Part shown: positions 1-64,000 of the stretch, piece by piece | How the letters are laid out: the number at the start of each line of letters is the position of its first letter | Position numbering within the stretch: the stretch's first letter is position 1 | Assembly (NCBI GenBank): GCA_001821395.1 | Contig: MHLM01000004.1 | Location: 32,001 to 96,000, forward strand | Direction: 5' to 3' | Length of the DNA stretch: 64,000 nucleotides | Origin: Candidatus Lloydbacteria bacterium RIFCSPHIGHO2_02_FULL_50_18 | GTDB taxonomy: Bacteria > Patescibacteriota > Minisyncoccia > Phycocordibacterales > UBA6899 | Translations under genes and position numbers: made by a program | Notes under the pieces: generated by a model | Seen by the model: only the letters and a program-made list of their open reading frames with translations | Told to the model about the DNA's origin: nothing | Databases searched by the model: none

Positions 1-1
1 C

Positions 2-1480
2 AATCTCGACAAAGGGAATTCCGCATTCAATTTTTGGCTTCAGGGTCCTGAATACGCCAACGAAACCGGACGAGTGACATTCATTGGAGGAAGCCAGAAC
101 AGTATCTCAGGGAAAGCTCTTCCCGTGCTCCGGATCACTTTCAAGGTGAAAGGGGCTGGACCGATCGCGATCATCTTTTCTGACGGTGCGGTTACCGCGA
201 GCGACGGAAGCGGTACGAACGTCCTTTCCGCGATGAACGGCCTGCATCTAACAAGCATCACGAAGCAGGATGCAACGTTCATTAAACCTCCCCAGATCGA
301 ACGCCCGGCAACGCCGTCGGTCGTGCTACCCGTGAAGCCGGTGATCACCGTCCCCCTCTACCCGGAACAGGAAAAATGGAGCAATGTATCCGCACGATTC
401 TTTGTAAGTTGGAAATTGCCGTCCGATGTCACCGCGGTTGCAGTGGCGCTCAATAAGACCCCTCTTTCATCACCAGCGGTGTCGGAAGGACTTTTCGAAC
501 TCAAAGAGTTCGCTCCGCTTCAGGATGGGGTCTATTATCTTCATGCGCGCTTTATGAACGACGAAGGATGGGGGAAGGCCCTCCATTATCGTATCGCTGT
601 CGACACACTGCCCCCACCGCTTTTTAAGATCGACATTGCCGCACTGAGCGATAATCCTACTCCAACAGTGGTCACAAACGTGGAGGATGCGCTTTCGGGT
701 ATCTCTAGCGTAGTATTTCTTGTTGATGACAAGGAAGTACTTCAAACTGCAAGTACGTCAGCAAAACTGCCCCCCGTAGGTCCAGGATCGCACGTATTGC
801 GGGTGAAAGTCATTGACCGTGCGGGGAATAGCTCCGAGGAGAGCACCTCATTTGAGATCACACCGCTTCCGACGCCGATCATAGAATTTCTTTCCGTTTC
901 TGCTACCCTCGAAGAACCCGTTATTGCACTTGGAAAATCCATTCCAAATGCATTCATTGATGTCAGCGTATTGAACGCTCTGCAACAGGAGATATTGAAG
1001 GATACCGTTGAAAGTGACACTTCAGGAGTCTGGAGAGTGAACCTAGGGCAATCGCTCCATTCTGGGAAATACACGCTTGCGGTAACCGCTCGGGACGTGC
1101 GTGGGGCATTAAGCTATCCCACCAAAGACGGAGCATTCAGGGTGCGACCGCAAGTGGTGCTGTCGTTCGGAGGGCTTATCGATCTTAGTTGGTTGGAGAT
1201 ATTTCTTATCACATTAGTCTTCATTATCGTTGGAGGAGGTCTTGCCGCATGGCGCTATGTTTCGGAGAAGCGGGTTCGAGAAGCGTACAAGATCGTCGTG
1301 AGCCAGGATGTTGAAAAGTTTGGCTCCATGCTCTCGTCTTCTCTGAAAGAACTTGGGGCCATACAAAGAGTTCCCGAGCCGGGTCGGTCAGCAAAGGTAG
1401 CGTCACTCGTTGCATCGATGAAAGATCGGGTCGCAAAATTGAAAAAGTATATCGGTACGGAGGTGAGTAAAATGAAGTAA
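2..1480 (+). CDS. 5'-truncated surface protein with a C-terminal transmembrane anchor, probably built from Ig-like repeats
   Basis: The ORF is open to the window start, so the gene begins upstream. It is 468+ aa of repetitive beta-rich sequence, with a single hydrophobic helix near the C-terminus (LITLVFIIVGGGLAAW) and a charged tail. A hairpin + T-run terminator follows. Confidence 0.45.
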   Translation, partial: NLDKGNSAFNFWLQGPEYANETGRVTFIGGSQNSISGKALPVLRITFKVKGAGPIAIIFSDGAVTASDGSGTNVLSAMNGLHLTSITKQDATFIKPPQIERPATPSVVLPVKPVITVPLYPEQEKWSNVSARFFVSWKLPSDVTAVAVALNKTPLSSPAVSEGLFELKEFAPLQDGVYYLHARFMNDEGWGKALHYRIAVDTLPPPLFKIDIAALSDNPTPTVVTNVEDALSGISSVVFLVDDKEVLQTASTSAKLPPVGPGSHVLRVKVIDRAGNSSEESTSFEITPLPTPIIEFLSVSATLEEPVIALGKSIPNAFIDVSVLNALQQEILKDTVESDTSGVWRVNLGQSLHSGKYTLAVTARDVRGALSYPTKDGAFRVRPQVVLSFGGLIDLSWLEIFLITLVFIIVGGGLAAWRYVSEKRVREAYKIVVSQDVEKFGSMLSSSLKELGAIQRVPEPGRSAKVASLVASMKDRVAKLKKYIGTEVSKMK

Positions 1481-1502
1481 GAATTATTTCTTTGTTCAAC
1501 AA

Positions 1503-1531
1503 AAACCAGCATGACAGTGCTGGTTTTTTAT
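1503..1531. terminator. bidirectional rho-independent terminator
   Basis: Hairpin aaaaaCCAGCAtgacagTGCTGGtttttt with A-run and T-run flanks, so it reads as a terminator on both strands. Confidence 0.6.
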
Positions 1532-1533
1532 GT

Positions 1534-1671
1534 GCGGAGGGGGCGAGATGTTCGACGCCTACTGCGTCAGTACCCGTTTCCCATTTTCTCAACATAAGAA
1601 TGTCTCGAAAATAGGGGAGAACGGCTTCGAATCTCGCACGAAAGTCGAGCAGTCGACTTTCTCTCCTCCGC
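1534..1671 (-). repeat. tRNA-3'-end mimic mini-element, instance 1
   Basis: On the minus strand it reads: GCGGAGG acceptor-like stem; hairpin AAAGTCGA-CTGC-TCGACTTT; GCGAGATTCGAA; a 77-nt insert (module B, 1549-1625); then TCTCGCCCCCTCCGCA. That last part copies the T-stem/acceptor 3' strand of the tRNA at 1710-1796 immediately upstream. Module B is about 97% identical to 45097-45171. Confidence 0.5.
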
Positions 1672-1707
1672 ATAAAAAAATCACGCTCATGCGAGCGGAT
1701 TTTTAAA

Positions 1708-1796
1708 TGCGGAGGGGGCGAGATTCGAACTCGCGGACCGTTTAACGGGTCGACAGTTTAGTAAACTGTTGATTTAAACCACTCATCCACCCCTCC
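1708..1796 (-). tRNA. type II (long variable arm), Ser-like tRNA whose canonical fold gives anticodon ACU; possibly aberrant or a pseudogene
   Basis: Manual fold: acceptor GGAGGGG/CCCCTCC, discriminator G73, D-arm GAT-GAGTGGTTTAA-ATC, anticodon stem ACAGT/ACTGT with loop TTACTAA, 17-nt variable arm, T-arm GCGAG-TTCGAAT-CTCGC. The architecture parallels tRNA-Ser(GCT) at 2392-2481. Confidence 0.55.
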
Positions 1797-1836
1797 CTGA
1801 TTCCTGTACTGTAGCATAAAATGCAGCCATGAAAGA

Positions 1837-2216
1837 GAGAGGGCGGGAATTGGTCACAAGTCATACCATCTCCAGTTAACTCTTTCTGCTCACAGAAGTT
1901 TCAAAGGTCAGTCCTTGGCCCTGCCTGCGCAGGCAGGTTTGAAAGGTCTCTCCTTGGAAACTGATTCGGAAGACCTTAACGAGAGATGGTATCACTAAGC
2001 GTATGCGGAGCAAGGCTCCTTATCCGTTAAGTGCACCACGGAGAGGGCGGGAATTTCTCGGCTTACAGCCGCAATACACCTTTGCGATTTATTCAGCATA
2101 AGAATGCTTCACAAATATCACCACGAGGAGTACTTCATTTTTCTAAGACGGAGTACCGTTAAGAAAAATTGGTCGCGCAAAGCTTTTCGAATCTCTTTGC
2201 GAGAGGGCGGATGCGG
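1837..2216 (-). repeat. array of degenerate mini-elements downstream of tRNA-Ser, each ending in a partial copy of the tRNA-Ser 3' end
   Basis: GAGAGGGCGG(GAATT) occurs at 1837-1851, 2041-2056 and 2201-2216; it is the reverse complement of the tRNA-Ser acceptor 3' strand/T-stem. An inverted copy TTCGAATCCCGCCCTCTC lies at 2329-2346. The insert next to it starts AGACGGAGGCG, as does the insert at 45256. Confidence 0.45.
2125..2178 (-). repeat. conserved intergenic hairpin repeat (family M2), copy 1
   Basis: Reads (g)AGTACTTCCATTTTTCTAAG-stem-loop-CTTAGAAAAATTGGTCGC. Two related copies lie at 34395-34449 and 35550-35600. Confidence 0.6.
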
Positions 2217-2391
2217 TCACGAGTTACTAAGCTTTTTATTTCGCTTCGCTCATAAAAATCTAAGTACTCTCGACCCCGACTCGGCTACGACCTTCGACGA
2301 GCTCAGGTCGGCTTCGCGCCTCCGTCTTTCGAATCCCGCCCTCTCGCGCAATGGCATATTAAAAAAGACCTTTCGGTCATTTTTAAGCCAT

Positions 2392-2481
2392 TGGCGGAGA
2401 GGGCGGGATTCGAACCCGCGAGGGGTTTTATCCCCTGCCACGTTAGCAGTGTGGTGCCTTCAGCCGCTCGGCCACCTCTCC
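2392..2481 (-). tRNA. tRNA-Ser(GCU), type II, with encoded CCA
   Basis: Manual fold: acceptor GGAGAGG/CCTCTCC, anticodon loop CTGCTAA (GCT), long variable arm CAGGGGATAAAACCCCTCG, T-arm GCGGG-TTCGAAT-CCCGC, G73 then CCA. Confidence 0.85.
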
Positions 2482-2581
2482 AAAATATTATTGCTCATGT
2501 AACTTAGCATATTGAGCGCTACTTATCAAAGTACCCCAAGAGAAAGCAGCATTTGGGAAGTTCTGGCTATTTCCCGCGAAC

Positions 2582-3271
2582 ATGCTAATTTGTGTCGAGA
2601 ACTATTTATGGGGGTTTCACGTGGATCTTTGTCATCTCGCGGTAGAAAAAAACGTGCGGGCGTTCATGAATATTATTGTGGAGACTTGCCGCAGGCTTGA
2701 CGTCGAGGTACTCCTCTGCGAGGGTGATCGTGTTGAATATGGCGGTATTTACAGCAATGGATATTTTGGCAACATAAGCCCTCTCTCTGTGCGTTACGCA
2801 GTTGCCGTTGGAAAGCCGACGTCTCTGTGGCTTCCTGTTGCGCTGCATGAATTCTGTCACTTGGAACAATGGGCTGAGGGCGCTCCCGTTTGGATCGATC
2901 AGGAGTTTTCAAAGACAATGTGTGCCTTTGATCTGGTGATGGAATGGTGTGGGGGTAAGGACCTGTCAAAAGAAGAGGTAATCCGACTTGTTCGCCTTGC
3001 GCGCGAGTTGGAGCGGGATTGTGAAGAACGCGCACTCCGGAAGATCACGCAGTTTGAGCTTCCGCTCGATCCTCTCGAGTACACACAAAAGGCAAATAGC
3101 TATTTGTTCTTTTATACCGCCATGATTGAGACGAAACAATGGTACGTCCGTGCGCCGTATGAGGTTCCCGAAGTGTGGACGTTGATGCCCACCATACTTT
3201 TGCCGGCGGGCGATTACGATACGCTTCCTGGGGAATACCTCGAGGCATTCAAGAAGCATCTCTTTGCATAG
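2582..3271 (+). CDS. hypothetical protein with an HExxH motif; possible metal-dependent hydrolase
   Basis: 229-aa ORF. It contains LHEFCHLEQW, reminiscent of HELCHL in DUF45/M48-like hydrolases. No other recognisable domain. Confidence 0.4.
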   Translation: MLICVENYLWGFHVDLCHLAVEKNVRAFMNIIVETCRRLDVEVLLCEGDRVEYGGIYSNGYFGNISPLSVRYAVAVGKPTSLWLPVALHEFCHLEQWAEGAPVWIDQEFSKTMCAFDLVMEWCGGKDLSKEEVIRLVRLARELERDCEERALRKITQFELPLDPLEYTQKANSYLFFYTAMIETKQWYVRAPYEVPEVWTLMPTILLPAGDYDTLPGEYLEAFKKHLFA

Positions 3272-3292
3272 CCGCGATATATTCGCGGTTTT

Positions 3293-3961
3293 TTAATGCG
3301 CGACGGCAAGCGCAAGAATACGCTTCGGTTTCCAGACCCTTACGACCCGCCGCGCCTCACTCATCGTGGCGCCGGTGGTGATGACATCGTCGATAAGGAT
3401 GACCGTTTTTCCGAATAGTTTTTCGCCGTCGCGGATGTCGAATGCATTGGCGACATTTTGGGCGCGCTTTACTCTTCCTCTCGCTTTTACCTGCTGGAGG
3501 ACCTCTTTCTTCTTATAGAGCACGTTTCTTGGGGCGGAGATGCGCATCCCATCCGCCTTTCCGCATTTTACGATAGTTTCGGCGATGATCGCTGCATGGT
3601 TGTACCCGCGCGACGCAAGCGCTTTCTTATTCGCAGGAATAGGGAGCAGTATGATCTCTTCACCAAGATGTTTCCCCCCTTTTATGAGCTGCTTGAAGAA
3701 TTCACGATAGAGTGCCGTTCCGAAATATCGTCCAAGCGCACGCCTCCGGTGGTATTTGAGTGCCCAGATCGCTTTTTTGACAAGTGGTTGTTGATAGTCA
3801 AAGAGTATCGCCGTCGTCCCCGAAAGCGCCTTCGCTTTTGTGGTAATCGCGCGTTCGCAGATGGCGCAGAGAGCGCTTCCTTCCCGACCACAGCCGATAC
3901 ACCGTTCGGGGAAAATAAACGAAAGAATGTCTTCCCATATCATATTTACCACAGTGTACAT
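3293..3961 (-). CDS. comFC: ComF family protein (ComFC, phosphoribosyltransferase-like competence protein)
   Basis: N-terminal CxxC...CxxC zinc finger (CIGCGREGSALCAICER) and a C-terminal PRTase motif (VILIDDVITTGATM). It is divergent from pilM. Confidence 0.8.
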   Translation of the reverse strand: MYTVVNMIWEDILSFIFPERCIGCGREGSALCAICERAITTKAKALSGTTAILFDYQQPLVKKAIWALKYHRRRALGRYFGTALYREFFKQLIKGGKHLGEEIILLPIPANKKALASRGYNHAAIIAETIVKCGKADGMRISAPRNVLYKKKEVLQQVKARGRVKRAQNVANAFDIRDGEKLFGKTVILIDDVITTGATMSEARRVVRVWKPKRILALAVAH

Positions 3962-4059
3962 GCCTTTATCGTCCCCGCAAGGTGGTACGCTGGCGTTCTC
4001 GCTCTTGTAGTCCCCACCTCGACTTCACTATTGATTTTATGCCGTGGTATGATTGTGTC

Positions 4060-5175
4060 ATGCCGAATCCGTTTGAAAAATTACTTGCCTCGTTCGCACC
4101 AAAAAAAGGGGGGAATGGCGTCGTGGGGGTGGACATTGGAAGCGCATTCATTAAGGTCGTAGAGTTGCACAAAAAGAATGGTAAGGCGGTGCTCGATACC
4201 TACGGCGAGATCGCTCTTGGTCCGCTTGCATCCCTTGAGGTTGGACAGGCGACAAACCTCACGACGGACAAGCTCGTTGAAGCGACGAATGATCTCTTTC
4301 TTGAAGCCAACGTCAAAAGTCGAAATCTCGTTTTTTCCCTTCCGCTTACATCGACCTTGGTGACGGTCATTGAAATGCCCGATGTCGGAGAGGCTAAATT
4401 GAAAGACATGATCCCGATGGAGGCGCGAAAGTATATCCCAACGTCTGTATCTGAAGTATCACTTTCACATTGGGTTATACCGAAGATCTCGCGTACCTAT
4501 ATCGATCCTGATAAGGCTGATGCGGAAAAAGGGGCACCTGCGAAGGTGGATGTGCTCCTTGCCGCAGTGCACAATGATGTGTTGGCAAAATACACCGATA
4601 TCGCCAAAAAACTTGGTGCAACGGCAACCGCATTTGAGATCGAGATATTTTCTACTATCCGTTCAACGATGAGCCGTGATACTACGGCGACGATGGTCGT
4701 TGATATCGGGGCGGGAAATACAAAGATCGCGATCGTTGAAGAAGGCGTTTTGCGGAGTTCTCATCTTATTAACGTAGGGTCCCAAGACGCAACGCTTGCA
4801 CTTTCACGTGCAAAAAGCATCAGCCTCCTCAGGGCGGAGGAGATAAAGCGCGAGTTCGGACTCTTGGGTGATCCGTCGGATGCATCGATCGCGGAGATCA
4901 CACGACTAGCTGTGGAACGCATCTTTTCCGAAGCAAGCCGAATTATGATGAACTACCAGCATGAAAAGCGCGTCAGTATCAATCGTGTCGTGCTTTCCGG
5001 AGGAGGGGTACTCATGAAGGGTGTCATGGATCTTGCGCAAAAAAGTTTTGAGACGACGGTGGTTAATGGTGATCCGTTTGCAAAGGTTGAGTCGCCTGCC
5101 GCCATCACTCCGCTCCTCAAGGAGTCCGGACCTGAGTTTGCGGTCGCCATTGGACTTGCGCTTCGAAATCTGTAG
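4060..5175 (+). CDS. pilM: type IV pilus assembly protein PilM (actin-like ATPase fold)
   Basis: GVDIGSAFIKVVEL N-terminal motif and the overall PilM/FtsA-like pattern. The start was chosen at MPNPFEK; the ORF is open from 3982. Confidence 0.75.
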   Translation: MPNPFEKLLASFAPKKGGNGVVGVDIGSAFIKVVELHKKNGKAVLDTYGEIALGPLASLEVGQATNLTTDKLVEATNDLFLEANVKSRNLVFSLPLTSTLVTVIEMPDVGEAKLKDMIPMEARKYIPTSVSEVSLSHWVIPKISRTYIDPDKADAEKGAPAKVDVLLAAVHNDVLAKYTDIAKKLGATATAFEIEIFSTIRSTMSRDTTATMVVDIGAGNTKIAIVEEGVLRSSHLINVGSQDATLALSRAKSISLLRAEEIKREFGLLGDPSDASIAEITRLAVERIFSEASRIMMNYQHEKRVSINRVVLSGGGVLMKGVMDLAQKSFETTVVNGDPFAKVESPAAITPLLKESGPEFAVAIGLALRNL

Positions 5176-5265
5176 TCGAGATCAAAAACCCGCATCTCTT
5201 TTTACTCAACTGTAGACAACTTCCTCGCAAAGTTTCTCTATTTCTTGTAAAATAAGGGTCTAGGA

Positions 5266-5973
5266 ATGCAAAATTCATTCGATACATCATTTATTCCGCA
5301 ACAGCCACTGCTTAAGGTGGCGGGGTTTGACCGCCGTCGCGAGTCGCTGAATCTCGCAATAGTGCTTTCGCTTGGCGCGTTTTTTATCGTACTTTTTGTC
5401 GCGGTGGGCGTCTATTTCTTTCATCGGAAGGTAGTGGGAGAGGTGCTTGCGCTTGCCGTGGAACTAGAGGATAAAGAAAAATTGATCGACATCGACGAGA
5501 TCGATCGTCTTAAGAGCGTCGATCTTCGTATCGTGGCAGCAAAAAATCTACTTCAAGATCATACGGTATTTACGATCATTCTTAATTTTCTGGAGGCGGG
5601 AACACTGAAAAACATAGGAATAACATCACTTTCCTACGCAAATAGTCCAGGCGGTTCTATTGTAAGTCTCGTCGCAGAGGCGCCAACCTACGAAGCGGTT
5701 TATTCGCAGGGAGAAACGTGGAGGAGCATGAAACCATTGGTTGAGAAAGTCGATATCTCCTCGGTTGTTCTTGCGGAAGCAACCGGTGTTGTTACTTTTA
5801 TTACAAAGATCACGATCAATCATGGTTTGACGCGTTATGCTGAATTTTTGAAGTCGGAAAAGATGAGTAAAAATGAGGAAATTACCGAGCCGGGTATTAT
5901 TCCGGTAATGAATGACCAATTCGAATTAGACGGAACGACATCATCCATACCAGTTAGTCCAGCCGCGCTATGA
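5266..5973 (+). CDS. pilN: PilN-like bitopic membrane protein
   Basis: Single N-terminal TM helix (LNLAIVLSLGAFFIVLFVAVGVYFF). Its position directly after pilM fits pilN. Confidence 0.5.
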   Translation: MQNSFDTSFIPQQPLLKVAGFDRRRESLNLAIVLSLGAFFIVLFVAVGVYFFHRKVVGEVLALAVELEDKEKLIDIDEIDRLKSVDLRIVAAKNLLQDHTVFTIILNFLEAGTLKNIGITSLSYANSPGGSIVSLVAEAPTYEAVYSQGETWRSMKPLVEKVDISSVVLAEATGVVTFITKITINHGLTRYAEFLKSEKMSKNEEITEPGIIPVMNDQFELDGTTSSIPVSPAAL

Positions 5974-6533
5974 TCAATAGATATCTCACTCCCGTGTTTC
6001 TCATGATCCTTTCGGGGGCAGTATATGTCATCTGGGTTGATGCACCATACAAAGATATTGCAGCACAACAAGCAAAGGCGGAGGTGTTGCGAGGCTACAT
6101 CGCTGATGCCGATAATGCACAGGAAGAATTACAAAAGATTGCGGCGCAGTATGATGCATTCCCCCCAGATGGTGATCGTCGTCTTCAGGTATTACTCCCC
6201 AAGGAGATCGATACCGTCCGTCTCATCATCGATGTGAATGAGATCGCCGCGCGTCATGGCATGGGCGTTAATGATCCGATGGTCGGGAAAGCGGCGACCG
6301 ATGAGTCGCGACCGCAAGCATACGTTCCGTACTCATTGAGTTTCAAAACGACCGCTACCTACGATGTATTTCGCGATTTTCTTGCTGACCTCGAACGATC
6401 GCTCGCGTTGCGTGATATTGTAACGGTGGAATTCTCTTCAGTCGCTTCTATCGCGGCTAGTAGCGGGTCGCAGCCTCCTGATGTCGCTATATTTAATTTC
6501 AGCATACATATCGTCAGTTACGGACTTCACTAA
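5970..6533 (+). CDS. pilO: PilO-like bitopic membrane protein
   Basis: Start overlaps the pilN stop (ATGA). It has an N-terminal TM helix and sits in the expected pilO position. Confidence 0.45.
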   Translation: MINRYLTPVFLMILSGAVYVIWVDAPYKDIAAQQAKAEVLRGYIADADNAQEELQKIAAQYDAFPPDGDRRLQVLLPKEIDTVRLIIDVNEIAARHGMGVNDPMVGKAATDESRPQAYVPYSLSFKTTATYDVFRDFLADLERSLALRDIVTVEFSSVASIAASSGSQPPDVAIFNFSIHIVSYGLH

Positions 6534-6534
6534 C

Positions 6535-6972
6535 ATGCATATGACCAAACAAGTTTTACTCGATATCCTTATCGTTCTCGTAGCCCCGATCATCCTCGTG
6601 GTGGGTTATTTGTATGTTGGAGCAGATAAAATGTCTTCTCTCTTTCTTGTGGCGCCACTTGATGTTGCTGCACTCCCCGGCGGAAACGGTGAAGAGATGG
6701 GGGCGAAAAGTACGGCTGCATTGAACGAACTTAGGTCAATTCATTTTGATGAAGCTCTTTTTTCTGACCCTACCTTCCAGTCGCTTATCGATTTCACCGG
6801 GTCTATCAGTACGACTACTGCTGGACGTCGCTATCCATTCTCGACACCCGATGAAGTAAAAATACTCTTGAAAAGGTCAGTCCAATCGGAGCCTGCCTCA
6901 TCGCAGAAGAATGGTGGTGCGGTAGTAAGTTCTACCGTTAAGATCGATACGGTCAAAAAGATCGCAAATTAG
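6535..6972 (+). CDS. hypothetical membrane protein, possibly a PilP-like component
   Basis: N-terminal TM helix followed by a low-complexity periplasmic region; it is the fourth gene of the pilMNO operon. Confidence 0.35.
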   Translation: MHMTKQVLLDILIVLVAPIILVVGYLYVGADKMSSLFLVAPLDVAALPGGNGEEMGAKSTAALNELRSIHFDEALFSDPTFQSLIDFTGSISTTTAGRRYPFSTPDEVKILLKRSVQSEPASSQKNGGAVVSSTVKIDTVKKIAN

Positions 6973-7247
6973 ATCGCGTTCGTTAAGGATGATGTGCGAA
7001 AAGGATGTAGTGTACGGCCTCATACTTATTCAGAACAACTGACACCGCATAACCCTTGTTTCACTTGGGGTGTTTTTTTGTTATCATAAAGCTATAGAAG
7101 ATCCGAGGTCCTTGGGCGGAAATCGTATCAGCGTTCCACGTTATCACCCACTCATATGAAGTACATGGCGGTCAAAGTATATTTACATAATCATAAGAAT
7201 GACCTTGATCTCTTACCGGGAGATAGTCATTTTTTGCCAACAACAAG

Positions 7248-8993
7248 ATGAGCTTTCCTCTATTTTTGGCACAAAAAGGATTGTTCCGCGAAGATGATAT
7301 TCCTGAATTGACGAAGGAGGCTGAAAAAGCGCTCGGAGGCATCGACGAGGTGCTTTCTCGCGGTGGTATGAGCGGAGATGATATTCTTACGCTCAAAAGT
7401 GAGTATTATGGAATGCCCGCTCGAACACTTGATGGCACCAAGATTCCCGTTGATGTGCTGAAGTATATTCCTGAAGATTCCGCACGACATTATCAGGTCG
7501 CCCCACTTTCGGTGGAAAATCAGATCCTCGAGATAGGTATCGTCGACCCTGATATGACGCAGGCGCGTGATGCCGTGCAATTCATCGCTGCGAAGCTCGG
7601 AATGCCTTTTAAATTCTTCCTCATTACGCAGACCGACTTCAATCAGATCCTTGTACAGTATCAAAATCTTTCGGGTGAGGTGGGAAAAGCGCTTTCCGAG
7701 CTGGGCACCGGAGAACATAAGGAGCTTACCGAGGCCTCGGCACAGGGTGATGTTTCAACGATCGACGAACATGCACGCGTTGATGTAAAAGGGGAGGAAT
7801 CAAGGATCGTTGAAGATGCACCGGTCACCAAAATCGTTGCCGTGATATTGAAACACGCCGTTGAGGGTAATGCGTCAGATGTGCATATCGAACATACGGG
7901 GGAGAAGGTCCGTGTGCGTTTTCGTGTCGATGGCGTCATGTATACCTCGCTTATTTTGCCCGTGAATGTCCATAGTGCCGTCGTTGCGCGCATCAAAATA
8001 TTGGCCCAGCTGAAATTGGACGAAAAGCGAAAGCCTCAGGATGGGCGCTTCTCTGCGCGGATGGATGACAAGAAAGTTGATTTCCGTGTCTCTACATTCC
8101 CAGCGTATTATGGCGAAAAGGTCGTGATGCGTATTCTGGATACCGGAAAGGGTGTAAAATCGCTCGATCAGATGGGTCTTTCCGCGGAGCATTTAAAGCT
8201 CTTGCGCGATGCGATCAGTACCCCGTACGGTCTTATTTTGGTGACGGGTCCGACCGGATCGGGAAAATCAACAACGCTGTATTCCATGCTGAACGAGCTT
8301 GATCGCGAAAAACGCAATGTGATCAGTCTTGAGGATCCGGTCGAGTACAATATCCCCGGAGTGAGCCAGTCACAAGTACGTCCCGAGATAGGGTATACCT
8401 TTGCGAGCGGACTTCGCTCGATCCTTCGTCAGGACCCCGATATCATCATGGTGGGAGAGATCCGCGATAAAGAGACTGCTCAGCTTGCGATACAGGCGGC
8501 ACTCACCGGGCATCTTGTGTTTTCGACGCTACATACGAACAACGCGGCAGGCGTCATTCCTCGTCTTATCGACATGGAAGTCGACCCATACCTCATCGCA
8601 CCAACCCTCATCATGGCGCTAGGTCAGCGACTGTTGCGTACGATGTGTCCCGAGTCGAAAAGCCCCGTACCGCTGACCGAAAGCATGAGATTGATGATCG
8701 AGAAGCAGCTTTCCGATCTCCCGAAGGAAGCACGCGACCTCATTACAATACCGGATCATGTATATGAAGCCGTCCCGTCTCCCTCGTGTCCGTCAGGAAC
8801 AAAGGGGCGCACGGCCGTATTTGAATTTTTGAAAATGGATCGAGATCTTGAGCATATTGTACTCACAAATCCTGTTGAGCAGGCGGTATATGAGGCGGCG
8901 CGGGCCAAGGGAATGCTTACTATGAAGGATGATGCCATTAAGAAGGCTTTTGAGGGCATAATTCCGTTCGAAGAGATCAACAACATCGTCTGA
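7248..8993 (+). CDS. pilB: type IV pilus assembly ATPase PilB (GspE family)
   Basis: N-terminal GSPII_E-N domain, Walker A GPTGSGKSTT and the His box VFSTLHTNNAAG; 581 aa. Confidence 0.9.
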   Translation: MSFPLFLAQKGLFREDDIPELTKEAEKALGGIDEVLSRGGMSGDDILTLKSEYYGMPARTLDGTKIPVDVLKYIPEDSARHYQVAPLSVENQILEIGIVDPDMTQARDAVQFIAAKLGMPFKFFLITQTDFNQILVQYQNLSGEVGKALSELGTGEHKELTEASAQGDVSTIDEHARVDVKGEESRIVEDAPVTKIVAVILKHAVEGNASDVHIEHTGEKVRVRFRVDGVMYTSLILPVNVHSAVVARIKILAQLKLDEKRKPQDGRFSARMDDKKVDFRVSTFPAYYGEKVVMRILDTGKGVKSLDQMGLSAEHLKLLRDAISTPYGLILVTGPTGSGKSTTLYSMLNELDREKRNVISLEDPVEYNIPGVSQSQVRPEIGYTFASGLRSILRQDPDIIMVGEIRDKETAQLAIQAALTGHLVFSTLHTNNAAGVIPRLIDMEVDPYLIAPTLIMALGQRLLRTMCPESKSPVPLTESMRLMIEKQLSDLPKEARDLITIPDHVYEAVPSPSCPSGTKGRTAVFEFLKMDRDLEHIVLTNPVEQAVYEAARAKGMLTMKDDAIKKAFEGIIPFEEINNIV

Positions 8994-9116
8994 ACTTTGT
9001 TTTTGGCGCATTGCTCGGCCTTCCCTTGGCAGGATTGGAAGCAGTATAACCCATACAGCTTCTCAATCACTGCCGCAGTCCAGACCTTCGCACTGCATCC
9101 AAAAACAAAGTTCAGA
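8992..9116. repeat. 17-bp perfect inverted repeat enclosing a ~90-nt loop, immediately after the pilB stop
   Basis: CTGAACTTTGTTTTTGG at 8992-9008 is exactly complementary to CCAAAAACAAAGTTCAG at 9100-9116. Confidence 0.7.
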
Positions 9117-9271
9117 TATTGCTCGGATATGAGCTTTTCCCGCACCTTATGATGCACCCACTTGCAGAGACGGGTCGAAAATCGCGCTACGCGCGGTCTC
9201 AGGACGGGTTGATTATTCCCTATGGTTATGAGTTGTATGAAAAGAGAGAAGTCATGATATTATAAACGCAT

Positions 9272-9673
9272 ATGCCAAAAGAAAAAAAAGAACCCACGAT
9301 CCTTATTATCGACGATGATTCATTTCTTCTCGATATGTATGCCTTAAAGTTTTCCCAGAAGAATTTTCATGTGACGACGGCATCCGGTACGCTCGAAGCT
9401 CTTGAAAAACTGCGCGGCGGATTTGTTCCGGAGATCATGGTTGTCGATCTCGTAATGCCGGCAATGGACGGGTTTGAATTCCTCGAAGTCGTGCGGGGAG
9501 AAAAGCTCGTGAAGGACTCATTGGTGATCATCCTCTCCAATCTTGGCGAACAGGAGGATATCGACCGCGGACTCGGACTTGGTGCGGCCGGGTACATCAT
9601 AAAGGCATCCGCTACGCCATCTGAGGTGGTGGAAAAAGTATCGGAAGTGCTCGGAAAGAGAGATAAAAAATAA
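9272..9673 (+). CDS. single-domain response regulator (CheY/PilH-like receiver)
   Basis: ILIIDDDSFLLDMYALKF...MPAMDGFEFLEVV matches a REC domain with the phospho-acceptor Asp. It lies between pilB and pilT. Confidence 0.8.
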   Translation: MPKEKKEPTILIIDDDSFLLDMYALKFSQKNFHVTTASGTLEALEKLRGGFVPEIMVVDLVMPAMDGFEFLEVVRGEKLVKDSLVIILSNLGEQEDIDRGLGLGAAGYIIKASATPSEVVEKVSEVLGKRDKK

Positions 9674-9687
9674 GACAAACCTATCAT

Positions 9688-10758
9688 ATGACCCAAGCTG
9701 AGTATAAAAAAGAACTAGAGGATCTCGTGCTGACGGTTATCCATGAAGGCGCTTCCGACCTGCATCTCGTTGTGGGTCGCCACCCGACGATCCGTGTTTC
9801 CGGAGAATTGATCCCGCTGGTCAAAAAACCACTACTCACACCCGAAGTGACGGAGGGATTGATAAGGGAATTGCTTACCGAAGAGATCTTCGTCAAATTC
9901 AAGCAGGATAAGGAGGTAGACTTTTCATTCTCTTTCGGTAAGGAGGCGCGTTTCCGCGGAAACGGTTTTTTTCAAAAAGGTACGATCGCAGTGGCACTCC
10001 GTCTCATTCCGAAGAAGATCAAAACTCTTCAGGAGCTTGCTTTGCCTCCGGTCTTGGAAATGTTCACCAAGCGAAAGCAAGGATTCTTTTTGGTCGTCGG
10101 TCCGGTTGGGCAGGGAAAATCGACCACACTTGCCGCAATGATCGAAATGATCAATCGCGAGCGTGCAGAGAACATCATCACCATCGAGGATCCGATCGAG
10201 TACGTGTTCACACCTGATCGTTCGATCATCAGTCAGCGTGAAGTGCATTTTGACACGAAGGATTTTCAGATCGCGTTGCATGCATGTTTTCGAGAGGACA
10301 TCGACATCATCTTGATCGGTGAAATGCGAGGACTTGAAACGATCTCGACGGCAGTGACCGCTGCTGAGACGGGGCATATGGTATTTTCGACGCTCCATAC
10401 CAACAATGCGTCACAAACGATCGACCGCATTATCGACTCATTTCCTCCTGAGCAGCAAGACCAGATCCGTGTCCAGCTTGCTGGTTCGCTCGCGGGAATA
10501 TTCTCACAACGTCTCGTTCCACGCATCTCCGGCGGTCTCGTTCCGGCATATGAACTCTTGATCAACAACAATGCAGTGGCCAACTTGATCCGTGAGCGTC
10601 GTACGCACGAGATACCGATGGTCATCGAGACGGGAATGGAGCTCGGCATGATCGATATGAACCGATCACTCGCGGAGCTCGTACGCGCAGGGGAGATCAC
10701 GGCGGAGAATGCGTATTTGCACTCCTTCAATCCGCGGTCACTCGAGCGAATGATCTAA
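9688..10758 (+). CDS. pilT: twitching-motility ATPase PilT
   Basis: Walker A GPVGQGKSTT, MVFSTLHTNNA and the PilT C-terminal AIRNLIRE-like motif (VANLIRERRTHEI); 356 aa. Confidence 0.9.
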   Translation: MTQAEYKKELEDLVLTVIHEGASDLHLVVGRHPTIRVSGELIPLVKKPLLTPEVTEGLIRELLTEEIFVKFKQDKEVDFSFSFGKEARFRGNGFFQKGTIAVALRLIPKKIKTLQELALPPVLEMFTKRKQGFFLVVGPVGQGKSTTLAAMIEMINRERAENIITIEDPIEYVFTPDRSIISQREVHFDTKDFQIALHACFREDIDIILIGEMRGLETISTAVTAAETGHMVFSTLHTNNASQTIDRIIDSFPPEQQDQIRVQLAGSLAGIFSQRLVPRISGGLVPAYELLINNNAVANLIRERRTHEIPMVIETGMELGMIDMNRSLAELVRAGEITAENAYLHSFNPRSLERMI

Positions 10759-10771
10759 CCATGACTTTCAT

Positions 10772-10875
10772 TTTTCGCGCCTCACTTTGTTACGGGGCCC
10801 CAGCGACTCGGTCAACATATATGAATATGTCTTCCTTGTCGCTTTCCCCGCGCCTCGTGACGCATCGAAAAATGA
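10772..10875. repeat. intergenic repeat A, copy 1 (about 93% identical to 35327-35440)
   Basis: TTTTCGCGCCTCACTTTGTT...CCCCAGCGACTCGGTCAACATATATGAATATGTCTTCCTTGTCGCTTTCCCCGCGCCTCGTGA(C/T)GCATCGAAAA. Both copies start within 15 nt after an ATPase-gene stop codon (pilT here; ftsE for copy 2). Confidence 0.8.
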
Positions 10876-11276
10876 AAGTCATGAAGGGTGTCGTTGTTCG
10901 ACGCCTCGCCCTGTATCAAAAAATAGGCCTCAGGTCTTATGTCGTGGGTCCGACAAACGTACTTTGAGTACGTCTGCTCGGACACCACTTCCTTGACGCC
11001 TCGTATTGCATCAGAAACCACGTCGAATTTGCATCTAATGCTCAACGCCTCGTGACGTATCGAAAAATGGAAGTGCTCTTGTGGCGCCTTGAGTACTGAA
11101 TTTTAGCAGTACGCTTATGGTATATCAAAAAATATTACTTCATATCGTTGATTGCTCGAATGTACTCCGAATATGTCTATCGGATATCGCCGCGTAAGGA
11201 GCCACCCTTCTTTGGTGGTTCGTTTTTATAAAGATGCTGTATAATATACTGGTCAGCTAAGTGACATCAACCACAT

Positions 11277-12488
11277 ATGCTTTATCGTTACAAATCCATT
11301 GATCAGTTAAGTGGAGAGGAGAAGTCCGGCACCATCGATGCGGCCTCAGTGGATATCGCGATAGGCTCGCTTCAGCGTCGAAAGTTGATCATCGTCTCTA
11401 TCGTCCCCGCAGACAACGTTCCGTTTTATGAAAAGATGATGTCGATCGGGCAAAAGGTCGCATATCGCGATGTCGTTATTTTGTCGCGCCAGATAGCGAC
11501 ACTCTTCAATGCGCAGGTCTCTGCGCTCCGTGTTTTTCAGCTACTCTCCCTTGAGGCGGAAAATGATATTCTCAAAGTACGCCTGAATGAGGTGACCGAA
11601 GATATTCAGGGCGGAATGTCTCTTTCCGATGCGCTCCATCGACATTCCGATATTTTCTCTGATTTTTATGTAAACATGGTGCGTGCGGGTGAGGAGTCAG
11701 GTAATCTTTCCAATACATTCAACTACCTCGCCGATTATCTTGATCGTTCGTTTGAACTTGTGTCAAAAACAAAGAATGCCCTGATCTACCCCGCTTTTGT
11801 TGTGGTGGTATTCATTATCGTGATGATCTTGATGCTGGTGATCGTCATACCAAAACTGTCAGCGATCATTACGGAGACCGGTAAAGAGCTTCCTTTTTAT
11901 ACAAAGGTCACGATCGGCGCCTCGAACTTTCTTATCCACTATGGCTTGTTCCTGCTCGTTATCGTGGTTATCGGAGTCTTTGCGCTCCTTCGTTTTATGA
12001 GCACTGATAAGGGAAAGGAAGCACTTTCTCAATTTTCCCTTACTCTTCCCTATATTGGCGATTTATACAAGAAGCTCTATCTCGCGCGTATCGCCGACAA
12101 CTTGAACACGATGCTTACATCGGGTATCGCCGTGGTGCGCGCGGTCGAGATAGCGGCTTCTGTCGTGGGGAATAAGGTCTATGAATCCATCCTGCTCGAG
12201 GTCTCGTCCGATGTGCGAACAGGTGTGTCGCTGTCACAGGCGATGAGTAAGCACCCAAAGGAGATTCCGGGGATCATGGTGCAGATGATCAAGGTGGGTG
12301 AGGAAACGGGAGAGGTGGGAAATATTCTTGAAACACTTTCAAAATTCTATAAACGAGAGGTTGATAACGCGGTTGAAACACTGATATCACTCATCGAGCC
12401 TGCAATGATCATCATGCTTGGACTTGGTGTGGGAGGGCTTCTGGTTTCGGTGCTGATGCCTATTTACGACATCGCCGGCTCCTTCTAG
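11277..12488 (+). CDS. pilC: type IV pilus inner-membrane platform protein PilC (GspF family)
   Basis: Duplicated GspF-type domains with conserved TM segments; 403 aa. Confidence 0.85.
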   Translation: MLYRYKSIDQLSGEEKSGTIDAASVDIAIGSLQRRKLIIVSIVPADNVPFYEKMMSIGQKVAYRDVVILSRQIATLFNAQVSALRVFQLLSLEAENDILKVRLNEVTEDIQGGMSLSDALHRHSDIFSDFYVNMVRAGEESGNLSNTFNYLADYLDRSFELVSKTKNALIYPAFVVVVFIIVMILMLVIVIPKLSAIITETGKELPFYTKVTIGASNFLIHYGLFLLVIVVIGVFALLRFMSTDKGKEALSQFSLTLPYIGDLYKKLYLARIADNLNTMLTSGIAVVRAVEIAASVVGNKVYESILLEVSSDVRTGVSLSQAMSKHPKEIPGIMVQMIKVGEETGEVGNILETLSKFYKREVDNAVETLISLIEPAMIIMLGLGVGGLLVSVLMPIYDIAGSF

Positions 12489-12745
12489 TCAAGAGTTCGC
12501 TAAGGTCGCGTCTACGTCGTTATCTGCGGAACGAACCCCGCTCGTCGTACTCCGAGTACGCCTCGGGAGGTGTCGTTCCTTGATGCCTCGTATCCACGAT
12601 CTTATCGGACTTTTGGGTGCGGCCTGCTCGCGGACCCTGTCACTTGGTCAACATATTTGCGTCAGCATCTTCCTTTTTTCCATTTTGGAACGACTTCCGT
12701 TGTTCTTTTTCTTAGGTTTGGTTAAAAAGACTCATATCGCATATA

Positions 12746-12751
12746 ATACCT
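12746..12751 (+). promoter_or_regulatory. candidate -10 box TATAAT upstream of the ABC transporter operon
   Basis: TTGGTT (12716), an 18-nt spacer, then TATAAT (12746), 15 nt before the ATG at 12767. Confidence 0.35.
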
Positions 12752-12766
12752 TCATCTATAAAGCGT

Positions 12767-13630
12767 ATGAATGCTATTGAAATTAAAAAATTATCAAAAG
12801 AGTATTATACGGTGGTTGGCACCGTGGCTGCGGTGCATGAGCTTTCGCTTACCGTTCCGAGCGGAAGCGTCTTCGGATTTCTCGGTCCGAATGGGGCCGG
12901 TAAGACGACGGCGATGAAAATGTTCGTCGGACTCACGGAGCCATCGTCGGGAGAGATCACTATCGCCGGGGGAAGCCCGAAAGACATTCTTACGAGGAAG
13001 CGCATCGGTTTTATGCCGGAGTCGCCCTCATTCTACGCGTATCTTTCGGGAAGAGAGTTTCTCGAACTGGTCGCTGCGATCTTTGGAACGGCAAATGCGA
13101 CCTCGCGTATCAATGAAGTGCTGAAAGAGGTCGACTTGGTCGGGAGGGAAGGGCGACAGATCCGCACGTACTCAAAGGGGATGCTGCAGCGGCTGGGCCT
13201 TGCACAGGCCATCCTTAATGATCCGGATATTCTCTTCCTTGATGAACCGCTTGACGGACTTGATCCGCTGGGGCGCGCGGAGATCAAGCAGGTCATCATT
13301 GCGCTCAAGGAGCGAGGGAAGACCGTTTTTCTCAATTCACACATCCTCGCCGATGTCGCAGAGATCTGTGATCAGGTCGGGATCATCGACAAGGGGTGTC
13401 TCATCGCTTGTGAGAGTCCTGAGATACTGTCAAAGGGCTATCGTGATCTTGAGGATGCATTTGTGCATATTATAAAGAACAAACGAGATATTTCAGGTGT
13501 CGGACATAAGCAAATGCAAATGGATGAAATTCGAGACGTGGGGGATGAGACGAGGAAGACGTATTCTGATACGTTGACTGAGTCTCGGGGGCCCCACAAC
13601 GAAGAAGTTCGCCATTTACATAAGTCCTAA
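12767..13630 (+). CDS. ABC transporter ATP-binding protein
   Basis: Walker A GPNGAGKTT, a signature-like YSKGMLQRLGLAQA, and Walker B ILFLDEP. Confidence 0.8.
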   Translation: MNAIEIKKLSKEYYTVVGTVAAVHELSLTVPSGSVFGFLGPNGAGKTTAMKMFVGLTEPSSGEITIAGGSPKDILTRKRIGFMPESPSFYAYLSGREFLELVAAIFGTANATSRINEVLKEVDLVGREGRQIRTYSKGMLQRLGLAQAILNDPDILFLDEPLDGLDPLGRAEIKQVIIALKERGKTVFLNSHILADVAEICDQVGIIDKGCLIACESPEILSKGYRDLEDAFVHIIKNKRDISGVGHKQMQMDEIRDVGDETRKTYSDTLTESRGPHNEEVRHLHKS

Positions 13631-13635
13631 TTATT

Positions 13636-14406
13636 ATGATGAACAGGATCCTCGCCATTGCTCGTAATACCTTTCGCGAAACGCTGCGTGACCGCATCTT
13701 GTGGTCGGCGCTCGTCGTCATGCTCGCGCTCATCGCATTTTCGCTTTTTGTCGGTTCGGTTTCATTGGGACAAGACCAGCGCATGATCATTGATTTTGGC
13801 TTGACCGCGATCTATCTGCTGCAGATCTTCGTTGCTATCTTCATCGGCTCGATGCTCATGTACCGCGAGGTTGACCGTAAGACATTCTTTCTGATCATTC
13901 CGAAGCCGATCCATCGGGAAGAGATCATTCTGGGAAAATGCCTTGGTCTCACCGCTACCACTATCGCGGTAACGGCCCTTTCGACCCTCGCACTTTTTTG
14001 TATCCTGTTCATAAGGGGGATTCATGGCGCATACCTTGCGATCCTCCTCTCGGTCCTCCTCTCGGTGTTCGAATCGGTCATTCTGATACTTCTTTCGATC
14101 TTGCTGTCGGGGCTAACCTCCCCGATCCTTGCCGCCATCTATACTATTGCCTTCTTTTTGATCGGTCATTCAAGCGACATCCTACGGACACTGATCGCTG
14201 CGCAAGAGTCGGCGGTGTCAGGTTTTTTCTTGAGTACGGCGTATTACGTCATGCCGAATCTCGAGAAATTCAACATTCGTAATGAGGTGGTGTATGGCGT
14301 GCTTCCCGATACGCGCGGTATTGCCGTTTCGGTTCTCTATGCGTTTTGCTATTCCGTCTTTCTTTTCCTTCTTGCGCGTGCCATGTTTAATAAAAAAGAG
14401 TTTTAA
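13636..14406 (+). CDS. ABC-2 family transporter permease
   Basis: Six predicted TM segments; directly downstream of the ABC ATPase. Confidence 0.6.
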   Translation: MMNRILAIARNTFRETLRDRILWSALVVMLALIAFSLFVGSVSLGQDQRMIIDFGLTAIYLLQIFVAIFIGSMLMYREVDRKTFFLIIPKPIHREEIILGKCLGLTATTIAVTALSTLALFCILFIRGIHGAYLAILLSVLLSVFESVILILLSILLSGLTSPILAAIYTIAFFLIGHSSDILRTLIAAQESAVSGFFLSTAYYVMPNLEKFNIRNEVVYGVLPDTRGIAVSVLYAFCYSVFLFLLARAMFNKKEF

Positions 14407-14472
14407 TTTCTTGCGACAAAGAGGTGATCCCTTAGCTTTGGAAGGTGTCACCTCAGAAATACCACCACTCTA

Positions 14473-15309
14473 ATGATCTTACATCCCCGCACATTCAACA
14501 TCGTCATGGTACTCGCCCCCCTCTTGTTTCTAGGCGCGTCCATCGGGGCGCAGCTTCGGTATGACGCGGTGCTGATGGAGCATTTTAACCTCCGGGAGCC
14601 GATGCATCGTTTCATCATGCCCGCTCCGGTCGTTCGCTATTTTGCTTTTGGATTTGAGAATATCCTCGCCGATTATTATTGGGTTTCCGCCATTCAGGAT
14701 CTCAACAAATGGGATAGACGTGATACATATTATCCGGAATATTTTCGTATCATTGCGACGCTCGACCCAAAATTTGAATACCCGTATACTTTTGCCGCAT
14801 TGACCATTCCGTCAAAAAAAAATCCCGAGTCGCTTACTTGGCTTGCTGATATTAGTGAGCGGGGGATGGTGGCACTCCCGTCAAGTTGGCAGATACCGTT
14901 CTACACCGGCTTAGAGTTTCACACCGTCGGGAGATTATACGAGCGAGCTGCGTATTATCTTGGTATCGCTTCTGCTATAGAATCAAGTCCGGAAGCGGCA
15001 CGTACCGCATATGGACTTTTTCTGCTTCATTCATCGACTGACTACGAGCGGTCACGCGCACTGTTCACTGCGATCTATGAAACTACCGATAGTCAGGAGA
15101 CCAAAAAGATAGCGCAAGAACGTATCATATTGCTCGATTTTATCGAAGCTGTTGATAGGGCATCGGAACTATATAAAGATCGCCATTTGATATATCCCGA
15201 ATCCCTTGAAGTGCTGGCAAGCGATGGGTTGATCCAAGTCCCTCCTGACCTCATCAAGCGATTTCCCATTGAGATAGACCTTCAAACTGGAAAAGCCTCT
15301 TTGTTGTAG
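14473..15309 (+). CDS. hypothetical protein with an N-terminal signal/TM segment
   Basis: 278-aa ORF with an N-terminal hydrophobic helix and no recognisable motifs. Confidence 0.4.
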   Translation: MILHPRTFNIVMVLAPLLFLGASIGAQLRYDAVLMEHFNLREPMHRFIMPAPVVRYFAFGFENILADYYWVSAIQDLNKWDRRDTYYPEYFRIIATLDPKFEYPYTFAALTIPSKKNPESLTWLADISERGMVALPSSWQIPFYTGLEFHTVGRLYERAAYYLGIASAIESSPEAARTAYGLFLLHSSTDYERSRALFTAIYETTDSQETKKIAQERIILLDFIEAVDRASELYKDRHLIYPESLEVLASDGLIQVPPDLIKRFPIEIDLQTGKASLL

Positions 15310-15509
15310 CCATTTCTGTGAACGGAGCAGCCGTTGCGGCCTGAGTCCCCACCCTCCTCCCTCGTGTGCAAGTACGACATAAAATACTCATGGTTATCCA
15401 CACCTCTTACATGCGGGAAATGTCCCGCGTGGTACCATTAATACATTGCCTGCTTCGGCTAATGAGGCAGATATATCTTGGTAATTATTAATTATTATTT
15501 AAATTTTTT

Positions 15510-16049
15510 ATGATGTTTATTTCATTGAAAAATCGTACGAAGGGTTTCACCCTGATCGAGCTCCTCGTTGTGATCGCGATCATCGGTATTCTGTCGTCCG
15601 TCGTGCTTGCATCGCTCTCGACTGCGCGGGCAAAGTCACGTGACGCAAAGCGCATCTCGGACCTTGGTCAGGTACAGCTTGCACTCGAGCTTTACTTCGA
15701 TTCAGCTCAAAGTTATCCGATCAGTGCGGCGGCTGCTCCGTACGTGATTCCCGCAGCTCTTGCGCCAACGTATATTCCGCTAGTTCCCGTTACTCCTGGA
15801 GGCGCGACTGCATACCAGTACCTCGGATTAGGGACTCCCGCAGCGAACATATATCCTAATTGTACCGTTGTTACGTGCAATTCGTATGGACTTTTTGCCG
15901 AGCTTGAGCGCAACGATAATACCATCGTTACGACGGACACTGACACTATCACTTCCGGCGTTGTTATCAGAGGTGATTCAGTCGCCTGTTTGGTGGCTGC
16001 TGCAGCAGCCGGTGCGGGACTTGAGCGTTGTTACGATATTAGGCCGTAA
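15510..16049 (+). CDS. pilA: type IV pilin (class III signal peptide; major pilin candidate)
   Basis: Prepilin leader MMFISLKNRTKG|FTLIELLVVIAIIGIL with G-1 and E+5. Confidence 0.8.
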   Translation: MMFISLKNRTKGFTLIELLVVIAIIGILSSVVLASLSTARAKSRDAKRISDLGQVQLALELYFDSAQSYPISAAAAPYVIPAALAPTYIPLVPVTPGGATAYQYLGLGTPAANIYPNCTVVTCNSYGLFAELERNDNTIVTTDTDTITSGVVIRGDSVACLVAAAAAGAGLERCYDIRP

Positions 16050-16080
16050 TACGGTTTTCATGGATCTCATTCGCGATTCG

Positions 16081-16116
16081 AAAAACACCCCGAGCTCATG
16101 CTCGGGGTGTTTTTTG
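16081..16116 (+). terminator. rho-independent terminator after the pilin gene
   Basis: AAAAACACCCCGAGC-tcat-GCTCGGGGTGTTTTTT: a perfect 10-bp stem followed by a T-run. Confidence 0.8.
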
Positions 16117-16422
16117 TTTCCTTGAACCCCCCTCCAATGTCAAGGTTTAACCTTGACAAAAAATGATGAAAATATGGCTATAAATGGTAAATAAAAGCGT
16201 GTCAGTAGACTTTGCTTTCGTGTGCTTGCTTTGACTTCAGAGCTTTTGGGCCGACGTAGTATCTTACTGCCATTGTATTGAGGATAGCCTGCAAATATGA
16301 AGTTTTTTGGGGACATCACTGTTGAGCGCCGATGAACGAAATTTGAACAAGGGTGAGAGATCCATTAGCACTGCGCCGTTCGTGCCCTGCATAACTGTCG
16401 CAGTGATCTGCGGTACTCATGG

Positions 16423-16428
16423 TATAAT
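16423..16428 (+). promoter_or_regulatory. TATAAT -10 box 9 nt upstream of the pilD ATG (possible leaderless transcript)
   Basis: GGTATAATTGTTGCTATATG; the ATG is at 16438. Confidence 0.35.
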
Positions 16429-16437
16429 TGTTGCTAT

Positions 16438-17265
16438 ATGGATGGTTATCATTTGGTTCTTCTTGCATTGACATTCGTTCTTGGTGTCTCTATCGGGAGC
16501 TTCGTGAACGTACTTATTTTTCGCCTGCGCAGCGGTTCTCGGCTCACTGGACGCTCTAAGTGCATGTCCTGCGGGAGGACGCTCACTCCGTGGATGCTCA
16601 TTCCGCTTTTCTCGTTTTGTTATCAGCGCGGGAAATGTGCATACTGCGGAGCGCGTATCGCACTTCAGTATCCGCTCGTAGAGATCATCCTCGGAATGCT
16701 CTACGTCGTCATTGCGCTCGTTCACGGGTACGACCCTCTTCAGACCTCGGTCAGCCAGACTTTTTTTGTGCTTGGTGACATGGTCATTTGGACGACATTG
16801 CTCGCCGTTACCGTCTACGACCTCCGACACAAGATCATACCTGATAGCTTCTCCCTTTTCCTTGCCGCTACGGCAGGTATGTTGTTGCTCGTGAAGTGGA
16901 AGTTAGGAATACTCCCCACTGCCTATTTGCCATTTTGGGAAACGATGCCCTCATGGATAGACCTTCTTGCGGGACCACTAGTGGCGGCACCGTTCGCTCT
17001 GCTCTGGTTCTTTTCGGGTGGGCGCGCGATGGGGTTAGGTGACGCGAAGCTCGTCTGGGGGATTGCTTGGTTCTTGGGTTTTGCGGAGGGCATTTCTTCC
17101 GTCATTCTTGCGTTCTGGGTCGCGTTCTTCCCCAGCCTCATGCTGTTGTTACTTCGATCAAAGCATTTTACAATGAAAAGCGAGATACCCTTTGCACCCT
17201 TTCTTGTGGCTGGAGCGTTTCTCGCATATGTATTTCAGATCAATATCTTGAATTGGACATTTTAA
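16438..17265 (+). CDS. pilD: prepilin peptidase PilD (A24 family aspartic peptidase / N-methyltransferase)
   Basis: N-terminal tetra-Cys zinc motif CMSCGRTLTPW...CAYCGARI, a multi-TM body, and conserved acidic residues. Confidence 0.85.
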   Translation: MDGYHLVLLALTFVLGVSIGSFVNVLIFRLRSGSRLTGRSKCMSCGRTLTPWMLIPLFSFCYQRGKCAYCGARIALQYPLVEIILGMLYVVIALVHGYDPLQTSVSQTFFVLGDMVIWTTLLAVTVYDLRHKIIPDSFSLFLAATAGMLLLVKWKLGILPTAYLPFWETMPSWIDLLAGPLVAAPFALLWFFSGGRAMGLGDAKLVWGIAWFLGFAEGISSVILAFWVAFFPSLMLLLLRSKHFTMKSEIPFAPFLVAGAFLAYVFQINILNWTF

Positions 17266-17308
17266 TATGCGTACATTTTTACCGATACAAAAGTGCGAGA
17301 GAAGAACG

Positions 17309-17953
17309 ATGATTAACCTCGATACTCCTTGTGGGAGGGGCACACGATCCTACCCCGTCACCGCGGGATTCACCCTTCTGGAGATGCTTGTTACACTGTC
17401 TATCTTTGTGATAATCACTTCAACGCTGTTGATCAGTTATAGTGGCTTCAATAAGCATCTCAGTGTTGATACGCTTGCGCACGAGATCGGTCAATGGATC
17501 CGTGATGCTCAGGTTTCTGCGATGAGCGTGAAGAGTGCGAGGACGGTTGCGGGAATGTATCCGGGCTATGGGGTCCATTTCACACTCAGCGATCCAGGGA
17601 AATTCATTTTTTTTGCCGACTTGGACAGCGATGATCAATACGACCCCGGTGTTTGTGGTGCGGCAGGATCGGAGTGTGAACGAGAAATAGTGTTAACCCA
17701 AGGAAATAAGATCGATGCTCTTTGCGGGGTGACCACGGGTGGTATTTTCACTGCAAAATGTCTTTCGCCGAATGGCGCATCGAGCGTGTTCGATATCGTC
17801 TTTACGCGTCCTGATCCGGATGCTGTTATCAGTGGAGACCTGAACGGTGGGGCTTCGAGCGGATACAGTAGCGCACGCATCACGATCGTTTCGCTCCAGG
17901 GGTATCGTCGCACCGTCGAAGCATGGATCACGGGGCAGATATCTATTCAATGA
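17309..17953 (+). CDS. minor pilin / pseudopilin
   Basis: Prepilin motif G|FTLLEMLVTLSIFVII. The ORF is open from 17267; the ATG was chosen at 17309. Confidence 0.7.
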   Translation: MINLDTPCGRGTRSYPVTAGFTLLEMLVTLSIFVIITSTLLISYSGFNKHLSVDTLAHEIGQWIRDAQVSAMSVKSARTVAGMYPGYGVHFTLSDPGKFIFFADLDSDDQYDPGVCGAAGSECEREIVLTQGNKIDALCGVTTGGIFTAKCLSPNGASSVFDIVFTRPDPDAVISGDLNGGASSGYSSARITIVSLQGYRRTVEAWITGQISIQ

Positions 17954-18612
17954 TCAATTCCAACATGAAATTTTCACTTCGCAACGATAATCAAAAAAAG
18001 ATCAATGACACGGGTGGGTTCACCCTGCTCGAAATGCTCGTTTCGACCTCACTCTTCATCGTCGCCATGCTCGTTATCGTGAGCGCGCTTATCTCGCTCG
18101 AGACGGCAAGTAGAAAAGCGCGAACGATCCGTATTGCCGCAGATAATGTGAGCGCCGCTGTCAGTTCGATGTCGCGTGCAATTCGCATGGGTAGTTATAT
18201 TCATTGCGGGTGCACAGGAACGCACGCAGTGCTTGCTGCGCCGCAGGACTGTGAGATCAGCGGTGCAGGTACGGGAGAGCTCCCGGCTAGTGGTGGTACC
18301 TGTCTTGCATTCGAGGCTCAGAACGGAAATCCGCTGATAGACAGTGATCAGTACGTCTATCGGTTGTGGAACAACCGCATTCAGCGCTCAGTTAATAGTG
18401 GTGACGACTGGCTCGATATGACCGCGCCGGAGATCAGGATCGATGCTCTCGCCTTTTACGTTGGGGGGACGGAACTCAACGAGAACCAGCCGTATGTGAC
18501 CATGCTCGTCCGTGGAACAGCGACCTCTCCGATTGTAAAGATTAATACAACATTCGATATCGAGACCACCGTCGCCGTGCGCACCCCAAACCTTAATCTC
18601 TTCATTCCATGA
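17950..18612 (+). CDS. minor pilin / pseudopilin
   Basis: GG|FTLLEMLVSTSLFIVAML; ATGA overlap with the upstream gene. Confidence 0.7.
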   Translation: MINSNMKFSLRNDNQKKINDTGGFTLLEMLVSTSLFIVAMLVIVSALISLETASRKARTIRIAADNVSAAVSSMSRAIRMGSYIHCGCTGTHAVLAAPQDCEISGAGTGELPASGGTCLAFEAQNGNPLIDSDQYVYRLWNNRIQRSVNSGDDWLDMTAPEIRIDALAFYVGGTELNENQPYVTMLVRGTATSPIVKINTTFDIETTVAVRTPNLNLFIP

Positions 18613-19205
18613 CTTGCATAAAAACAACCAGACCAAGCACCGCTGGATTCACCTTGATCGAAGCACTCGCCTCGATCACGCTTTTGGTGATGGCGATATC
18701 GGGGCCTATGGTGCTTTCCGCACAGAGTCTTCGCGTTTCGCGCGAAGCTCGTCTTCAACTTGAGGCGACGCAGCTTGCGGAGGAAGGTATCGAGATCGTC
18801 CATTCTTTGCGCGACGACAATTCCGCCGATGGCACACCTTGGATGACTGACATTTTGAGTGAGTGTAGTAATCCTGCTCAGCCTTGCATTGCAGATATCA
18901 CTGAACATTCCGGACTGAGCAGTACGGCGTGGCATCATAATGCACTGAAGAGCTGTGCTTCCGCTTGTGCATCCTTGGCGTCGCTCTACAAACACAATGT
19001 AAGCGGAATATATCGGCAAAAGACGAGTGGCTTTGGAGCAGGTTGGACAAAAAGTGATTTCACTCGGCTCATCACGCTGACGGAAGTTGTCGCGGGGCGT
19101 GAAGTGAAGGTGACCTCGACGGTGACGTACAAAGGCTATTCCGGTCAGACACGGACGATCACGGTGACCGGGGATCTCTATAATTGGTTCCCAGACCTCC
19201 ACTAA
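18609..19205 (+). CDS. minor pilin / pseudopilin
   Basis: TAG|FTLIEALASITLLVMAI; start overlaps the upstream stop. Confidence 0.7.
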   Translation: MTCIKTTRPSTAGFTLIEALASITLLVMAISGPMVLSAQSLRVSREARLQLEATQLAEEGIEIVHSLRDDNSADGTPWMTDILSECSNPAQPCIADITEHSGLSSTAWHHNALKSCASACASLASLYKHNVSGIYRQKTSGFGAGWTKSDFTRLITLTEVVAGREVKVTSTVTYKGYSGQTRTITVTGDLYNWFPDLH

Positions 19206-19209
19206 ATGT

Positions 19210-19743
19210 ATGCAAACAATCCGACAAAAATCGTCATGCGAAAAAAAAGAGGGATTCATCCTGCTGCTCACTGTACTGGTCACGAGTGTGATCCTGGCCA
19301 TCAGTTTTAGTATTTTTAGCATCAGTTTGAAGGAGTTGATCATGGCGTCGTTTCTAAAAAATTCCGCACAGGCATTCGCTGCCGCCGATCGCGGGGTCGA
19401 GTGCGCGCTCTTTTGGGATAGAACTCCGACCCCGGTAAATCCGCAAAGCGGAATTACTTATACGATATTTGCCACGTCGAGCGCTTATCAGGCGCCGACA
19501 AATTTATCTAATGCGACCTGTGATGGGATTCAGCTCGATACCTCTGCTTGGTTGGTAAGCGGGCTGACTACGACACAGGGGAAGACCGTATTTCAGATCT
19601 CGTTCGCAGATTTGACCTGCGTAGAGGTATCGGTGCTTAAGGATAGCGGTGAAACAACGGTGACTGCGAACGGTTTCAATACTTGCAACGCATCGAGTGA
19701 GCGAAAAACACAGCGCACTATTCAAGTTCGTACGAATCTGTGA
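19210..19743 (+). CDS. PilX-like minor pilin
   Basis: N-terminal GFILLLTVLVTSVILAISFSIFS hydrophobic segment; last gene of the minor pilin operon. Confidence 0.55.
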   Translation: MQTIRQKSSCEKKEGFILLLTVLVTSVILAISFSIFSISLKELIMASFLKNSAQAFAAADRGVECALFWDRTPTPVNPQSGITYTIFATSSAYQAPTNLSNATCDGIQLDTSAWLVSGLTTTQGKTVFQISFADLTCVEVSVLKDSGETTVTANGFNTCNASSERKTQRTIQVRTNL

Positions 19744-19819
19744 TCGGCGTGCACCTTGAGCTCTGCCCCTCACTATTTTTTGAGGATGCATTTTTTCATT
19801 CTGTGCAGTATTGCGGTGA

Positions 19820-21865
<2,046 letters not shown>

Positions 21866-21914
21866 GGTCGTATAAAAAACAAGGAGCATAATGCTCCTCG
21901 TGGGTTTTTCTGTC

Positions 21915-22223
21915 TCAGCGGTATGAGTTCAGCATGGTCACAATCTGCGCCATGATGGCGTATTGTTGGCATTGTGGCACGACTATCCATTTGTTTGATC
22001 TAAAGTCAGTTGCGTTCATGATGATCTCACGAAAGTGTGGGACCTGACTTCGTGGGATAGTCAATGGCGGAAACCCTGCTTCTTGAGGAGAAACTAATTC
22101 CGCGATCAGCTCAATTGCCTGGGCCTGGTCGGACTTACTTGATCCGCAGTTTTGCAGTTGCTTCGCTTCGGCTTGAAGCCACTCTTTGATCCCCACAAAT
22201 TGTTCCGCTGGCATCGTATTCAC
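21915..22223 (-). CDS. hypothetical small protein
   Basis: 102-aa ORF between ligA and gatC, flanked by a hairpin terminator; no recognisable motifs. Confidence 0.3.
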   Translation of the reverse strand: MNTMPAEQFVGIKEWLQAEAKQLQNCGSSKSDQAQAIELIAELVSPQEAGFPPLTIPRSQVPHFREIIMNATDFRSNKWIVVPQCQQYAIMAQIVTMLNSYR

Positions 22224-22317
22224 TGTGTGCCCCCTTGTGTTCAGTTGATTCCTGAATCTATTTACCCCAATTATGCAAATCTGTCAATCGTACGCAGTGA
22301 GGGAGAAATAGTGTAAT

Positions 22318-22611
22318 ATGAAGACCATGCTCACGAAAGATGATATCAAACACCTCTCCACACTCGCGCGGATCGCGGTTTCGGAAGCAGAGGAGGAAAG
22401 TCTTGCAAAGGACCTTGATGCTGTCCTCGGCTACGTTTCTGAGGTTGCCGCGGTCGCGACCCAAAAAGATGCTATCCCCCCGGCGGGCGATCTGCGTAAT
22501 ATCATGCGTGATGATGACGATGTCCATCCCGGCGGCGAGTTTACCGATATGATCCTCAAGAACGCGCCCGACACTGAAGACGGTTATTTCAAGGTAAAGC
22601 AGATATTTTAA
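22318..22611 (+). CDS. gatC: aspartyl/glutamyl-tRNA amidotransferase subunit C
   Basis: 97 aa with MLTKDDIKHLSTLARIAVSEAEEESLAKDL, the GatC pattern; directly upstream of gatA. Confidence 0.8.
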   Translation: MKTMLTKDDIKHLSTLARIAVSEAEEESLAKDLDAVLGYVSEVAAVATQKDAIPPAGDLRNIMRDDDDVHPGGEFTDMILKNAPDTEDGYFKVKQIF

Positions 22612-22623
22612 TTCGCGCACCGT

Positions 22624-24060
22624 ATGTCTATCGATATTTCAAAACTGACCATCACGCTTGCTGCAAAAGCGCTTCGAGCAAAAGACTTCTCGTCAAAGGA
22701 GCTCACGGAGGCGGTGCTCACGGAGGCAAAAGCAAAGAACAAAGCTATCAACGCGTATGCGGAGATCTTTGATGATGCGATGGCGCTGGCGGCACATGCG
22801 GATGATATGCTCGCGAAGGGGGATGCCCCAATATTGGCGGGTATCCCGATCGCGATCAAAGATAATATGCTCTACAAGGGGCATGAGTCGACCTCCGGCT
22901 CAAAGATATTGCGCGGACATATCGCCGCCTACAGCGGAACGGCAGTGGAGAGATTGCTCTCGTGCAGAGCGGTCATCATCGGGCGTACGAACATGGACGA
23001 GTTTGCAATGGGGAGTTCAACAGAAACATGCTCATATGGACCGGTAAAAAATCCGATTGATACTACGCGCGTACCCGGCGGCTCGTCAGGCGGATCTGCG
23101 GCATCCGTGGTGATGGGTGGGGCGCTTGGTTCTTACGGCTCTGATACCGGTGGTTCTATTCGTCAGCCAGCCTCTTTGTGCGGTCTGGTGGGGCTGAAGC
23201 CCACTTACGGAGCAGTATCGCGCTCAGGGCTTATGTCGCTTGCGTCATCCTTTGACCAGATCGGACCGTTCGGAAAGACCGTGGCCGATGCACAGCTGCT
23301 CTTTGATGCAGTCCGCGGGCATGATCCGATGGATAGTACGACGGTCCCGGAAGGGCATAGTCTGCGAAAGGCGAAGCCGCTTGGTGAAAAATTAACCATC
23401 GGTGTGCCAGAATCACTGATCGCCACGGACGGAATCGATGAAGATGTTCGTGCGAACTTCCGTGCACAGATCGCCGCACTCCGTTCACAGGGGCACACAA
23501 TAAAAAATATTGATCTTCCGCTGATCGCTCGCTCGCTCGCTGTCTACTATATTATTATGCCTGCCGAGGCATCCGCGAACCTTGCACGTTTTGACGGTAT
23601 TCGCTACGGATTCTCTAAAGAGGCGGATAAGCTCATTGAGGTGTACATGAATTCGCGAGGGGAGGGATTTGGTAAAGAGACGCGCAGGAGAATACTGCTC
23701 GGGACATATGTGCTTTCGGCCGGATACTATGATGCATACTACAATAAGGCGGTCGCCGTGCGTCGTATGATTCGTGACGAATTGGATCGAGCGTTCGAGA
23801 GTGTCGACGTGATCGCAACCCCCACCTCACCGTCTCCCGCGTTCAAGATAGGAGAAAAGATCGCTAATCCGCTCAAAATGTACATTGAAGACATTTTTAC
23901 GGTATCGGCAAACATCGCGGGGGTACCGGGAATTTCCGTCCCCGGCGGTACGGTGATCCGTGATGGTGTCTCACTTCCTGTTGGTATCCAATTCATGGCC
24001 GCAGCGTTCCAAGAGGATGCCTTGTTCCGCATGGGAACCGCCATTGAACAAAGTATATGA
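22624..24060 (+). CDS. gatA: aspartyl/glutamyl-tRNA amidotransferase subunit A (amidase signature family)
   Basis: Amidase signature GGSSGGSAASV with catalytic Ser/Lys context; 478 aa. Confidence 0.9.
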   Translation: MSIDISKLTITLAAKALRAKDFSSKELTEAVLTEAKAKNKAINAYAEIFDDAMALAAHADDMLAKGDAPILAGIPIAIKDNMLYKGHESTSGSKILRGHIAAYSGTAVERLLSCRAVIIGRTNMDEFAMGSSTETCSYGPVKNPIDTTRVPGGSSGGSAASVVMGGALGSYGSDTGGSIRQPASLCGLVGLKPTYGAVSRSGLMSLASSFDQIGPFGKTVADAQLLFDAVRGHDPMDSTTVPEGHSLRKAKPLGEKLTIGVPESLIATDGIDEDVRANFRAQIAALRSQGHTIKNIDLPLIARSLAVYYIIMPAEASANLARFDGIRYGFSKEADKLIEVYMNSRGEGFGKETRRRILLGTYVLSAGYYDAYYNKAVAVRRMIRDELDRAFESVDVIATPTSPSPAFKIGEKIANPLKMYIEDIFTVSANIAGVPGISVPGGTVIRDGVSLPVGIQFMAAAFQEDALFRMGTAIEQSI

Positions 24061-24713
24061 GCGAGGAAAAAGGAAACGATAAAGCAAAAGCGAAGCCCCC
24101 CGTCATTATCTCGACCGGGTTGGGGCAACAGGTCGGAGAGATCGTCCTCATCGTATTATTCCTTTCTATTCTTTCCGGTGCGGTAAGTTTGCTGCTCGGT
24201 TTTTTTGGTGATGGCGACATCTACGGTCTTAGGGCTACGTTCGCACATCTTTATGCGGTCGCGAATATGGTAGCAACAGTCATTGCGATGGTCGCTATCG
24301 TCATTGCAATCTATTCCTTCATGCGTATCAGTGAGATCGCGGGGGAAGAGACCAAAAAACTCGGGCTCGCACTCAATTGGAATAGTGAACGGAAGCAAAA
24401 AAATGCGCGCTGGTCGCGCGTAGAAACTTATATGACATCACTGAATCCCTCCGATTGGAAGATCGCGATACTCGAAGCGGATAATATTCTCGACGAGGTG
24501 GTTGAGCGGATGGGTTATATCGGTGAAACACTGGGTGAGCGCATGAAAAAGATCGAGGCGAGTGATTTCCCGTATCTGGAGGATGCATGGACGGCACATA
24601 AGACGCGTAATTCGATCGCGCACAAAGGAACGGATTATGAGCTTAGTCGAAGTGAGGCGGAGCGCGTGATCAACATGTATCATCGCATATTTACGGAATT
24701 GGGTTATTTGTAG
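24057..24713 (+). CDS. membrane-anchored protein with a C-terminal HEPN-like (Rx4H, DUF4145-like) domain
   Basis: Start overlaps the gatA stop (ATGA). Two N-terminal TM helices and a soluble C-terminal domain containing TRNSIAH (Rx4-6H) in a helical context. Confidence 0.45.
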   Translation: MSEEKGNDKAKAKPPVIISTGLGQQVGEIVLIVLFLSILSGAVSLLLGFFGDGDIYGLRATFAHLYAVANMVATVIAMVAIVIAIYSFMRISEIAGEETKKLGLALNWNSERKQKNARWSRVETYMTSLNPSDWKIAILEADNILDEVVERMGYIGETLGERMKKIEASDFPYLEDAWTAHKTRNSIAHKGTDYELSRSEAERVINMYHRIFTELGYL

Positions 24714-24814
24714 GAGAGATTTGATTTTGAACTGAAATATGCTATAAATTGCATACCGTCGATGTATGCAGCATACCTCGACGGTACTCGGATGAATTGG
24801 CGCTTCGCTCATTT

Positions 24815-24867
24815 TCGTGATGATGTTCATAAAAGCAAGCACGCTTTCTTTTATGAACATCATCACG
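24815..24867. terminator. long perfect hairpin (20-bp stem), probable bidirectional terminator
   Basis: TCGTGATGATGTTCATAAAAG...CTTTTATGAACATCATCACGA. Confidence 0.55.
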
Positions 24868-24902
24868 AAAGATCTGCATATTGCGCCGACTCATCATCGT
24901 TT

Positions 24903-24979
24903 GTCGACGTAGCTCAGTTGGTTAGAGCGCGGGACTCATAAGCCCGAGGTCGGAGGATCGTTCCCTCCCGTCGACACCA
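24903..24979 (+). tRNA. tRNA-Met(CAU); the anticodon stem carries three consecutive G-C pairs, so it could be the initiator
   Basis: Acceptor GTCGACG/CGTCGAC, A73, CCA encoded, anticodon loop CTCATAA, anticodon stem CGGGA/GCCCG. Confidence 0.8.
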
Positions 24980-25111
24980 TCCAATAGGCATTATCGCGTT
25001 GGTAGTGGACTATCGGTGAATAATTTGCAGTGGTAAGAAGAAAATCCTTCTTTTCACCGCGGCATTCGCAAAAAATGATAATAGATGCTATTCTCATTTT
25101 GTCGCTTATTT

Positions 25112-25185
25112 GCGGTGGTAGCTCAATTGGTTAGAGCACCCGCCTGTCACGTGGGAGGTTGCGAGTTCGAGTCTCGTCCGCCGCG
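25112..25185 (+). tRNA. tRNA-Asp(GUC)
   Basis: Acceptor GCGGTGG/CCGCCGC, anticodon loop CTGTCAC, T-arm GCGAG-TTCGAGT-CTCGT, G73; CCA not encoded. Confidence 0.85.
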
Positions 25186-25193
25186 CAAATACA

Positions 25194-25219
25194 AAAAAAC
25201 TGCTTTTGCAGTTTTTTTG
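25194..25219 (+). terminator. rho-independent terminator after tRNA-Asp
   Basis: AAAAAAACTGC-tttt-GCAGTTTTTTT. Confidence 0.7.
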
Positions 25220-25234
25220 TGTTTGCACGGTGGA

Positions 25235-25392
25235 GGAAGCATCTGCATGCTTCCGACGAGACTCGAACTCGCCATCACCATGATGAGTACTTCCAATTTC
25301 ATACTCTCTGTAGTCGTTGAAATTTAGGTCGCTCCATAAAGCCTGCGATGACGATCTCGAATAAGCTTCGCTTCTCGTCCGTCCCGTAAATA
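25235..25392 (+). repeat. tRNA-3'-end mimic mini-element, instance 3 (downstream of tRNA-Asp)
   Basis: Hairpin GGAAGCAT-CTGC-ATGCTTCC; GACGAGACTCGAA, the inverted copy of the tRNA-Asp T-loop/T-stem; a ~105-nt insert ending ACGATCTCGAATA; then TCTCGTCCGTCCCGTAAATAC, an 85% copy of the last 21 nt of tRNA-Asp including the downstream AAATAC. Confidence 0.5.
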
Positions 25393-25415
25393 CAAAAAGT
25401 ACCTAAAGGTACTTT

Positions 25416-25484
25416 TTGTTCTTGTTGCGGGACCTGGAATCGAACCAGGGCCTTCAGGTTATGAGCCTGACGAGGTACCGCTCC
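25416..25484 (-). tRNA. tRNA-Met(CAU) elongator type, or tRNA-Ile2 if lysidinylated
   Basis: Acceptor GCGGGAT, anticodon stem TCAGG/CCTGA with loop CTCATAA, T-arm CCTGG-TTCGATT-CCAGG; 69 nt, followed by a hairpin/T-run terminator at 25390-25412. Confidence 0.75.
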
Positions 25485-25588
25485 TCTATCCCGCTATATT
25501 CACACCACGGTCAACTTTGTTTGATACGCGGATTGTAGCCAAAAAATCGATTTTTCGCAAGCGCGAATCTTTGGTATGCTATAGCAGT

Positions 25589-26209
25589 ATGAACGCGCTC
25601 GAAAAATTGATGCATTCTCGCCTAGCAAACATTTTACTCGGTACCTTCCTTTTTACTCTCTGGATGCTCTTCGTGTGGGTGCATATTCGTGCATTCATTG
25701 ATACGGACAAGTTCGCGTATCTGGTCTTTTGTGTTTCAGAGTCTTTACAGGCAATTCTTTTCCTTTTCCGCTCGATGCCAAAAGTGGTATCCATGGACCC
25801 CTTCGATTGGCTCGTTGCGGGAGGGGGGACACTCACTCCGCTTTTGTTGCGTCCGACGGACGTGCTTTTATGGGGGCACGGGGACATCATCGTTGTCGGC
25901 GCGGTGATCATCCAGATCATTGCATTGCTTTCGCTCAATAGGAGTTTTGCGCTCGTCGCTGCAAACAGATCGATCAAGACGCTTGGCGCGTATCGTATTG
26001 TGAGGCATCCAATGTACGCAAGCTACATTTTTCTTTTTTCAGGATATTTTTTGCTCAATGCGTCGATGATGAATGCGGGGCTGATCATCTTTGCTTGGGT
26101 ATTCATGGGCCTTCGACTTATAAGGGAAGAGAAGCTCTTGTCGGAAGACGTTGCATACCAGGAATACAAAAAACAGGTCAAATGGAGGCTGATTCCGTTT
26201 GTTTATTGA
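25589..26209 (+). CDS. isoprenylcysteine carboxyl methyltransferase (ICMT/PEMT) family membrane methyltransferase
   Basis: C-terminal signature RIVRHPMYASYIFLFSGYFLL...EEKLLSEDVAYQEYKKQVKWRLIPFVY with multiple TM helices. Confidence 0.7.
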   Translation: MNALEKLMHSRLANILLGTFLFTLWMLFVWVHIRAFIDTDKFAYLVFCVSESLQAILFLFRSMPKVVSMDPFDWLVAGGGTLTPLLLRPTDVLLWGHGDIIVVGAVIIQIIALLSLNRSFALVAANRSIKTLGAYRIVRHPMYASYIFLFSGYFLLNASMMNAGLIIFAWVFMGLRLIREEKLLSEDVAYQEYKKQVKWRLIPFVY

Positions 26210-26302
26210 AAAATTGAACATTTAGAAGAAATAGTGTACGATTTTGCTTGTTGTTCCATTTGCCTGCTTGATATTTACTGTTCAGCTGTTTGTTGCAGAG
26301 AA

Positions 26303-26337
26303 TATTTGAAGTGCCGTCGTAGCTGTTTTGGTAGATA
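26303..26337 (+). pseudogene. degenerate tandem copy of the 5' ~30 nt of tRNA-Thr(GGU), including 10 nt of its upstream flank
   Basis: ATTTGAAGTGCCGTCGTAGCT occurs at 26303 and again at 26339. The first copy continues GTTTTGGTAGATA against CAGCTGGTAGAGC in the real tRNA. Confidence 0.6.
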
Positions 26338-26348
26338 ACATTTGAAGT

Positions 26349-26424
26349 GCCGTCGTAGCTCAGCTGGTAGAGCATCTCCATGGTAAGGAGAAGGTCCCCG
26401 GTTCGATCCCGGGCGACGGCTCCA
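26349..26424 (+). tRNA. tRNA-Thr(GGU)
   Basis: Acceptor GCCGTCG/CGACGGC, anticodon stem TCTCC/GGAGA with loop ATGGTAA, T-arm CCCGG-TTCGATC-CCGGG, CCA encoded. Confidence 0.85.
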
Positions 26425-26432
26425 TGATCGGG

Positions 26433-26500
26433 ATAGTGTGCCGCCTTAGCTCAGTTGGCAAAAGAAAGTCAGACAGCTCACTCGTTACGAGTGTTGAGGA
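26433..26500 (+). pseudogene. pseudo-tRNA: 5' part plus anticodon-arm-like copy of tRNA-Thr(CGU), lacking a T-arm
   Basis: The 26-nt ATAGTGTGCCGCCTTAGCTCAGTTGG is identical to 26529-26554. CAGCTCACTCGTTACGAG matches the CATCTCACTCGTAACGAG anticodon arm of the real tRNA. No T-arm or acceptor 3' strand follows. Confidence 0.55.
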
Positions 26501-26534
26501 AGATGGTGTAAAATAGTGAACAATTGAATAGTGT

Positions 26535-26610
26535 GCCGCCTTAGCTCAGTTGGTAGAGCATCTCACTCGTAACGAGAAGGTCCGCAGTTCGATCCTGCGA
26601 GGCGGCTCCA
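26535..26610 (+). tRNA. tRNA-Thr(CGU)
   Basis: Acceptor GCCGCCT/AGGCGGC, anticodon loop CTCGTAA, T-arm CCGCA-GTTCGAT-CCTGCG, CCA encoded. Confidence 0.85.
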
Positions 26611-26746
26611 AGTAAATAGTTTCGCTCAGTTGGTAAGCCAAGTCCGCAAAGCCAGACACTGGGTTGGCTTTTTCGTAGCAGTGTCGCCCACCGGCGACGC
26701 ACCACACAACTCGTCTTCTCCGCTACGCTGCGAAAACGATCTCGAA

Positions 26747-26800
26747 TAGAGCATCTCACTCGTAACGAGAAGGTCCGCAGTTCGATCCTGCGAGGCGGCT
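26747..26800 (+). repeat. direct duplicate of the 3' 54 nt of tRNA-Thr(CGU), an attR-like scar
   Basis: AGAGCATCTCACTCGTAACGAGAAGGTCCGCAGTTCGATCCTGCGAGGCGGCTCT is identical to 26557-26609 except the terminal CT versus CCA. It is preceded by ACGATCTCGAAT, the same module end seen at 25356. Confidence 0.8.
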
Positions 26801-26923
26801 CTAGAAAAAGAACGTAGTATTTTTTTGTCCGCCTCAAGAAAATAACTGCTTGTTTTCTGGCAGGATCGAATAGCGAAGCTAAAAAGCCGCGCATATGCGC
26901 GGCTTTGTGTACTCACTCATTTC

Positions 26924-27403
26924 TCATGAAAGTTTTCCGGAGAAGAATAAGCGTCGAAGGATGCAGGGAATGAGGAGTATATTCCCCAGCAGAAAGAGTA
27001 GCGACCCCATCCATCGGCAAATGTCTCCGATGCTGACGAGATTGACTCCTCCCTCGAAAGGGTAGTCGAGCCATTTGCCCCACCACCTGATCGCGATACC
27101 TGGCGCGCCTTCCGGTATGTACTTCTCCCAATCGGGGAAATCGACCCGAATATGATCTGCGAGAAAGAGCAGCTTTCCGTCGGAAACGAATTTGCGCGGA
27201 GTCCCGTAGTTGGTCATGATAAATCCGGGTGTTTCAGAAATGACCGGCATAACTCCGTCGTTCACTTCGACCACAACTCCGTTCATGACGATCCCCCATG
27301 CATTCAATGCCAGGCCGGTCACAACAAGAAGGGCGAGCATGGTATCAACGAGACCCCACATCGTACGATCTCTCGTCAAAGAGAGTGTGTTTTTCAATCC
27401 CAC
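26924..27403 (-). CDS. hypothetical membrane protein
   Basis: 159-aa ORF with N- and C-terminal hydrophobic segments; no catalytic motifs recognised. Confidence 0.35.
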   Translation of the reverse strand: MGLKNTLSLTRDRTMWGLVDTMLALLVVTGLALNAWGIVMNGVVVEVNDGVMPVISETPGFIMTNYGTPRKFVSDGKLLFLADHIRVDFPDWEKYIPEGAPGIAIRWWGKWLDYPFEGGVNLVSIGDICRWMGSLLFLLGNILLIPCILRRLFFSGKLS

Positions 27404-27581
27404 TGAAGTCTCCTGTGTAATTTATCTAGTGTAATTATATCTCAATTTATTCAATTTGTCAATAATACCGTAATACTTCGTAAGACTCGTATGGTCTTTC
27501 GGACGTCGGAAAACGTTGGAGATGAGTCATGATGGGCTTGTTGTTCTTTACATTTTGTTTCTCACGTGTTACTCATAGTTT

Positions 27582-28274
27582 ATGTCGAAACACCAACAAT
27601 TCTGGGATAGAGAGTATAAGACATCTGAATACTTAATGCTTTCCGATGAACCGGCTGAAGATCTGGAGAAGTTTTGCCGTTTCCTTGAACGTAATCACGG
27701 GAAGAAATATTTGAACGTCACCACACGCGTGCTCGATCTCGGGTGCGGTAACGGCCGCAACCTCATTTATCTTGTGCAGAATTACGGAATGCGAGGAGTA
27801 GGGTACGACATTTCCGGCGAGGGGATCAAAATAGCGAAACGCGCGTCAGCGGAGCTTCCGATCGTTTATACTGCGCGGACGATCGAAGGAACGATTGATA
27901 TGCCCGATCATTCGGTGGATATCGTCCTCGATATGATGACTTCGCACTTCCTTCGGGAGAAGGAGCGTGAAGCATTGCGTAATGAGATACTGCGGGTGTT
28001 GAAACCCGGCGGATGGCTCTTTTTTAAATCTTTTCTTGCCGAAGAGGACATGCATGTGAAGCGTCTGCTGAAGGAAAATCCCGCTGATGAAAAAGACTCC
28101 TATATCCACCCGGAACTTGGTCTTTATGAACACGTGTGGACAGGAGAGTCGCTCCATGAGTTTTTTTCGGCTGATTTTATGATTGAGAAGATCGAACGTT
28201 CATTCAAGCATATTCGTGACGGGAAGCCATGGAAGAGACGTACAGTATCGGTATATCTACGAAAGCCATTTTAG
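27582..28274 (+). CDS. class I SAM-dependent methyltransferase
   Basis: Motif I VLDLGCGNGRN and post-I acidic residue; followed by a strong terminator at 28264-28295. Confidence 0.7.
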   Translation: MSKHQQFWDREYKTSEYLMLSDEPAEDLEKFCRFLERNHGKKYLNVTTRVLDLGCGNGRNLIYLVQNYGMRGVGYDISGEGIKIAKRASAELPIVYTARTIEGTIDMPDHSVDIVLDMMTSHFLREKEREALRNEILRVLKPGGWLFFKSFLAEEDMHVKRLLKENPADEKDSYIHPELGLYEHVWTGESLHEFFSADFMIEKIERSFKHIRDGKPWKRRTVSVYLRKPF

Positions 28275-28394
28275 AAAAAAGACCCCAAGCGGGTCTTTTT
28301 TGACACCAAAAAGATTCTCTTGCAAAACGGTGGCACTTCGTTAGGATGATGTCAGATTGTTGTTTTACAGATTCTTCATTATGGGAGGTATGAC

Positions 28395-31013
28395 ATGTGG
28401 CCATTTAAACCTCGTAAGGAAACGCCTGAGGAAAAAAAAGAGAGCGGAGACCGGCGCGAATCGGACTTGTTCAAACGGCTCTTTCTCGCGACGTGGAACT
28501 TCATCGTTGGTATCGTGTGTTTTTTCGGACGATTGGTGAGACGATTTCTCGTCACTGTTGGTGTTATGGTGCTCCTCATCGGAGGGTGCTACTTCTTTGC
28601 CGAAGACATCATTCGCGGAATAGACAATTGGAAACCGCAATTCTTCGATGCACACATCGGAAGTGATCGGGTAGCAGTCTCGCGATTGCATGACCCCGGA
28701 TACTTTGCCGAGCAAACGGACTTTGTGTCTGAGGACCAACGGTCGGTTGCGTGTATCTCATCGCCGGAGCGCCGCGTGCTCATCACTGATCCCGCTGCTA
28801 TCCCGCCGTTATTCAAAGATGCGATCATCGCATCCGAGGACAAACGTTTTTATGAACACGAAGGTGTTGATAAGGAGGGCGTGATACGAGCAACGATCAA
28901 GCGATATTTCTTGCACACGAGTTCATCGGGTGCGTCGACGCTGACTATGCAGATGGCCAAAGACCTTCGCCACGGTGCCGGTCGCGCGTCTACTCCAAAA
29001 GAGAAGGTGGGCGATATCATCATGGCGTTGCGCATCGAGCAAGAGTTTTCCAAAGGGCAGCTGCTCGAAAAATATACGAACACCCCATACTTGGGGCGCG
29101 GGGCGTACGGGATCGAGGCCGCAAGCCGTGTGTATTTCGGTAGACCGGCGAAAGACCTCAAGCTGCACCAGGTTGCGTTCATTGTCTCATTGATCAACAA
29201 GCCGGGACTTCCGGACCGTTCGTTCGCGAACGATCGTTCGGCGAAGACTCGTGAGCAGGTCCGTGCCGCGAATTGGCAAGAGGTGAAGCATGGAACGCGT
29301 CGTGTGCTTGAGCTTATGTCCGATGAAGAAAAGATCACTGCCGATGACTATACACGTGCGGCGGATGCTATCGACAATAGTTTACGCGCGGAAGTATTAC
29401 CGCGCGGAACGAACTGTGGTACGAATGGCTACTTTGCCGAATACGTGCGTCAAGACTTGATCAAGCGTGGTTTTCGCGTCGATAAGGGTGGCTTCACCGT
29501 GCCGATCACTCGTGATGACGGTATTCAGGATGCGCTTGAAAAAGCCGTGAACATGACGACGAACACGTATCTTGCCCGACATGTTGGCGATCCGGATAAC
29601 GGAGAGTTGCGTGCCGGTGCGGTGGCGATCGAGTTTACCGGGGACGTGCTTGGTGAGGTTGGGAATATCGACTTCAGAAAATTCAAGTATGACGTGATGG
29701 CGCAAGGTTTTCGTTCGCCCGGTTCGACATTCAAGCCGTTCGTATACGCTGGGCTGATCGAACGATTGGTGGAAGAAGCGCTTGCTGCAGATCATCCACC
29801 TGAAACACTTGATGACATCGTCGCGGAGGTGACAAGAAAATGTGTTGTGCTTGATGCCCCGATCGCTGTAGGGATGGGGCGTGGTCGTGCACCAAAATGG
29901 ATCCAAAATTTTCACTCGAACAGTGAACCTTTGTATCGAGGACAGATCTCTTGCTCCCTTGCGATTGCAGAATCGCGGAATGCCGCAGCAATGCGAGCCG
30001 GACAGCAGGCGGGCATAAAGAATGTACTGAGTCTCCTGTACGATCGTTTGGGGATGCCGAGAGATCCGAACCATGTGTGTCTTCCATACCCAACGACCGC
30101 AATCGGTGCTTGTGACATGAATCCGCTCAGAATGTCCGTTGCTGCCGCGCTTGCAAATGGCGGATTTAAAGTTACGCCGCGATTCATGAACGATGTTTGC
30201 AAGGGTGGAAAGTCGTTGCTCTATAAAGATGACAATGGCGGACAGCGGGATTGTGATACGAAAGGTGATCATCGTGAGCCCTTGGAGCGCGTTATTCATC
30301 CTGCGGTCGCAGCAACGACCATTGAGATGCTGAGAGGCCCTCTTGACCAGCCAACGGGCACTGTGCACAGCTTGCGTACCGGTATTATTCCGGGGCTTGA
30401 TCCGCTCAGTCCTGAGACATGGAAGATAAAGCCCGCCGACAAAAAGAAACGGCAACTCGTATTTTCCATTGAAGAAGCGGGAGAGATCGCCGGGAAGACT
30501 GGTACTGCGACGAATGCAGACGGACGCACCTCCGATGTATGGCTCCTCTTGTTCATTCCCGGTCCGACTGCACAGCCGGAAAAAGGGATCATGCTCATCT
30601 TCTGGATGGGCAAGGACTCGAAGGATCATCCGCTCGGTGAGCGCGGGTCTACCGGAGGCAAAGGGTTTGCCGAAACAGGTGGGCGCAATTGGACCCATTC
30701 AGCAGCAACAGTGCTCGCATTCCTGCAAAAAGAGCGCGGATACCTCCAGCCCGGATTCAAGTTCCAGCCCATGATGAAGGATGAAGTGCTCTTGGGTTTT
30801 GAAGCCAAGAGATACACTGAGCCACAGCAGGAGGTCTATCCAGAGCCCGATGGGACCCCCGTTGATGGTTCGGTGGTCATTGATCCATCGGATCCGGCAA
30901 CACCCCCGGAGCTTCTTAAGGAACTTCCGGAAGAAGAGCTATCGGAACTTCCCTCCTCTACGGCCTCTGCGCCGATAGATGGAGAGCAGCCACCGGCTAT
31001 GCTGAAGGATTGA
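28395..31013 (+). CDS. bifunctional class A penicillin-binding protein (PBP1A-type glycosyltransferase + transpeptidase)
   Basis: GT51 motifs EDKRFYEHEGVD and RYFGRPAKDL; transpeptidase STFKP and KTGT(A); N-terminal TM; Pro/Glu-rich C-terminal tail. Confidence 0.9.
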   Translation: MWPFKPRKETPEEKKESGDRRESDLFKRLFLATWNFIVGIVCFFGRLVRRFLVTVGVMVLLIGGCYFFAEDIIRGIDNWKPQFFDAHIGSDRVAVSRLHDPGYFAEQTDFVSEDQRSVACISSPERRVLITDPAAIPPLFKDAIIASEDKRFYEHEGVDKEGVIRATIKRYFLHTSSSGASTLTMQMAKDLRHGAGRASTPKEKVGDIIMALRIEQEFSKGQLLEKYTNTPYLGRGAYGIEAASRVYFGRPAKDLKLHQVAFIVSLINKPGLPDRSFANDRSAKTREQVRAANWQEVKHGTRRVLELMSDEEKITADDYTRAADAIDNSLRAEVLPRGTNCGTNGYFAEYVRQDLIKRGFRVDKGGFTVPITRDDGIQDALEKAVNMTTNTYLARHVGDPDNGELRAGAVAIEFTGDVLGEVGNIDFRKFKYDVMAQGFRSPGSTFKPFVYAGLIERLVEEALAADHPPETLDDIVAEVTRKCVVLDAPIAVGMGRGRAPKWIQNFHSNSEPLYRGQISCSLAIAESRNAAAMRAGQQAGIKNVLSLLYDRLGMPRDPNHVCLPYPTTAIGACDMNPLRMSVAAALANGGFKVTPRFMNDVCKGGKSLLYKDDNGGQRDCDTKGDHREPLERVIHPAVAATTIEMLRGPLDQPTGTVHSLRTGIIPGLDPLSPETWKIKPADKKKRQLVFSIEEAGEIAGKTGTATNADGRTSDVWLLLFIPGPTAQPEKGIMLIFWMGKDSKDHPLGERGSTGGKGFAETGGRNWTHSAATVLAFLQKERGYLQPGFKFQPMMKDEVLLGFEAKRYTEPQQEVYPEPDGTPVDGSVVIDPSDPATPPELLKELPEEELSELPSSTASAPIDGEQPPAMLKD

Positions 31014-31199
31014 GCAATAGCGTATCTTTGTTTGACCCACTCCGAGTATGAATATACTCGGAGTTTTTTTGTATTTACCATTATGAAAAGTATATCGGTC
31101 GATATATATTACATAATTGTTTTCATGGGTATGGGGCAGGTTGCTTTTTTGTGTATGAACGTTAGTGTGGAGAGAGAATCGTTTTTTGAAAAGGCATTC

Positions 31200-32582
31200 A
31201 TGCAAAAGATCATTTTACGGATCATTGCGGTACTGATGTGCAGTGCCCCGCTTCATGCACTCTGTGCGAATGAAGCTGTGGAGCCACTGTCTCGTGCCGA
31301 ATACATCCTCGCAAAGATCAAAGAAGGTGATGCAGTCTGTGCGAACGCCCCGCTTACTCCAGCGGTCGAAGTTGATGTCGAAAAGGGAGTTAAAAATAGT
31401 GCGCCTACGAGCCGCATTACTGAGCGCCCAGTCGTACTTTGTGCATATAGTGAGCAAATGAAGACTTGGCAGGTCATAGAATTGCGCATGCAATATCCTG
31501 TGCCGAAGGATTACGTTACGTGTGTGAAAAACGCACCGACCATCGATCTCCGCAAGGATTGCGTTTTGCCTTACCGGGTGGTGACTCCCGGCTACCGCGT
31601 CCTCCACCTTCGTGGGTATGGAATCACGCGGATGATTTTCGATGTGTATGCGGACAATGCGTCGAGTGAGAAACTCACCGTATATCGCACGCGGCACCTG
31701 TGGCTCGATGATGTTGCGCTTGCATCGGGTGATGTCGAGCGCATTATCGCCACGGCTGGTGCAAAAAATTACACGCCGTATCATCCTGATCTCGGCGATC
31801 CCGAATTGGTAGACATTGGTACGCAATTCTTGTATGAGACGATAGCGGCGGTGAGACAAGAGCTGGGTAGTGACGTGTCGGACCCACTAACGGTCCGCTC
31901 ACGGGCGTTCCCCGATCGTGCGCTTGCGGACGTCGTTCCTTGGGAGACACCCTTGGCGCTTGCGGTCATCGAGCAGATGGACGACAAAACATTTCTCGAA
32001 GACAAAAAGCTTGCGACGGAAGCAGTACTCATTGAGTACGCACTTAATCACGAAAGAGCTTTTCGCTACAGCCAGTCGGGAGCGAATGCTATTGGACCCC
32101 TGCAGTTCACGGACGGTGGCGGCAACGGAACTTATAGCGCGATGGTAAGGGGGTATCCCGGTGCGAATATTCACCCTCAATTTCAAGAGGGTGCACGTGA
32201 CCTGCATAATGTCCTGAAGGCAGCGATTGCCTTGATCGATCATGAGGTCATGCAATTTCCTCAAATTCAGGGATTGTTTCAGGAAAACCCAAGGCTCGGG
32301 GGAGCGTTTCCTGTCGCTGCATACAATGGTGGTCCCGCTTCAGCGAAGGCACTTTATGCATGGTTCAAGAGGCGCGGTATCAGCGTCCTTCATGAGGAGG
32401 TAGCACTTCCGTCGTCGCTTGCGATGAAGCGTACCCAAAAGTGCCCGTGCAAAAAAGTAATCGTAAAGGGAAAAAAGAAGCGCACCGTCGAGCATATCGT
32501 GGTCAACGTGCGAAACTCGGAGACACCGGGGTACGTGATGAAGTATTTTTATCTATTGAACTATCTCGCCGATAGGGAGTGA
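31200..32582 (+). CDS. hypothetical secreted protein
   Basis: Signal-peptide-like MQKIILRIIAVLMCSAPLHALCANEA. The ORF is open from 31032, which probably lies upstream of the true start. Followed by a terminator at 32590-32615. Confidence 0.45.
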   Translation: MQKIILRIIAVLMCSAPLHALCANEAVEPLSRAEYILAKIKEGDAVCANAPLTPAVEVDVEKGVKNSAPTSRITERPVVLCAYSEQMKTWQVIELRMQYPVPKDYVTCVKNAPTIDLRKDCVLPYRVVTPGYRVLHLRGYGITRMIFDVYADNASSEKLTVYRTRHLWLDDVALASGDVERIIATAGAKNYTPYHPDLGDPELVDIGTQFLYETIAAVRQELGSDVSDPLTVRSRAFPDRALADVVPWETPLALAVIEQMDDKTFLEDKKLATEAVLIEYALNHERAFRYSQSGANAIGPLQFTDGGGNGTYSAMVRGYPGANIHPQFQEGARDLHNVLKAAIALIDHEVMQFPQIQGLFQENPRLGGAFPVAAYNGGPASAKALYAWFKRRGISVLHEEVALPSSLAMKRTQKCPCKKVIVKGKKKRTVEHIVVNVRNSETPGYVMKYFYLLNYLADRE

Positions 32583-32619
32583 GCATAACAAAACCCGCAA
32601 GGAAACTTGCGGGTTATTT

Positions 32620-33297
32620 TCATATAGGAAACAGCTCGGGTCTGTCGGTGAAGATGCGTTCCGCTCCCCAATCGTGAACGCGTCGCGCGACGGAAAGGTC
32701 ATTCACGGTAAAGACAAAGACGTGCAGACCGAGTTTCCGGGCTTGCTTCATGAAGAGGGAGCCGTACTGCATATCCATGTCGGCATTCATCCATTCAACG
32801 TGGAGATTGTCGATCCCATTCCGGGCGAGCATCGTGATATATCGCGGAAGCGGGATAGCATCCATGATCGCCGCGACGCATATCTCCGGAAAATGTTTTT
32901 TGATAAGGACTGCAGTCGGATGGTGAAATGTCGAGAGCATGAACTGTTCCGGCCTCCATCCGTCGTATTCAATGTACCAGCGTACTAGCTCAAGCACTTG
33001 TTTCCAGATGATCGGATCCTTTATCTCGATATTCACGTCGCATCGTGCGTTCACGGCATCGAGCACGTCAACGATCGTTGGAGTCTCCCCGCAAGAGGCG
33101 GCATCATGAGCGATGATGGGGAAATGCGCTTTTCCGAGGGGGTTCCGTCGCGCATCGAACTCGACCATGGTCGCCTTCTCGTCGATCGCACTGCGAAATG
33201 CTTGGAGCGAATTTTCAGAAACAATGACGGAATTGTCATCCCGTGTGACGTTTCCATGACGCCCACGATGATAGATCAGGTTGTCGTGCAGGAACAT
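32620..33297 (-). CDS. glycerophosphodiester phosphodiesterase family protein
   Basis: HRGRHG...ENSLQAF...VEFDARR, IIAHD, NIEIK, FTVND and GAERIFTD motifs of the GDPD family. Confidence 0.75.
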   Translation of the reverse strand: MFLHDNLIYHRGRHGNVTRDDNSVIVSENSLQAFRSAIDEKATMVEFDARRNPLGKAHFPIIAHDAASCGETPTIVDVLDAVNARCDVNIEIKDPIIWKQVLELVRWYIEYDGWRPEQFMLSTFHHPTAVLIKKHFPEICVAAIMDAIPLPRYITMLARNGIDNLHVEWMNADMDMQYGSLFMKQARKLGLHVFVFTVNDLSVARRVHDWGAERIFTDRPELFPI

Positions 33298-33353
33298 GCG
33301 TCGCTCCTTTTTCTTGTCTGTGCCTATTCAACCCGTGTTTGCGTATTGAGTCA

Positions 33354-34280
33354 ATGAGCGCGGAATTCCTCCGCTTTGCTATACTGTTTATTATGATCGA
33401 ACAAGAAGAACCGAATGCCAAGCGCATTAAAGAATTGGAGGACGCCATGCAAGCGGCTGATTTTTGGGTGAATAAAGAGAAGGCGCAGGCGGAGATCCGT
33501 GAGTTGCAGGAATTGAAGAATGTTGCCGAGGGAGGAGGAAGATATGACAAGGCCAATGCAATCATCACCATCTTCTCCGGTGCCGGAGGAGATGACTCTG
33601 AAGATTTCTCCGCTATGCTTGTGCGGATGTATTTCAAGTATTGTGAGCGGAGAGGGTGGGGCTATGAGGTCCTGCATGAGAACGAGAACGATCATGGCGG
33701 GTATCGCAATATCACCTTTGAGGTGAGGGGGAGCGCCTCATACGGAGAGCTGAAGAACGAGTCCGGCGTGCATCGTCTTGTGCGTATCTCACCGTTCAAC
33801 GCGAATGCGAAGCGTCACACGTCGTTCTCGATGGTTGAGGTGATCCCGAAATTCAAGAAAGGGGAGATCGAGGCACTTCCTGAGGGCGAAGTGCGTTTTG
33901 AATATTCGCGCTCGGGCGGTGCGGGTGGACAGAATGTGAACAAGCGCGAGACCGCGGTGCGCGCGATACATGAGCCGACGGGGCTTGCTGTGCACTGTTC
34001 GACGGGGCGTTCCCAGTTACATAATCGTGAAATGGCTCTTGAATTGCTGACGGCAAAAGTATTTCACTTACGTGAGTCACTCACCAATGCGGAAAAGGAG
34101 AAGATGTATGTCTCGAAAACGACAAAAGTCGAATGGGGAAATCAGATACGTTCGTACGTCCTCCATCCGTACAAAATGGTGAAGGATCATCGTACCGATG
34201 TGGAGACGTCAAAGGTCGACGCCGTCCTCGAAGACGGTGAGATCGACGAGTTCATCAAAGCAGAGAGGGATCTCAAGTAA
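33354..34280 (+). CDS. prfB: peptide chain release factor 2, in one continuous frame
   Basis: GGQ motif RSGGAGGQNVNK, SPF tripeptide (RISPFNANAK) and the RF2-type domain order. The ORF is open from 33339 (TTG); ATG candidates lie at 33354 and 33393. Domain 1 is about 50 aa shorter than in E. coli RF2. Confidence 0.85.
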   Translation: MSAEFLRFAILFIMIEQEEPNAKRIKELEDAMQAADFWVNKEKAQAEIRELQELKNVAEGGGRYDKANAIITIFSGAGGDDSEDFSAMLVRMYFKYCERRGWGYEVLHENENDHGGYRNITFEVRGSASYGELKNESGVHRLVRISPFNANAKRHTSFSMVEVIPKFKKGEIEALPEGEVRFEYSRSGGAGGQNVNKRETAVRAIHEPTGLAVHCSTGRSQLHNREMALELLTAKVFHLRESLTNAEKEKMYVSKTTKVEWGNQIRSYVLHPYKMVKDHRTDVETSKVDAVLEDGEIDEFIKAERDLK

Positions 34281-34282
34281 AA

Positions 34283-34375
34283 GGTGTTAAACCCCGGGGC
34301 AAGCCCTGGACTCGCAATCTGCTCGCAAAGCCTCGCGCGAGTCCGCGGCAGAGCCGCGGGGTATTAAACCTTTTT
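34283..34375 (+). other. highly structured ~95-nt element (nested stem-loops) immediately after the prfB stop
   Basis: Outer arms AAGGTGTTAAACCCCGGGG and CCGCGGGGTATTAAACCTT are near-complementary; inner arms GGACTCGC and GCGAGTCC. Confidence 0.4.
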
Positions 34376-34394
34376 AGCTCTCCTCGGCACCACG

Positions 34395-34449
34395 GAGAGT
34401 ACTTCCATTTTTCTAAGTGGATGACCACTAAGAAAAATTGGTCGCTCGG
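34395..34449 (-). repeat. hairpin repeat family M2, copy 2
   Basis: GAGAGTACTTCCATTTTTCTAAGTGG-atga-CCACTAAGAAAAATTGGTCGCTCGG. Confidence 0.6.
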
Positions 34450-34638
34450 AAATGAAAAAGAAGATTTTTTCATTTCGCTCGCTCTACGTCGGCAATAAAA
34501 AAGCGCTATCGTCTCTTCCGTTGTTTGAGTTATTTTGTCTACCTAGGAACTTTTTCGTGAGTGTTCTTCTTCGGCAAATTCATTTATCGGTGAAGCAGGA
34601 TCCGGGACTCCTAGAAACTCGAATGGCATTACTGTATA

Positions 34639-35325
34639 ATGTCGCTAATGATCTATTTCGATAATGTGACGAAACTATACTCTGACCACGCCGCGGTGTC
34701 GGACGTTACCTTTGGCATTGAGTCGGGGGAATTCCTCTCGATTGTAGGGCATTCGGGTGCCGGGAAAACGTCGCTGTTGCGCCTTCTTTTGGTAGAAGAT
34801 AGGCCGACGTCAGGTGCCGTTTTTTTTGAAAAAACCGATATCCATCGTATCAAGGCCGCTCATGTGCCGGAATATCGCAGACGCATCGGTACTGTTTTTC
34901 AGGATTTTCGGCTGTTTCCCAATAAGACTGCGTATGAGAATATTGCGTTCGCACTTGAGGCTGCCGGACGTACCGATGAGGAGATCCGCTCCGATGTTCC
35001 GCAGGTGCTCGAGCTTGTCGATCTTGCGTCAAAAGCGCTGCATTTTCCGCACGAGCTCTCCGGAGGGGAGAAGCAACGTGTCGCCATCGCGCGTGCTATC
35101 ATTTCGCAACCCGATGTACTGATCGCCGACGAGCCGACGGGAAATCTCGACCCGGTGAATACCTACGACATCATTCAGATATTGAAGAAGATCAATGACA
35201 TGGGAACAACGATCATTTTGACGACGCACAACAAGGGGATCATCGACGCGCTGAAGAAGCGGGTGGTGACGATGGAGAATGGGAAGGTTATACGTGACGA
35301 TGCTCACGGCAAATATATTCTCTAA
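34639..35325 (+). CDS. ftsE: cell division ATP-binding protein FtsE
   Basis: Walker A GHSGAGKTS, ABC signature LSGGEKQRVAIARA, Walker B VLIADEPTGNLD; 228 aa. Confidence 0.85.
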   Translation: MSLMIYFDNVTKLYSDHAAVSDVTFGIESGEFLSIVGHSGAGKTSLLRLLLVEDRPTSGAVFFEKTDIHRIKAAHVPEYRRRIGTVFQDFRLFPNKTAYENIAFALEAAGRTDEEIRSDVPQVLELVDLASKALHFPHELSGGEKQRVAIARAIISQPDVLIADEPTGNLDPVNTYDIIQILKKINDMGTTIILTTHNKGIIDALKKRVVTMENGKVIRDDAHGKYIL

Positions 35326-35326
35326 T

Positions 35327-35440
35327 ATTTTCGCGCCTCACTTTGTTGTAAGGCAGCGCACTTATGCCCCAGCGACTCGGTCAACATATATGAATATGTC
35401 TTCCTTGTCGCTTTCCCCGCGCCTCGTGATGCATCGAAAA
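35327..35440. repeat. intergenic repeat A, copy 2
   Basis: About 93% identical to 10772-10875; begins 2 nt after the ftsE stop. Confidence 0.8.
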
Positions 35441-35549
35441 TATTCGAGAATATTTCCTGCATGGCTTCGCTCTTTATCCAAAATCTTAAAGAATGATACA
35501 TAGAACTTCAACCAACACTGACACTAGAGGACGCGTTGCGCCTCGTGAT

Positions 35550-35600
35550 GTGACCAATTTTTCTCAGCGGTACTCCGCTTTAGAAAAATGAAATGCCCTC
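35550..35600 (+). repeat. hairpin repeat family M2, copy 3
   Basis: GTGACCAATTTTTCTCAGCGG-tact-CCGCTTTAGAAAAATGAAATGCC. It is directly preceded by GCGCCTCGTGATG, a member of the GCCTCGT motif family. Confidence 0.6.
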
Positions 35601-35694
35601 TGTGGTACATCAAAAATATTTCGGCCGGCATATTGACATAATCAGTTATTTTCATAGGATGAGTATTGGAAGAGTTTGAAAAGGAGAATTGACC

Positions 35695-35895
35695 ATGAAA
35701 CTGAAGCAGGGTTCGGTAAGGCGTGCATGCGCTCTTTTTGCGACTTTTTGTGCCGCAGTGGCAATGACCGGACTTATCATTTGGGGTTTAGACTTGCTGG
35801 TGGTGAAGGCCGTCGAGATCGCTCCGACATTCATTCCGGTCGAGCTCTATCCTCCGCATCATGCTTGTGTTGACATCATTCCTCTATGCCCTTAG
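35695..35895 (+). CDS. small predicted membrane/secreted protein (66 aa)
   Basis: Strong SD AAGGAG 8 nt upstream of the ATG; N-terminal basic residues then a hydrophobic stretch ALFATFCAAVAMTGLIIWGLDLLVV. Confidence 0.3.
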   Translation: MKLKQGSVRRACALFATFCAAVAMTGLIIWGLDLLVVKAVEIAPTFIPVELYPPHHACVDIIPLCP

Positions 35896-36178
35896 ACTCG
35901 TTAAAGGAACTGTTCTCGGACCGAACCAGAAGGGGAGGATAATCCTCGACAGGGTAAACCGACAGAGGGAAACGAAAAGATCTCAAGCGGCATGCTCGCG
36001 TGGATGCACGCGTAATGCCAAGGGCTTAGCCGTAACGGGGCGCGCCAGCACCTGACATCCCGTAGGGGACGAGGGTTTGAGAGATCAGCCATAAAACGGG
36101 TGCCTTATCATCCGTGGCAAATCGCCGGAGAATAGTTCTGCCATTTCAAACGTCGCATACTCGTGCGGCGTTTTTTCT
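35896..36178 (+). other. ~280-nt hairpin-rich non-coding stretch ending in a terminator-like hairpin; candidate structured RNA or long 3' UTR
   Basis: Multiple short GC hairpins (CGCGTG-gat-GCACGCG, CCG-taa-CGG, CCC-gta-GGG) and a terminal CGTCGCAtactcgTGCGGCG + T6 at about 36152-36178. Confidence 0.25.
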
Positions 36179-36253
36179 TTTCCGAGGACCACCCAAACAT
36201 GGTGAATTTCTTTATTTCGGGATTCTCGTGATTCGGTCGCCATGCATGAGTGA

Positions 36254-37240
36254 ATGGCCTCACCTGTCCACTTCGCTTTTCTGGTCAATTCATGCGAAAA
36301 TACCCTCATGGGAATGTTCACTAGTACGCGCCGCATCGTGAGAGCGGGATTCATTAATTTCTGGAGGAATGCTGTTGTCTCCTTATCGGCCATCTTTGTC
36401 ATGAGCATCGCGCTCTTTGTGGTTGGTTCCACGATCCTTTTTTCAAACTTTCTTGATTCAACCCTAGAGGAGATCAAGAACAAGGTTGATGTGAACGTAT
36501 ATTTTAATCCTGACGCGCAGGAATCCGATATCTTTTTGATGAAGCGCTCTCTCGAAGAGCTTCCGGAGGTCAAGTCGATAGAATATATTTCTCGCGATCA
36601 GGCAATCGCGAATTTCAAAGCACGTCACAGTAATGACTACCTTATGACTCAGGCACTCGATGAGCTGATCGATAATCCACTCGGGGCAATTTTGAACATC
36701 AAGGCGAAAGACACGTCTCAATATGAAGCGATCGCCAAGCGCATCAAGAGCGATCAGGAGACGGCCGGTCCCGGAGGGAATCTGATCTATAGTGTTAATT
36801 TCAGCAAGAACAAAGTGGTCATCGACAAATTGACCGATATCACGAATGGGGTTGAAAAAGTATCTTTTGCCATACTGCTCGTACTGATCGCAATCGCGAT
36901 CGTGATCACCTTCAATACAATCCGCTTGGCGATCTATGTTTCCCGCGAAGAGATCGCTATCATGCGTCTCGTCGGGGCCAATAATTCGTTCGTGCGAGGA
37001 CCGTTCATCGTCGAGGGCATCATGTACGGCATGGTTGCGGCGATCGTTGCGACCGCACTGCTTTATCCGGTGACACATTGGCTTCGTGATGCGACACAGA
37101 ATTTCTATGGCGGAGTCGACTTCTTCTTCTCCTATTACATCAATCATCTCAATCAGATCTTCGCCATTTTGCTGGTTGGCGGAGTGTTCCTAGGCGCAGT
37201 TTCATCGTTCCTTGCGGTGCGGAGATACTTAAAAGTTTAA
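36254..37240 (+). CDS. ftsX: cell division permease FtsX
   Basis: N-terminal cytoplasmic segment, TM1, large extracytoplasmic domain and three C-terminal TM helices. The true start is probably near 36308 (MGMFTSTRRIVRAG). Confidence 0.8.
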   Translation: MASPVHFAFLVNSCENTLMGMFTSTRRIVRAGFINFWRNAVVSLSAIFVMSIALFVVGSTILFSNFLDSTLEEIKNKVDVNVYFNPDAQESDIFLMKRSLEELPEVKSIEYISRDQAIANFKARHSNDYLMTQALDELIDNPLGAILNIKAKDTSQYEAIAKRIKSDQETAGPGGNLIYSVNFSKNKVVIDKLTDITNGVEKVSFAILLVLIAIAIVITFNTIRLAIYVSREEIAIMRLVGANNSFVRGPFIVEGIMYGMVAAIVATALLYPVTHWLRDATQNFYGGVDFFFSYYINHLNQIFAILLVGGVFLGAVSSFLAVRRYLKV

Positions 37241-37268
37241 TCAAAGCGGGACCTCCCGCTTTTTTAAT

Positions 37269-38933
37269 ATGGCAAAAGCGCACAAGTACATTTTCGTTGC
37301 AGGTGGGGTCATGAGCGGGGTGGGAAAGGGTGTCGCAACGTCTTCGATCGCACTTTTGCTTCAGGCGCGCGGGTTCAAGATCTCGCCCATAAAGATCGAT
37401 CCGTATCTGAACGTCGACGCGGGCACGATGAATCCCACTGAACACGGCGAAGTATTTGTCCTCAAGAGCGGACTCGAGACCGATCAAGACATGGGTTCCT
37501 ACGAACGTTTCTTGGGCAGAGACCTGAATACCGAGAACTATATGACGGGAGGACTCATTTACAAAACCGTTATCGACCGCGAGCGTGCACTCGGCTATGG
37601 AGGCCGCTGCGTTGAGCCGGTGCCGCACATCCCCGAAGAGGTGATCCGTCGTATTAAGGACGCAGGGGAGAAGGATAAGTCGGATATTACGATCGTTGAG
37701 ATCGGCGGCACGCTTGGAGAATATCAGAGCGTCATGTTCATCGAGGCGGCACGCACCTTGAAAATGGCGAATCCCGATGATGTGCTCTTTGTGCTTGTAA
37801 CCTATCTTCCTGTACCCGGCAAGCTGGGTGAAATGAAGACGAAGCCGACGCAGTATGCGGTACGCACAATGAATTCATACGGGGTGCAGCCGGATATCAT
37901 CATTGCCCGCGGTGAGGTGCCCGTTGATATGAAGCGTAAAGAGAAGATCGCGTCATCGTCGGGGATGCGCGTCGAGCAGGTCATTTCCGCGCCGGATGTC
38001 GATAGTGTGTATGATGTGCCGCTCAATTTTGAGGCGGATAATATCGCGACGATCGTCATGAAATTACTCAAGCTGAAGTCAAAGAAACCCGTCGATCTCG
38101 CTCCGTGGAAAGGCTTTGTGCGGAAGACAAAGAACACGAAGGGCGAAGTGCGTATCGGGATGGTGGGGAAATATTTTGCAACAGGCGATTTCGTTCTTGC
38201 CGACTCTTACCTCTCGGTCATTGAAGCGCTCAAGTATGCGGCATTTCATGCGGGAAAGAGGCCGGTCATCGACTGGATCGCTGCAACGGATTTTGAGGGA
38301 ACAAACGCGGCGAAGAATTGTGCAAAGCTTGCGCAGTATGACGGCATCGTTGTACCGGGAGGATTCGGCGCACGCGGTATTGAGGGTAAATTGAACGTCA
38401 TAAAATACGTGCGCACGCACAAGATCCCGTATTTCGGGCTTTGCTACGGTATGCAGCTTATGGTCGCAGAGTATGCGAGGAATGTCCTCGGACTGAAGGG
38501 GGCCATCACTACCGAGATCGATCCGAAGACGAAGTACCCCGTGGTCGCGGTCATGCCGGATCAGCAGGTGAAGCTCGATGCAGGTGACTATGGCGGCTCC
38601 ATGCGTCTCGGCTCGTACCCCGCTTATCTCAAGGAAGGAACCGTTGCACGCGGTGCATACAAAGCGGAGATGGTTCACGAGCGTCATCGTCATCGCTATG
38701 AAGTGAATCCGGAATACGTTGCTGCAATCGAAAAAGCAGGACTTGTTTTCTCGGGTATTTCGCCTGATGAAAAGTTGATGGAGATCGCCGAGCTTCCGAA
38801 GTTGAAGCATCCGTTCTTCCTTGGTACGCAATTCCACCCCGAGTTCACCGCACGACCGCTCACGTCACATCCGCTTTTTGATGCATTCATCAAGGCCTGC
38901 GTAAGCAGTCGGGCGACAAGCAAGAAGAAATAA
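37269..38933 (+). CDS. pyrG: CTP synthase
   Basis: N-terminal synthetase domain (KYIFVAGGVMSGVGKG) and a C-terminal class I glutamine amidotransferase domain with GLCYGMQ and the His/Glu dyad; 554 aa. Confidence 0.95.
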   Translation: MAKAHKYIFVAGGVMSGVGKGVATSSIALLLQARGFKISPIKIDPYLNVDAGTMNPTEHGEVFVLKSGLETDQDMGSYERFLGRDLNTENYMTGGLIYKTVIDRERALGYGGRCVEPVPHIPEEVIRRIKDAGEKDKSDITIVEIGGTLGEYQSVMFIEAARTLKMANPDDVLFVLVTYLPVPGKLGEMKTKPTQYAVRTMNSYGVQPDIIIARGEVPVDMKRKEKIASSSGMRVEQVISAPDVDSVYDVPLNFEADNIATIVMKLLKLKSKKPVDLAPWKGFVRKTKNTKGEVRIGMVGKYFATGDFVLADSYLSVIEALKYAAFHAGKRPVIDWIAATDFEGTNAAKNCAKLAQYDGIVVPGGFGARGIEGKLNVIKYVRTHKIPYFGLCYGMQLMVAEYARNVLGLKGAITTEIDPKTKYPVVAVMPDQQVKLDAGDYGGSMRLGSYPAYLKEGTVARGAYKAEMVHERHRHRYEVNPEYVAAIEKAGLVFSGISPDEKLMEIAELPKLKHPFFLGTQFHPEFTARPLTSHPLFDAFIKACVSSRATSKKK

Positions 38934-38934
38934 T

Positions 38935-39207
38935 ATGGCGCAAATAGTAAAAAAAATTCTCACTGAACATTTTGATCTCGTCGCAAATGGGAAGAAGAGA
39001 TACGAATTACGTTTGGGTGATTTTATCGCAAATGAAGGAGATGAATTGGTGCTGCAAGAATGGGATTCGAAGAGCGGGTCATATACGGGACGCGCAGTGA
39101 CGAAAAAAATAAATTTCGTTCGCAAGTTCTCACTTGAGGAGCTCTATCAGTTTTGGCCAAAAAAAGAGATCGAACAATACGGCATACAGATCCTTCAGCT
39201 TGATTGA
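38935..39207 (+). CDS. small ASCH/DUF3850-like (PUA-fold) protein
   Basis: 90 aa, ...FDLVANGKKRYELRLGDF...GDELVLQEW..., typical of DUF3850/ASCH mini-proteins. Its start is 2 nt after the pyrG stop and 28 nt before the Pif1 helicase. Confidence 0.45.
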   Translation: MAQIVKKILTEHFDLVANGKKRYELRLGDFIANEGDELVLQEWDSKSGSYTGRAVTKKINFVRKFSLEELYQFWPKKEIEQYGIQILQLD

Positions 39208-39234
39208 GTCCGCGAAAGCAGGTACGCTTGTGCA

Positions 39235-41130
39235 ATGATTCAAGAGACCGCTCTTACTATTATGAAAACGGGGGCGAATGTATTCCTCACGGGGGAGCCC
39301 GGGAGCGGTAAAACGCATACCGTAAACGCATATATCCGCTACCTCCGCGAGCACAACGTCAATCCTTCGATCACTGCTTCAACGGGTATCGCCGCGACGC
39401 ACGTCGGCGGGATGACCATTCATTCATGGAGCGGTATCGGCATCAAGCGTGCGCTCACCGAATATGACCTCGATGCGCTGTCCTCGAACGAAGGACTTGT
39501 GAAGCGTATCGCCAATGCAAAGGTGCTTATCATCGATGAGATATCGATGCTCGACGGCAACACGCTGGTCATGGTGGAGGCGGTCACGCGAACGCTTCGT
39601 CGCAAGCACGAGCCTTTCGGCGGACTGCAGATAATTTTCGTCGGCGATTTCTTTCAGCTGCCTCCCATCGCGGACCGGGCAAGCGGTGTTCGTGCGCAGT
39701 TTTGTTTCGAATCAACAGCATGGCGAGTGGCGAATCCCATAGTGTGCTATCTCTCCGAGCAGCACCGTCAGGAAGACACCGCGTTTCTCTCTACGCTTGG
39801 CGCCATTCGCCGCGGAGAGCTCGAGGATAGCGTCTTTGAATATATCGGCGAGAGGCACGTGCTCCCAGGTGAGCATCCACACGACATTCCGCAGCTCTAT
39901 ACGCACAACATTGATGTCGACAAAAAGAATACGGAAGAGCTCGCAAAACTTGAAACGGAAGAAAAGGTCTTTCTCATGAGCACGAAGGGGACGAGCAATC
40001 GCGTGGAGCAGCTGATCAAGGGCTGTCTTTCACCCGAGGAACTGGTGTTGAAAGAAGGCGCATCGGTGATGTTCACCAAAAATAATTTTGAAAACGGCTA
40101 TGTGAACGGCACATTGGGGACGGTGGTGGGATTCGACGAGGACAATGGTTTTCCAATTGTTGAAACATCGGGCGGAGAAAATATTACCGCGCTTCCTTCC
40201 GAATGGGCCGTTGATGATTCTGGGAAAGTGCTCGCCACCATCACTCAGGTACCGCTCCGACTCGCGTGGGCTATTACCGTGCACAAGAGCCAGGGGATGA
40301 GCCTTGATGCCGCGACGATGGATCTCTCGCGCGCATTTGAATACGGGCAAGGGTATGTGGCACTCTCTCGTGTACGCGCATTCTCGGGATTGCACATCCT
40401 CGGCATCAATCAGCGCGCATTCGAGGTGCACCCTCTTGTGCTTGAGCGCGACCTCGCGTTTCACGAGCGTTCGGATGAAGCGGAGGCGGGGTTTCTCGAC
40501 ATGTCGGACGCCGACCTCCGGAAGTTACACGAGAACTTTTTACTCGCCATTGGAGGGAATCTGGCGAAAAAAGAAATCATTGCCAAGGCATTCGGTGTTC
40601 CAAAACTGAGTACGTATGAAGAAACGCTCGCGCTCCTCAGCCCCGGGATGACGCTCGCCGCGATTGCCAAGCGTCGGGACGTGACCGAGGGGACGATCGT
40701 GGGCCATATCGAAGAACTCGCGCTACTCGGAAAGCTCCCGTCGATAGACATCGCCGCCTTTGCCGAGCTTCCTGCGTCGGTGGTGAAGGAGATAACGCAA
40801 ACGATCGAGACGATCGGAGGAGAATTTCTCAAGCCGCTCTACCTTGAATTGGATGAACGTTATTCTTATGAAACGATCCGTCTTGTTCGATTCGGAGCGG
40901 GCATTGCTCCGAAGCAAAAAGACGCCGTCGTTGCGAAAAAAGAAAAGGTAAAAAAGGTGTCACATGAAAAACCCGCAAAGCTCGGAGCGAAGTGGGGAAA
41001 GGAAGAGGAAGAACGACTCACAAAAATGTTCAAAGAGGGAAAGAAGACGAAGGACATCGCACAGACACTTGAACGGCAGTCGGGGGGTATCCGTGCTCGT
41101 TTGAAGAAGCTGGGGCTGATAAAAAAATAG
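39235..41130 (+). CDS. Pif1-family (RecD-like SF1B) ATP-dependent DNA helicase with a C-terminal HTH-like tail
   Basis: Walker A GEPGSGKTH, the Pif1 signature ITASTGIAATHVGGMTIHSWSGIG, Walker B LIIDEISM, FQLPPI and AITVHKSQGMSLD; the C-terminal region is basic with an HTH_40-like shape. Confidence 0.8.
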   Translation: MIQETALTIMKTGANVFLTGEPGSGKTHTVNAYIRYLREHNVNPSITASTGIAATHVGGMTIHSWSGIGIKRALTEYDLDALSSNEGLVKRIANAKVLIIDEISMLDGNTLVMVEAVTRTLRRKHEPFGGLQIIFVGDFFQLPPIADRASGVRAQFCFESTAWRVANPIVCYLSEQHRQEDTAFLSTLGAIRRGELEDSVFEYIGERHVLPGEHPHDIPQLYTHNIDVDKKNTEELAKLETEEKVFLMSTKGTSNRVEQLIKGCLSPEELVLKEGASVMFTKNNFENGYVNGTLGTVVGFDEDNGFPIVETSGGENITALPSEWAVDDSGKVLATITQVPLRLAWAITVHKSQGMSLDAATMDLSRAFEYGQGYVALSRVRAFSGLHILGINQRAFEVHPLVLERDLAFHERSDEAEAGFLDMSDADLRKLHENFLLAIGGNLAKKEIIAKAFGVPKLSTYEETLALLSPGMTLAAIAKRRDVTEGTIVGHIEELALLGKLPSIDIAAFAELPASVVKEITQTIETIGGEFLKPLYLELDERYSYETIRLVRFGAGIAPKQKDAVVAKKEKVKKVSHEKPAKLGAKWGKEEEERLTKMFKEGKKTKDIAQTLERQSGGIRARLKKLGLIKK

Positions 41131-41186
41131 ACAAAAATTTGAAAGCGAGAGGTATTTGACAAGTGCGATAAACTACTGCAGGATTG
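41073..41186 (+). repeat. direct repeat L (helicase 3' end plus a promoter-like 34-mer)
   Basis: About 90% identical to 42906-43018. The 34-nt core GGTATTTGACAAGTGCGATAAACTACTGCAGGAT is 100% identical in both copies and contains TTGACA. Confidence 0.8.
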
Positions 41187-41220
41187 ACGGTAGACATACA
41201 TTTCATTGAAAGAAAATATC

Positions 41221-42831
41221 ATGAGAACAATCGGTTTTCTCAGAGCTTTCTTCTCCATCTTCAAGGAGATGCGCACCTCGTATCTCCCTCCGCTCATGGT
41301 ATACATGGCTGCGGGTGTTTCCGGGATTACTGCCATCGTTGGCACGTTCTACGTGAAGGAGCGACTCGGGCTTTCTGCGGAATTTCTGAGTGCGCTCGGT
41401 TTTTGGATTGGTTTGCCGTGGGTACTCAAGATGCCTATTGGTCACCTTGTCGATCTTCTGTGGCGGTGGAAAAGCGCATTCGTAATTCTCGGAGCAGGAT
41501 TGATTGCGTCGAGCCTCGGCATTATGGTCGGACTTCTTGGTTATACCGATGCGATGCGCGAAGTTGCCAGAGTGGAAGCGTGGTATGTCATCGCGGTTCT
41601 GCTTGCGCCGATCGGGTATGTGCTCCAAGATATCGTTGCGGATGCGATGACGGTCGAAGCAGTTCCGCGCATGAATCTTGACGGCACCGCGGTGAGCGAC
41701 GCCGATCTCAAGCTGATGCACACGACCATGCAGACACTTGGTCGCATTGCGATCATCGGCGGTGGTATCCTGGTATCTCTCGTAAATATCTTTCTGCTCA
41801 CTGGTGTTGGAGATCTTCCGCCGGCGGAAAAAGCGGCTACGTATCTTTTTGTATACCAGCTTGCCCTCGCCATCCCGATGATCTCAGTGCTCGGTGTCTT
41901 GCTTGCATCGGTGTTTCGTTGGAGTGACGTACGGACGCTCGTTGCGCAAGGAAAAACGAAAGCTGAGGCCCGGGCATTTCTCGATCGAGCATGTAAGGCT
42001 CCCGCGATAAACTGGGTGTTACTTGGTGGCGGGCTTGCGTTCGCAATTGCTGCCATTACGATCGGATTGAGCAAGATCGATGGAGGCCAGGAGATTGTTT
42101 TTGGTATCTCACTTCTTATCATTCTCTTCCTCATGAATCAACTCATGAAGGAGATCAGCAAGGAGGGTCGCAGGACGCTCATTGTCACGGCGCTCCTCAT
42201 TTTCGTCTATCGCGCGATGCCGGGAGTTGGACCGGGGATAGAGTGGTGGCAGATTGATGAATTGCACTTCGATCAGGAATTCTTTGCGAAGCTGTCATTC
42301 ATCGGCAGCACGCTCGTCCTCCTCGGGATGCTCGGTTTTCGTCGTTTTATTGCTGAGCGGTCTATGGCATATGTGCTCGGATTCCTGACGGTTGCGGGAA
42401 CGTTGCTGTCGCTTCCGACAATTGGCATGTATTACGGATTGCATGAGTGGACGGCCGCTATGACCGGAGGAGTCGTCGACGCACGCTTTATTGCGATCGT
42501 CGATACGGCAATTTCATCTCCTCTAGGGCAGGTCGCAATGATTCCCATGCTTGCGTGGATCGCAAACTCGGCACCGGAGCAGCTCAAGGCGACATTCTTT
42601 GCGGTCATGGCATCGTTTACGAACCTTGCACTCTCCGCGTCCAGCCTCGGAACGAAGTATTTGAATCAGGTCTTCGTGGTGACTCGTGAAGTGAGAGACG
42701 AAGCGACGAATGCCATCATTACACAGGCGAACTACGCTGAATTGGGAACCTTGCTCATCGTGGCAACCGCACTCGGATTCGTTGTGCCAATGCTTGCCGT
42801 TTGGCTTTTGCGAAAAAAGACCAGTTACTAA
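41221..42831 (+). CDS. multi-pass membrane transporter (MFS-like, about 12 TM; family uncertain)
   Basis: About 536 aa, highly hydrophobic with 11-12 predicted TM helices. Bracketed by direct repeats L and R and followed by a terminator at 42841-42867. Confidence 0.45.
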   Translation: MRTIGFLRAFFSIFKEMRTSYLPPLMVYMAAGVSGITAIVGTFYVKERLGLSAEFLSALGFWIGLPWVLKMPIGHLVDLLWRWKSAFVILGAGLIASSLGIMVGLLGYTDAMREVARVEAWYVIAVLLAPIGYVLQDIVADAMTVEAVPRMNLDGTAVSDADLKLMHTTMQTLGRIAIIGGGILVSLVNIFLLTGVGDLPPAEKAATYLFVYQLALAIPMISVLGVLLASVFRWSDVRTLVAQGKTKAEARAFLDRACKAPAINWVLLGGGLAFAIAAITIGLSKIDGGQEIVFGISLLIILFLMNQLMKEISKEGRRTLIVTALLIFVYRAMPGVGPGIEWWQIDELHFDQEFFAKLSFIGSTLVLLGMLGFRRFIAERSMAYVLGFLTVAGTLLSLPTIGMYYGLHEWTAAMTGGVVDARFIAIVDTAISSPLGQVAMIPMLAWIANSAPEQLKATFFAVMASFTNLALSASSLGTKYLNQVFVVTREVRDEATNAIITQANYAELGTLLIVATALGFVVPMLAVWLLRKKTSY

Positions 42832-42905
42832 GAAGTAACAAACCCGCGTTCGCGCGGGTTTTTTTGCGCTATTTTTCTCTTCCAATGGGTACCCTCGGAT
42901 TGCAA

Positions 42906-43018
42906 TGAACGCCAGTCGGGAGGTATTCGCTCTCGTTTGAAAAAGCTGGGGCTGATAAAAAAAAGACATACATTTGAAGGCAAGGAGGTATTTGACAAGT
43001 GCGATAAACTACTGCAGG
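42906..43018 (+). repeat. direct repeat R, including an in-frame pseudo-fragment of the helicase C-terminus
   Basis: Would encode NERQSGGIRSRLKKLGLIKK against LERQSGGIRARLKKLGLIKK in the helicase. Four of five nucleotide differences in that stretch are synonymous. The 34-nt promoter-like core is identical. Confidence 0.8.
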
Positions 43019-43063
43019 ATGAAACAAGATCGTTTTCTTTGACGAAACTCTAAGGAGTCTGTG

Positions 43064-44053
43064 ATGATCAAAGCATTTTTTGGAGACAAGAAGTGGTTCT
43101 GGTGGGCGTACGGCGGACTTGTGTTCTTGCTCTGTTCGCTCTATGCGCAGGTGCACATGACGGTGCTTTTGAATGACTGGTATGGACGCTTCTACGACAT
43201 GATGGGCGATGTGTCAGCGCACAATCTCGACCAATTCTGGAAAGAGTTGATGAATTTCTTTTACATTGCGATCCCATATTCAATCCTTGCCAGTATTACT
43301 GGGTATTTTACAAGGCACTATGGGTTTGCGTGGAGGGAGGCAATCACTATGAGCTACCTTCCTAAATGGCGGAATGTGAAAATTGAGATCGAGGGAGCAA
43401 GCCAGCGTATCCAAGAGGACGCATCGCGTTTTGCAAAGATCGTCGAGTCACTCGGACTTCAGGTTGCTCGTGCCGTCATGGTACTCATTGCATTCCTTCC
43501 TGTGCTTTGGACATTGAGTTCACATATTCCGCTTCCATATTTCGGGCCCGTAGCTGGTTCGCTGGTGTGGGTGGCGCTGTGCACAAGCTTGGGTGGCATG
43601 ACGATTTCTTGGTTCGTCGGATATTATCTTCCGAAGCTGCAGTATAACAATGACGTTGTCGAGGCGCGCTTTCGCAAGGAGCTCGTGTATGGCGAAGATG
43701 ATAAGCAAAATCACGCGTCGATTCCGACACTACTCGAGATGTTCACCAGCGTGCGACTCAACTATCGGCGACTGTTCCTGCATTACGGGTATTTTGATCT
43801 CTGGTCTAATTTGTACGGTCAGATTATGGTACTTGTGCCGTTCATGATCGCAGGGCCGAACCTCTTTCTCCCCGCAGGTACCACAGGATTGATCACACTT
43901 GGAGTGCTGATGAAGGTCAGTAATGCCTTTGATAAGGTGCATTCGAGCTTTTCGCTTTTCATCGACAATTGGACGACGGTGACGGAACTCAGGAGTATCT
44001 GGAGGCGCCTGCATGAGTTTGAGCGAAACATCGACAAGCATCAGATGACATAA
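43064..44053 (+). CDS. sbmA: SbmA/BacA family inner-membrane transporter (peptide/antibiotic uptake family)
   Basis: Matches SbmA at NDWYGRFYD (vs NAWYAPFYD), GASQRIQEDASRFA...LIAFLPVLWTLSSHI, RKELVYGEDD and NWTTVTELRSIWRRLHEFE. SD AAGGAG upstream. Confidence 0.85.
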   Translation: MIKAFFGDKKWFWWAYGGLVFLLCSLYAQVHMTVLLNDWYGRFYDMMGDVSAHNLDQFWKELMNFFYIAIPYSILASITGYFTRHYGFAWREAITMSYLPKWRNVKIEIEGASQRIQEDASRFAKIVESLGLQVARAVMVLIAFLPVLWTLSSHIPLPYFGPVAGSLVWVALCTSLGGMTISWFVGYYLPKLQYNNDVVEARFRKELVYGEDDKQNHASIPTLLEMFTSVRLNYRRLFLHYGYFDLWSNLYGQIMVLVPFMIAGPNLFLPAGTTGLITLGVLMKVSNAFDKVHSSFSLFIDNWTTVTELRSIWRRLHEFERNIDKHQMT

Positions 44054-44096
44054 GAAAAACACCGAAGACACAATTCCCGCTTCACGGCGGGGATTT

Positions 44097-44444
44097 TTAT
44101 TTGCACTTTGGTTTTTTGGCCAGCAGACTCGCGTCGACTGCGTCTTCAATCCAGATCGAAAGGAGGTCGGGGTTTTCCATAATTTCTTCAGGAAGCGTGA
44201 AATAGCTCAGCGTTACCTTTTTTCCTTTTGCTTTGTACACAAAAGGCGTGCTCCCATATTTTTCGTATTGCGATTGATTAACCCCATCAACTTTGAAATA
44301 GAGTACGCCATTTAGAACCAGCGCAAAGATGACCCCGTCTAAGTAAACACCATAGCCGCCAAACATGGCACACGAGGTAATGCCGGGAATATGACCCATC
44401 AGGTCATGCACGATAAAATCATGGAATTCACTATTGCGCTTCAT
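44097..44444 (-). CDS. TfoX/Sxy N-terminal domain protein (competence-associated)
   Basis: FGGYGVYLDGVIFALVLNGVLYFKVD matches the TfoX_N core; 115 aa. Confidence 0.6.
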   Translation of the reverse strand: MKRNSEFHDFIVHDLMGHIPGITSCAMFGGYGVYLDGVIFALVLNGVLYFKVDGVNQSQYEKYGSTPFVYKAKGKKVTLSYFTLPEEIMENPDLLSIWIEDAVDASLLAKKPKCK

Positions 44445-44445
44445 G

Positions 44446-44841
44446 TCACCGGTTCATCCACGTGATGGTGAGTTGAAGTATCGTTGCGAAGGAGACCCAG
44501 AGAAAATAGGGTATATTCACATACGCGACCCATCGTGCGATCGGGAATATCGCCCACATCGCCCATGCGAGGGTGATGAGCACGAGGATGATGTCGAGCG
44601 AAGCTAGGGGAAGGTTTTTGATCCCGAATTGGATCGGCGTGAAGGCGAGATTGAAGATGATGTTCAAAATAAACGGAAGCAGCACCGCAAAGGGGATGCG
44701 CTTTAAGTAAAAAAGATAGCCGACGTATCCGAATGAGCCGGCGATGATGAGGTAGAGCACACTCCACACGGGTCCGAATATCCAGGCGGGGGGCGCAAAG
44801 AAGGGCTTCACGAGGGCAGCATATGATTCGTATGTTTTCAT
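44446..44841 (-). CDS. tspO: TspO/MBR family tryptophan-rich sensory protein
   Basis: KPFFAPPAWIFGPVWSVLYLIIAGSFGY signature; five TM helices, Trp-rich. Confidence 0.75.
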   Translation of the reverse strand: MKTYESYAALVKPFFAPPAWIFGPVWSVLYLIIAGSFGYVGYLFYLKRIPFAVLLPFILNIIFNLAFTPIQFGIKNLPLASLDIILVLITLAWAMWAIFPIARWVAYVNIPYFLWVSFATILQLTITWMNR

Positions 44842-44941
44842 GATGATCTCATTATAATCCCATGATGACTTGAAAAATAGGGCGAATTGGCTATACTGAG
44901 CCGACTGTTCTAAGACGGTTTTGTTTTAGGCTTTATATCAT

Positions 44942-45014
44942 TGCGGGTTCGTCTAATGGTAGGACATCGCCCTCTGGAGGCGAGTATTGGGGTTCGAGTC
45001 CCTGACCCGCAGCA
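44942..45014 (+). tRNA. tRNA-Gln(CUG)
   Basis: U1-A72 acceptor (TGCGGGT/ACCCGCA), anticodon stem TCGCC/GGCGA with loop CTCTGGA, T-arm TGGGG-TTCGAGT-CCCTG, G73. Followed by hairpin GAAAACACCCC-ttttaat-GGGGGTGTTTTC. Confidence 0.85.
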
Positions 45015-45051
45015 AATGAAAACACCCCTTTTAATGGGGGTGTTTTCATTT

Positions 45052-45189
45052 GCGAGGAGAGGAAGCCATCTGCATGGCTTCCGGCAGGGACTCGAAGCCG
45101 TTCTCCCATATTTTCGAGACATTCTTATGTTGAGAAAATAGGAAACGGGTACTGACGCAGTAGGCGTCGAGATTCCCTGACCCGCAGCA
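45052..45189 (+). repeat. tRNA-3'-end mimic mini-element, instance 2 (downstream of tRNA-Gln), carrying module B
   Basis: Hairpin GGAAGCCAT-CTGC-ATGGCTTCC; CAGGGACTCGAA, the inverted copy of the tRNA-Gln T-loop/T-stem; module B at 45097-45171, about 97% identical to 1549-1625 in the opposite orientation; then ATTCCCTGACCCGCAGCA, the tRNA-Gln T-stem/acceptor 3' strand. Confidence 0.55.
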
Positions 45190-45234
45190 GCCGCACAAAA
45201 CCACTCTGTATGGAGTGGTTTTGTTTTGCGGTTG

Positions 45235-45442
45235 CTCGCGGGTCAGGGACTCGAAAGACGGAGGCGGTCTACGCCGCCACTTTCCTAAGTGCGGTGTCGC
45301 CGAGCGACATTGTTTTCTTATGAGTAAGCGAGTTAGAAAACAAGAAGTACTCTTGTGGTGCCGGGGTCGAGAGCACTTAGGCTTTTGGCTGCCTTGCGCC
45401 AAAATATTTAGTGACTCGTGATCAAGTTTGACCCGTAGACAT
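45235..45442 (+). repeat. second tRNA-Gln-derived mini-element with a different insert (module C)
   Basis: CTCGCGGGTCAGGGACTCGAA (inverted copy); an insert starting AGACGGAGGCG, as at 2217-2326 in reverse complement; a degenerate terminal copy TTTGACCCGTAGACA. Preceded by a long hairpin at 45175-45232 built from the tRNA-Gln 3' end and its complement. Confidence 0.4.
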
Positions 45443-45547
45443 GTCGTGCTCTTATGATGCGCGTTCTTTTTTAAAAAATATTTTGAGAACAAAAAGAAGC
45501 CTATTTTGTGGTTAAAAAAACCGCAAGCCTTTACTTGCGGTGATATT

Positions 45548-45826
45548 TCAGGGAACACTAATGGTATTGCGGCCGAATGGCCACGACGTGCAGACATAAA
45601 GGGTTATACTTTTTCCTTGCGGCGAAGTTGCCGAGACAGTTAGGCGCGCCGAGTCGCCTCGTACACAACCAGACATGATAAGTATTGATTTGTCGATGAC
45701 TTTTATGTTCGTATAGCCGAACGGCTCGAGTGTCTGGTTGGCGATGTCATCATTTACAAAATAGCCCCGGGTGCCAAGCGCAAGTATCATCAACAATGTG
45801 AATGCTACGCCGATTTTGTGTAACAT
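45548..45826 (-). CDS. small secreted hypothetical protein
   Basis: GGAGGG SD 8 nt upstream of the ATG; signal-peptide-like MLHKIGVAFTLLMILALGTRG; terminator at 45500-45540. Confidence 0.45.
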   Translation of the reverse strand: MLHKIGVAFTLLMILALGTRGYFVNDDIANQTLEPFGYTNIKVIDKSILIMSGCVRGDSARLTVSATSPQGKSITLYVCTSWPFGRNTISVP

Positions 45827-46040
45827 AGACAAAACCCTCCTCGTGAACAAACCGCCATAAATAGTACACCAGTAGCTTTGAGAGTCAAGAATGATCAGAA
45901 AATGTAGCAAGTGCACCTAGTGCTCTTCGTATCAGATATATCGACACCAAGTCATCCGACCAAGGTGGGCTTGACTGACCACGGTTTTATCTAGGGTCGG
46001 CCAGCTTTTAAAAACAGAAAAGCGGTATAATTCAGAGTAT

Positions 46041-46394
46041 ATGAATATTTCTAAGAAAAAATTTGTTGCCCTCTTCCTCATTTCTGCGTTTGCCTTTCAA
46101 TTCATCTCCAACTCACTTTTTGGGTCAGACGTTCGACTCTTTCCTCAGAAAGGGGAGTCTTTGTTGGGGACGGATCCACAAATAGGCTGGAAGAGTGCCG
46201 GATACAAAATTCAATTGCCTATCAAAATTGTTTTGATGGGACCCATGCTGCTTTCTACTGATTTTTTGCGAGATGATCCACCACCTCCATTTGTTGCCGC
46301 TGTATTTGCTCTCTACTGGTCGATCCTTGCCTTATTTATTTACTATCTTATCGGTATTATAAGTAGAAGACATCCTCTATGTGTTTCTGCTTGA
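46041..46394 (+). CDS. hypothetical membrane/secreted protein
   Basis: 117 aa with N- and C-terminal hydrophobic segments. Confidence 0.35.
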
Positions 46395-46548
46395 GTGCTT
46401 GGGTAATTTTGTGAGCAAGGAGGAGAGATGGGTTATATCTGTTTTGTTCAAGCGAAATAATTGTTTGTCTGGTTACTCCTGCAAGTTCAGCAAGTTTTTC
46501 TTGCGTAAGGTTTAATTTATTTCGATAAAGAGCAATGTTTGTTTCCAT
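46357..46548 (-). CDS. XRE-family HTH transcriptional regulator
   Basis: 63 aa, [35 protein letters not shown]: a classic Cro/C1-type HTH. Confidence 0.8.
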
Positions 46549-46550
46549 TT

Positions 46551-46979
46551 TTAATTTTTCTTATCTAAATAGAAATTTGAAGCGGCTTTAACGATAGTAC
46601 CAACGATGAGAGCTAATAAGATCACCGGATCAACTCTCGTGATCTCGTTTACAACAATGCCTGCGGCAATCTGATAACCGATGCCTGCGGTGAGCACTAC
46701 TAAGATAGCCCAAAGGGCATTTCGCTCAGAGATCGCTTCGTGTATTATATCCCGCTCGTCTTTCGGCACATGAACCATCATAGCTATGAAATCGATACCA
46801 AAAACGATCGCCCACAATGAGAGCAATACTACTTGCGTTGACCCAATGACATTCATTTCAGTTATGACAATTATCGGCAGTATCATAACGACAATATATG
46901 CCCAGCCTTGCCAAGTAGAAGGTGTCAGCCCCCAGCCCGTATACTTTCTTCTTTTGAACCACTCCGGTTTTGCGATCAT
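46551..46979 (-). CDS. DUF2975-like multi-TM membrane protein (usual partner of small XRE regulators)
   Basis: Four TM helices. Its start follows 3 nt after the XRE gene stop; the start was chosen at MIAKPEWF (the ORF is open to 47036). Confidence 0.45.
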
Positions 46980-47278
46980 ATAATTATGTTTATTACTAAT
47001 GTAATATATACTATACGTAAAATATATATTACACAAGCGCTATTGCGGATAACTTGCATTACGGGTAAAAGTTTCACTGCGGATATTGAATGCTAAGTCA
47101 GGAGATCGTTTTGGGCGGTCTTCCGGGGTGCCTCTTCGTGAGACCCTGAAAGGTAGTTTGTAGGGCAATGCGTCGTCTTCACTCCATCTTTTTCGCCTCT
47201 AATATTTATGCTTCTTCTAACTTAAATAGGTTCCAGTTTGTTCCTGACGCGCAGTATTTTTTTTGGTATGCTCATTTT

Positions 47279-47605
47279 ATGAAGATAGTAAATCCAAGAG
47301 TCGTCCCTGATGTAGCTCAAAAATATATCATCGCCAAGATTTTCAATAGCGATGAACTTCTGCTTTGGGGCGATCCAGAAATCGAATGGCATAAGGACAT
47401 TGCAGAAGAAATGGGTGACGCAGGCCTCGTTGTTGAATGGGTAAGGGGAGGAGGAAGATTGAAATTCGTGACTGATTCGAAAACTATTTATGTCTGGGGT
47501 AAAAGTAGTATGTATGGAGCCGCGTCATTTCGGGAAGCGAAGAACATTTTGAGGATCGCTTATTCTGACTATGACATTCTTAATGAGATCCCTCCAGAAG
47601 AATAG
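47279..47605 (+). CDS. hypothetical protein
   Basis: ORF open from 47168, with the start chosen at MKIVNPR; no known motifs. Confidence 0.35.
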   Translation: MKIVNPRVVPDVAQKYIIAKIFNSDELLLWGDPEIEWHKDIAEEMGDAGLVVEWVRGGGRLKFVTDSKTIYVWGKSSMYGAASFREAKNILRIAYSDYDILNEIPPEE

Positions 47606-47684
47606 TTCCAACGTCGTCCCCTGCATCTAATTTGATAAATGCGCTAATCTTGCTGATTGGCATTTTTTAAAGCCAATGTCTGTT

Positions 47685-47990
47685 TTATGAAAAATCTCGT
47701 TTCCCTTCCCAGGGGATACCCCCGTAGTCCAATAATAGTTCTTCACCAGATCGAATATCTCTTGAGGAGATAAAATAAAATTTATCTCCATTTTGTAACA
47801 GCCCTATGTTGGGATCTTGTGAATGATTTATTTTCTCTCCGAGGCTCGTTCTCGCATAATCCACATCAGGATTTCCCGTGGTGCTAATTCTTTTGAATCC
47901 TAACCCGATATTCTCACCGCAGACGATATTATCTCTAGTGAAAACTCCATGCCCCGCAATATTTGATCCCTTTATTTCGAGGTTGACCAT
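47685..47990 (-). CDS. minimal SET-domain protein (putative protein-lysine methyltransferase)
   Basis: 101 aa with NHSQDPN (SET NHSC(D/N)PN motif) and a C-terminal GEELLLDYG (SET ELxFDY motif). Confidence 0.6.
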   Translation of the reverse strand: MVNLEIKGSNIAGHGVFTRDNIVCGENIGLGFKRISTTGNPDVDYARTSLGEKINHSQDPNIGLLQNGDKFYFISSRDIRSGEELLLDYGGIPWEGKRDFS

Positions 47991-48020
47991 TGCTTTGATT
48001 ATAGCTTTTTGTTAATTTCC

Positions 48021-48506
48021 TCATCGTCTCCATCCCGCATCATCGAATCGTGCGCCATCTCCGTTGAGGTATTTTTGCATCATTTCCTTTGCTGGCCCTC
48101 GGCGCACCCATGCATCATTGACTCCCGTCATGTCGACAAGAATACCTGCAGTGATGATTGCAACAATGAATCCCGCGATGATGATCTTGAAATCTATCTT
48201 GTAGGAAAAATCATAGCGTCGGAGCAACCATATTCCGAGAACGAGTCCGAGTATCGCAAATACGGGCGCCCACCACGGGAAACTCGAAAGAAATTGCTCA
48301 AGGCGATATTCTCCCATTGGTCCGTGCGACCGAGAAAGAAAACGCAGTAATCCAAAAAGGAAAACTGAGACAACTATTGAAGAGACCAACCCCAAGAAGG
48401 TGAGTAGTGATCCGAGAATAAAGTATATCTTTGGGCGGGGTTTTATCTGCTCACCATGGATCTTTCCCATGATGGTGTCGGTGATGTTGTTTAATTCTTT
48501 TGACAT
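48021..48506 (-). CDS. membrane protein, putative anti-sigma factor
   Basis: Immediately downstream of, and overlapping, the ECF sigma gene; N-terminal cytoplasmic segment followed by four TM helices. Confidence 0.4.
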   Translation of the reverse strand: MSKELNNITDTIMGKIHGEQIKPRPKIYFILGSLLTFLGLVSSIVVSVFLFGLLRFLSRSHGPMGEYRLEQFLSSFPWWAPVFAILGLVLGIWLLRRYDFSYKIDFKIIIAGFIVAIITAGILVDMTGVNDAWVRRGPAKEMMQKYLNGDGARFDDAGWRR

Positions 48507-49033
48507 AAGTGTTTCATTAAGGCTTTTGCGCGACTTACGCGCGTCGCAACGGTACCCATTGGTATGCGCAGGATGTCGCTGATCTCTGCATACGACTTCT
48601 CTTCTATATAATACAACGTGAGCGGTTCAGCGTAGAGGAGGGGTATCTGTTCGAGGCACTTCGTCACCATCTCCACTGTTTCTTTTTGCTCGAATTCCTT
48701 TTCGATGTCTTCATCACTTACAAAATCCGCAGTATCCAAGAGAGGGACTTCACTCGGATATTTTTTGATGATGTTGAGTGCCACATTATGTGCAATACGA
48801 TATATCCAGCTCGAAAATTTCTTTTTTACGTCAAAACCGTTGAGATTGATGTACGCGTTAATGAAGGCTTCCTGGACGACGTCGGTCGCCATGTGTTCAT
48901 CCTTGATGAGGTGAGTGACGTAGCGGAGTAGTTTGTGTTGATATCGCTCAATGAGTATAGCGTAAAGATCCCGATCAGTTGATCGAACTTTTTCAACTAT
49001 TGCTTCATCTGAAAGTTTTTCGTTCTCGTCCAT
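48491..49033 (-). CDS. ECF-type RNA polymerase sigma-70 factor
   Basis: Region 2 (YRIAHNVALNIIKK) and region 4 HTH (YAEISDILRIPMGTVATRVSRAKALM); 180 aa. Confidence 0.8.
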   Translation of the reverse strand: MDENEKLSDEAIVEKVRSTDRDLYAILIERYQHKLLRYVTHLIKDEHMATDVVQEAFINAYINLNGFDVKKKFSSWIYRIAHNVALNIIKKYPSEVPLLDTADFVSDEDIEKEFEQKETVEMVTKCLEQIPLLYAEPLTLYYIEEKSYAEISDILRIPMGTVATRVSRAKALMKHLCQKN

Positions 49034-49120
49034 ATAAAAATTCTACTCAGTATTATTGATCATGTACACTAAATCCCCGATCGTGACTCGGGGTAGTGTG
49101 CTTGGGGGTTGTGCTTTTGC

Positions 49121-49492
49121 TTAACGATTCATGTGCCTGCCCATCCCTTTTCCTCGTCCTTCTCCACCTCCAACACCGAGGCCAAGTTCTTGGCGGATCT
49201 TTTGTGCTTCAGCGATCTTTCCTTGCTCTGCCAATTCATGAGCCTCAGCAAATTTTGCAAAGTTCCCCTGATTGATGACTTCCGTTGCTCGTCCTCGTCC
49301 TTGCATCAGCTCTTTCCATGCATTGTAATCCTTCTGCTCAAATACCTTCTCCATTGCCTCATGGCGCTCTGTGCTGTAGTTTGGACCTTTAACGCTAGGG
49401 TCTCCTCTATATGCAAGCGCAGCGCTCGCGGATACCCCGAGTCCTCCAAGGACAAGTGCTGCAACTCCTAAGCCGAATAGTTTTTTGTTCAT
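49121..49492 (-). CDS. small secreted Lys/Glu-rich protein
   Basis: Signal peptide MNKKLFGLGVAALVLGGLGVSASAALA followed by a helical charged region and a G-rich tail. Confidence 0.45.
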   Translation of the reverse strand: MNKKLFGLGVAALVLGGLGVSASAALAYRGDPSVKGPNYSTERHEAMEKVFEQKDYNAWKELMQGRGRATEVINQGNFAKFAEAHELAEQGKIAEAQKIRQELGLGVGGGEGRGKGMGRHMNR

Positions 49493-49741
49493 ATGTGTTT
49501 CTCTTTAGATCAATGATTAATTTCAACCCCCTCCACTATTAATACAAGCTCAGGGAGTATTTTCTTTCATCGGTGAAAATTGCCCGAATTTCAACGTTTA
49601 TTCTCGGTCTTTACGATGGTCTTTTCCGTTGCGAGGGAGGAATGACCCGTGTGAGCTACGATCAGCGGATCGAATGACGCCTGTTGACAGTCGTTGTCTT
49701 CTTTTGACACACTTACTGAGTGAGAAGCAGGTAAAGAAATC

Positions 49742-50815
49742 ATGCATAAAGGGTACAAGCCGATAAAATTCCCGGAAGATGAATCAATCCACGATTATAT
49801 CGTTGAGTGGTGGTATTTTAACGGCCACCTGAAAGATGCAGATGGCAATGAATATCCTTTTATGGACTGTCTGTTCAAGGTGGATATGAAGAAGGTGAAA
49901 AGACCTTTTTTGAGTCGGCTGCGGATCAAAACAGCCTACTTCTCTCATTTCTCTCTTTCGGACCTAACGAATAAAAGTTTTAATCAGCGGATAGCTCCTC
50001 TTTCGCTTGTTTCCGACGATAGCTTTTCTAAACCGCTCCTCTACATTAGTTATATCAATCCCACCGTCAAAAATAGTTACACGAACTGTGTCATTGAAAA
50101 AATAGGTGAGTCAGTTTATCATCTAAAAAATGAGGACATTGATCTCCAGTTAACGTCAGTGAAGGAGCCGCTGCTCGAAGGGGGAAACGGATTTCTCGAT
50201 TTCCATTCTCGGACAACCTATTATTACTCCTTAACGAATCTCAGAACGGTAGGAAAAATAAAGGTCAATGACAAATGGATAACTGTTACCGGCAAGTCCT
50301 GGATGGATCACCAATGGGCGGATGCGAGTTATTCCGTGAATAGGTGGGATTGGTTCTCGGTGCAATTCGATGATGATACGGAAATGGTCTGCTGTGTATA
50401 TGACGATGGCAAGGTCAAGACTTTTTTTGCCGACATTTCGTATCCGGATGGTACAGAGGGGCATTACACTGAGATCGAGATCATTCCTTTGGATAAGCAT
50501 TGGACAAGTCCAAAAAGCAAGGCGGTCTATCCAGTCTCATGGAGCATTACGATACCGGAAAAAAACATAGAGGTGAATCTGACTGCAGTGATCGAAGGTC
50601 AGGAAATGCTTTTTGGGTCAATTAATTATTGGGAGGGTCCGCTTAAGGTGGAGGGTTCATTCGGGGATAAGAGGGTAATCGGTGTCGGCTTCATGGAATT
50701 GGTCGGCTATCCATCAGAGTACAGTAATGTGAGATATCTCAAGGATGAGATCGGTAAGGTCGCAAGTTGGTTTATGTTAGCAATAAGGAAAAGGGCCCCC
50801 ACCCGTGGCTCGTAG
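49742..50815 (+). CDS. CrtC/AttH-like (hydroxyneurosporene synthase-like, lipocalin-fold) protein
   Basis: N-terminal FPEDESIHDYIVEWWYFNGHL matches the P..H...EWWY.TG.L signature of the CrtC/AttH family. Confidence 0.55.
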   Translation: MHKGYKPIKFPEDESIHDYIVEWWYFNGHLKDADGNEYPFMDCLFKVDMKKVKRPFLSRLRIKTAYFSHFSLSDLTNKSFNQRIAPLSLVSDDSFSKPLLYISYINPTVKNSYTNCVIEKIGESVYHLKNEDIDLQLTSVKEPLLEGGNGFLDFHSRTTYYYSLTNLRTVGKIKVNDKWITVTGKSWMDHQWADASYSVNRWDWFSVQFDDDTEMVCCVYDDGKVKTFFADISYPDGTEGHYTEIEIIPLDKHWTSPKSKAVYPVSWSITIPEKNIEVNLTAVIEGQEMLFGSINYWEGPLKVEGSFGDKRVIGVGFMELVGYPSEYSNVRYLKDEIGKVASWFMLAIRKRAPTRGS

Positions 50816-50821
50816 TATAAT
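50816..50821 (+). promoter_or_regulatory. TATAAT -10 box 8 nt upstream of the MFS ATG
   Basis: TAG TATAAT GGTAGGTA ATG. Confidence 0.3.
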
Positions 50822-50829
50822 GGTAGGTA

Positions 50830-52032
50830 ATGAAAAAAGGACCGTTGAATGTTCATCCTGACGTCATAAAATTGGGTATCGTCAGCTTTTTGACCGACCT
50901 CAGTTCCGAGGCGATCTTTTCGGTCTTCTCCCTATTTTTTACCGTCGTGGCGGGTGCTTCAACCTCTCTCCTCGGTTTGATCGAGGGTCTTGCTGACCTG
51001 TCTGCATCTTCGCTCAACTATTTTTCCGGTTGGTTGTCAGATCGCTACGGGAAGAGAAAGCCCCTTGCCGTAGCGGGGTATGGGTTTTCAACGGTGGCAA
51101 AGACGATACTTCTTTTTGGCACATCCGTCCTCGCTCTCGGTTCTTTCAGGGTAATTGAACGTTTGGGAAAAAGCTTTCGAGGTCCGCCCAAAGATGCATG
51201 GCTCGCAGAAATGACGGATGAGTCAACGAAAGGGTATGTTTTTGGTCTGCACAAGGCGATGGACAAAGCGGGCGCCGTGCTCGGTCCGCTTGTCGCATAT
51301 TTTTTACTTCGCGTGCTCGGAGAGAGCACGGGTACGTTCCATGTGATCTTTTTTTTGGCCGTGATAACGGCTGCACTATCGGTCGTTGTGCTTTTGTTCA
51401 TAAAAGATCGTCCGGGTATTTCTCATGAACGCGAAAATATGTTTAAGGCGTGGGGAACATTAAGTCCGCAATTTCGATCGTATCTTATTCCTGCGGGAAT
51501 TTTTTCTTTAGCATATTTCAGTTTCGGGTTTCTTCTGTTGCGGGCTTATTCCATAGGTTTTTCAATGGGTGACGTGGTACTGCTTTACGCACTTTTCAAC
51601 GTTTCGTTCGTCATAATTTCCATCCCGATAGGAAAACTCGGTGACATATTCGGGCGAAAGTACATTGTTGCTTTAGGATATGTTACATATATCATCATGT
51701 CTTTAGGCTTTGTCTTTGCCACTGAAAAATGGGAGGTGGTCATCTTGTTCCTGTTGTTTGGTATTTTTTACAGTATTGATGACGCCCAAAGCAAGGCATT
51801 TATTATGGATATAGAAAAAGACAGACGGGCCACTGCCATCGGCGTGTATAACTTCGTCACCGGCTTGATCTATCTTCCCGCTTCTGTTATTGCAGGCGTT
51901 CTTTGGGTCATGAATCCCGCATATGCATTCATTTTTGCAGCTATCGTCACGAGTATCGCCATGGGCGTTTTTATCGTGTTGCGTCCCTGGAATCAAAATT
52001 TATCACAACAAGATATCACCGAGAACTACTGA
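50830..52032 (+). CDS. MFS transporter
   Basis: 12 TM helices, with the GxLaDrxGrkxxl-like loop LSDRYGKRKPL between TM2 and TM3. Confidence 0.7.
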   Translation: MKKGPLNVHPDVIKLGIVSFLTDLSSEAIFSVFSLFFTVVAGASTSLLGLIEGLADLSASSLNYFSGWLSDRYGKRKPLAVAGYGFSTVAKTILLFGTSVLALGSFRVIERLGKSFRGPPKDAWLAEMTDESTKGYVFGLHKAMDKAGAVLGPLVAYFLLRVLGESTGTFHVIFFLAVITAALSVVVLLFIKDRPGISHERENMFKAWGTLSPQFRSYLIPAGIFSLAYFSFGFLLLRAYSIGFSMGDVVLLYALFNVSFVIISIPIGKLGDIFGRKYIVALGYVTYIIMSLGFVFATEKWEVVILFLLFGIFYSIDDAQSKAFIMDIEKDRRATAIGVYNFVTGLIYLPASVIAGVLWVMNPAYAFIFAAIVTSIAMGVFIVLRPWNQNLSQQDITENY

Positions 52033-52041
52033 CGTCGCAGG

Positions 52042-52932
52042 TCACTGTTCCGCCCGCCCCATTTTGTCCAGTGTCTTTTTGAAACCCTCAATGCGACCCA
52101 TCAGCACCATGTGGAGTAGCTCTACGGGGTCAAGGTCGGCATGTTTTTCAAAAGCATCATGTGACGTGAAAACCTCCGTCGCGGGAGCGGCGCTTGCGGC
52201 AATGATCGAGCGAAAAAATTCTTTCCCCTCCTCACCTGCAAATCGCTCATGAAGTTCGGATAATTTTTCTTTCAGATGCGCGATCGTTTCAGGACTCATG
52301 AACTGCAATCGTGCGATGAGCGAATCACGATTCGTGGGAGCTCGAAGAAAATTATCCGCATCCTCGCCAAAGTCAAAGTGGACCATTTTTCCATCTTTAT
52401 ATGTGGCATTGTTCGCCCAATTACTCTGCGGATTGAAAAGGTGATCCTTGCTGTTGAAGAGATACTCGAGGAGTAATTGCTCAGACGCGAGCTCTTCTTT
52501 TGAAGTGTCGTTCTCGATCTTTTGGAGCGGCATTTTTCGTGAATAGTATCGTTCTTTTCCTTCTTCATCCGGAACGGTCACGACGTCGGCTACGTTAAGT
52601 ACGCCTTTCAGCATACGTGCGACCACCTGCTGCCCTCGTGGGTCATTTTTATTCGAAAGTTCATAATATGTTTCCCCATCGGCTGTTCGGACGGGAAGGC
52701 TGTATTCATTGAGCGGACGAATGAGTTTGACGCGCATCTCATCGGGGGGGAGCATGGAATATGTCGTTGGGTCGGCCTCGTTGGTGGCTTCATTCACCCC
52801 CGTTTTCACCTCGTCGTCTTGTGCATTGAATGATTCATTTCTCATTGCTTCAGCGTACGAGAGAAAAGAGAAATACTCAAGCGCAAAAGCAGTTCCGGGG
52901 TCGCCGAAGGCACTCGCAAAACTCTTTCCCAC
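52042..52932 (-). CDS. hypothetical protein
   Basis: 296-aa soluble acidic protein; no recognised domain. Confidence 0.35.
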   Translation of the reverse strand: MGKSFASAFGDPGTAFALEYFSFLSYAEAMRNESFNAQDDEVKTGVNEATNEADPTTYSMLPPDEMRVKLIRPLNEYSLPVRTADGETYYELSNKNDPRGQQVVARMLKGVLNVADVVTVPDEEGKERYYSRKMPLQKIENDTSKEELASEQLLLEYLFNSKDHLFNPQSNWANNATYKDGKMVHFDFGEDADNFLRAPTNRDSLIARLQFMSPETIAHLKEKLSELHERFAGEEGKEFFRSIIAASAAPATEVFTSHDAFEKHADLDPVELLHMVLMGRIEGFKKTLDKMGRAEQ

Positions 52933-52994
52933 GTATCGACACCTATGTCGCGATTATGTAGTATGACCGACGGATTCATTCAAGGGGGATACTC

Positions 52995-53672
52995 ATGATC
53001 TTTCCAACACTGAAGGGGCAAATGCCCGGTTACGTCGATCTCGATGAGTACGCGCGCGGATGGTTGTTGCGGAATGGCTATTGTCGCATCCGCTCAGGGG
53101 CGGTCGGGTACCCGAAGATCAGCCCGCTGCTTGATCCCACCATCTGTCAATTCATGGTCCTCGAGTGTCATGCGAAACTCGGCCTCGACTTTTCCTACGG
53201 CGGATGGCTCGAAGATCGTTCCGTTCTGTGGAGCGGCAGTTATCTTGATCTGGGCAGCAAGTACATTCACTTGGGACTCGACATCAATACGAAAGCCGGC
53301 ACGCCGATCGCGCTCGATATGCCGGGCGAGATCGTGCTCGTCGACAATGACCATCCGCTTGTCGGAGGCTGGGGGACCCGGGTCATGGTCAAGCTCGATG
53401 ATGCGCCGATCGTGCTTATCTACGGTCACTTGGCTCATGTGAGGCATGTGGTGGGTGCGACACTCAAGCGCGGTGATATCTTTGCCGCGGTCGGTCCTTC
53501 TTCTTCGAATGGTGCTTGGTACACGCACGCACACGTGCAGGCAATGACCTTGCAAGCGTATGAATGTTTCCTCGATAAGTCGCTCGAGCTCGACGGGTAC
53601 GGAAGGCATGATGACATTTCGCGGCTAGCGAGGTTGTTTCCCGATCCTATGCAATTCATCGAGCTAGGGTAG
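52995..53672 (+). CDS. M23 family (LytM-like) metallopeptidase
   Basis: HLGLD (HxxxD), IYGHL and HAH (HxH) motifs in the usual order. Confidence 0.7.
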   Translation: MIFPTLKGQMPGYVDLDEYARGWLLRNGYCRIRSGAVGYPKISPLLDPTICQFMVLECHAKLGLDFSYGGWLEDRSVLWSGSYLDLGSKYIHLGLDINTKAGTPIALDMPGEIVLVDNDHPLVGGWGTRVMVKLDDAPIVLIYGHLAHVRHVVGATLKRGDIFAAVGPSSSNGAWYTHAHVQAMTLQAYECFLDKSLELDGYGRHDDISRLARLFPDPMQFIELG

Positions 53673-53776
53673 TGATGGCGGCGGACACAATGGTGTCCGC
53701 TTTTTCATGTCGACATCAAAAAAACCGCCTCATTTCCTGAGGCGGTTTATTATATTTCCGAGCGTCTCGGACAAAC

Positions 53777-54121
53777 TCACGTGACGATGGTAGCCGATGC
53801 GAGCATTTGCATGGCGATATGTTTCGTCTGCGGATCGAGAAAATCCAAAGAGAATTCGCCATTTTGCGCGGTCTTCCAAACGAAGTCGGTGCCGTACTCG
53901 AGGCCGAATTTTCCGAGGACGTTTGCGGCGCGCGCAACTGCCTCAACAGTCCGATAGTTCGCATTCAGTCCGCCGCCCCCGCCGAACGATTGGTTGATCT
54001 CACGTGAGAATTCTTCGCGTCGGGAGAAGTTACCGGTCTTAAGCGTCGCGGAGCAACCAGGCTGTTTCCAGTTTTTCAGTTCAAATGCCATGTGGCCTCC
54101 ATGTGCTGTTGTTTCCTTCAT
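53777..54121 (-). CDS. hypothetical protein
   Basis: 114-aa ORF, no motifs. Confidence 0.25.
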   Translation of the reverse strand: MKETTAHGGHMAFELKNWKQPGCSATLKTGNFSRREEFSREINQSFGGGGGLNANYRTVEAVARAANVLGKFGLEYGTDFVWKTAQNGEFSLDFLDPQTKHIAMQMLASATIVT

Positions 54122-54286
54122 TAGAATACTGGCGCGCGTTGCTTTGTCAAACGGGCCAAGTGTAAAGCGGCATGAGAGGGAAACATGAGCTACTGCAGTT
54201 CGGGATCGAACCTCTCCGGAACGCGGAGTAAAATGAGTTGACGCTGGTGATCTATTCGTGATTTACGGTATAATCACTATACATTT

Positions 54287-55264
54287 ATGAACAACACATT
54301 GAAGATCGGCGGGTTAACGTTATTACTCATTCTCATAAGCGTGCTTTCATACGCGTTCTTTTCGCAACCCGAAACAATTACCCTTGCTCGGGAGGAAGCG
54401 ATAGATACGATCATCGGTGCGTATCCTGAATTAGCCGCGTACAAAGTAGTTTCGCTTCCACCAAGTTTCATAGAAGCAAAAAGGGCAGATGCGGGATGGG
54501 ATGTGGGATTTATTGAACTAGGAAGCGGAGTCCCCGGGGTACTGAGTGCAACGTGTTATCATGTTACAGACGCAAAAGCTGTTGTCTTGATCGGTGTATA
54601 TGCACAATTGAACGATAAGACTGCGGAGCGTATCGAGCTCACGACGTGCGAGCCGGTGTTCGCGGAGCAGACAGCCCCGGCGGCACCTATCACAGCCCCC
54701 GTGATTCCGCCAGTAACGCAAGATACTGTTTTGCCTTATGGCGATGTAACGCTTCGTCTGGGTCAGATCGCGACATTTAAGGATCTCTCCATGCGCCCGA
54801 TTGCTATCGAGGAAGATAGCCGTTGTCCCAATGATGTGCAGTGTATCCAGGCGGGGACGGTGCGCGTGAAGGTATCCGTCACCACAGGGGGAAGATCACG
54901 AGTGAGTATTCTTAAGCTCGGTGAGATCGTTGCGGCAGACAACGAAACAATATTGCTTGCCCACGTCCTGCCCGAGCAGAATTCCAAGATCACGGAAACC
55001 GATGCAGATTATCAGCTTCAGTTCACCGTGTTGCCGCAAGAACCCAAAGTTACCCCCTCCGTATTGGGTAAATGCTTCATCGGTGGTTGTTCGGGGCAAC
55101 TATGTACCGAGAGACCCGATGCCATCTCAACGTGCGAATACAACGCCGCATATGCATGTTATCAATCCGGGGTCTGCGAGCGACAGCCAAGCGGCACCTG
55201 TGGCTGGACGGAGACTCCGGAACTTGCCGCCTGCCTTCTGAATTCAGCGTCGGCGACATTATAA
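54287..55264 (+). CDS. secreted Cys-rich hypothetical protein
   Basis: N-terminal TM/signal helix; about 10 Cys clustered in the C-terminal third. Confidence 0.4.
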   Translation: MNNTLKIGGLTLLLILISVLSYAFFSQPETITLAREEAIDTIIGAYPELAAYKVVSLPPSFIEAKRADAGWDVGFIELGSGVPGVLSATCYHVTDAKAVVLIGVYAQLNDKTAERIELTTCEPVFAEQTAPAAPITAPVIPPVTQDTVLPYGDVTLRLGQIATFKDLSMRPIAIEEDSRCPNDVQCIQAGTVRVKVSVTTGGRSRVSILKLGEIVAADNETILLAHVLPEQNSKITETDADYQLQFTVLPQEPKVTPSVLGKCFIGGCSGQLCTERPDAISTCEYNAAYACYQSGVCERQPSGTCGWTETPELAACLLNSASATL

Positions 55265-55379
55265 GTCAGCATGCGAGAGTTGGAGCGGGGTGCATGAGTG
55301 TTTCGTCGCTGCCCCGAGTTTCATGCGGCATTTCACTGTCATTTTTATTAATCTTACCCATAGACCTCAAATAACCTAC

Positions 55380-55859
55380 ATGAATACCACGGAAGAACAC
55401 ATGAATTTTATGCGCGTCGCAGTCGAGCATTCAAAAGCATCGGTCAGAACGGGTGGTGGTCCATTCGGCGCCGTCATCATGCAAAACGGCGTCATCGTGG
55501 GTGAGGGGAATAACATGGTTACGATAATGAATGACCCGACCGCACACGCTGAGGTTGTGGCGATCAGGAACGCCTGCGCGAAACTCAATACGTTTCAGCT
55601 GACGGACTGTACGCTCTACACGAGCTGCGAGCCCTGCCCGATGTGTCTCGGAGCTATCTACTGGGCTCGTCTCGGAAAAGTCTACTTCGGATGCGGAAGG
55701 ACCGATGCAGAGCAGATCGGGTTTGACGATGCGTTCATCTATACGGAGATAAATCGCGAACATGGCGAACGAGCAATAGCATTCGAGCAGTTGCTGCGCG
55801 ATGAAGCACTGGAGGCATTCGCGTTGTGGACCAAGAAGGAAGACAAGACGTCCTACTAA
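55380..55859 (+). CDS. CDA-fold deaminase, guanine deaminase (GuaD)-like
   Basis: GGPFGAVI...NDPTAHAEVVAIRNA...LYTSCEPCPMCLGAIYWAR: Zn-binding H(A)E and PC..C, and near colinear with B. subtilis GuaD from memory. Confidence 0.7.
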   Translation: MNTTEEHMNFMRVAVEHSKASVRTGGGPFGAVIMQNGVIVGEGNNMVTIMNDPTAHAEVVAIRNACAKLNTFQLTDCTLYTSCEPCPMCLGAIYWARLGKVYFGCGRTDAEQIGFDDAFIYTEINREHGERAIAFEQLLRDEALEAFALWTKKEDKTSY

Positions 55860-55899
55860 AGTGCAAAATAGATAAAGTCCGCCATGATCAAAGTTTGTT

Positions 55900-56856
55900 T
55901 TGATCGACCTATCGCGAAGGTGTCTCGTGTCTTCCGCTCAGGTAGTTTATACTTACTTCATGCCCGTGTCCGTTAAGCATCATTTGATCGTCGTCGGTAT
56001 TTTGATGACGGTGGTCATCGCACTTTTGGGCGTGCTTGTCGTACTCACCAAGCAGCTCGGCTTACTAGAAAAAGAACCGTTGTTTCCTGCCATGGAATAC
56101 ATCAACGAAGAAGAGATCGTTGTCATTTCGCCAAGTGACGGTCAAAAAGAAGAGGTCGTCCTCCCCGTATCAAAGGTACTTTTTGAATACATCGAAGTTA
56201 CCGACGGATGCGGGCCGCATTTCGCAGGAACGTGTTTGAACGTCCGCTCCGGACCCGGAGAGGATTATCCTGTGGTGACGCAGCTTCGGACCGGCGTCGT
56301 GCTAAAAGTTGGGGGGAAGGTGGAGCGTGACGGACGCGTGTGGTATAAGATCGCGTTCAATGAATGGATCCGCTACCCTCTGCGTGTGGTGGGGGATTGG
56401 TATGTCTCTGCTGATTACGTGAACGCGCTCATGAATGAGGGTGATCGTGACCATTCGGACGGGCAAAATGGAACAAGTACGAAGCGCATCATCGTAGAGC
56501 GTTGGACGCAAAAACTGTACGCATACGAGGGTGAGGAATTATTCATGGAAGCAAAGATCTCTACTGGCGTTGAGCTCACGCCCACACCGCGGGGAACATT
56601 CACTGTTTTCAAAAAAACACCGAGCCGCTACATGCAGGGTCCTATTCCCGGTATTGCGGAAGAATACTACGATCTTCCCGGAGTGCCATGGAATCTCTAT
56701 TTCACCCATGATGGCGCGGTCATCCATGGGGCGTACTGGCATGACAATTTTGGACGCAGGTCGTCGCATGGTTGTGTAAATCTGCCGCCCGATCTGGCAA
56801 AAAAACTTTATCTTTGGGCTGATGTGGGGATGCAGGTGATTGTCCGAGATAAATAA
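55900..56856 (+). CDS. L,D-transpeptidase (YkuD family)
   Basis: Catalytic HGAYWHDNFGRRSSHGCVNLPP, an N-terminal TM helix and a possible SH3b-like middle domain. Confidence 0.75.
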   Translation: MIDLSRRCLVSSAQVVYTYFMPVSVKHHLIVVGILMTVVIALLGVLVVLTKQLGLLEKEPLFPAMEYINEEEIVVISPSDGQKEEVVLPVSKVLFEYIEVTDGCGPHFAGTCLNVRSGPGEDYPVVTQLRTGVVLKVGGKVERDGRVWYKIAFNEWIRYPLRVVGDWYVSADYVNALMNEGDRDHSDGQNGTSTKRIIVERWTQKLYAYEGEELFMEAKISTGVELTPTPRGTFTVFKKTPSRYMQGPIPGIAEEYYDLPGVPWNLYFTHDGAVIHGAYWHDNFGRRSSHGCVNLPPDLAKKLYLWADVGMQVIVRDK

Positions 56857-56883
56857 CGTCGACACAGAAAAGGGTCGCTATTA

Positions 56884-57579
56884 TTGCGTTTGTGTGGTAG
56901 AACTCTCCGCATGATAATCAGTACCACCCTTTTCCTGAATTTTCTCATTGGCGCCTCCGTTTTGGCTTCCGGTGTTGAAGCAGAGCCATTTTTCGATATT
57001 TCTGGCCCGTCCTTCGTCGTTCCGACCGCGATGAGTTTCTCTGCTGTTCCTCTTGCTCCGCTTAATTTGAGCATTTCGGCGACGGTGCCGACCGTTCCAT
57101 TCTATTCCCAATTCGCGGACATTCATGAGGCGAAATGGCAGAAGGTTGGCTGCGGAGTGACTAGTCTTGCGATGATTATTGAATATTATCGCCCCGGGAC
57201 GGTCTCGGTGGATACATTGCTCCGAGAGGGTATCGCATCAGGTGCATATCTTTCGAATGCCGGATGGAAACATCGCGAGCTTGCCCTCTTAAGCGAGCGG
57301 TACGGTTTGGAAGGCAGGAGCTACGACTTTGCTCGTGAGACAAGAGTTGATGCATTTGCTCATCTTCAGGAATCATTGGACGTAGGCCCGGTCATTGCAT
57401 CGGTGCATTATAAGTTCGATCCGAAAAGCACGATCCCGCATCTCGTTGTCATCACAGGAATTGAGCGTGACCGCGTATACTACAATGATCCGGCCGGGCA
57501 CACTCCCGGTCAGTCGGTTGCTACCGATGATTTTCTTAAGAGTTGGAAAAAGAGATTTATTACCATACGGCCGGCATAA
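56884..57579 (+). CDS. secreted C39-like papain-fold cysteine peptidase domain protein
   Basis: Signal peptide; KVGCGVTSLAMIIEYY matches the C39_2 catalytic Cys context; His downstream (IPHLVVITG). Confidence 0.5.
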   Translation: MRLCGRTLRMIISTTLFLNFLIGASVLASGVEAEPFFDISGPSFVVPTAMSFSAVPLAPLNLSISATVPTVPFYSQFADIHEAKWQKVGCGVTSLAMIIEYYRPGTVSVDTLLREGIASGAYLSNAGWKHRELALLSERYGLEGRSYDFARETRVDAFAHLQESLDVGPVIASVHYKFDPKSTIPHLVVITGIERDRVYYNDPAGHTPGQSVATDDFLKSWKKRFITIRPA

Positions 57580-57605
57580 GAAACACGGTTTGTGTCTATC
57601 AACGA

Positions 57606-58496
57606 TCACCGCACGGCATCAGTGAATACGACCAACCTCTCTGAATAGCTTAATTGTCCCGGATTCCAGGTGCCTTCACAGGTAATGATATTTAGATGTG
57701 CACCGCCATCTGCCGATACAAAAACAGTAGTAGCATCGGAATTTGGATCATAGAGACGACTCTCACGAACTGCGTATGTGAACGACTCTCCTCTGTCGTT
57801 AGTCACCGATAATCTGTCTCCCGCACGCAGCTCCCTTAGGTTCATGAAGACGCCCGGCTTCGTCAGCACTCCTCCGCGTATCTGGGCAACATGACCGGTC
57901 ATGACGGCGGTACCTATTTCTCCCGGTTGCGCACTTCCGGTGAACCATCCCACGTCGACAATGTTGTTTGGTATTTCCATTGCCCCGGCTTGTGTGAGAC
58001 CGTTGTGTTGAACATTTGCATCGACATTGAGCTTGGGGATATTGAGACGAATCGGTAATCCGCTATTGGTGTCGACCATCGGGATGGTTGTCGTTCCTGC
58101 AGTCGGTGCTGTTGTCGTCCCGACGATGATGTCCGGTATACGAATCACACTGATCGGAACTGCAGTGGTAGTGATATATAATTTTGCTCTCGAAATTGGG
58201 CCAAAAAAACCGACTGAAGGAGCAATGTCCATTGACGCCTGCCATTTCCCGAGCGCGGTCCTTGTGAGTGCTCCAAAGTAGCCAGTTGGGGTAGCAATGT
58301 TGAGAAATCCACCCGCAATCAAAAATTGTTGCAGTGCTGACACGTCACTCCCTCGAGCTCCCACCGTAAGGTTGCGCGTGAAGGTAAGTTCAGCAGCTGA
58401 GAAGGCAGAAGGTGCACTTTCCGCACTTGCATTACTTCCCAGCATTGAAGCAGCAAGCAGTAACGCGATAAGGTGTATTTTAGTTGATTGTCTCAT
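57606..58496 (-). CDS. peptidoglycan-binding domain + sortase-fold transpeptidase-like protein
   Basis: Signal peptide, a PG_binding_1-like segment (LQQFLIAGGFLNIATPTGYFGALTRTAL), then VMTGH...LNIITCEG...ERLVVFTDAVR resembling the sortase His/TLxTC/Arg motifs. Confidence 0.55.
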   Translation of the reverse strand: MRQSTKIHLIALLLAASMLGSNASAESAPSAFSAAELTFTRNLTVGARGSDVSALQQFLIAGGFLNIATPTGYFGALTRTALGKWQASMDIAPSVGFFGPISRAKLYITTTAVPISVIRIPDIIVGTTTAPTAGTTTIPMVDTNSGLPIRLNIPKLNVDANVQHNGLTQAGAMEIPNNIVDVGWFTGSAQPGEIGTAVMTGHVAQIRGGVLTKPGVFMNLRELRAGDRLSVTNDRGESFTYAVRESRLYDPNSDATTVFVSADGGAHLNIITCEGTWNPGQLSYSERLVVFTDAVR

Positions 58497-58512
58497 TGGG
58501 GTAGTATGCCAT

Positions 58513-58881
58513 TTATTCGCATGGAGCGAAATTGCAATCTGGAGGCAGGCGCAATGAGAATGAGCCATCCGGGCAACTTCTCGCGTCTGCGGTACACGTG
58601 ACGACGAGTCCTTCCGCCGTCGATGCCTTGGGCACGTCGGACACTCCGTTTGTTATCGCAAACGTAATCTGCTCATTGGGGCATCGATCAAATGTACAAT
58701 CGGGACCGGTGCGACCCACCGCGGATCCGTCAGGGCATATCTTTGCTTCAGCAGTGCAGGAACCAGCAGTTACACCAGTGCTGGGATACCATGGTAGTAT
58801 GAACGCGAAGATGAGGATGATGAGCGATACAATGATACCGACCTTACCGAGCACGATGACCTTCTTTTTCTCTAACTTCAT
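58513..58881 (-). CDS. small secreted Cys-rich protein
   Basis: TM/signal helix then repeated CP(D)GS units (CTAEAKICPDGS, CTFDRCP, CTADARSCPDGS, CNFAPCE). Confidence 0.35.
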   Translation of the reverse strand: MKLEKKKVIVLGKVGIIVSLIILIFAFILPWYPSTGVTAGSCTAEAKICPDGSAVGRTGPDCTFDRCPNEQITFAITNGVSDVPKASTAEGLVVTCTADARSCPDGSFSLRLPPDCNFAPCE

Positions 58882-58951
58882 TAGTATAGTATATGCCTCA
58901 CAAGCGAAAAATGCATCTTGAGAAGGTGCACCGCTTGCTCCATGAGAACCC

Positions 58952-59455
58952 ATGCGAGATGATATTTATTCCGCGTTAATGATCCTGCGACCCATGATAA
59001 TAAAAGAAAAATGGCGAGAGCATCCTTTGTATAAGCAGGGGAAAATAGAATTAGTGCCGACCGATTGGGTCTGGCAATACTTCGGGCGCGACGTCTCACC
59101 GGAGGCGGATCTGATGGACGGTACGCTCGTCTCCATGGATACGCTATGGGAAAATATTTGCGAAGAGGGATTGTATGATCCGCTCATCATGCGCATCGGG
59201 CTAGGGAATAAGAAGTTTCGTCTCGAGTCCGGTAATCACCGCATCCAAGTCTTTCATGAGCACGGAGTAGCGATGGTGCCCCTCACGGTTGAAGTGAGAG
59301 AAGCGTGCGGACCGGAGCTCCCCGATGTGATGACTGACGCGACGCACAATTTTGATGCTCCGGACGGATTTCTTATTTCAGTGATCACGGATGCACACAT
59401 GAAGCCAAGTGAAGTTTTTCAAGATATTAAAGATATGCAGAACAATAACTCATGA
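58952..59455 (+). CDS. ParB/Srx-fold-like hypothetical protein
   Basis: DPLIMRIGLGNKKFRLESGNHRIQ resembles the ParB-nuclease P..V.....f.L.dG.HR core. Confidence 0.3.
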   Translation: MRDDIYSALMILRPMIIKEKWREHPLYKQGKIELVPTDWVWQYFGRDVSPEADLMDGTLVSMDTLWENICEEGLYDPLIMRIGLGNKKFRLESGNHRIQVFHEHGVAMVPLTVEVREACGPELPDVMTDATHNFDAPDGFLISVITDAHMKPSEVFQDIKDMQNNNS

Positions 59456-59856
59456 ATATCGTTGAACGAGTAAAAAAACTGGATCTTCCCGCGGGGGAAT
59501 ATGTCGTCGTTGGGAGTGGTATTCTTGATGCCCTTCACATACGAGAGGCACAAGATATTGATATTGCAGTAGTGCCGGCATTGCTGGCACGACTCCGTGC
59601 TAAAGGAGGATGGGAAGAGGAGGAGCGCTATGGAAAAGTATTTCTTAAAAAGGGTGATATTGAGATCATTCCTCAGCTTTCTTGGGAAGATTATCCTACA
59701 ACCACTGAAGAAGCTATTGATTCAGCAATGATCATTGAGGGAGTGCCGTTCATGAACTTAGCGGAGTTGTGCAAATTTAAAAAGGCCCTTGGGCGAGAAA
59801 AGGACCAAACGGATATTGCGTTGATCAATGCATATAAAGAAGCGCACGCTTTGTAG
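59452..59856 (+). CDS. nucleotidyltransferase-fold (MNT/pol-beta-like) protein
   Basis: Start overlaps the upstream stop (ATGA). GEYVVVGSGILDAL...DIDIAVV is a minimal NTase signature (GS...D.D). Confidence 0.5.
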   Translation: MNIVERVKKLDLPAGEYVVVGSGILDALHIREAQDIDIAVVPALLARLRAKGGWEEEERYGKVFLKKGDIEIIPQLSWEDYPTTTEEAIDSAMIIEGVPFMNLAELCKFKKALGREKDQTDIALINAYKEAHAL

Positions 59857-59912
59857 GATGGATAGATCCCGCGCGCCCATACAAAAAATTCGAAACTCGC
59901 TATACTGCATTC

Positions 59913-60518
59913 ATGGTGAATATTTTTATTGCGCGGCACGGGCAAGACGTCGACAATCGTAATGGTATCCTGAATGGTCATCGCGACCTGCCGCTCACTG
60001 AAAAGGGAATCGCAGAAGCGCACCAGGTTGCTGATCTCATCAGTGCGGCAAAGTTGCATTTTGATGCAGTCTACACCTCGCCGCTTTTGCGTGCGTCTGA
60101 AACGGCAGCGATCATCACAACGGTACAGGGAGGCCCAATGCCCATAAAAGAAGACCTGCTCATCGAGCGCGACTTTGGCATTATGACCGGGAAAAAGGTC
60201 GCCGATATCTCCATGCTCTGTGCATCGGACATACTCATCACGGATATGGCCACGTACTTTCTCGAGCCGTTCGGTGCGGAAACATTTCCCGATCTCTTAA
60301 AGCGATCACGGCTTCTGCTCGACAAGCTCGAAAAGCTTCATCCGTCCGGGAATATTCTCCTCGTTGCTCATGGTGATATTGGAAAGATGCTTTACGCGGA
60401 ATATTATCATTTGCATTGGGAAGAAGTGCTCATGCAGTTTCATTTCGGCAATTGCGATCTACTCCTTCTCTCCGCAGATTCGCCGGCGAGCGCATCTCAC
60501 GTTTTTCAGATCCGTTAA
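59913..60518 (+). CDS. histidine phosphatase family (phosphoglycerate-mutase-like) protein
   Basis: IARHGQDVDN...GHRDLPLTEKG (RHG motif) and TSPLLRASETA. Confidence 0.7.
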   Translation: MVNIFIARHGQDVDNRNGILNGHRDLPLTEKGIAEAHQVADLISAAKLHFDAVYTSPLLRASETAAIITTVQGGPMPIKEDLLIERDFGIMTGKKVADISMLCASDILITDMATYFLEPFGAETFPDLLKRSRLLLDKLEKLHPSGNILLVAHGDIGKMLYAEYYHLHWEEVLMQFHFGNCDLLLLSADSPASASHVFQIR

Positions 60519-60662
60519 CACGATCATTGATCTCATGCGTTATCTCACGTCCCCCAGTACCCTCGGGGTTCCCTGCGCGACAGAGGTTTTTGGAGTACAG
60601 TGAATTCAAAAAAGGTAATTAAAAACCCCGCAGAGAATGCGGGGTGAAATGAACGAGAACGA

Positions 60663-61181
60663 TCACTTGGGAACTACGGCGAAACGCACCTGCTCATGCC
60701 ATCCGAGTACTCCCGCTCCGATGGGGTAGATCATCCGAATGCTGGTCTCTGCTTTGGTTGCCGTGCGCATGAGGATGACCGCAATGTGTCCGTTCTTGTT
60801 AAGCCAAGGAGAGCCGAGTGCGATGATCGGAGGACCACTCTTATTAAGCAATGTCGGATCTGCCGCGATCATTGCAAGTGTCTCATGGAGTGTTGCCGGA
60901 CGGTAACCCATTAGTGCGATCTTCTTCAACGCTTCGTCACCGACCACGTACTGGTCAATCGAAATGAGTTCGACCGCAACCACGATCTTCCCTTTTTCCA
61001 TCCTCGGGAAGTTCTCTTCCTTGACGGCCGGTCCGACATCATCAAACCTTGCGTTCGTGATCATCTGTCGAAGTGACTGGCTGTAGTCAACAGTGACCGT
61101 GTATCTTTCTGCGAATGCCGGGGATATCGGCAAGAAGCAGAGCAAAGATACGAATACGCTGGCAAGCATACGCTGGAACAT
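60663..61181 (-). CDS. secreted hypothetical protein
   Basis: Signal peptide MFQRMLASVFVSLLCFLPISPAFA; 172 aa. Confidence 0.45.
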   Translation of the reverse strand: MFQRMLASVFVSLLCFLPISPAFAERYTVTVDYSQSLRQMITNARFDDVGPAVKEENFPRMEKGKIVVAVELISIDQYVVGDEALKKIALMGYRPATLHETLAMIAADPTLLNKSGPPIIALGSPWLNKNGHIAVILMRTATKAETSIRMIYPIGAGVLGWHEQVRFAVVPK

Positions 61182-61359
61182 AACAGATCTCCTTAATGGT
61201 GAACAACGTTGAACTCTGCCCCATTGTTTATCACCTCTCTATTCCCGTGTCAAACGTTATGGCAAAATAAGCCGTACGATGTCCGGATAAATGAATGACG
61301 CTTTACGAGTAAATTATTGGCGCGTACCATTGTCTCTATGTTATCATCATTTTTGTCGT

Positions 61360-61368
61360 GGGGGGGGG
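61360..61368. repeat. G9 homopolymeric tract in a 460-bp divergent intergenic region
   Basis: GTCGTGGGGGGGGGCTCG. Three overlapping short ORFs in different frames surround it. Confidence 0.6.
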
Positions 61369-61644
61369 CTCGATGGCGACGCAAAGATCGCTCAGTGGAA
61401 AAAACAGGTGGAAGGATTTATGCCTATCATTTCCGGCGCACGCATGGAAGAGGATTATCTCAATTTTGCTTTTCTGCAAAAAATCAGCACTCCCGCATCG
61501 GGAAAAGCATCTGCATAGCGGTTTCGGTCGGTATGTACTCGGTCATTTTAGTTGCATAATGAGTGCGCGCAAGTGCCTTCTTGCTTGGAATTGGCCGAAT
61601 GGGGTGGTACAGTTAACCCGTAGTTAATTACATAATAAAAAGAT

Positions 61645-61980
61645 ATGGCAGCAAAAAAAGTAGCAGCAAAAAAGGCAGTCGCTAAAAAAGCAGTAGCAAA
61701 AAAGGCGGTCGCAAAGAAACCTGCAGCAAAAAAGGTCAATTCCGCATTTATGAAACCAATGACGATCAGCGCCGAGCTTGCTCTTGTCGTCGGAAAAGGT
61801 CCGATGCCTCGTTCAGAGGTCGTGAAGAAGCTCTGGGTTTATATCAAGAAGCATGATCTTCAGGATGCAAAAAATAAGCGCAATATCAACGGCGATGCGG
61901 CATTGGTTGCGGTATTCGGCGGAAAGAAGACCGTCAACATGTTTGAAATGACGAAGCTTGTGTCGAAACATCTTTCATAA
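61645..61980 (+). CDS. SWIB/MDM2-domain protein with an N-terminal histone-H1-like KAAK repeat tail (putative nucleoid-associated protein)
   Basis: N-terminus is (A)KKAVAKK x5. The C-terminus TISAELALVVGKGPMPRSEVVKKLWVYIKKHDLQD...KRNINGDAAL..VFG...V.MFEM.KLVSKHL matches the SWIB fold consensus. CATAAT lies 8 nt upstream of the ATG. Confidence 0.7.
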   Translation: MAAKKVAAKKAVAKKAVAKKAVAKKPAAKKVNSAFMKPMTISAELALVVGKGPMPRSEVVKKLWVYIKKHDLQDAKNKRNINGDAALVAVFGGKKTVNMFEMTKLVSKHLS

Positions 61981-62080
61981 GACAAACTTAAGTATGAGCA
62001 AAAGCCCGCAATGTCTGCCTCTGCAGACAGGCGGGCTTTTGTGTTTCTTGTGCGCAGTTCTGTTATAATTTGCGCATTCT

Positions 62081-62398
62081 ATGACTATATTTACTGAGCG
62101 CGTGATAAGGGCGGCACTTTCGATACCGAGGGGGAGGGTGACCACGTATGGCCGTATTGCCCGTGCTGCGGGAGGTGGCGGCATGTCGGCGCGTAGTGTG
62201 ACGGGGATACTCGGAAAAGCCTATGATGCGGGTGAGACACGAATACCTTTCCACCGTATTATTTACGCCGACGGAAAGGTCTGGGTGGATGATGCGCATC
62301 GGGCAAAACGCATGAAACTTTATAAAGAGGAGGGGGTCATGCTCGACAAGGGTGACCGAGTGAAAAATTTCGCCGACATTGTCTTTGATTTTAAATAA
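62081..62398 (+). CDS. alkyltransferase-like (ATL) protein: MGMT DNA-binding domain with Phe in place of the acceptor Cys
   Basis: RGRVTTYGRIA...RIPFHRIIYADG: the PCHRV active-site motif is PFHRI here. Confidence 0.65.
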   Translation: MTIFTERVIRAALSIPRGRVTTYGRIARAAGGGGMSARSVTGILGKAYDAGETRIPFHRIIYADGKVWVDDAHRAKRMKLYKEEGVMLDKGDRVKNFADIVFDFK

Positions 62399-62407
62399 CA
62401 GAAGCAG

Positions 62408-63112
62408 ATGCAAACAGCGTTACATATTGAACGTGCATTGAAGAAGGTGGGCACCGCAAAGAGGGCCGCTTCTTCTGCGAGGTTTTTTAAAACAGGAAAA
62501 GGAGAGTATGGTCAGGGTGACATATTTGTCGGGGTCACCGTACCCGAACAGCGCAAGCTCGCGAAGGAGTACGCAACGCTTCCGCAGGGTGAGATCGCCA
62601 AACTCCTGAAGCGTCGCATCCATGAATGCCGATTGACCGCACTCATCTTATTGATCGGACAGTACAAGAGTGGGGATGAGGCTGCGCGCACGAAGATCGC
62701 GAGGTTTTATCTCGCCCGCACGAAGTACGTCAACAGCTGGGATCTGGTCGATGTATCTGCGGGTGCAATTCTTGGTACGCACTTACTCACGCGTGATCGC
62801 AGGATCCTTTATCGTCTTGCGCGTTCAAAGAACATCTGGGAACGTCGGATCGCCATCATCGCAACACTCGCGTTCATCAAAGCGGGTGACGTTCATGACA
62901 CACTCCTGCTTGCTGAACTCTTACTCGCGGATACGCACGACCTCATGCACAAGGCGGTCGGCTGGATGCTCCGTGAGGTGGGCAAGCAGGCTCGTCCCGC
63001 GTTGGTCTGTTTCTTGAAAATCAATGCGGCGCATATGCCTCGCACCGCTTTGCGCTACGCAATCGAGCATTTCGGTGAAGCGGAGCGTAAGAAATTTTTA
63101 CGTGCAACATAA
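62408..63112 (+). CDS. DNA alkylation repair enzyme (AlkD/AlkC-type HEAT-like repeat glycosylase family)
   Basis: RFFKTGKGEYGQGDIFVGVTVP...WDLVD...MHKAVGWMLRE pattern of PF08713; 234 aa. Confidence 0.65.
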   Translation: MQTALHIERALKKVGTAKRAASSARFFKTGKGEYGQGDIFVGVTVPEQRKLAKEYATLPQGEIAKLLKRRIHECRLTALILLIGQYKSGDEAARTKIARFYLARTKYVNSWDLVDVSAGAILGTHLLTRDRRILYRLARSKNIWERRIAIIATLAFIKAGDVHDTLLLAELLLADTHDLMHKAVGWMLREVGKQARPALVCFLKINAAHMPRTALRYAIEHFGEAERKKFLRAT

Positions 63113-63363
63113 AGCTTTGAAAGTGGTCGCTATCGTTGGGGTTTGCCTTTGTGGTGTGGGTTACGTTATTATGTGATGGCTCGGCTACGACGTAGCCTGA
63201 TCAAAGAGCTACGATAAGAGATTGTCTCTATTTAATAATTTCATTTGCATATATGGAGCAGCAGCACGAACACGAGGTTGAGGAGAGAATAGAAGCAGAG
63301 GTACCCGCATCTGTTTCGGACAATGAGCCGAAGGAGGCTGTATCGAAAGGAAAAGGAGAGTTT

Positions 63364-63942
63364 ATGATTAGCAAGAAGATGATTCTCATGGTTGCGGTCG
63401 TCGTCCTCATCGCGTTGGTTGCATATTACTATCGCGGAGTGTTCGTCGCGGCGACGGTGAATGGTAGTCCGATCAGTCGTCTCGAAGTCATCCGTGCGCT
63501 TGAAAAGGCTTCCGGAAAACAGGTGCTTGAATCGCTCATTGTTCAGAGGGTACTTGTTGCTGAGGCAAAGTCGCTTGGCGTCACGGTGACGAGTGATGAA
63601 ATACAGGCGGAAATTGCGCGGATCGAAAAACAGGTCGGCGCGCAAGGTGGAACACTTGAAGACGCGCTTGCCGCACAAGGGCTCTCGCTTGCTGATTTTA
63701 CCAAGCAGGTGGTCATGCAGATCCAGGTGGAAAAGATGCTCGGCGAGAAGGTTGCCGTCACCCCGGCTGAAGTTGATGCGTATATTGAGACAAGTAAACT
63801 GAAGATCCCCGAGGAGCAGATGGAGCTCGCACGAACATCCATTGCCGACCAGTTAAAGCGGGACAAGATGAACAAAGAAGGACAGGCATTTGTCGATTCA
63901 TTGCGCACAAAAGCGAAGGTTTCTCTATTTGTCCAGTACTAA
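63364..63942 (+). CDS. membrane-anchored SurA-N/PpiC-type chaperone-like protein
   Basis: N-terminal TM helix then ATVNGSPISRLEVIRALEK...QVLESLIVQRVLVAEAKSLGVTVTSDEIQAEI, resembling a SurA N-domain. An alternative start lies at 63253. Confidence 0.4.
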   Translation: MISKKMILMVAVVVLIALVAYYYRGVFVAATVNGSPISRLEVIRALEKASGKQVLESLIVQRVLVAEAKSLGVTVTSDEIQAEIARIEKQVGAQGGTLEDALAAQGLSLADFTKQVVMQIQVEKMLGEKVAVTPAEVDAYIETSKLKIPEEQMELARTSIADQLKRDKMNKEGQAFVDSLRTKAKVSLFVQY

Positions 63943-64000
63943 ACAGCTCGTGCCGCTTCTGTCGGCACAATGCAATGCAATATTCTGTCTATATCCTTCG

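Follow-up and report, generated by a model that had tools for sequence, protein, structure and literature searches.

An intergenic hairpin sequence of approximately 56–58 nt that recurs in Parcubacteria was found to occupy its sites as a discrete unit and is very probably a mobile or formerly mobile insertion. It is also probable that this non-autonomous element moves as single-stranded DNA, with the HUH (Y1)-type enzymes as the best precedent. The window (the whole 64-kb stretch of DNA that was analyzed) is bacterial, comes from Parcubacteria, and contains type IV pilus genes, prfB, ftsE, ftsX, pyrG, and eight tRNA genes; its region from 28.5 to 36.2 kb is syntenic with locus L072 (Parcubacteria group bacterium GW2011_GWA2_47_7) at 70–85% DNA identity. 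A family of three intergenic hairpins had been described here by the original prediction, and all three are real. The pattern ATTTTTCT-N(10-30)-AGAAAAAT occurs exactly three times in the window and in none of 100 dinucleotide-preserving shuffles, and GACCAATTTTTCT has three matches in the window with zero mismatches. The family is larger than three, however, as covariance models detected a total of five complete copies and one remnant in the window, a density of roughly one copy per 10–15 kb. The members and the related uninterrupted sequences are listed below with their exact limits; T denotes the strand on which the original prediction wrote the element.

Copy 1, 2119-2175, minus strand: flanked by tRNA-Ser(gct) and tRNA-Ser(act) and running in the direction of both (69 bits, E=5.5e-16).
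Copy 2, 34388-34444, minus strand: in the prfB-ftsE spacer, antisense to both genes (66.6 bits).
Copy 3, 35551-35607, plus strand: 3' of ftsE, sense, with the ends TGAC...GTGGTA (55.4 bits).
Copy 4, 45305-45360, plus strand: 290 nt downstream of tRNA-Gln, co-directional (66.1 bits).
Copy 5, 25276-25331, minus strand: 92 nt downstream of tRNA-Met (minus strand), co-directional (40.6 bits).
Remnant, ~11059-11086, plus strand: hairpin-less, found by covariance model (21.5 bits, E=0.0011).
Empty paralogue of the copy 3 site, 35419-35444, plus strand: GCGCCTCGTGATG^CATCGAAAATATT, the "simpler repeat unit" of the original prediction (^ marks the uninterrupted junction).
Second uninterrupted paralogue of the copy 3 target repeat, 10850-10871, plus strand: GCGCCTCGTGACG^CATCGAAAA.

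Related copies are present at more than 200 loci in Lloyd-, Kaiser-, and Nomurabacteria and in related genomes and metagenomes. The genome-wide pattern search that had been proposed returned further copies, with at least 109 matching loci in genomes and at least 119 in metagenomes. The genome scan covered one genome per species with the pattern ATTTTTCT-N(12-22)-AGAAAAATTGGTC, and several element loci were often found in one genome. Approximately 90 of the at least 109 listed loci belong to Lloydbacteria, Kaiserbacteria, Nomurabacteria, Paceibacterota, and similarly labelled assemblies, and nearly all of these conserve the flank gCACCACaagRGyACTTCC, which lies outside the search pattern. The remaining listed loci (Pelagibacter, Flagellimonas, and others) lack this flank and fall inside ORFs, and these stray matches were therefore taken as chance. 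The metagenome scan was made on the same flank alone. The element family is specific to Parcubacteria (class Paceibacteria). The hairpin pattern had no match in viral contigs, for which reason a phage origin was rejected; the 5' constant had three matches there. Rfam, searched at gathering and permissive thresholds, returned no family for the element; only tRNAs exceeded the gathering threshold, and the best sub-threshold match was SNORA27, with 36 bits against a threshold of 64. An H/ACA-like RNA, suggested by this last match, was rejected for its score far below threshold and the lack of a guide pocket. A literature search, in which the constant was also entered as a text string, yielded no description of the element.

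On T, the element begins with CGAC(C), followed by one or two bulged bases and a lower stem of 8–10 A+T-rich pairs; a U·U mismatch usually follows (seen in 80 of 133 copies above the lower stem), then an upper module, the second strand of the stem, and (G)GAAGTACTCTTGTGGTG-3'. The flanks that had been reported as shared among the three copies are present but extend further, to a 5' CGAC(C) and an 18-nt 3' constant, GGAAGTACTCTTGTGGTG, which form the fixed termini of the unit. The junction GAAGTACTCTTGTGGTG|CGAC measures 21 nt and is nearly invariant over a class-level clade. In copy 1, CGACC precedes the lower stem AUUUUUCU/AGAAAAAU and the upper stem ACGG-UACU-CCGU, with GAAGTACTCCTCGTGGTG closing the unit. 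Copies 4 and 5 have stems that differ from those of copies 1–3 yet are compensated: copy 4 pairs UUGUUUUCU with AGAAAACAA below an upper module with tandem G·A, while the lower stem of copy 5 is AAUUUCA/UGAAAUU. The remnant retains the 3' arm and 3' constant (ATCGAAAAATGGAAGTGCTCTTGTGGCG), without the 5' arm or upper stem. The upper module takes three forms. The first, found in window copies 1–3, is a 4–5-bp stem with a UANU loop; the second has tandem G·A/A·G pairs with a GAA, AAA, or UACU loop, and its flanking pairs flip between G-C and C-G among variants; in the third, the module is absent, leaving a short perfect palindrome. The large hairpin starts 4–6 nt from the 5' end, and a weak, dissimilar hairpin of 4–5 bp ends at the 3' terminus. 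The folding energies of the window copies range from -9 to -19 kcal/mol, with modest z-scores of 0 to -3.2. The GCGACCA/GCACCA in the element might mimic a tRNA 3' end, and its tail may be boxA-like.

The pairing of the hairpin is maintained through extensive sequence change. It had been noted that the central stems differ between copies but stay complementary, which is confirmed in copies 1–3 (ACGG/CCGT, GTGG/CCAC, and GCGG/CCGC). The wider claim that structure is conserved over sequence also holds: in a model-based alignment of 123 metagenome copies, all eight lower-stem pairs were changed on both sides, with 173 doubly changed cells compared with 63.3±6.7 in shuffles (none of 500 as high). 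The covariation score of these copies was 0.324, compared with a maximum of 0.119 when the partners were slid. With the 3' tail fixed by the search, the lower stem occurs in many compensated versions, such as AUUUUUCU, UUGUUUUCU, AAUUUCU, GAUUUCU, AAAAAUAU, GAAAAUAU, AUUCUUAU, and AAUCCCU. Such compensatory changes are not proof of selection, since template-switch "correction" of quasi-palindromes could yield them. The persistence of U·U, G·A, and U·G mismatches on one strand, in turn, argues for recognition of the structure. The hairpin varies between copies in one genome, whereas the constant is nearly invariant over a class-level clade; REP-type repeats do not usually behave in this way, and a host function may lie behind the pattern.

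Three features from different parts of the element favor T as the relevant strand. Among 91 copies that were selected only on the tail, T gave the more stable hairpin in 71 and the complement in 10, and there were 51 G·U pairs on T versus 23 on the complement. The tandem mismatches of the upper module are G·A/A·G on T versus U·C/C·U on the complement, and only T forms tandem G·A pairs capped by GAA or AAA. A K-turn was rejected because these tandem pairs do not lie beside a 3-nt bulge. The third feature is the 3' mini-hairpin in the last 15 nt of the tail (G-UACU-CUUGU-GGUG-C), which has two U·G wobbles on T. In a set not selected on it, its pairing reached 87.9% on T compared with 85.3±0.7 after shuffling (none of 2000 as high) and 58.2% on the complement; as the covariation there is modest, it was rated a plausible helix.

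The principal new result, that the element is an insertion, came from comparing occupied sequences with uninterrupted ones. The 30 nt from each side of every unit were joined and searched against the fetched sequences, and uninterrupted counterparts were recovered for 19 elements in fetched loci and for two window copies. These 21 filled/empty comparisons, from at least 12 sequence contexts, gave identical limits (CGAC...GTGGTG), no target duplication, and at most a 1-nt (G) ambiguity. All 21 are comparisons of paralogous repeats, not of orthologous alleles. The following are examples:

Locus L218: empty TTAGCGAG^TCATCGAGC; filled TTAGCGAG, 56 nt, TCATCGAGC; the two are adjacent tandem copies of one flank.
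Locus L009: empty GAACGAGAG^ACGAAAAAAG; filled GAACGAGAG, 58 nt, CGGAAAAAG.
Locus L022 versus L190: empty CCCCACTTG^GATTTTTATAG; filled, identical flanks plus the unit.
Window copy 1 versus L045 and L043: empty GCTTTGCG^ATATTT; filled, identical flanks plus the unit.
Window copy 3 versus 35419-35444: empty CTCGTGATG^CATCGAAAATATT; filled CTCGTGATG, 57 nt, CATCAAAAATATT.

These comparisons bear directly on how the hairpin arose. According to the original prediction, it was apparently derived in place by palindromisation of the simpler GAAAAATG unit, an origin that now appears very improbable. The remnant at 11059-11086, with the 3' arm and 3' constant alone, would suit such an origin, as would the ATCGAAAAATG contained in the target repeat, which is similar to the 3' arm. 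The filled/empty comparisons contradict it, as 18 unrelated elements elsewhere have identical limits, and the complete 56–58-nt unit is found within at least 12 sequences that are unrelated to each other, across many genomes. In the window itself, the flanks of copy 3 on either side of the complete unit correspond to an uninterrupted paralogue, the joined flanks having 96% identity to 35419-35444 over 26 nt. The element had been said to sit exactly where the simpler unit has only ATCGAAAAATG; the position was right, but what is compared there is CGCCTCGTGATG^CATCGAAAATATT with CGCCTCGTGATG, the 57-nt element, and CATCAAAAATATT, a filled and an empty site. The "simpler repeat unit" is thus an unoccupied target, and palindromisation is not needed. 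That unit is present at 10851, 11046, and 35420, while the further copy claimed at 12585 bears only a weak resemblance to it.

In 16 of 19 cases, a G immediately precedes the inserted unit, and 17 of 19 have a purine at position -3, with the other positions free; over 151 copies, G reaches frequencies of 0.87 at -1 and 0.67 at -3, and outside the unit no other position is conserved. The complete unit nearly always enters immediately 3' of G (target R-N-G^). Among the sequences that it splits are other repeat families, the loop of an older palindrome (L230), a 3' fragment of tRNA-Ile, within the T-loop (L039), a duplicated piece of 5S rRNA (L092), and further copies of the element (L018 and L044). 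This explains the variable "outer stems" around many copies, which are older palindromes divided by the insertion. In L203, L128, L229, L182, L151, and L067, units follow one another head to tail with the junction GTGGTG|CGAC, and in L203 and L128 the tandem units are identical. The element's own 3' end, GTG, is an insertion site of the fitting type, in agreement with such arrays. Long direct repeats (at least 14 nt) adjoin the element in 23 of 148 copies and inverted ones in 15 of 148. Since inverted repeats are also common and the filled/empty pairs are clean, target duplication was rejected as the source of the direct repeats, and the long flanking repeats are taken as pre-existing duplicated sequence. 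The hairpin had been considered a structured RNA motif, a protein-binding site, or a tiny MITE; the last comes closest, but a classical MITE derived from a DDE transposase was rejected because the terminal inverted repeats amount only to C(G)ACCA/TGGTG (approximately 5 nt) and there is no target-site duplication.

The placement of the element is intergenic, as had been proposed, and its distance to gene ends varies among copies. With respect to protein genes, 26 copies are sense, 34 antisense, 11 convergent, and 6 divergent, with no orientation bias between sense and antisense. There was also no replication-strand bias (T on the G-rich strand in 33 copies and on the C-rich strand in 44, p=0.11), in a rough test based on the GC skew of loci of 5–14 kb. 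No gene neighbor is conserved; the neighbors comprise housekeeping genes, toxin-antitoxin pairs, and restriction-modification genes. The tRNA genes are the exception to random orientation: 35 of 161 copies lie within 400 nt of one, T is co-directional with the nearest such gene in 27 cases against 8 (36 of 46 when counted by pairs), and window copies 1, 4, and 5 are all co-directional with nearby tRNA genes. Duplicated 3' ends of tRNA and 5S genes adjoin several copies; copy 5 lies beside a tRNA-Asp-like 3' fragment, with the 3' end of the neighboring tRNA-Met at 25424.

The orientation shared with tRNA genes could also be understood if the element were a cis-acting RNA module on T, for example one co-transcribed with tRNA operons for processing, stabilization, or antitermination, with the copies in other spacers being secondary. 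The strong covariation of the hairpin, the non-Watson-Crick features confined to T (the U·U, the tandem G·A, and the two U·G wobbles), and a constant conserved over the whole class are in keeping with such a role, and the layout of a variable hairpin followed by a CUCUU/GUGG-rich tail may loosely recall the boxB-boxA-boxC arrangement of rRNA leaders. The RNA reading is nevertheless unlikely, as the random orientation to protein genes would leave about half of the copies on the wrong transcribed strand. Among 151 copies, there is no promoter or terminator at a fixed distance up- or downstream, and presence differs among close relatives. Moreover, copies lie inside other repeats, pseudo-tRNA fragments, and other copies, the folding z-scores are modest, and Rfam has no match. 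The data do not support an independent structured RNA gene, and a promoter or independent small-RNA gene was rejected for want of any positional signal up- or downstream. An intrinsic terminator was rejected because the stem is A+T-rich and both orientations occur; a run of at least five T within 30 nt downstream is present in 14 of 151 copies. A small protein was rejected as well, because the AUG within AGAAAAAUGG lacks conservation and the reading frame is disrupted by a 1-nt indel. Guide arrays of the TIGR/Tas type, in which tandem units carry two short single-stranded spacers between box C/D motifs beside a tas gene, were also rejected, given that the variable part is self-paired, the copies are mostly solitary, and no Nop-domain gene was seen alongside.

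Comparison with the related locus L072 shows that the element turns over quickly. L072 retains copy 3 at the orthologous site, while its prfB-ftsE spacer, orthologous but unalignable, showed no copy 2 and gave no model match; the neighboring L072 genes have approximately 85% DNA identity to the window. A 130-nt block around copy 1 recurs in L072 at a non-homologous place, and in other genomes, several copies are present within one 8-kb locus.

The properties described above are best accommodated by a non-autonomous element that probably moves as single-stranded T-strand DNA, on which alone all of its structural features form. A strand-specific enzyme supplied in trans would read the hairpin and the constant 3' tail and cut after G at both ends. 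The best precedent for such a reaction would be the "peel and paste" of HUH (Y1) transposases of the IS200/IS605/RAYT type. Y1 transposases serve the IS200/IS605 elements, and RAYTs act on REP sequences. The targets may likewise be single-stranded, for example the loops of hairpins or the non-template strand in strongly transcribed tRNA operons; this would explain both where insertions occur and why T tends to run in the direction of tRNA genes. IS200/IS605 elements have a marked replication-strand bias and carry similar hairpins at both ends; against a Y1 model, the present element has no replication-strand bias and its two end hairpins are dissimilar. The enzyme may be a Y1 transposase, but the assignment of this particular enzyme is tentative.

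A search for candidate enzymes found Y1-type ORFs in six of the approximately 210 element-bearing loci. Pfam confirmed Y1_Tnp in L217, L045, and L222, while L084 (without a Pfam match), L080, and L187 were Y1-like by tblastn alone. The ORFs of L222 (Pfam Y1_Tnp), L084, and L187 (both tblastn) are RAYT-like; the nearest element lies approximately 800 nt from them, on one side only, with unrelated genes between. The approximately 1.6 Mb of fetched sequence contained no autonomous IS sharing the element ends and no long form with separated hairpin arms, and element-like ends enclose none of the six Y1-type genes. The IS200-like element in L217 has hairpins unrelated to those of the element.

It is somewhat unlikely, though a possibility of some weight, that the machinery which moves the element, or once moved it and now maintains it, lies outside the known transposase families or that the element doubles as an RNA module of tRNA operons. 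In the former case, a Parcubacteria-wide enzyme, belonging to the host or selfish, would read the folded strand through GAAGTACTCTTGTGGTG|CGAC and insert the element after G; in the latter, the inserted element would serve in addition as a functional RNA module. The class-wide constant, the lack of a partner with matching ends in the fetched sequence, the absence of replication bias, and the orientation bias toward tRNA genes are compatible with this alternative. An enzyme outside the known families would, if real, represent a new type of single-strand DNA transaction.

Folding on one strand, together with insertion after G without duplication, also brings to mind the folded single-stranded sites of tyrosine recombinases, as in integron attC or the attP of CTX phage, in which case the element would be an ORF-less "cassette" at secondary sites after G. 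Like attC, the element favors structure over sequence, has conserved ends, a variable paired center, bulged bases in the lower stem, and a terminal stem-loop of variable length, and would be read as one folded strand; the duplicated tRNA and 5S 3' ends beside several copies recall integrase attachment sites. However, the attC core sites RYYYAAC and GTTRRRY (R''/R') are absent, there are no arrays of ORF cassettes, no integron integrase was seen adjoining copies, and the copies are dispersed in both orientations. The 18-nt asymmetric 3' tail outside the hairpin is a further difference, and a recombination site of this kind is considered quite unlikely. A dif/Xer site was rejected, as only the XerC-arm-like GGTGCGNNNAA matches the E. 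coli dif sequence.

Movement as double-stranded DNA, by an IS607-type serine recombinase or another enzyme that leaves no duplication, would make the hairpin a protein-binding palindrome. For IS607, insertion beside or within GG, with 0–2 bp duplicated, has been reported, and insertion next to G without duplication, the lack of terminal inverted repeats, and the lack of replication-strand bias would all agree with such an enzyme. A double-stranded substrate leaves unexplained the strand asymmetry, the conserved mismatches, and the free variation of the stem under kept pairing, and no serine recombinase was noticed in an unsystematic look at the loci examined; this explanation is improbable.

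The single-stranded insertion element proposed here has its kin among small hairpin elements without target duplication. Like the REP/REPIN sequences, it is a short extragenic imperfect palindrome present in many copies, single or clustered and in either orientation to genes, with compensatory stem changes, a conserved short sequence beside the hairpin, strand-specific structure, no target duplication, and probably a factor supplied in trans. The REP/REPIN sequences of Proteobacteria, however, have GTAG at the 5' foot of the hairpin and form inverted doublets, whereas the element has CGAC(C) without GTAG and occurs as singletons or head-to-tail arrays. In REP/RAYT systems, the RAYT gene is flanked by repeats, whereas no RAYT gene was found flanked by the element. 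The element further differs in its many stem variants per genome, the 18–21-nt constant kept across a class, and the second small hairpin at its 3' end. With the miniatures of IS200/IS605 (PATEs), it shares the lack of terminal inverted repeats and of target duplication, probably one active strand, and, more loosely, insertion 3' of a short target motif and hairpins near both ends. Unlike PATEs, it is only approximately 57 nt long, its two hairpins are unlike, no full-length IS with its ends was found, and no replication-strand bias was detected; its target motif (R-N-G) is also weak and corresponds only in part to the specific tetra- or pentanucleotide expected of such miniatures. The BOX elements of pneumococcus, ERIC, and Correia are comparable as modular, mutually nesting intergenic repeats with stable hairpins and no clear partner enzyme. 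They are longer, at approximately 100–150 nt or above, and are limited to a species or genus, whereas the element spans a class; terminal inverted repeats and TA duplications occur in several of them. What is unusual in this company is the 57-nt size, the many stem variants, and the near-invariant junction.

Parcubacteria and other bacteria of the candidate phyla radiation have very small genomes, and their mobile DNA is little known. A 57-nt element with precise ends that is common to many families offers a concrete way into the study of genome change in organisms that remain uncultured. It explains much of the intergenic repeat mosaic, including the outer inverted repeats left by split older palindromes, and it may account for some of the broken tRNA and 5S fragments, as two copies lie inside such fragments. 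If the enzyme proves to be an HUH transposase, REP-like systems would be extended to a new phylum; if not, a new mechanism would be implied. Two covariance models were built, which can be used for masking or annotating the elements in metagenome-assembled genomes.

The main element, an intergenic hairpin insertion unit of ~57 nt, is accompanied in the window by two other repeat families, copies of which are listed below.

Window copies of the second and third repeat families
2215-2280, (+), second repeat family
45368-45423, (-), second repeat family
10832-10875 and 35400-35443, third repeat, CTTCCTTGTCGCTTTCCCCGCGCCTCGTGAYGCATCGAAAA

The second family forms a long imperfect palindrome with the layout GGTCACGAGTYACTAA-hairpin-CTAAGTRCTCTCGACC. 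It has AAGTACTCT in common with the main element's tail and adjoins a main-element copy at each of its window positions; the copy next to tRNA-Ser(gct) is conserved in the fetched loci L043 and L093. Copy 3 of the main element (35551-35607, (+)) has the third repeat, CTTCCTTGTCGCTTTCCCCGCGCCTCGTGAYGCATCGAAAA, as its insertion target, and this repeat also adjoins the orthologous main element in the syntenic locus of the close relative Parcubacteria group bacterium GW2011_GWA2_47_7. In five of the fetched loci (L116, L131, L155, L160, and L198), several main-element copies have their hairpin split after the first arm by a recurring sequence, ...TCAAGGTCTGACCTTTCTTGAGATTT, which suggests a further small element nested within the main element.

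Fragments of tRNA 3' ends, derived in the window from tRNA-Ser, tRNA-Asp, and tRNA-Gln, are dispersed in the vicinity of the tRNA genes, in both direct and inverted orientations, adjoining main-element copies.

Fragments of tRNA 3' ends in the window
1837-1851, 2041-2055, 2328-2358, 25255-25279, and 45238-45255

Comparable duplicated 3' ends of tRNA-Ala and 5S were found in the fetched loci L070, L010, and L092. Integrations or inter-repeat recombination may have left such fragments as scars.

Main-element copies lie on both sides of genes in two fetched loci.

Paired main-element copies and arrays
L162, 130-199 (+) and 6403-6472 (-), inverted pair of copies
L203, 3555-3720 and 6685-6828, tandem arrays

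The inverted copies of L162 have extended identical flanks and enclose 6 kb of sequence with genes for a TdeIII-type restriction enzyme, two DNA methyltransferases, and an AAA_13 ATPase. Each array of L203 consists of three identical 53-nt units; the two have the same orientation and lie 3 kb apart, with a PhdYeFM/ParE toxin-antitoxin pair and a peptidoglycan-binding protein between them.

An Rfam match to SNORA27, an H/ACA snoRNA family, at 34371-34467 (-) falls on copy 2 of the main element (34388-34444, (-)), on the strand reading CGAC...GTGGTG; its score of 36 bits is below the threshold of 64 (E=2.3e-4 in a 1.4-kb search), and the hit was taken as a chance match to an A+U-rich hairpin.

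Several other window features were recorded.

Other window features
1709-1796, (-), tRNA-Ser with anticodon ACT (ARAGORN)
33339-34280, (+), RF2 gene (prfB), N-terminal part absent
47168-47605, Ocnus/Janus-family protein
48491-49033, (-), ECF-type sigma factor

Apart from tRNA-Arg(ACG), bacterial tRNAs rarely carry an unmodified A34; ARAGORN also called tRNA-Ser(ACT) in the related Kaiserbacteria locus L043 (3539-3625). The start of the RF2 gene is overlapped by an ORF in a different frame (32998-33357, (+)), and the split ORFs at 32998-34280 (+) look like the usual prfB programmed +1 frameshift. Downstream of tRNA-Gln, the stretch at ~46000-50000, which contains the sigma factor and Ocnus/Janus-family genes, has a GC content of 0.40-0.45 versus ~0.50 and may be an integrated island.

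Follow-up and report, generated by a model that had tools for sequence, protein, structure and literature searches.

A type IVa-like pilus operon of a Parcubacterium and its putative PilGHI-type transporter cassette

According to Nelson & Stegen (2015, PMC4508563), the core of Parcubacteria includes a type IV pilus together with ComEC, ComF and DprA, and PilQ is missing. Méheust et al. (2019, PMC6744442) join pilus and competence in one model for CPR bacteria. Cultivated Saccharibacteria cannot associate with their host without the type IV pilus, whereas they grow without comEC, and their natural transformation has been shown to depend on ComEC (PMC10633639). Moreover, pilA-pilG-pilH-pilI of M. 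xanthus form one operon, in which an accessory factor, an ATPase and a permease are encoded and which is needed for piliation (PMC3546991, PMC3724824, PMC5544727). The pilus operon itself, the absence of PilQ and the link to ComEC, ComF and DprA have already been published, and the new part reported here is a transporter cassette. We describe it in the window, that is, the whole stretch of 64,000 nucleotides that was analysed.

Genes of the pilus operon and their conservation

The initial annotation had placed a complete pilus machinery at 3293-19743, and every gene named there was found as an open reading frame at its position. The machine is indeed complete and type IVa-like, with both motors, PilB for extension and PilT for retraction. 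At the left end, comF (ComFC-like, 3293-3961, minus strand) is divergent from pilM and encodes a PF00156 PRTase domain and a DZR_2 zinc ribbon with four cysteines (CxxC...CxxC); its match to TIGR00201 (E 1.2e-22) lies under the trusted cut-off. The genes of the cluster from pilM onwards, and ligA after them, are on the plus strand. The gene of the actin-like cytoplasmic ring protein, pilM (4039-5175, with the start taken from the public gene call), matches PilM_2 (E 4e-30) and exceeds the cut-off of TIGR01175 (144.8 against 133). The following gene (5266-5973) is called pilN-like by position and topology only. It is in place and its product is bitopic, with one transmembrane helix at residues 31-49, but the earlier name pilN is supported by no family model or solved structure (no Pfam, NCBIfam or PDB match). 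It was found in 49 related loci, and an N-terminal S-F-x-P is invariant across 18 orthologues. For pilO (5970-6533), weak PilO and GspM matches were obtained, and the profile of its orthologues matches M. xanthus PilO (3jc8) with an E of 8.5e-13. The gene in the pilP position (6535-6972), likewise placed by position and topology only, does encode a small bitopic membrane protein, with a transmembrane helix and an R..PF motif invariant in 12 orthologues; however, it has no Pfam, NCBIfam or PDB match, and the PilP identity proposed before is not demonstrated.

The extension ATPase gene pilB (7248-8993) shows T2SSE (395 bits) and MshEN domains with Walker A, Walker B and His box, and scores about 497 bits on each of the PilB and GspE models, under their equivalog cut-offs. 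Next to it lies a receiver-only response regulator gene (CheY/PilH-like, 9272-9673; Response_reg E 7e-17), whose phospho-acceptor residues DD, D59, S89 and K111 are intact. The retraction ATPase gene pilT (9688-10758) exceeds the cut-off of TIGR01420 (428.5 against 319.1) and carries Walker A and His box, with AVANLIRE in place of AIRNLIRE. Between pilT and pilC there is a repeat-bearing non-coding insert of about 520 bp (10759-11276, no strand assigned), in which a 23-29 nt repeat occurs four times, along with a perfect 18-nt inverted repeat; elsewhere this gap measures 5-250 bp (79 related species). The platform protein gene pilC (11277-12488; two T2SSF domains, E 1.7e-57) precedes the cassette, which is treated below.

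The major pilin PilA (15510-16049; 179 aa, N_methyl E 1.9e-9) has the cleavage motif G↓FTLIELLVV, and the prepilin peptidase gene pilD (16438-17265) shows A24_N_bact (E 9e-26) and Peptidase_A24 domains. Four minor pilin genes follow. The first three products carry N_methyl and share the cleavage motif G↓FTL(L/I)E: minor pilin 1 (GspH/ComGD-like, 17309-17953) has G↓FTLLE and weak ComGD and GspH matches, minor pilin 2 (PpdB/GspJ-like, 17923-18612) matches PRK10557 (E 6e-8) and weakly PpdB, and minor pilin 3 (PilV/GspI-like, 18609-19205) matches PilV (E 4e-5). Minor pilin 4 (GspK/PilX-like, 19210-19743) has G↓FILLL and then a hydrophobic helix; it is without Glu5, and none of its 56 orthologues has Glu at +5. 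The ATGA overlaps reported earlier were found at pilN/pilO (5970-5973) and at minor pilins 2/3 (18609-18612). The downstream neighbour is ligA (19856-21865), with NAD-dependent ligase domains.

We then analyzed the gene order in 80 related species genomes. The order is near-invariant, with comF followed by pilMNO-pilB-receiver-pilT-pilC-pilin-pilD-four minor pilins-ligA. Divergent comF adjoins pilM in 53 of 54 loci, the receiver lies between pilB and pilT in 62 of 72, the pilin gene is immediately 3' of pilC in 62 of 66, and in 45 of 46 the minor pilins are immediately succeeded by ligA. Between pilC and pilD the content varies, with one to four pilin copies. Identical protein sequences are found on groundwater contigs from Rifle, and the nearest relatives of PilC are from Paceibacterota and Lloydbacteria MAGs. 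We take the operon to be vertically inherited in an ultra-small Parcubacterium (Paceibacterota, near Ca. Lloydbacteria).

Envelope, DNA uptake and attachment

No secretin was found among the scanned window ORFs, in agreement with the earlier statement that pilQ is absent, and this fits the cluster without secretin that is known from Parcubacteria and further CPR bacteria (PMC4508563, PMC6744442). A sortase gene is also present in the window. A role of the pilus in DNA uptake is plausible from the gene content: the divergent comF stays beside pilM in nearly all relatives, and ComEC, ComF and DprA belong to the Parcubacteria core (PMC4508563). Genes for comEA, comEC and dprA were found neither among the window ORFs scanned nor in about 10 kb to the right and about 8.6 kb to the left. 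Two other genes had also been brought up in connection with the cluster. The Pif1-like helicase at 39235-41130 is confirmed, and the TfoX_N protein at 44097-44444 is present (E 1.3e-27) but has the N-terminal domain only. Neither is a tested competence factor, and they are no useful evidence for competence.

The strongest competing explanation, to which we give somewhat less than an even chance, is that the pilus serves mainly for host attachment and twitching as in Saccharibacteria, with the comF/ligA synteny functionally meaningless and DNA uptake at most a side activity. S. epibionticum can grow without comEC, comF and dprA, whereas its type IV pilus genes are essential (PMC10633639), and TM7x binds its host and twitches by means of its two pili (PMC11623550). 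An adhesin-looking MBG_3 protein of 1884 aa and an Ig-like surface protein of 573 aa are encoded just 5' of the cluster, and comF is divergent and outside the operon. However, comF has stayed adjacent in 53 of 54 species although the proteins diverge by 25-60%, in one locus (L087) it has the same orientation as the cassette, and competent bacteria usually capture DNA with retractile type IVa pili. Neither role excludes the other.

The transporter cassette between pilC and the pilin gene

The cassette is a fixed trio of an ABC ATPase (PilH-like, 12767-13630; ABC_tran E 2e-28, DrrA subfamily closest), an ABC-2 permease (PilI-like, 13636-14406 or 13639-14406; PF12679 and PF12730) and a single-pass TPR-like accessory protein of 278 aa (PilG-like, 14473-15309; homologous to the Myxococcota pilG-slot family). 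The last has no Pfam or NCBIfam match, and its AlphaFold model (pLDDT 86.8) consists of an N-terminal transmembrane helix and an all-helical TPR-like domain. The earlier label "membrane protein" is right as to the anchoring, but single-pass protein with a TPR-like domain is more exact. ABC ATPase similarity is not specific. On the GldA model the score is 173.9 against a cut-off of 402.6.

The three genes are contiguous in every locus with enough flanking sequence, and their order is always H-I-G (ATPase, permease, TPR protein) in low-GC loci. Only two of 66 relatives have the cassette directly after pilC. In the window's clade, divergence amounts to 72-77% for the ABC-2 permease, 65-74% for the ATPase and 72-76% for PilC, and the GC content is 0.494 in the cassette and 0.492 in the remaining cluster. 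These matching values argue that the cassette was inherited with the cluster and then lost, rather than recently inserted. The pilC-cassette gap holds a terminator-like site, and an intrinsic terminator (16079-16116, plus strand; a 17-bp stem with nine G-C pairs, then a T run) lies 3' of the pilin gene. Together they would fit a transcription unit of cassette and pilin; promoter and terminator scans overall were not above shuffled controls.

Across genomes, at least six arrangements place the cassette beside pilus genes: between pilC and the pilin gene; after comF; before an opposite-strand ligA at the cluster end; between pilD and the pilin gene, both on the minus strand; inverted after the pilin gene; and following the pilin gene in the same direction. 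Pilus genes were then sought around the cassette in the 21 non-redundant low-GC loci that extend for 5 kb or more in both directions, and 11 of these have such genes no further than 10 kb away. By rough estimate, chance would give a few percent for one cluster of about 16 kb per genome of about 1 Mb. In one lineage (8 loci), a convergent comEA-like gene lies 0.4-4 kb from the cassette, mostly with at least one intervening gene; this neighbourhood probably reflects that single lineage. Roughly half of the more distant low-GC cassettes lack a pilus gene up to 10 kb away, and the one in Cloacimonetes adjoins uvrB. Such cassettes away from pilus genes could point to a more general membrane role.

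On high-GC Myxococcota contigs, the order is pilA-G-H-I-pilD, and one diderm contig has pilT-C-S-R-A-[H-I-G]-pilMNO-pilQ. The family of the window's TPR protein and that of the Myxococcota pilG slot are homologous and align over 233 columns (hhalign 99.4%, E 1.8e-21). Identities to the Myxococcota loci are 44-48% for the ATPase, 31-34% for the permease and about 25% for the TPR protein, and their permease shares PF12679 and PF12730 with that of the window. Such homology and gene order make it most likely that the cassette serves the pilus as an accessory of PilGHI type and is not a lineage-specific oddity; the link to PilGHI is drawn through gene position in Myxococcota MAGs and the published order rather than direct alignment with M. 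xanthus. The initial annotation had taken the exporter for a possible lineage-specific accessory. It is in fact missing after pilC in most relatives, but as a conserved trio it recurs by pilus genes and is homologous to the cassette in the pilG-pilH-pilI slot of Myxococcus-type clusters.

An unlikely alternative, in our judgement, is that the cassette has no pilus role and is mere cargo of a variable pilC-pilin hotspot, for instance an exporter of drugs, lipids, glycans or peptides. This would agree with its absence here from 64 of 66 relatives, very close ones included (L005, L007, L009, L011-L013), with the varying number of pilin copies in the pilC-pilD interval, with best family matches to generic DrrA-type and ABC-2 exporters, and with the location of about half of the distant homologous cassettes away from pilus genes. 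However, six or more arrangements place the cassette next to pilin, pilD, comF or ligA, and the linkage to pilus genes extends over at least three groups that are distant from one another (CPR, Myxococcota and another diderm), a recurrence far above the roughly estimated chance level. Its divergence and GC content match those of the flanking pilus genes, and piliation in Myxococcus needs the system that occupies this slot (PMC3724824).

Working model and comparison with known systems

It is very improbable that these are the genes of a Com-type pseudopilus or of a type II secretion-like system and not of a surface type IV pilus: the pilins weakly match ComGC/D/E/F and GspG/H/I/J models, PilB scores equally on GspE and PilB models and no secretin was seen in the window, but the ComGA and ComGB scores are both below cut-off (257.5 against 300 and 131.9 against 240), there are a bona fide PilT, absent from both systems, and PilM-PilO, absent from Com (PMC10191384), and the 179-aa pilin, with the strong terminator behind its gene, has the features typical of a major pilin.

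From the gene identities, the conserved synteny, the cassette homology and the recurrent cassette-pilus linkage found here, we infer with good confidence a type IVa-like pilus operon with a PilGHI-type cassette, whose product would be a multi-purpose pilus. PilM, the PilN-like protein, PilO and the small protein in the PilP position would form the membrane alignment complex, with PilC as platform. Pilin processed by PilD would be polymerised by PilB and depolymerised by PilT, and the fibre may be primed by the four minor pilins of GspH, GspJ, GspI and GspK types. A secretin would not be needed because the envelope has no outer membrane. The receiver-only regulator encoded between both motors probably modulates the change from extension to retraction and back, and the cassette most likely acts at the cytoplasmic membrane, on pilin or an assembly step. 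With such a pilus the cell would probably attach to a host or surface and twitch on it, and could capture DNA together with ComF, with ComEC and DprA encoded elsewhere.

The Firmicutes Com pilus (ComGA-GG) is similar: this type IV filament of monoderms also does without a secretin, is linked to DNA uptake and has four minor pilins, one of which has no Glu5. However, it lacks PilT and PilM/N/O, and the ComGA and ComGB models stay below cut-off here. The Saccharibacteria T4P-1 locus (PMC10633639, PMC11623550) is a type IVa-like CPR machine with PilB, PilT, PilC, PilMNO, PilD and several pilins, accompanied by a com system with ComEC-dependent natural competence. Two or three pilus loci are present there, whereas one is seen here, and the papers searched on Saccharibacteria mention no response regulator or ABC transporter in the locus. 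The operon of Parcubacteria and CPR bacteria, as described in PMC4508563 and PMC6744442, likewise comprises pilM, N, O, B, T, C, D and pilins, lacks PilQ and is associated with ComF, ComEC and DprA. The window adds the ABC cassette between pilC and pilin and the 520-bp repeat insert between pilT and pilC; the text consulted of these two papers mentions neither the receiver between pilB and pilT, nor the comF/ligA boundaries, nor the cassette. In GldA/GldF/GldG of gliding Bacteroidota, too, an ABC ATPase and an ABC-2 permease go together with a third membrane protein, in association with a surface-motility apparatus, but the third protein of the window is a small TPR protein, not GldG. Finally, the window differs from M. 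xanthus pilA-pilG-pilH-pilI (Wu et al. 1998; PMC3546991, PMC3724824) in its order, H-I-G upstream of pilin against A-G-H-I, and in its host, which has neither outer membrane nor secretin, but both systems place an accessory factor, an ATPase and an ABC-2-type permease beside the major pilin in a type IVa cluster.

The pilus cluster and its parts

The ORF list and the Pfam and NCBIfam scans show that every gene named by the initial annotation in the block at 3293-19743 is present. The cluster begins with comF on the minus strand and continues with pilM, a gene for a 235-aa bitopic protein, pilO, a gene for a 145-aa bitopic protein, pilB, a receiver gene, pilT and pilC; after pilC come an ABC ATPase, an ABC-2 permease, a 278-aa protein, the pilin, pilD and the minor pilins. 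In the Pfam scan, PilB matched T2SSE (395 bits) and MshEN, and PilC matched T2SSF twice (193 bits). Both proteins score below the NCBIfam equivalog cut-offs, as expected, because the lineage is distant. PilT scored 428.5 against TIGR01420 (cut-off 319.1) and its motifs were also checked, and PilD matched A24_N_bact (E 9e-26) and Peptidase_A24 (E 7e-7). The major pilin has 179 aa, an N_methyl match (E 1.9e-9) and a class III signal peptide cleaved at G|FTLIELLVVIAIIGIL, with the motif G|FTLIE and a hydrophobic N-terminal helix. Three minor pilins carry G|FTLxE and have weak matches to ComGD/GspH, PpdB and PilV; the fourth pilin-like protein has G|FILLL and no Glu5, a residue absent in all 56 orthologues examined. 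The major pilin, PilD, PilB with PilC, PilT and the four core minor pilins that define a type IVa pilus were all found, and the machine appears to have all parts of the retractile, secretin-less kind. A Com (ComG) pilus was rejected, with scores of 257.5 for ComGA (cut-off 300) and 131.9 for ComGB (cut-off 240) and with PilT, PilM and PilO present, and a type II secretion system was rejected on the NCBIfam and Pfam scans.

In the alignment complex, PilM scores above the TIGR01175 trusted cut-off, and the profile of PilO orthologues matches the PilO chain of the M. xanthus structure 3jc8 (E 8.5e-13). The gene of the 235-aa pilN-like protein (5266-5973) overlaps pilO by ATGA. The profile of this protein matched no model, no PDB sequence and not the PilO profile, and its single-sequence structure model, with a pLDDT of 44, is unusable; the profile of the 145-aa protein at the pilP position (6535-6972) had no match in PDB sequences. 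The names of these two proteins are thus putative, given by position, topology and conserved short motifs only. Across orthologues, the pilN-like protein keeps an invariant S-F-x-P (FxTSFIPKKP) at the N-terminus, a segment that may be a PilM-binding peptide, and the pilP-position protein keeps an invariant R..PF (GRxNPFxP) near the C-terminus.

No Secretin or PilP domain was detected in any window ORF scanned, in agreement with the initial annotation, which had reported that pilQ is absent. The lack of the PilQ secretin and PilP is the published state for CPR (PMC4508563, PMC6744442), and monoderm type IVa pili are likewise without PilP and PilQ (PMC10191384), so the cluster is compatible with membership in the monoderm variant. 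Elsewhere in the window, a sortase with a peptidoglycan-binding domain (57606-58568) fits a Gram-positive-like envelope.

Identical proteins were found on Rifle aquifer metagenome contigs. With one genome taken per species, the nearest PilC relatives are MAGs of Paceibacterota/Parcubacteria, Ca. Lloydbacteria among them, at 65-80% identity. ORF calling in 80 retrieved loci and comparison with the window proteins gave a near-invariant order: comF on the minus strand, then pilM-N-O, a small protein, pilB, receiver, pilT, pilC, one to four copies of the pilin, pilD, four minor pilins and ligA. Of the loci compared, 53 of 54 have comF beside pilM, 62 of 72 carry the receiver gene between pilB and pilT, 62 of 66 have a pilin gene directly 3' of pilC, and 45 of 46 place ligA after the minor pilins. 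A conserved type IV pilus operon is known in Parcubacteria, with PilQ missing and with ComEC, ComF and DprA in the core genome (PMC4508563). The pilus cluster is therefore ordinary for the phylum and nothing new, being the published core operon of Parcubacteria.

Between pilT and pilC lies a non-coding stretch of 520 bp (10759-11276), which we regard as an organism-specific insert, since the same gap is only 5-250 bp in 79 related species. Within it, a direct repeat of 23-29 nt occurs four times (exact core CGCCTCGTGACGYATCGAAAAATG, at 10851 and 11046), and 10760-10777 and 10866-10883 form a perfect inverted repeat of 18 nt. An Rfam scan of the cluster found no riboswitch or other RNA; its sole matches were look-alikes at a terminator.

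Possible DNA uptake and candidate regulators

The initial annotation took the cluster for a retractile pilus used in DNA uptake. This reading is reasonable and has been published as a hypothesis, in a pilus-plus-competence model drawn for CPR bacteria in general (PMC6744442); its DNA-uptake part is what we infer here. The comF product has DZR_2 and Pribosyltran (PRTase) matches and a TIGR00201 match (E 1e-22) whose score of 80.8 is below the cut-off of 233.55. It combines the N-terminal 4-Cys zinc finger (C21-x2-C24...C32-x2-C35) and the PRTase-like domain that define ComFC. No comEA, comEC or dprA was found among the window ORFs scanned, nor within about 10 kb beyond the right end of the window or about 8.6 kb beyond its left end. 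Cultivated Saccharibacteria do undergo natural transformation, which requires ComEC; their com genes are dispensable for growth, whereas the pilus genes are essential to the epibiotic way of life (PMC10633639, PMC11623550).

The Pif1-like helicase at 39235 was found as annotated. The TfoX-like protein at 44097 stood in part: it has 115 aa and a TfoX_N domain (E 1.3e-27), but no TfoX_C domain and no NCBIfam match. A full TfoX/Sxy regulator was thus rejected, and without the C-terminal domain the protein is doubtful as a competence marker. Its gene lies directly downstream of a gene for a TspO/MBR family membrane protein (44097-44841, minus strand). Two other observations in the window are recorded here. 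First, a release-factor-2-like ORF without the N-terminal part (33339-34280) is overlapped in another frame by an upstream ORF (32998-33357), an arrangement resembling the programmed +1 frameshift that is usual for prfB. Second, a 111-aa SWIB/MDM2-domain protein (61645-61980) has a basic, histone-H1-like N-terminus.

The receiver encoded between pilB and pilT (9272-9673) has 133 aa and all phospho-acceptor residues; placed between the genes of the two motor ATPases and kept by most Parcubacteria, it is a candidate switch of pilus dynamics. About 8 kb beyond the left end of the window (1-1292 of L168, the sequence left of the window) are a PAS-HisKA-HATPase kinase and another receiver of 133 aa, which shares 37% identity with the first; the pair may provide a two-component input to pilus dynamics. 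Between this pair and the pilus cluster, directly upstream of the latter, are a 1884-aa MBG_3 protein and a 573-aa Ig-like (Big_13) protein (L168 1428-8815, window 74-1480), which look like surface adhesins. The receiver and the kinase-receiver pair are candidate pilus-dynamics regulators in organisms with very few signalling genes.

Distribution and inheritance of the ABC cassette

The cassette between pilC and the pilin gene consists of the ABC ATPase (12767-13630), the ABC-2 permease (13639-14406, PF12679) and the 278-aa protein (14473-15309); 200 bp separate its end from the pilin gene downstream. AlphaFold models the 278-aa protein (pLDDT 86.8) as a membrane helix at the N-terminus and a helical, TPR-like domain, which by the positive-inside rule is predicted to face outward. 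A scan placed a terminator-like site between pilC and the cassette and a strong terminator 3' of the pilin gene; both are weak evidence, and they would fit one transcription unit of cassette and pilin. A GldAFG gliding ABC transporter was rejected, with GldA at 173.9 (cut-off 402.6) and a TPR protein as the third member.

The initial annotation considered that the exporter may be a lineage-specific accessory, and that the ABC pair might prove unlinked from the cluster in relatives. At the pilC-pilin position, the cassette is present in only 2 of 66 relatives and missing from equally close ones. Its absence from this position in the other 64 agrees with the first point; it is probably not a lineage-specific oddity, however, as it recurs near pilus genes elsewhere and has a homologous family in Myxococcota. 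The same count looks at first like a refutation of linkage, but three lines of evidence argue otherwise. In CPR, the family of the 278-aa protein is small, with 49 clusters, and its gene directly follows those of an ABC ATPase and an ABC-2 permease in all loci with sufficient flanking sequence. Wherever both flanks were long enough to judge, the ATPase, permease and TPR genes lie side by side. The divergence of the cassette within the window's clade is on a par with that of PilC, and its GC content is that of its neighbours. A recent horizontal insertion was rejected on these grounds, which indicate that the cassette was inherited with the cluster and later lost in relatives.

Apart from the place between pilC and the pilin gene, the cassette was found next to comF, following it at the outer side of the cluster (locus L087); at the ligA end, with ligA behind it in the opposite orientation; in reverse orientation either between pilD and the pilin gene (L140, L145) or behind the pilin gene (L073); and directly 3' of isolated pilin genes (L107, L135). 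Most often it directly adjoins the major pilin gene. Pilus genes lie within 10 kb of the cassette in 11 of 21 non-redundant low-GC loci having at least 5 kb on both sides. Eight of the remaining low-GC loci (L109, L114, L115, L116, L117, L130, L133 and L141) have a comEA-like neighbour: 0.4-4 kb downstream of the cassette, a convergent gene encodes an HHH_3 (ComEA-type) protein with a membrane anchor, and recG comes next. In five or six of these eight, ATP synthase genes are upstream. The arrangement is probably that of one lineage and is only suggestive. The wider TPR family contains about 2,200 clusters at 50% identity and has no Pfam or NCBIfam model. The cassette family is not always linked to pili, as it adjoins uvrB in a Cloacimonetes contig.

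Probable relation of the cassette to PilGHI of Myxococcus

The need for PilG, PilH and PilI in piliation has reportedly been known since 1998, and to our knowledge their mechanism has not been explained so far. In M. xanthus, MXAN_5783-5780 form the pilA-pilG-pilH-pilI operon, encoding the pilin, an accessory factor, an ABC ATPase and a permease, and pilG, pilH and pilI are all required for pili (PMC3546991, PMC3724824, PMC5544727). The genetic evidence for a role in piliation comes only from M. xanthus (PMC3724824, PMC5544727), and Geobacter-type clusters are reported to contain the same genes (PMC6060248). Our literature search found no report of an ABC transporter in CPR pilus clusters.

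The family of the 278-aa protein also occurs in high-GC contigs, whose named members are Myxococcales, Myxococcota and Deltaproteobacteria MAGs. In the Myxococcota contigs the order is pilA, the TPR gene, ABC ATPase, ABC-2 permease and pilD, and in one diderm contig it is pilT-pilC-pilS-pilR-pilA, then ATPase, permease and TPR gene, then pilM-N-O and a secretin. The CPR and Myxococcota TPR families align with an hhalign probability of 99.4% (E 1.8e-21, 233 columns). Homologue searches and a cluster look-up for a named Myxococcus PilG returned only MAG proteins called "hypothetical" or "TPR repeat protein". In the window, as in PilGHI, an ATPase, a permease and an accessory protein are encoded together, beside the major pilin in a pilus cluster. 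We therefore read the cassette, by the slot it shares with M. xanthus pilG-pilH-pilI, as a PilH/PilI/PilG-type module, the step from the Myxococcota MAG slot to M. xanthus PilGHI itself being one that we infer from gene position.

With somewhat less than even confidence, we propose that the PilGHI-type cassette is an accessory of ancient origin in type IVa pilus and competence machines, acting near the pilin, common to diderm Myxococcota-type clusters and to outer-membrane-less CPR, and defined by an unmodelled family of membrane-anchored TPR proteins of about 2,200 clusters. Since the cassette occurs in cells that have neither outer membrane nor secretin, any conserved role in piliation would be expected at the cytoplasmic membrane; it would then concern pilin handling, pilin modification or fibre priming, not outer-membrane export. 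Cassettes beside pilin genes in cells without an outer membrane, together with one lineage near a comEA-like gene, narrow where PilGHI can act. Moreover, the PilG-like TPR proteins are a sizeable unannotated family whose members annotation pipelines call hypothetical.

What may be useful here is the link of the embedded transporter to Myxococcus PilGHI, a modest new point. The likeness concerns the accessory protein and its homologue in Myxococcota MAGs, in the slot that in M. xanthus holds pilG (MXAN_5782). On this footing, "PilGHI-like accessory module" fits the embedded exporter better than "lineage-specific oddity".

Follow-up and report, generated by a model that had tools for sequence, protein, structure and literature searches.

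Repeats at the pilT–pilC and ftsE–ftsX junctions

The window, i.e., the whole stretch of 64,000 nt analysed here, derives from Candidatus Lloydbacteria bacterium RIFCSPHIGHO2_02_FULL_50_18 and contains pilB, pilT and pilC as well as ftsE and ftsX. The genes pilT (9688–10758) and pilC (11277–12488) are separated by 518 nt, exactly the spacing given in an earlier note on this DNA. For the ftsE–ftsX gap, which had been put at about 930 nt, we obtained about 930–980 nt: ftsE ends at 35325 and the open reading frame (ORF) of ftsX starts at 36254, with the true start near 36308 (homologues of ~309 aa, 95% of the query covered). The median spacer in the window is 64 nt according to a crude greedy gene call.

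Both gaps contain the repeat that had been named repeat A. Its reported identity of 93% between the gaps was reproduced by aligning 10772–10875 with 35327–35440, where 97 of the 104 nt in copy 1 match and one 13-nt indel occurs; the core (10797–10871 versus 35366–35440) is 99% identical. All seven sites listed before for the GCCTCGT motif family exist, each within ~10 nt of its assigned position, namely CGCGCCTCG at 10849 and 35418, GAYGCCTCG at 10900, 10995 and 12582, and CGCCTCGT at 11046 and 35539. Likewise, the resemblance of 12540–12600 to 10930–10990 is apparent by eye, both segments holding a GTACTYYGAGTAC hairpin followed by CTTCCTTGAYGCCTCGTAT. The description of the gaps as repeat-filled is right with respect to their repeat content, but the ftsE–ftsX gap also has non-repeat sequence. 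The assignment of the repeats to regions after ATPase genes was too narrow, as copies are also located 3' of pilC in the window and 3' of pilM and a minor-pilin-like gene in relatives. Three copies were absent from the earlier note: 8987–9119, 12491–12615 as a whole unit, and 13503–13631 on the minus strand. The features are listed below, with scores from the covariance model R2; related loci fetched for comparison carry L numbers.

8987–9119, plus strand: diverged copy at the pilB stop (41 bits, E 7e-7; inverted repeat I10)
10758–10886, plus strand: w1, copy 1 of repeat A, a type II variant (139.5 bits; fold z −6.6)
10887–10940, plus strand: P, 3' half of an older family element, aligning with the 3' half of the intact L042 element
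10941–11020, plus strand: fragment Q, a hairpin around GTACTTTGAGTAC, then the 3' motif CTTCCTTGACGCCTCGTATTGCAT
11021–11090, plus strand: R, a hairpin remnant with 5' arm GAAACCACGTCGAAT, enclosing a truncated type II 3' arm
11199–11245, plus strand: terminator-like hairpin and T run (11199–11230) and TATAAT box (11240–11245), upstream of pilC
12491–12615, plus strand: diverged copy, 3 nt past the pilC stop (45.5 bits, E 7e-8; fold z −3.9)
12629–12659, plus strand: decayed fragment like the repeat A core, GGACCCTGTCACTTGGTCAACATATTTG, 77% identical to 10793–10823 (group D10)
13503–13631, minus strand: w3, a canonical type I copy, reversed (123.8 bits)
35314–35455, plus strand: w2, copy 2 of repeat A, with a 13-nt insertion (115.9 bits; fold z −6.4)
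35539–35550, plus strand: second copy of the 12-nt CGCCTCGTGATG; L015, L028 and L041 lack the 119 nt between the two
35548–35606, minus orientation relative to 2119–2176: hairpin of the unrelated repeat family C (35552–35606 is 82% identical to 2174–2120)
35633–36182, plus strand: non-repeat part of the ftsE–ftsX gap
35633–35660, plus strand: promoter-like site
35697–35897, plus strand: 66-aa ORF with an AAGGAG Shine-Dalgarno sequence
35870–35898, plus strand: second promoter-like site
35906–36182, plus strand: conserved segment of ~275 nt with a terminator at its end

The copy at pilB folds at −61.9 kcal/mol (z −9.6), and the pilB TGA (8991–8993) is located inside its perfect 18-bp outer stem, TCTGAACTTTGTTTTTGG / CCAAAAACAAAGTTCAGA; L042 and L043 have copies at the same position. 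At the pilT–pilC junction, w1 begins with the final base of the pilT stop codon and is closed by a perfect 18-bp outer stem, CATGACTTTCATTTTTCG / CGAAAAATGAAAGTCATG. It is missing in the closest relative, L049, and in L042, where an older element occupies the site. Fragment P, which also aligns with L049 585–715 (75.6 bits), retains the GACGCCTCGC motif at 10900 and an old outer-stem arm, ATCAAAAAATAGGCCTCAGG. Fragment Q shows a weak R2 match (10964–11081, 15 bits) and has a counterpart at L049 ~716–765. The type II arm inside R (11046–11074, CGCCTCGTGACGTATCGAAAAATGGAAGT) is 93% identical to 10851–10879 (repeat group D4), and L049 retains the full R hairpin, GAAACCGCGTCGAAT...ATTCGACGCGGTTTC, around the same type II fragment. 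The block AAAGATGCTGTATAAT in the last part of the gap recurs in conserved form in L042 and L049.

The copy behind pilC, which includes the segment 12540–12600 and carries the GATGCCTCGT motif at 12582, has same-position copies with differing outer stems in L042, L043, L044 and L049. No significant covariance-model match was obtained for the decayed fragment at 12629–12659. In w2, the outer stem ATATTCTCTAATATTTTCG / CGAAAATATTCGAGAATAT includes the ftsE stop codon and the two sense codons before it, and in the hairpins at the ftsE site of L046, L047 and L048 the stop codon TGA, TAG or TAA is matched in the 3' arm. Within the non-repeat part of the gap, L046 holds a 62-aa ORF and the same conserved segment as the window at 35906–36182.

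A family of palindromic repeats and its mobility

Repeat A is a member of a family of ~125-nt imperfect palindromes found in Candidatus Lloydbacteria and related Parcubacteria assemblies. The unit is bounded by an outer stem of 15–19 bp, whose complementary arm lies at the 3' end. Inside this stem, the 5' inner segment ends in CTTYGTTG, a long inner hairpin with the apex GTCAAC-(short hairpin)-GTCTTCC occupies the middle, and the 3' inner segment starts with CGYCTCG. The latter is the conserved motif seen before as GCCTCGT, and each occurrence therefore marks a copy or fragment of the family.

In an exact-pattern scan, family copies were detected in nine CPR contigs from eight assemblies and in 13 of the 21 metagenome contigs matched. 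As only one to two exact-pattern matches occur per assembly, recent bursts were small. Across 311 kb of related DNA, the covariance models R1 and R2 together yielded 41 non-redundant matches. Within the window, R2 gives five significant copies, of which four follow pilB, pilT, pilC and ftsE and one is reversed. When 17 copies were aligned with MAFFT, 91.5% of the cells were paired, in comparison to 31–56% in slid controls, and 24 of 36 pairs are changed on both sides, a number reached in none of 500 shuffles. With 31 copies, 34 of the 36 pairs covary. The hairpin of the family is real and backed by strong covariation.

Rfam gave no match in either gap at E values of up to 10, and only tRNAs passed the gathering score in the window. 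Searches of the repeat element against phage, plasmid and IMG/VR sequences were without a match, and in the literature we found no description of MITEs or palindromic repeats in CPR, Patescibacteria or Lloydbacteria.

Mobile repeats had been among the suggestions made for the gaps, and this suggestion was supported: the family is dispersed, carries terminal inverted repeats and, in other genomes, 5-bp target duplications, and its copies are present or absent between close relatives. The best-preserved type I copies of other genomes have the termini TAGGACTTACGCAAATGG...CCATTTGCGTAAGTCCTA, which form 18-nt terminal inverted repeats. Flanking direct repeats of 5 bp were found in L031 (GATTA), L032 (TATGA), L029 (TTGAA) and L037 (TTAAG), and together these properties make the copies MITE-like. 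L035 contains a 112-nt element (1331–1442) with the same TAGGACTTACGC termini, another interior and the duplication TTAAA. Also in L035, the flanking repeat of 3055–3279 matches at four of five positions, and one A element has a nested hairpin. Among the three repeat A-type window copies w1, w2 and w3, none has a target duplication, so that their MITE membership rests on homology to type I.

In the more distant relatives L043 and L044, pilT and pilC are only 18 and 28 nt apart, and no family element lies between them; the distance is 83 nt in L045, 251 nt in L042 and 413 nt in L049. Neither w1 nor w3 has a counterpart in L049. The ftsE–ftsX spacer is 137–179 nt in L047 and L048, and L048 has only a 63-nt deletion derivative after ftsE. 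Young copies also occupy other places, namely a divergent promoter region in L037 and, in L032, the stretch from a ribosome-binding site to a start codon. Three features of MITEs, namely short non-coding elements with terminal inverted repeats, a duplication of fixed 5-bp length and dispersed, polymorphic copies, are present in the family.

The repeats also reach into proteins. A type I element plus its duplication amounts to 129 nt or 43 codons with one open frame per orientation, and a copy can thus be read through when it lies in a gene. The ORF of an ABC ATPase (12767–13630) reads the reversed w3 in frame as its last 43 codons and stop codon. The protein is 96% identical to its L049 counterpart over residues 1–240 and then continues for 47 residues versus five in L049, where the end of the gene gives no covariance-model match. 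In L032, the insertion duplicates the ATG of the downstream gene in frame and adds an N-terminal extension of 43 codons (129 nt). The tail of the L042 ABC ATPase was considered as a decayed copy and rejected, since it gives no model match and the closer relative L049 has an uninterrupted gene of 245 aa.

No gene flanked by the type I termini and no transposase was found in the window or the fetched loci, and a Pfam scan of 60 window ORFs, which left out fourteen already annotated genes, detected no recombinase-type domain. A lone terminus-like site in L029 was examined as a candidate autonomous element; the ORF whose 5' end contains it is methyltransferase-like and not a transposase.

Taken together, we consider it probable that both gaps are lineage-specific build-ups of ~125-nt palindromic interspersed repeats, at least one subfamily of which, type I, behaves as a MITE. 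Type I would represent a non-autonomous transposon (MITE) that inserts with a 5-bp duplication of an A+T-rich target, presumably moved by a transposase encoded elsewhere. Older copies may have been reshuffled by recombination between shared motifs; candidate examples are the 119-nt deletion between the CGCCTCGTGATG repeats and element P, half of which w1 would have replaced. Recent copying or gene conversion would explain why the cores of w1 and w2 are 99% identical next to unrelated outer stems.

Stop codons, gene sense and a possible role in mRNA

In 28 of 41 copies, the 5' end lies at most 17 nt from a same-strand stop codon. Of the independent positions next to a stop, about 15 have the copy in the gene's sense direction and only one has it reversed, and where a contig carries genes on both strands (L011, L012) the copies still turn with their gene. 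Most of the 28 copies have the stop codon in their 5' arm, often with the final one to four sense codons, and a complementary stretch in the 3' arm. After ftsE, pilB and pilC, orthologous hairpins with compensated changes are retained across protein identities of 78–88%. A plain model of selfish DNA does not predict the sense bias, the stop codon in a paired stem or the compensated orthologous hairpins.

Under the mobile-element reading, copies may persist mainly just after stop codons because other sites in a compact genome would be harmful. Perfect stems that incorporate native coding sequence could owe their persistence to selection acting on the transcript or, alternatively, to a templated fold-back correction that restores the palindrome.

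A tentative alternative, to which we give distinctly less credence, holds that the hairpins, whatever their origin, are mainly host-functional parts of mRNA 3' ends that would shield the message upstream from 3' exonucleases, mark sites of processing between cistrons or slow ribosome release and thereby tune the gene upstream. The sense bias and the stop-codon position fit this proposal, as do the copies at the same gene ends across that range of protein identity and the changes among TAA, TAG and TGA that are matched in the 3' arm. The orientation, the stop-codon position and the compensated orthologous stems would also suit the regulatory RNAs suggested before. Additional support for host-functional 3' ends comes from one sense-strand-specific U.G pair conserved in 16 of 17 copies and from old, diverged copies that retain perfect outer stems of 15–19 bp. 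However, selection at the RNA level would be expected to favour G-U pairs, and among the non-Watson-Crick pairs of 30 copies G-U (29) is not favoured over A-C (38). This balance means that no strand can be named from the pairing; the minus strand of w1 and w2 folds better than the plus strand. Further arguments against a mainly host-functional element are L043 and L044, which do without it in their 18–28 nt between pilT and pilC, L048 with its deletion derivative after ftsE, and the young copies in other contexts (L037, L032). A crude scan for 11-nt inverted repeats at stop codons gave three of 70 window genes versus one to five in controls, and thus there is no general habit of stop-codon hairpins beyond the family.

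More specifically, the hairpins that clamp stop codons might be a host signal in which a dedicated protein reads the unpaired CTTYGTTG, GTCAAC...GTCTTCC and CGYCTCG motifs and the stem couples termination to mRNA processing, mRNA stability or expression of the next cistron. We regard this as unlikely. Mobile type I copies would then spread the signal, and in a more remote version the two variable inner segments would serve as guides of an RNA-guided system.

Known systems and meaning of the family

Such a guide function has a precedent in the stem-loop TIGR-Tas arrays of CPR bacteria, which combine variable palindromic stems with short conserved box motifs and whose units have two short variable segments and an extended loop hairpin (PMC12045711; bioRxiv 10.64898/2026.09.09.750476). 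The family shares with them locus-specific, variable palindromic stems, adjoining conserved short motifs at the stem base, two variable inner segments of 7–9 nt, an inner hairpin and the ability to lie in frame within genes, and on the 5' side, though not on the 3' side, the CGA-10 nt-TG of type I is compatible with one relaxed box C / box D pattern. It nevertheless appears very improbable that the units are guide-RNA-like stem-loops of TIGR-Tas or another RNA-guided system. No Nop or Tas domain was detected in the 60 window ORFs by Pfam, and three unknown ORFs are without a PDB relative. The units are dispersed at gene ends instead of forming a tandem array beside an effector gene such as tas, the would-be spacers do not vary between type I copies from different genomes, the box pattern fails on the 3' side, and terminal inverted repeats and target duplications are present. 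We therefore rejected a TIGR-Tas stem-loop array.

That the repeats encode a small protein or protein module is suggested by one open frame per orientation, by the copy that forms the ABC ATPase tail and by the recurring peptide M(D/E)EIRGAG..TRKTYSY.LTES.GPRNEEVRHL, but we give this reading next to no weight. The peptide of the ATPase frame had 11 matches among 1.84 billion representatives, seven of them ORFs of 37–89 aa, and in six of the 11 the match begins at residue 1; it is not a protein family, in line with the earlier view that the short ORFs merely reflect repeated DNA. Moreover, residues change where the stems covary (the apical ACG, ATG and AAG, coding for T, M and K, track the partner base), and w1 and w2 lack a start codon in that frame.

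GCCTCGT as a DNA uptake signal, suggested before in view of the competence machinery and here considered in connection with the competence and type IV pilus genes, is equally far-fetched. The pilus genes and a TfoX_N-domain gene in the window, and the location of all gap copies of the motif on one strand, speak in its favour. On the scale of the window, however, the 7-mer occurs 12 times versus 7.4 expected, a count reached in ten of 100 shuffles; it is thus not over-represented window-wide and not an uptake signal. Enrichment is local: six of the 12 lie in the gaps, which make up ~1.7 kb, all on the plus strand and inside repeat units, and five of the seven occurrences of the 8-mer CGCCTCGT (2.4 expected) are in the two gaps. 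Outside the gaps, the 7-mer is at chance frequency without spreading through coding sequence, and every gap occurrence is the inner motif of the 125-nt unit.

The mobile palindromic repeats proposed here can be set beside several known systems. The Correia elements of Neisseria are MITEs with terminal inverted repeats and target duplications. With MITEs of this kind the family shares a length of ~125 nt, 18-nt terminal inverted repeats, a fixed 5-bp duplication, several copies per genome, insertion polymorphism, nested insertions, lack of coding capacity and co-transcription with neighbouring genes. It differs in that no partner transposase was found, that the hairpin covers the whole length and not the ends alone, that outer stems of older copies are locus-specific and include native coding sequence, and in its strong sense bias at stop codons.

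ERIC or IRU sequences of enterobacteria are imperfect palindromes of ~127 bp that fold end to end and reside in transcribed intergenic regions. The end-to-end palindrome, the intergenic location, internal deletion and insertion variants and compensatory substitutions are common to both, whereas ERIC belongs to a different phylum, has no sequence relation to the family, neither through Rfam nor through other similarity, and occurs in both orientations; to our knowledge, it has not been described as enclosing stop codons. Rickettsia palindromic elements (RPE) have a length and open frames that permit in-frame insertion into protein genes. The family likewise occurs in a small-genome bacterium and is present in frame and without stops in protein genes (w3 in the ATPase tail and the N-terminal extension in L032), but most copies lie just outside coding sequence, target duplications occur and no sequence relation exists.

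The REP/BIME elements of E. coli are palindromes of 20–40 nt with a conserved 5' tetranucleotide and RAYT transposase-like genes, and REP elements within ~15 nt of stop codons have been reported to influence mRNA stability and how the gene upstream is translated. Both are extragenic palindromes in 3' untranslated regions, many of them a few nt from a stop codon. Unlike REP/BIME, the family has a composite unit of ~125 nt with the stop codon itself paired within the stem, and Pfam detected no Y1-transposase domain in the 60 window ORFs scanned. The family is a new sequence within an already known class of bacterial repeats.

Bacteria of the Candidate Phyla Radiation are usually described as streamlined and poor in mobile elements. 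Here, two operon junctions have grown from tens of bases to 0.5–1 kb through a repeat family, which has also rewritten the C-terminus of an ABC ATPase and appears still to be reshuffled between close relatives. In annotations, units of the family lead to spurious short ORFs and to altered gene ends; metagenome assemblies are likely to break at them, and they can serve as markers for strain-level population genetics. Finally, the stop codons in compensated stems and the sense bias hint at a possible influence of the repeats on mRNA fate or translation termination, in organisms so far beyond genetic manipulation.

A palindromic repeat family at operon junctions

The separation of 518 nt described between pilT and pilC was confirmed. 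ftsE ends at 35325, and ftsX starts at 36254 by its ORF or near 36308 going by homologues of ~309 aa. The median spacer across the window is 64 nt according to a crude gene call. PilC of the window is identical to a protein named from Candidatus Lloydbacteria bacterium RIFCSPHIGHO2_01_FULL, and the window DNA is also present in Rifle groundwater metagenomes.

The two copies of repeat A agree at 97 positions across the 104 nt of copy 1, with one 13-nt indel; this is the 93% identity given in the earlier note, and a 75-nt core is 99% identical. By short-word self-comparison, a third copy (78% identical, minus strand, 13523-13604) was found within the 3' end of the ABC ATPase ORF 12767-13630. All three copies form a long imperfect hairpin from end to end, with z of -4.7 to -11 against shuffles. 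Their outer stems differ in sequence and retain complementarity, and the inner stems of the third copy carry compensatory changes, e.g., ACATAT/ATATGT to ACGTAT/ATACGT.

Nine CPR contigs showed clear relatives in a scan for the pattern GACTCRGTCAAC-N10-14-GTCTTCCT; they come from eight assemblies, of which five are named Lloydbacteria, two are labelled just 'bacterium' and the others are Patescibacteria UBA6023 and Parcubacteria GW2011_GWA2_47_7. Of 21 metagenome contigs matched, 13 likewise carry clear relatives; the remaining matches look like chance. RNAalifold predicted 36 pairs on a MAFFT alignment of 17 copies, with changes on both sides in 24 pairs and 91.5% of cells paired. None of 500 shuffles reached any pairing measure, and slid controls were 31-56% paired. 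Aligning 31 copies to the model gave covariation at 34 of the 36 pairs. The unit consists of five parts:

Outer stem
5' inner segment, CTTYGTTG at its end
Inner hairpin, apex GTCAAC-hairpin-GTCTTCC
3' inner segment, CGYCTCG at its start
3' arm of the outer stem

The seven GCCTCGT sites reported earlier all exist within ~10 nt of their positions. This motif is the CGYCTCG of the unit, and all seven occurrences lie at that place of a full, diverged or truncated unit. Run on the window with filters off, the covariance model R2 returned five significant copies.

Significant R2 copies and adjoining genes in the window
8987-9119, plus strand, after pilB, 41 bits
9688-10758, pilT
10758-10886, plus strand, after pilT, 139.5 bits
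11277-12488, pilC
12491-12615, plus strand, after pilC, 45.5 bits
13503-13631, minus strand, in the ABC ATPase 3' end, 123.8 bits
35314-35455, plus strand, after ftsE, 115.9 bits

The observations are best explained by a new palindromic, partly mobile interspersed repeat family, by analogy comparable to MITE, ERIC and RPE, whose members have built up at two operon junctions and undergone recombination there. This kind of element is already known; our literature search on palindromic repeats and MITEs found no description for this lineage.

Mobility and recent expansion

The suggestion of mobile repeats held up: the best-preserved copies (type I), with termini TAGGACTTACGCAAATGG...CCATTTGCGTAAGTCCTA, are flanked by 5-bp direct repeats in four related contigs (GATTA in L031, TATGA in L032, TTGAA in L029 and TTAAG in L037). 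Contig L035 carries a 112-nt element that shares these 12-nt termini, is unrelated in its interior and shows the duplication TTAAA; an A element with a second hairpin nested within lies on the same contig. The insertion in L032 led to a second copy of the downstream gene's start codon; as element and duplication together span 129 nt, the reading frame continues through it. Another short hairpin repeat, CCTTTTGGAGATTTCGGAAAATCTCTCAAAAGG, occurs in two metagenome contigs (L021 231-356, L035 3052-3281), either next to family A units or inside them, and has replaced one unit arm in L021.

Orthologous sites differ in length. The pilT-pilC spacer ranges from 18 nt (L043) and 28 nt (L044) through 83 nt (L045, a different hairpin of 80 nt) and 251 nt (L042) to 413 nt (L049, the closest relative). 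An older family member lies at the pilT stop in L042 (68.9 bits) and L049 (75.6 bits), and in the window its 5' half is replaced by repeat A copy 1. The L049 ABC ATPase is 96% identical to that of the window over residues 1-240 and stops five residues on, with no model match at its 3' end; the window protein has 47 further residues, of which the element encodes 43. At ftsE, 119 nt between two CGCCTCGTGATG repeats are absent from L015, L028 and L041 (Parcubacteria GW2011_GWA2_47_7 contigs). Between ftsE and ftsX, L047 and L048 have 137-179 nt and L046 has ~830 nt; the small ORF and conserved segment of the window's gap recur in L046. From these comparisons, the long gaps are recent, lineage-specific expansions.

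A three-gene module (12767-15309; ABC ATPase, ABC-2 permease and a 278-aa unknown) separates pilC from the pilin gene in the window, L042 and L049, and is missing at that position in L043, L044 and L045.

Gap contents, further repeats and rejected readings

The remainder of the pilT-pilC gap also holds a terminator-like site and a conserved TATAAT box, besides the following:

10887-10940, 3' half of the older unit
10941-11020, further fragment
11021-11090, remnant of a hairpin around a truncated 3' arm

The ftsE-ftsX gap additionally contains a hairpin from an unrelated repeat family, a promoter-like site and a conserved ~275-nt segment ending in a terminator. A 66-aa ORF (35697-35897) has an AAGGAG Shine-Dalgarno sequence as well as a promoter-like site of its own and apparently encodes one transmembrane helix; a 62-aa ORF of like design lies at the same place in L046, and L047 and L048 have none. 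By sequence, 35870-36182 is a candidate small RNA gene, with a promoter-like TTGACA-17-TAGACT (35870-35898), a 5' end GGAACTGTTCTC pairing with GAGAATAGTTC close to the 3' end, a 3' arm that differs among relatives (GAGAATAGTTCT, GAGAACAGTTCC), a conserved hairpin of the GGCATGC...GCATGCC type and, at 36148-36180, an intrinsic terminator. The candidate gene is also conserved in L015, L028 and L041 and, in a shorter form, in L046; Rfam has no match to it.

Hairpins of a second repeat family, 'C' (CACCAYGNNGAGTACTTCCATTTTTCTAAG-variable apical hairpin-CTTAGAAAAATTGGTCGC), covary in their apical stems and are undetected by R2:

2119-2176, 25276-25340 and 34388-34445, window
35548-35606, minus strand, window
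about 2335-2400, L049

The 3' halves of tRNA genes are duplicated close by (1530-2420, 25150-25340, 26720-26880), directly (1535-1613 and 2039-2117; 26726-26803, repeating the tRNA-Thr 3' half) or inverted (2328-2358 with 2384-2414; 25154-25178 with 25255-25279), so that long hairpins surround the 3' ends of tRNAs and terminators. A 58-nt direct repeat (41070-41127 and 42906-42963, 90% identical) flanks a BT1-family transporter gene (41206-42831), its first copy being the 3' end of a PIF1-like helicase gene. In L046, an SbmA/BacA gene directly follows the helicase, which suggests that the transporter gene was inserted with duplication of the junction.

TIGR-Tas stem-loop arrays, found in CPR bacteria (PMC12045711; bioRxiv 10.64898/2026.09.09.750476), superficially resemble family A units. 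However, type I inner segments are conserved, the units lie dispersed and carry target duplications, and Pfam showed no Nop or Tas, transposase, reverse transcriptase or integrase domains in 60 window ORFs, a set leaving out fourteen previously annotated genes; three unknown window ORFs had no PDB relative. The proposed uptake signal failed on counting, with 12 GCCTCGT seen against 7.4 expected, 10 of 100 shuffles as high, and a chance frequency outside the gaps. The protein reading was dropped as well: the peptide in the ABC ATPase frame had 11 matches among 1.84 billion representatives, seven being ORFs of 37-89 aa. Known RNA families (Rfam) and phage or plasmid origin (phage, plasmid and IMG/VR collections) were rejected for want of any match.

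Stop codons, orientation and pairing

In 28 of 41 non-redundant copies, the 5' end of the model lies at most 17 nt from the stop codon of the same-strand upstream gene. After collapsing orthologous sites, ~15 independent positions are in sense orientation versus one reversed (the ABC ATPase copy), and in L011 and L012, which have genes on both strands, orientation follows the gene. Most of the 28 hold the stop codon inside the outer-stem 5' arm and its reverse complement in the 3' arm; the 5' arm often also takes in the last one to four sense codons.

Stop codon pairing in the outer stem
pilB: TGA/TCA in the window, TAA/TTA in L043
ftsE: TAG matched in L047, TGA in L046, TAA in L048
ftsE, window: TAA, one base short of a match
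L012: cgaaTAAcg / cgTTAttcg

The same gene ends (pilM, pilB, pilC, ftsE and the last pilin-like gene) are occupied at 77-88% PilC or FtsX identity, and outer stems at these sites often pair without a mismatch over 15-19 bp despite diverged interiors. Of the non-Watson-Crick cells, G-U (29) are not commoner than A-C (38), so pairing is kept at the Watson-Crick level, as expected of a DNA palindrome or templated correction; one conserved U.G pair on the sense strand is the exception.

The release-factor gene (33339-34280) ends in a TAA stop on which a ~100-nt hairpin begins (34278-34378; TAAAAGGTGTTAAACCCCGGGG...CCGCGGGGTATTAAACCTTTTTA; interior GACTCGC...GCGAGTC plus GCCTCG). This hairpin may be a very diverged relative, matching model R1 at 9 bits only.

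Plain selfish DNA predicts neither the position at stop codons and their clamping within the stem, nor the sense bias, nor stems kept compensated over long times. The clamp, the bias and the compensated stems are the part worth pursuing.
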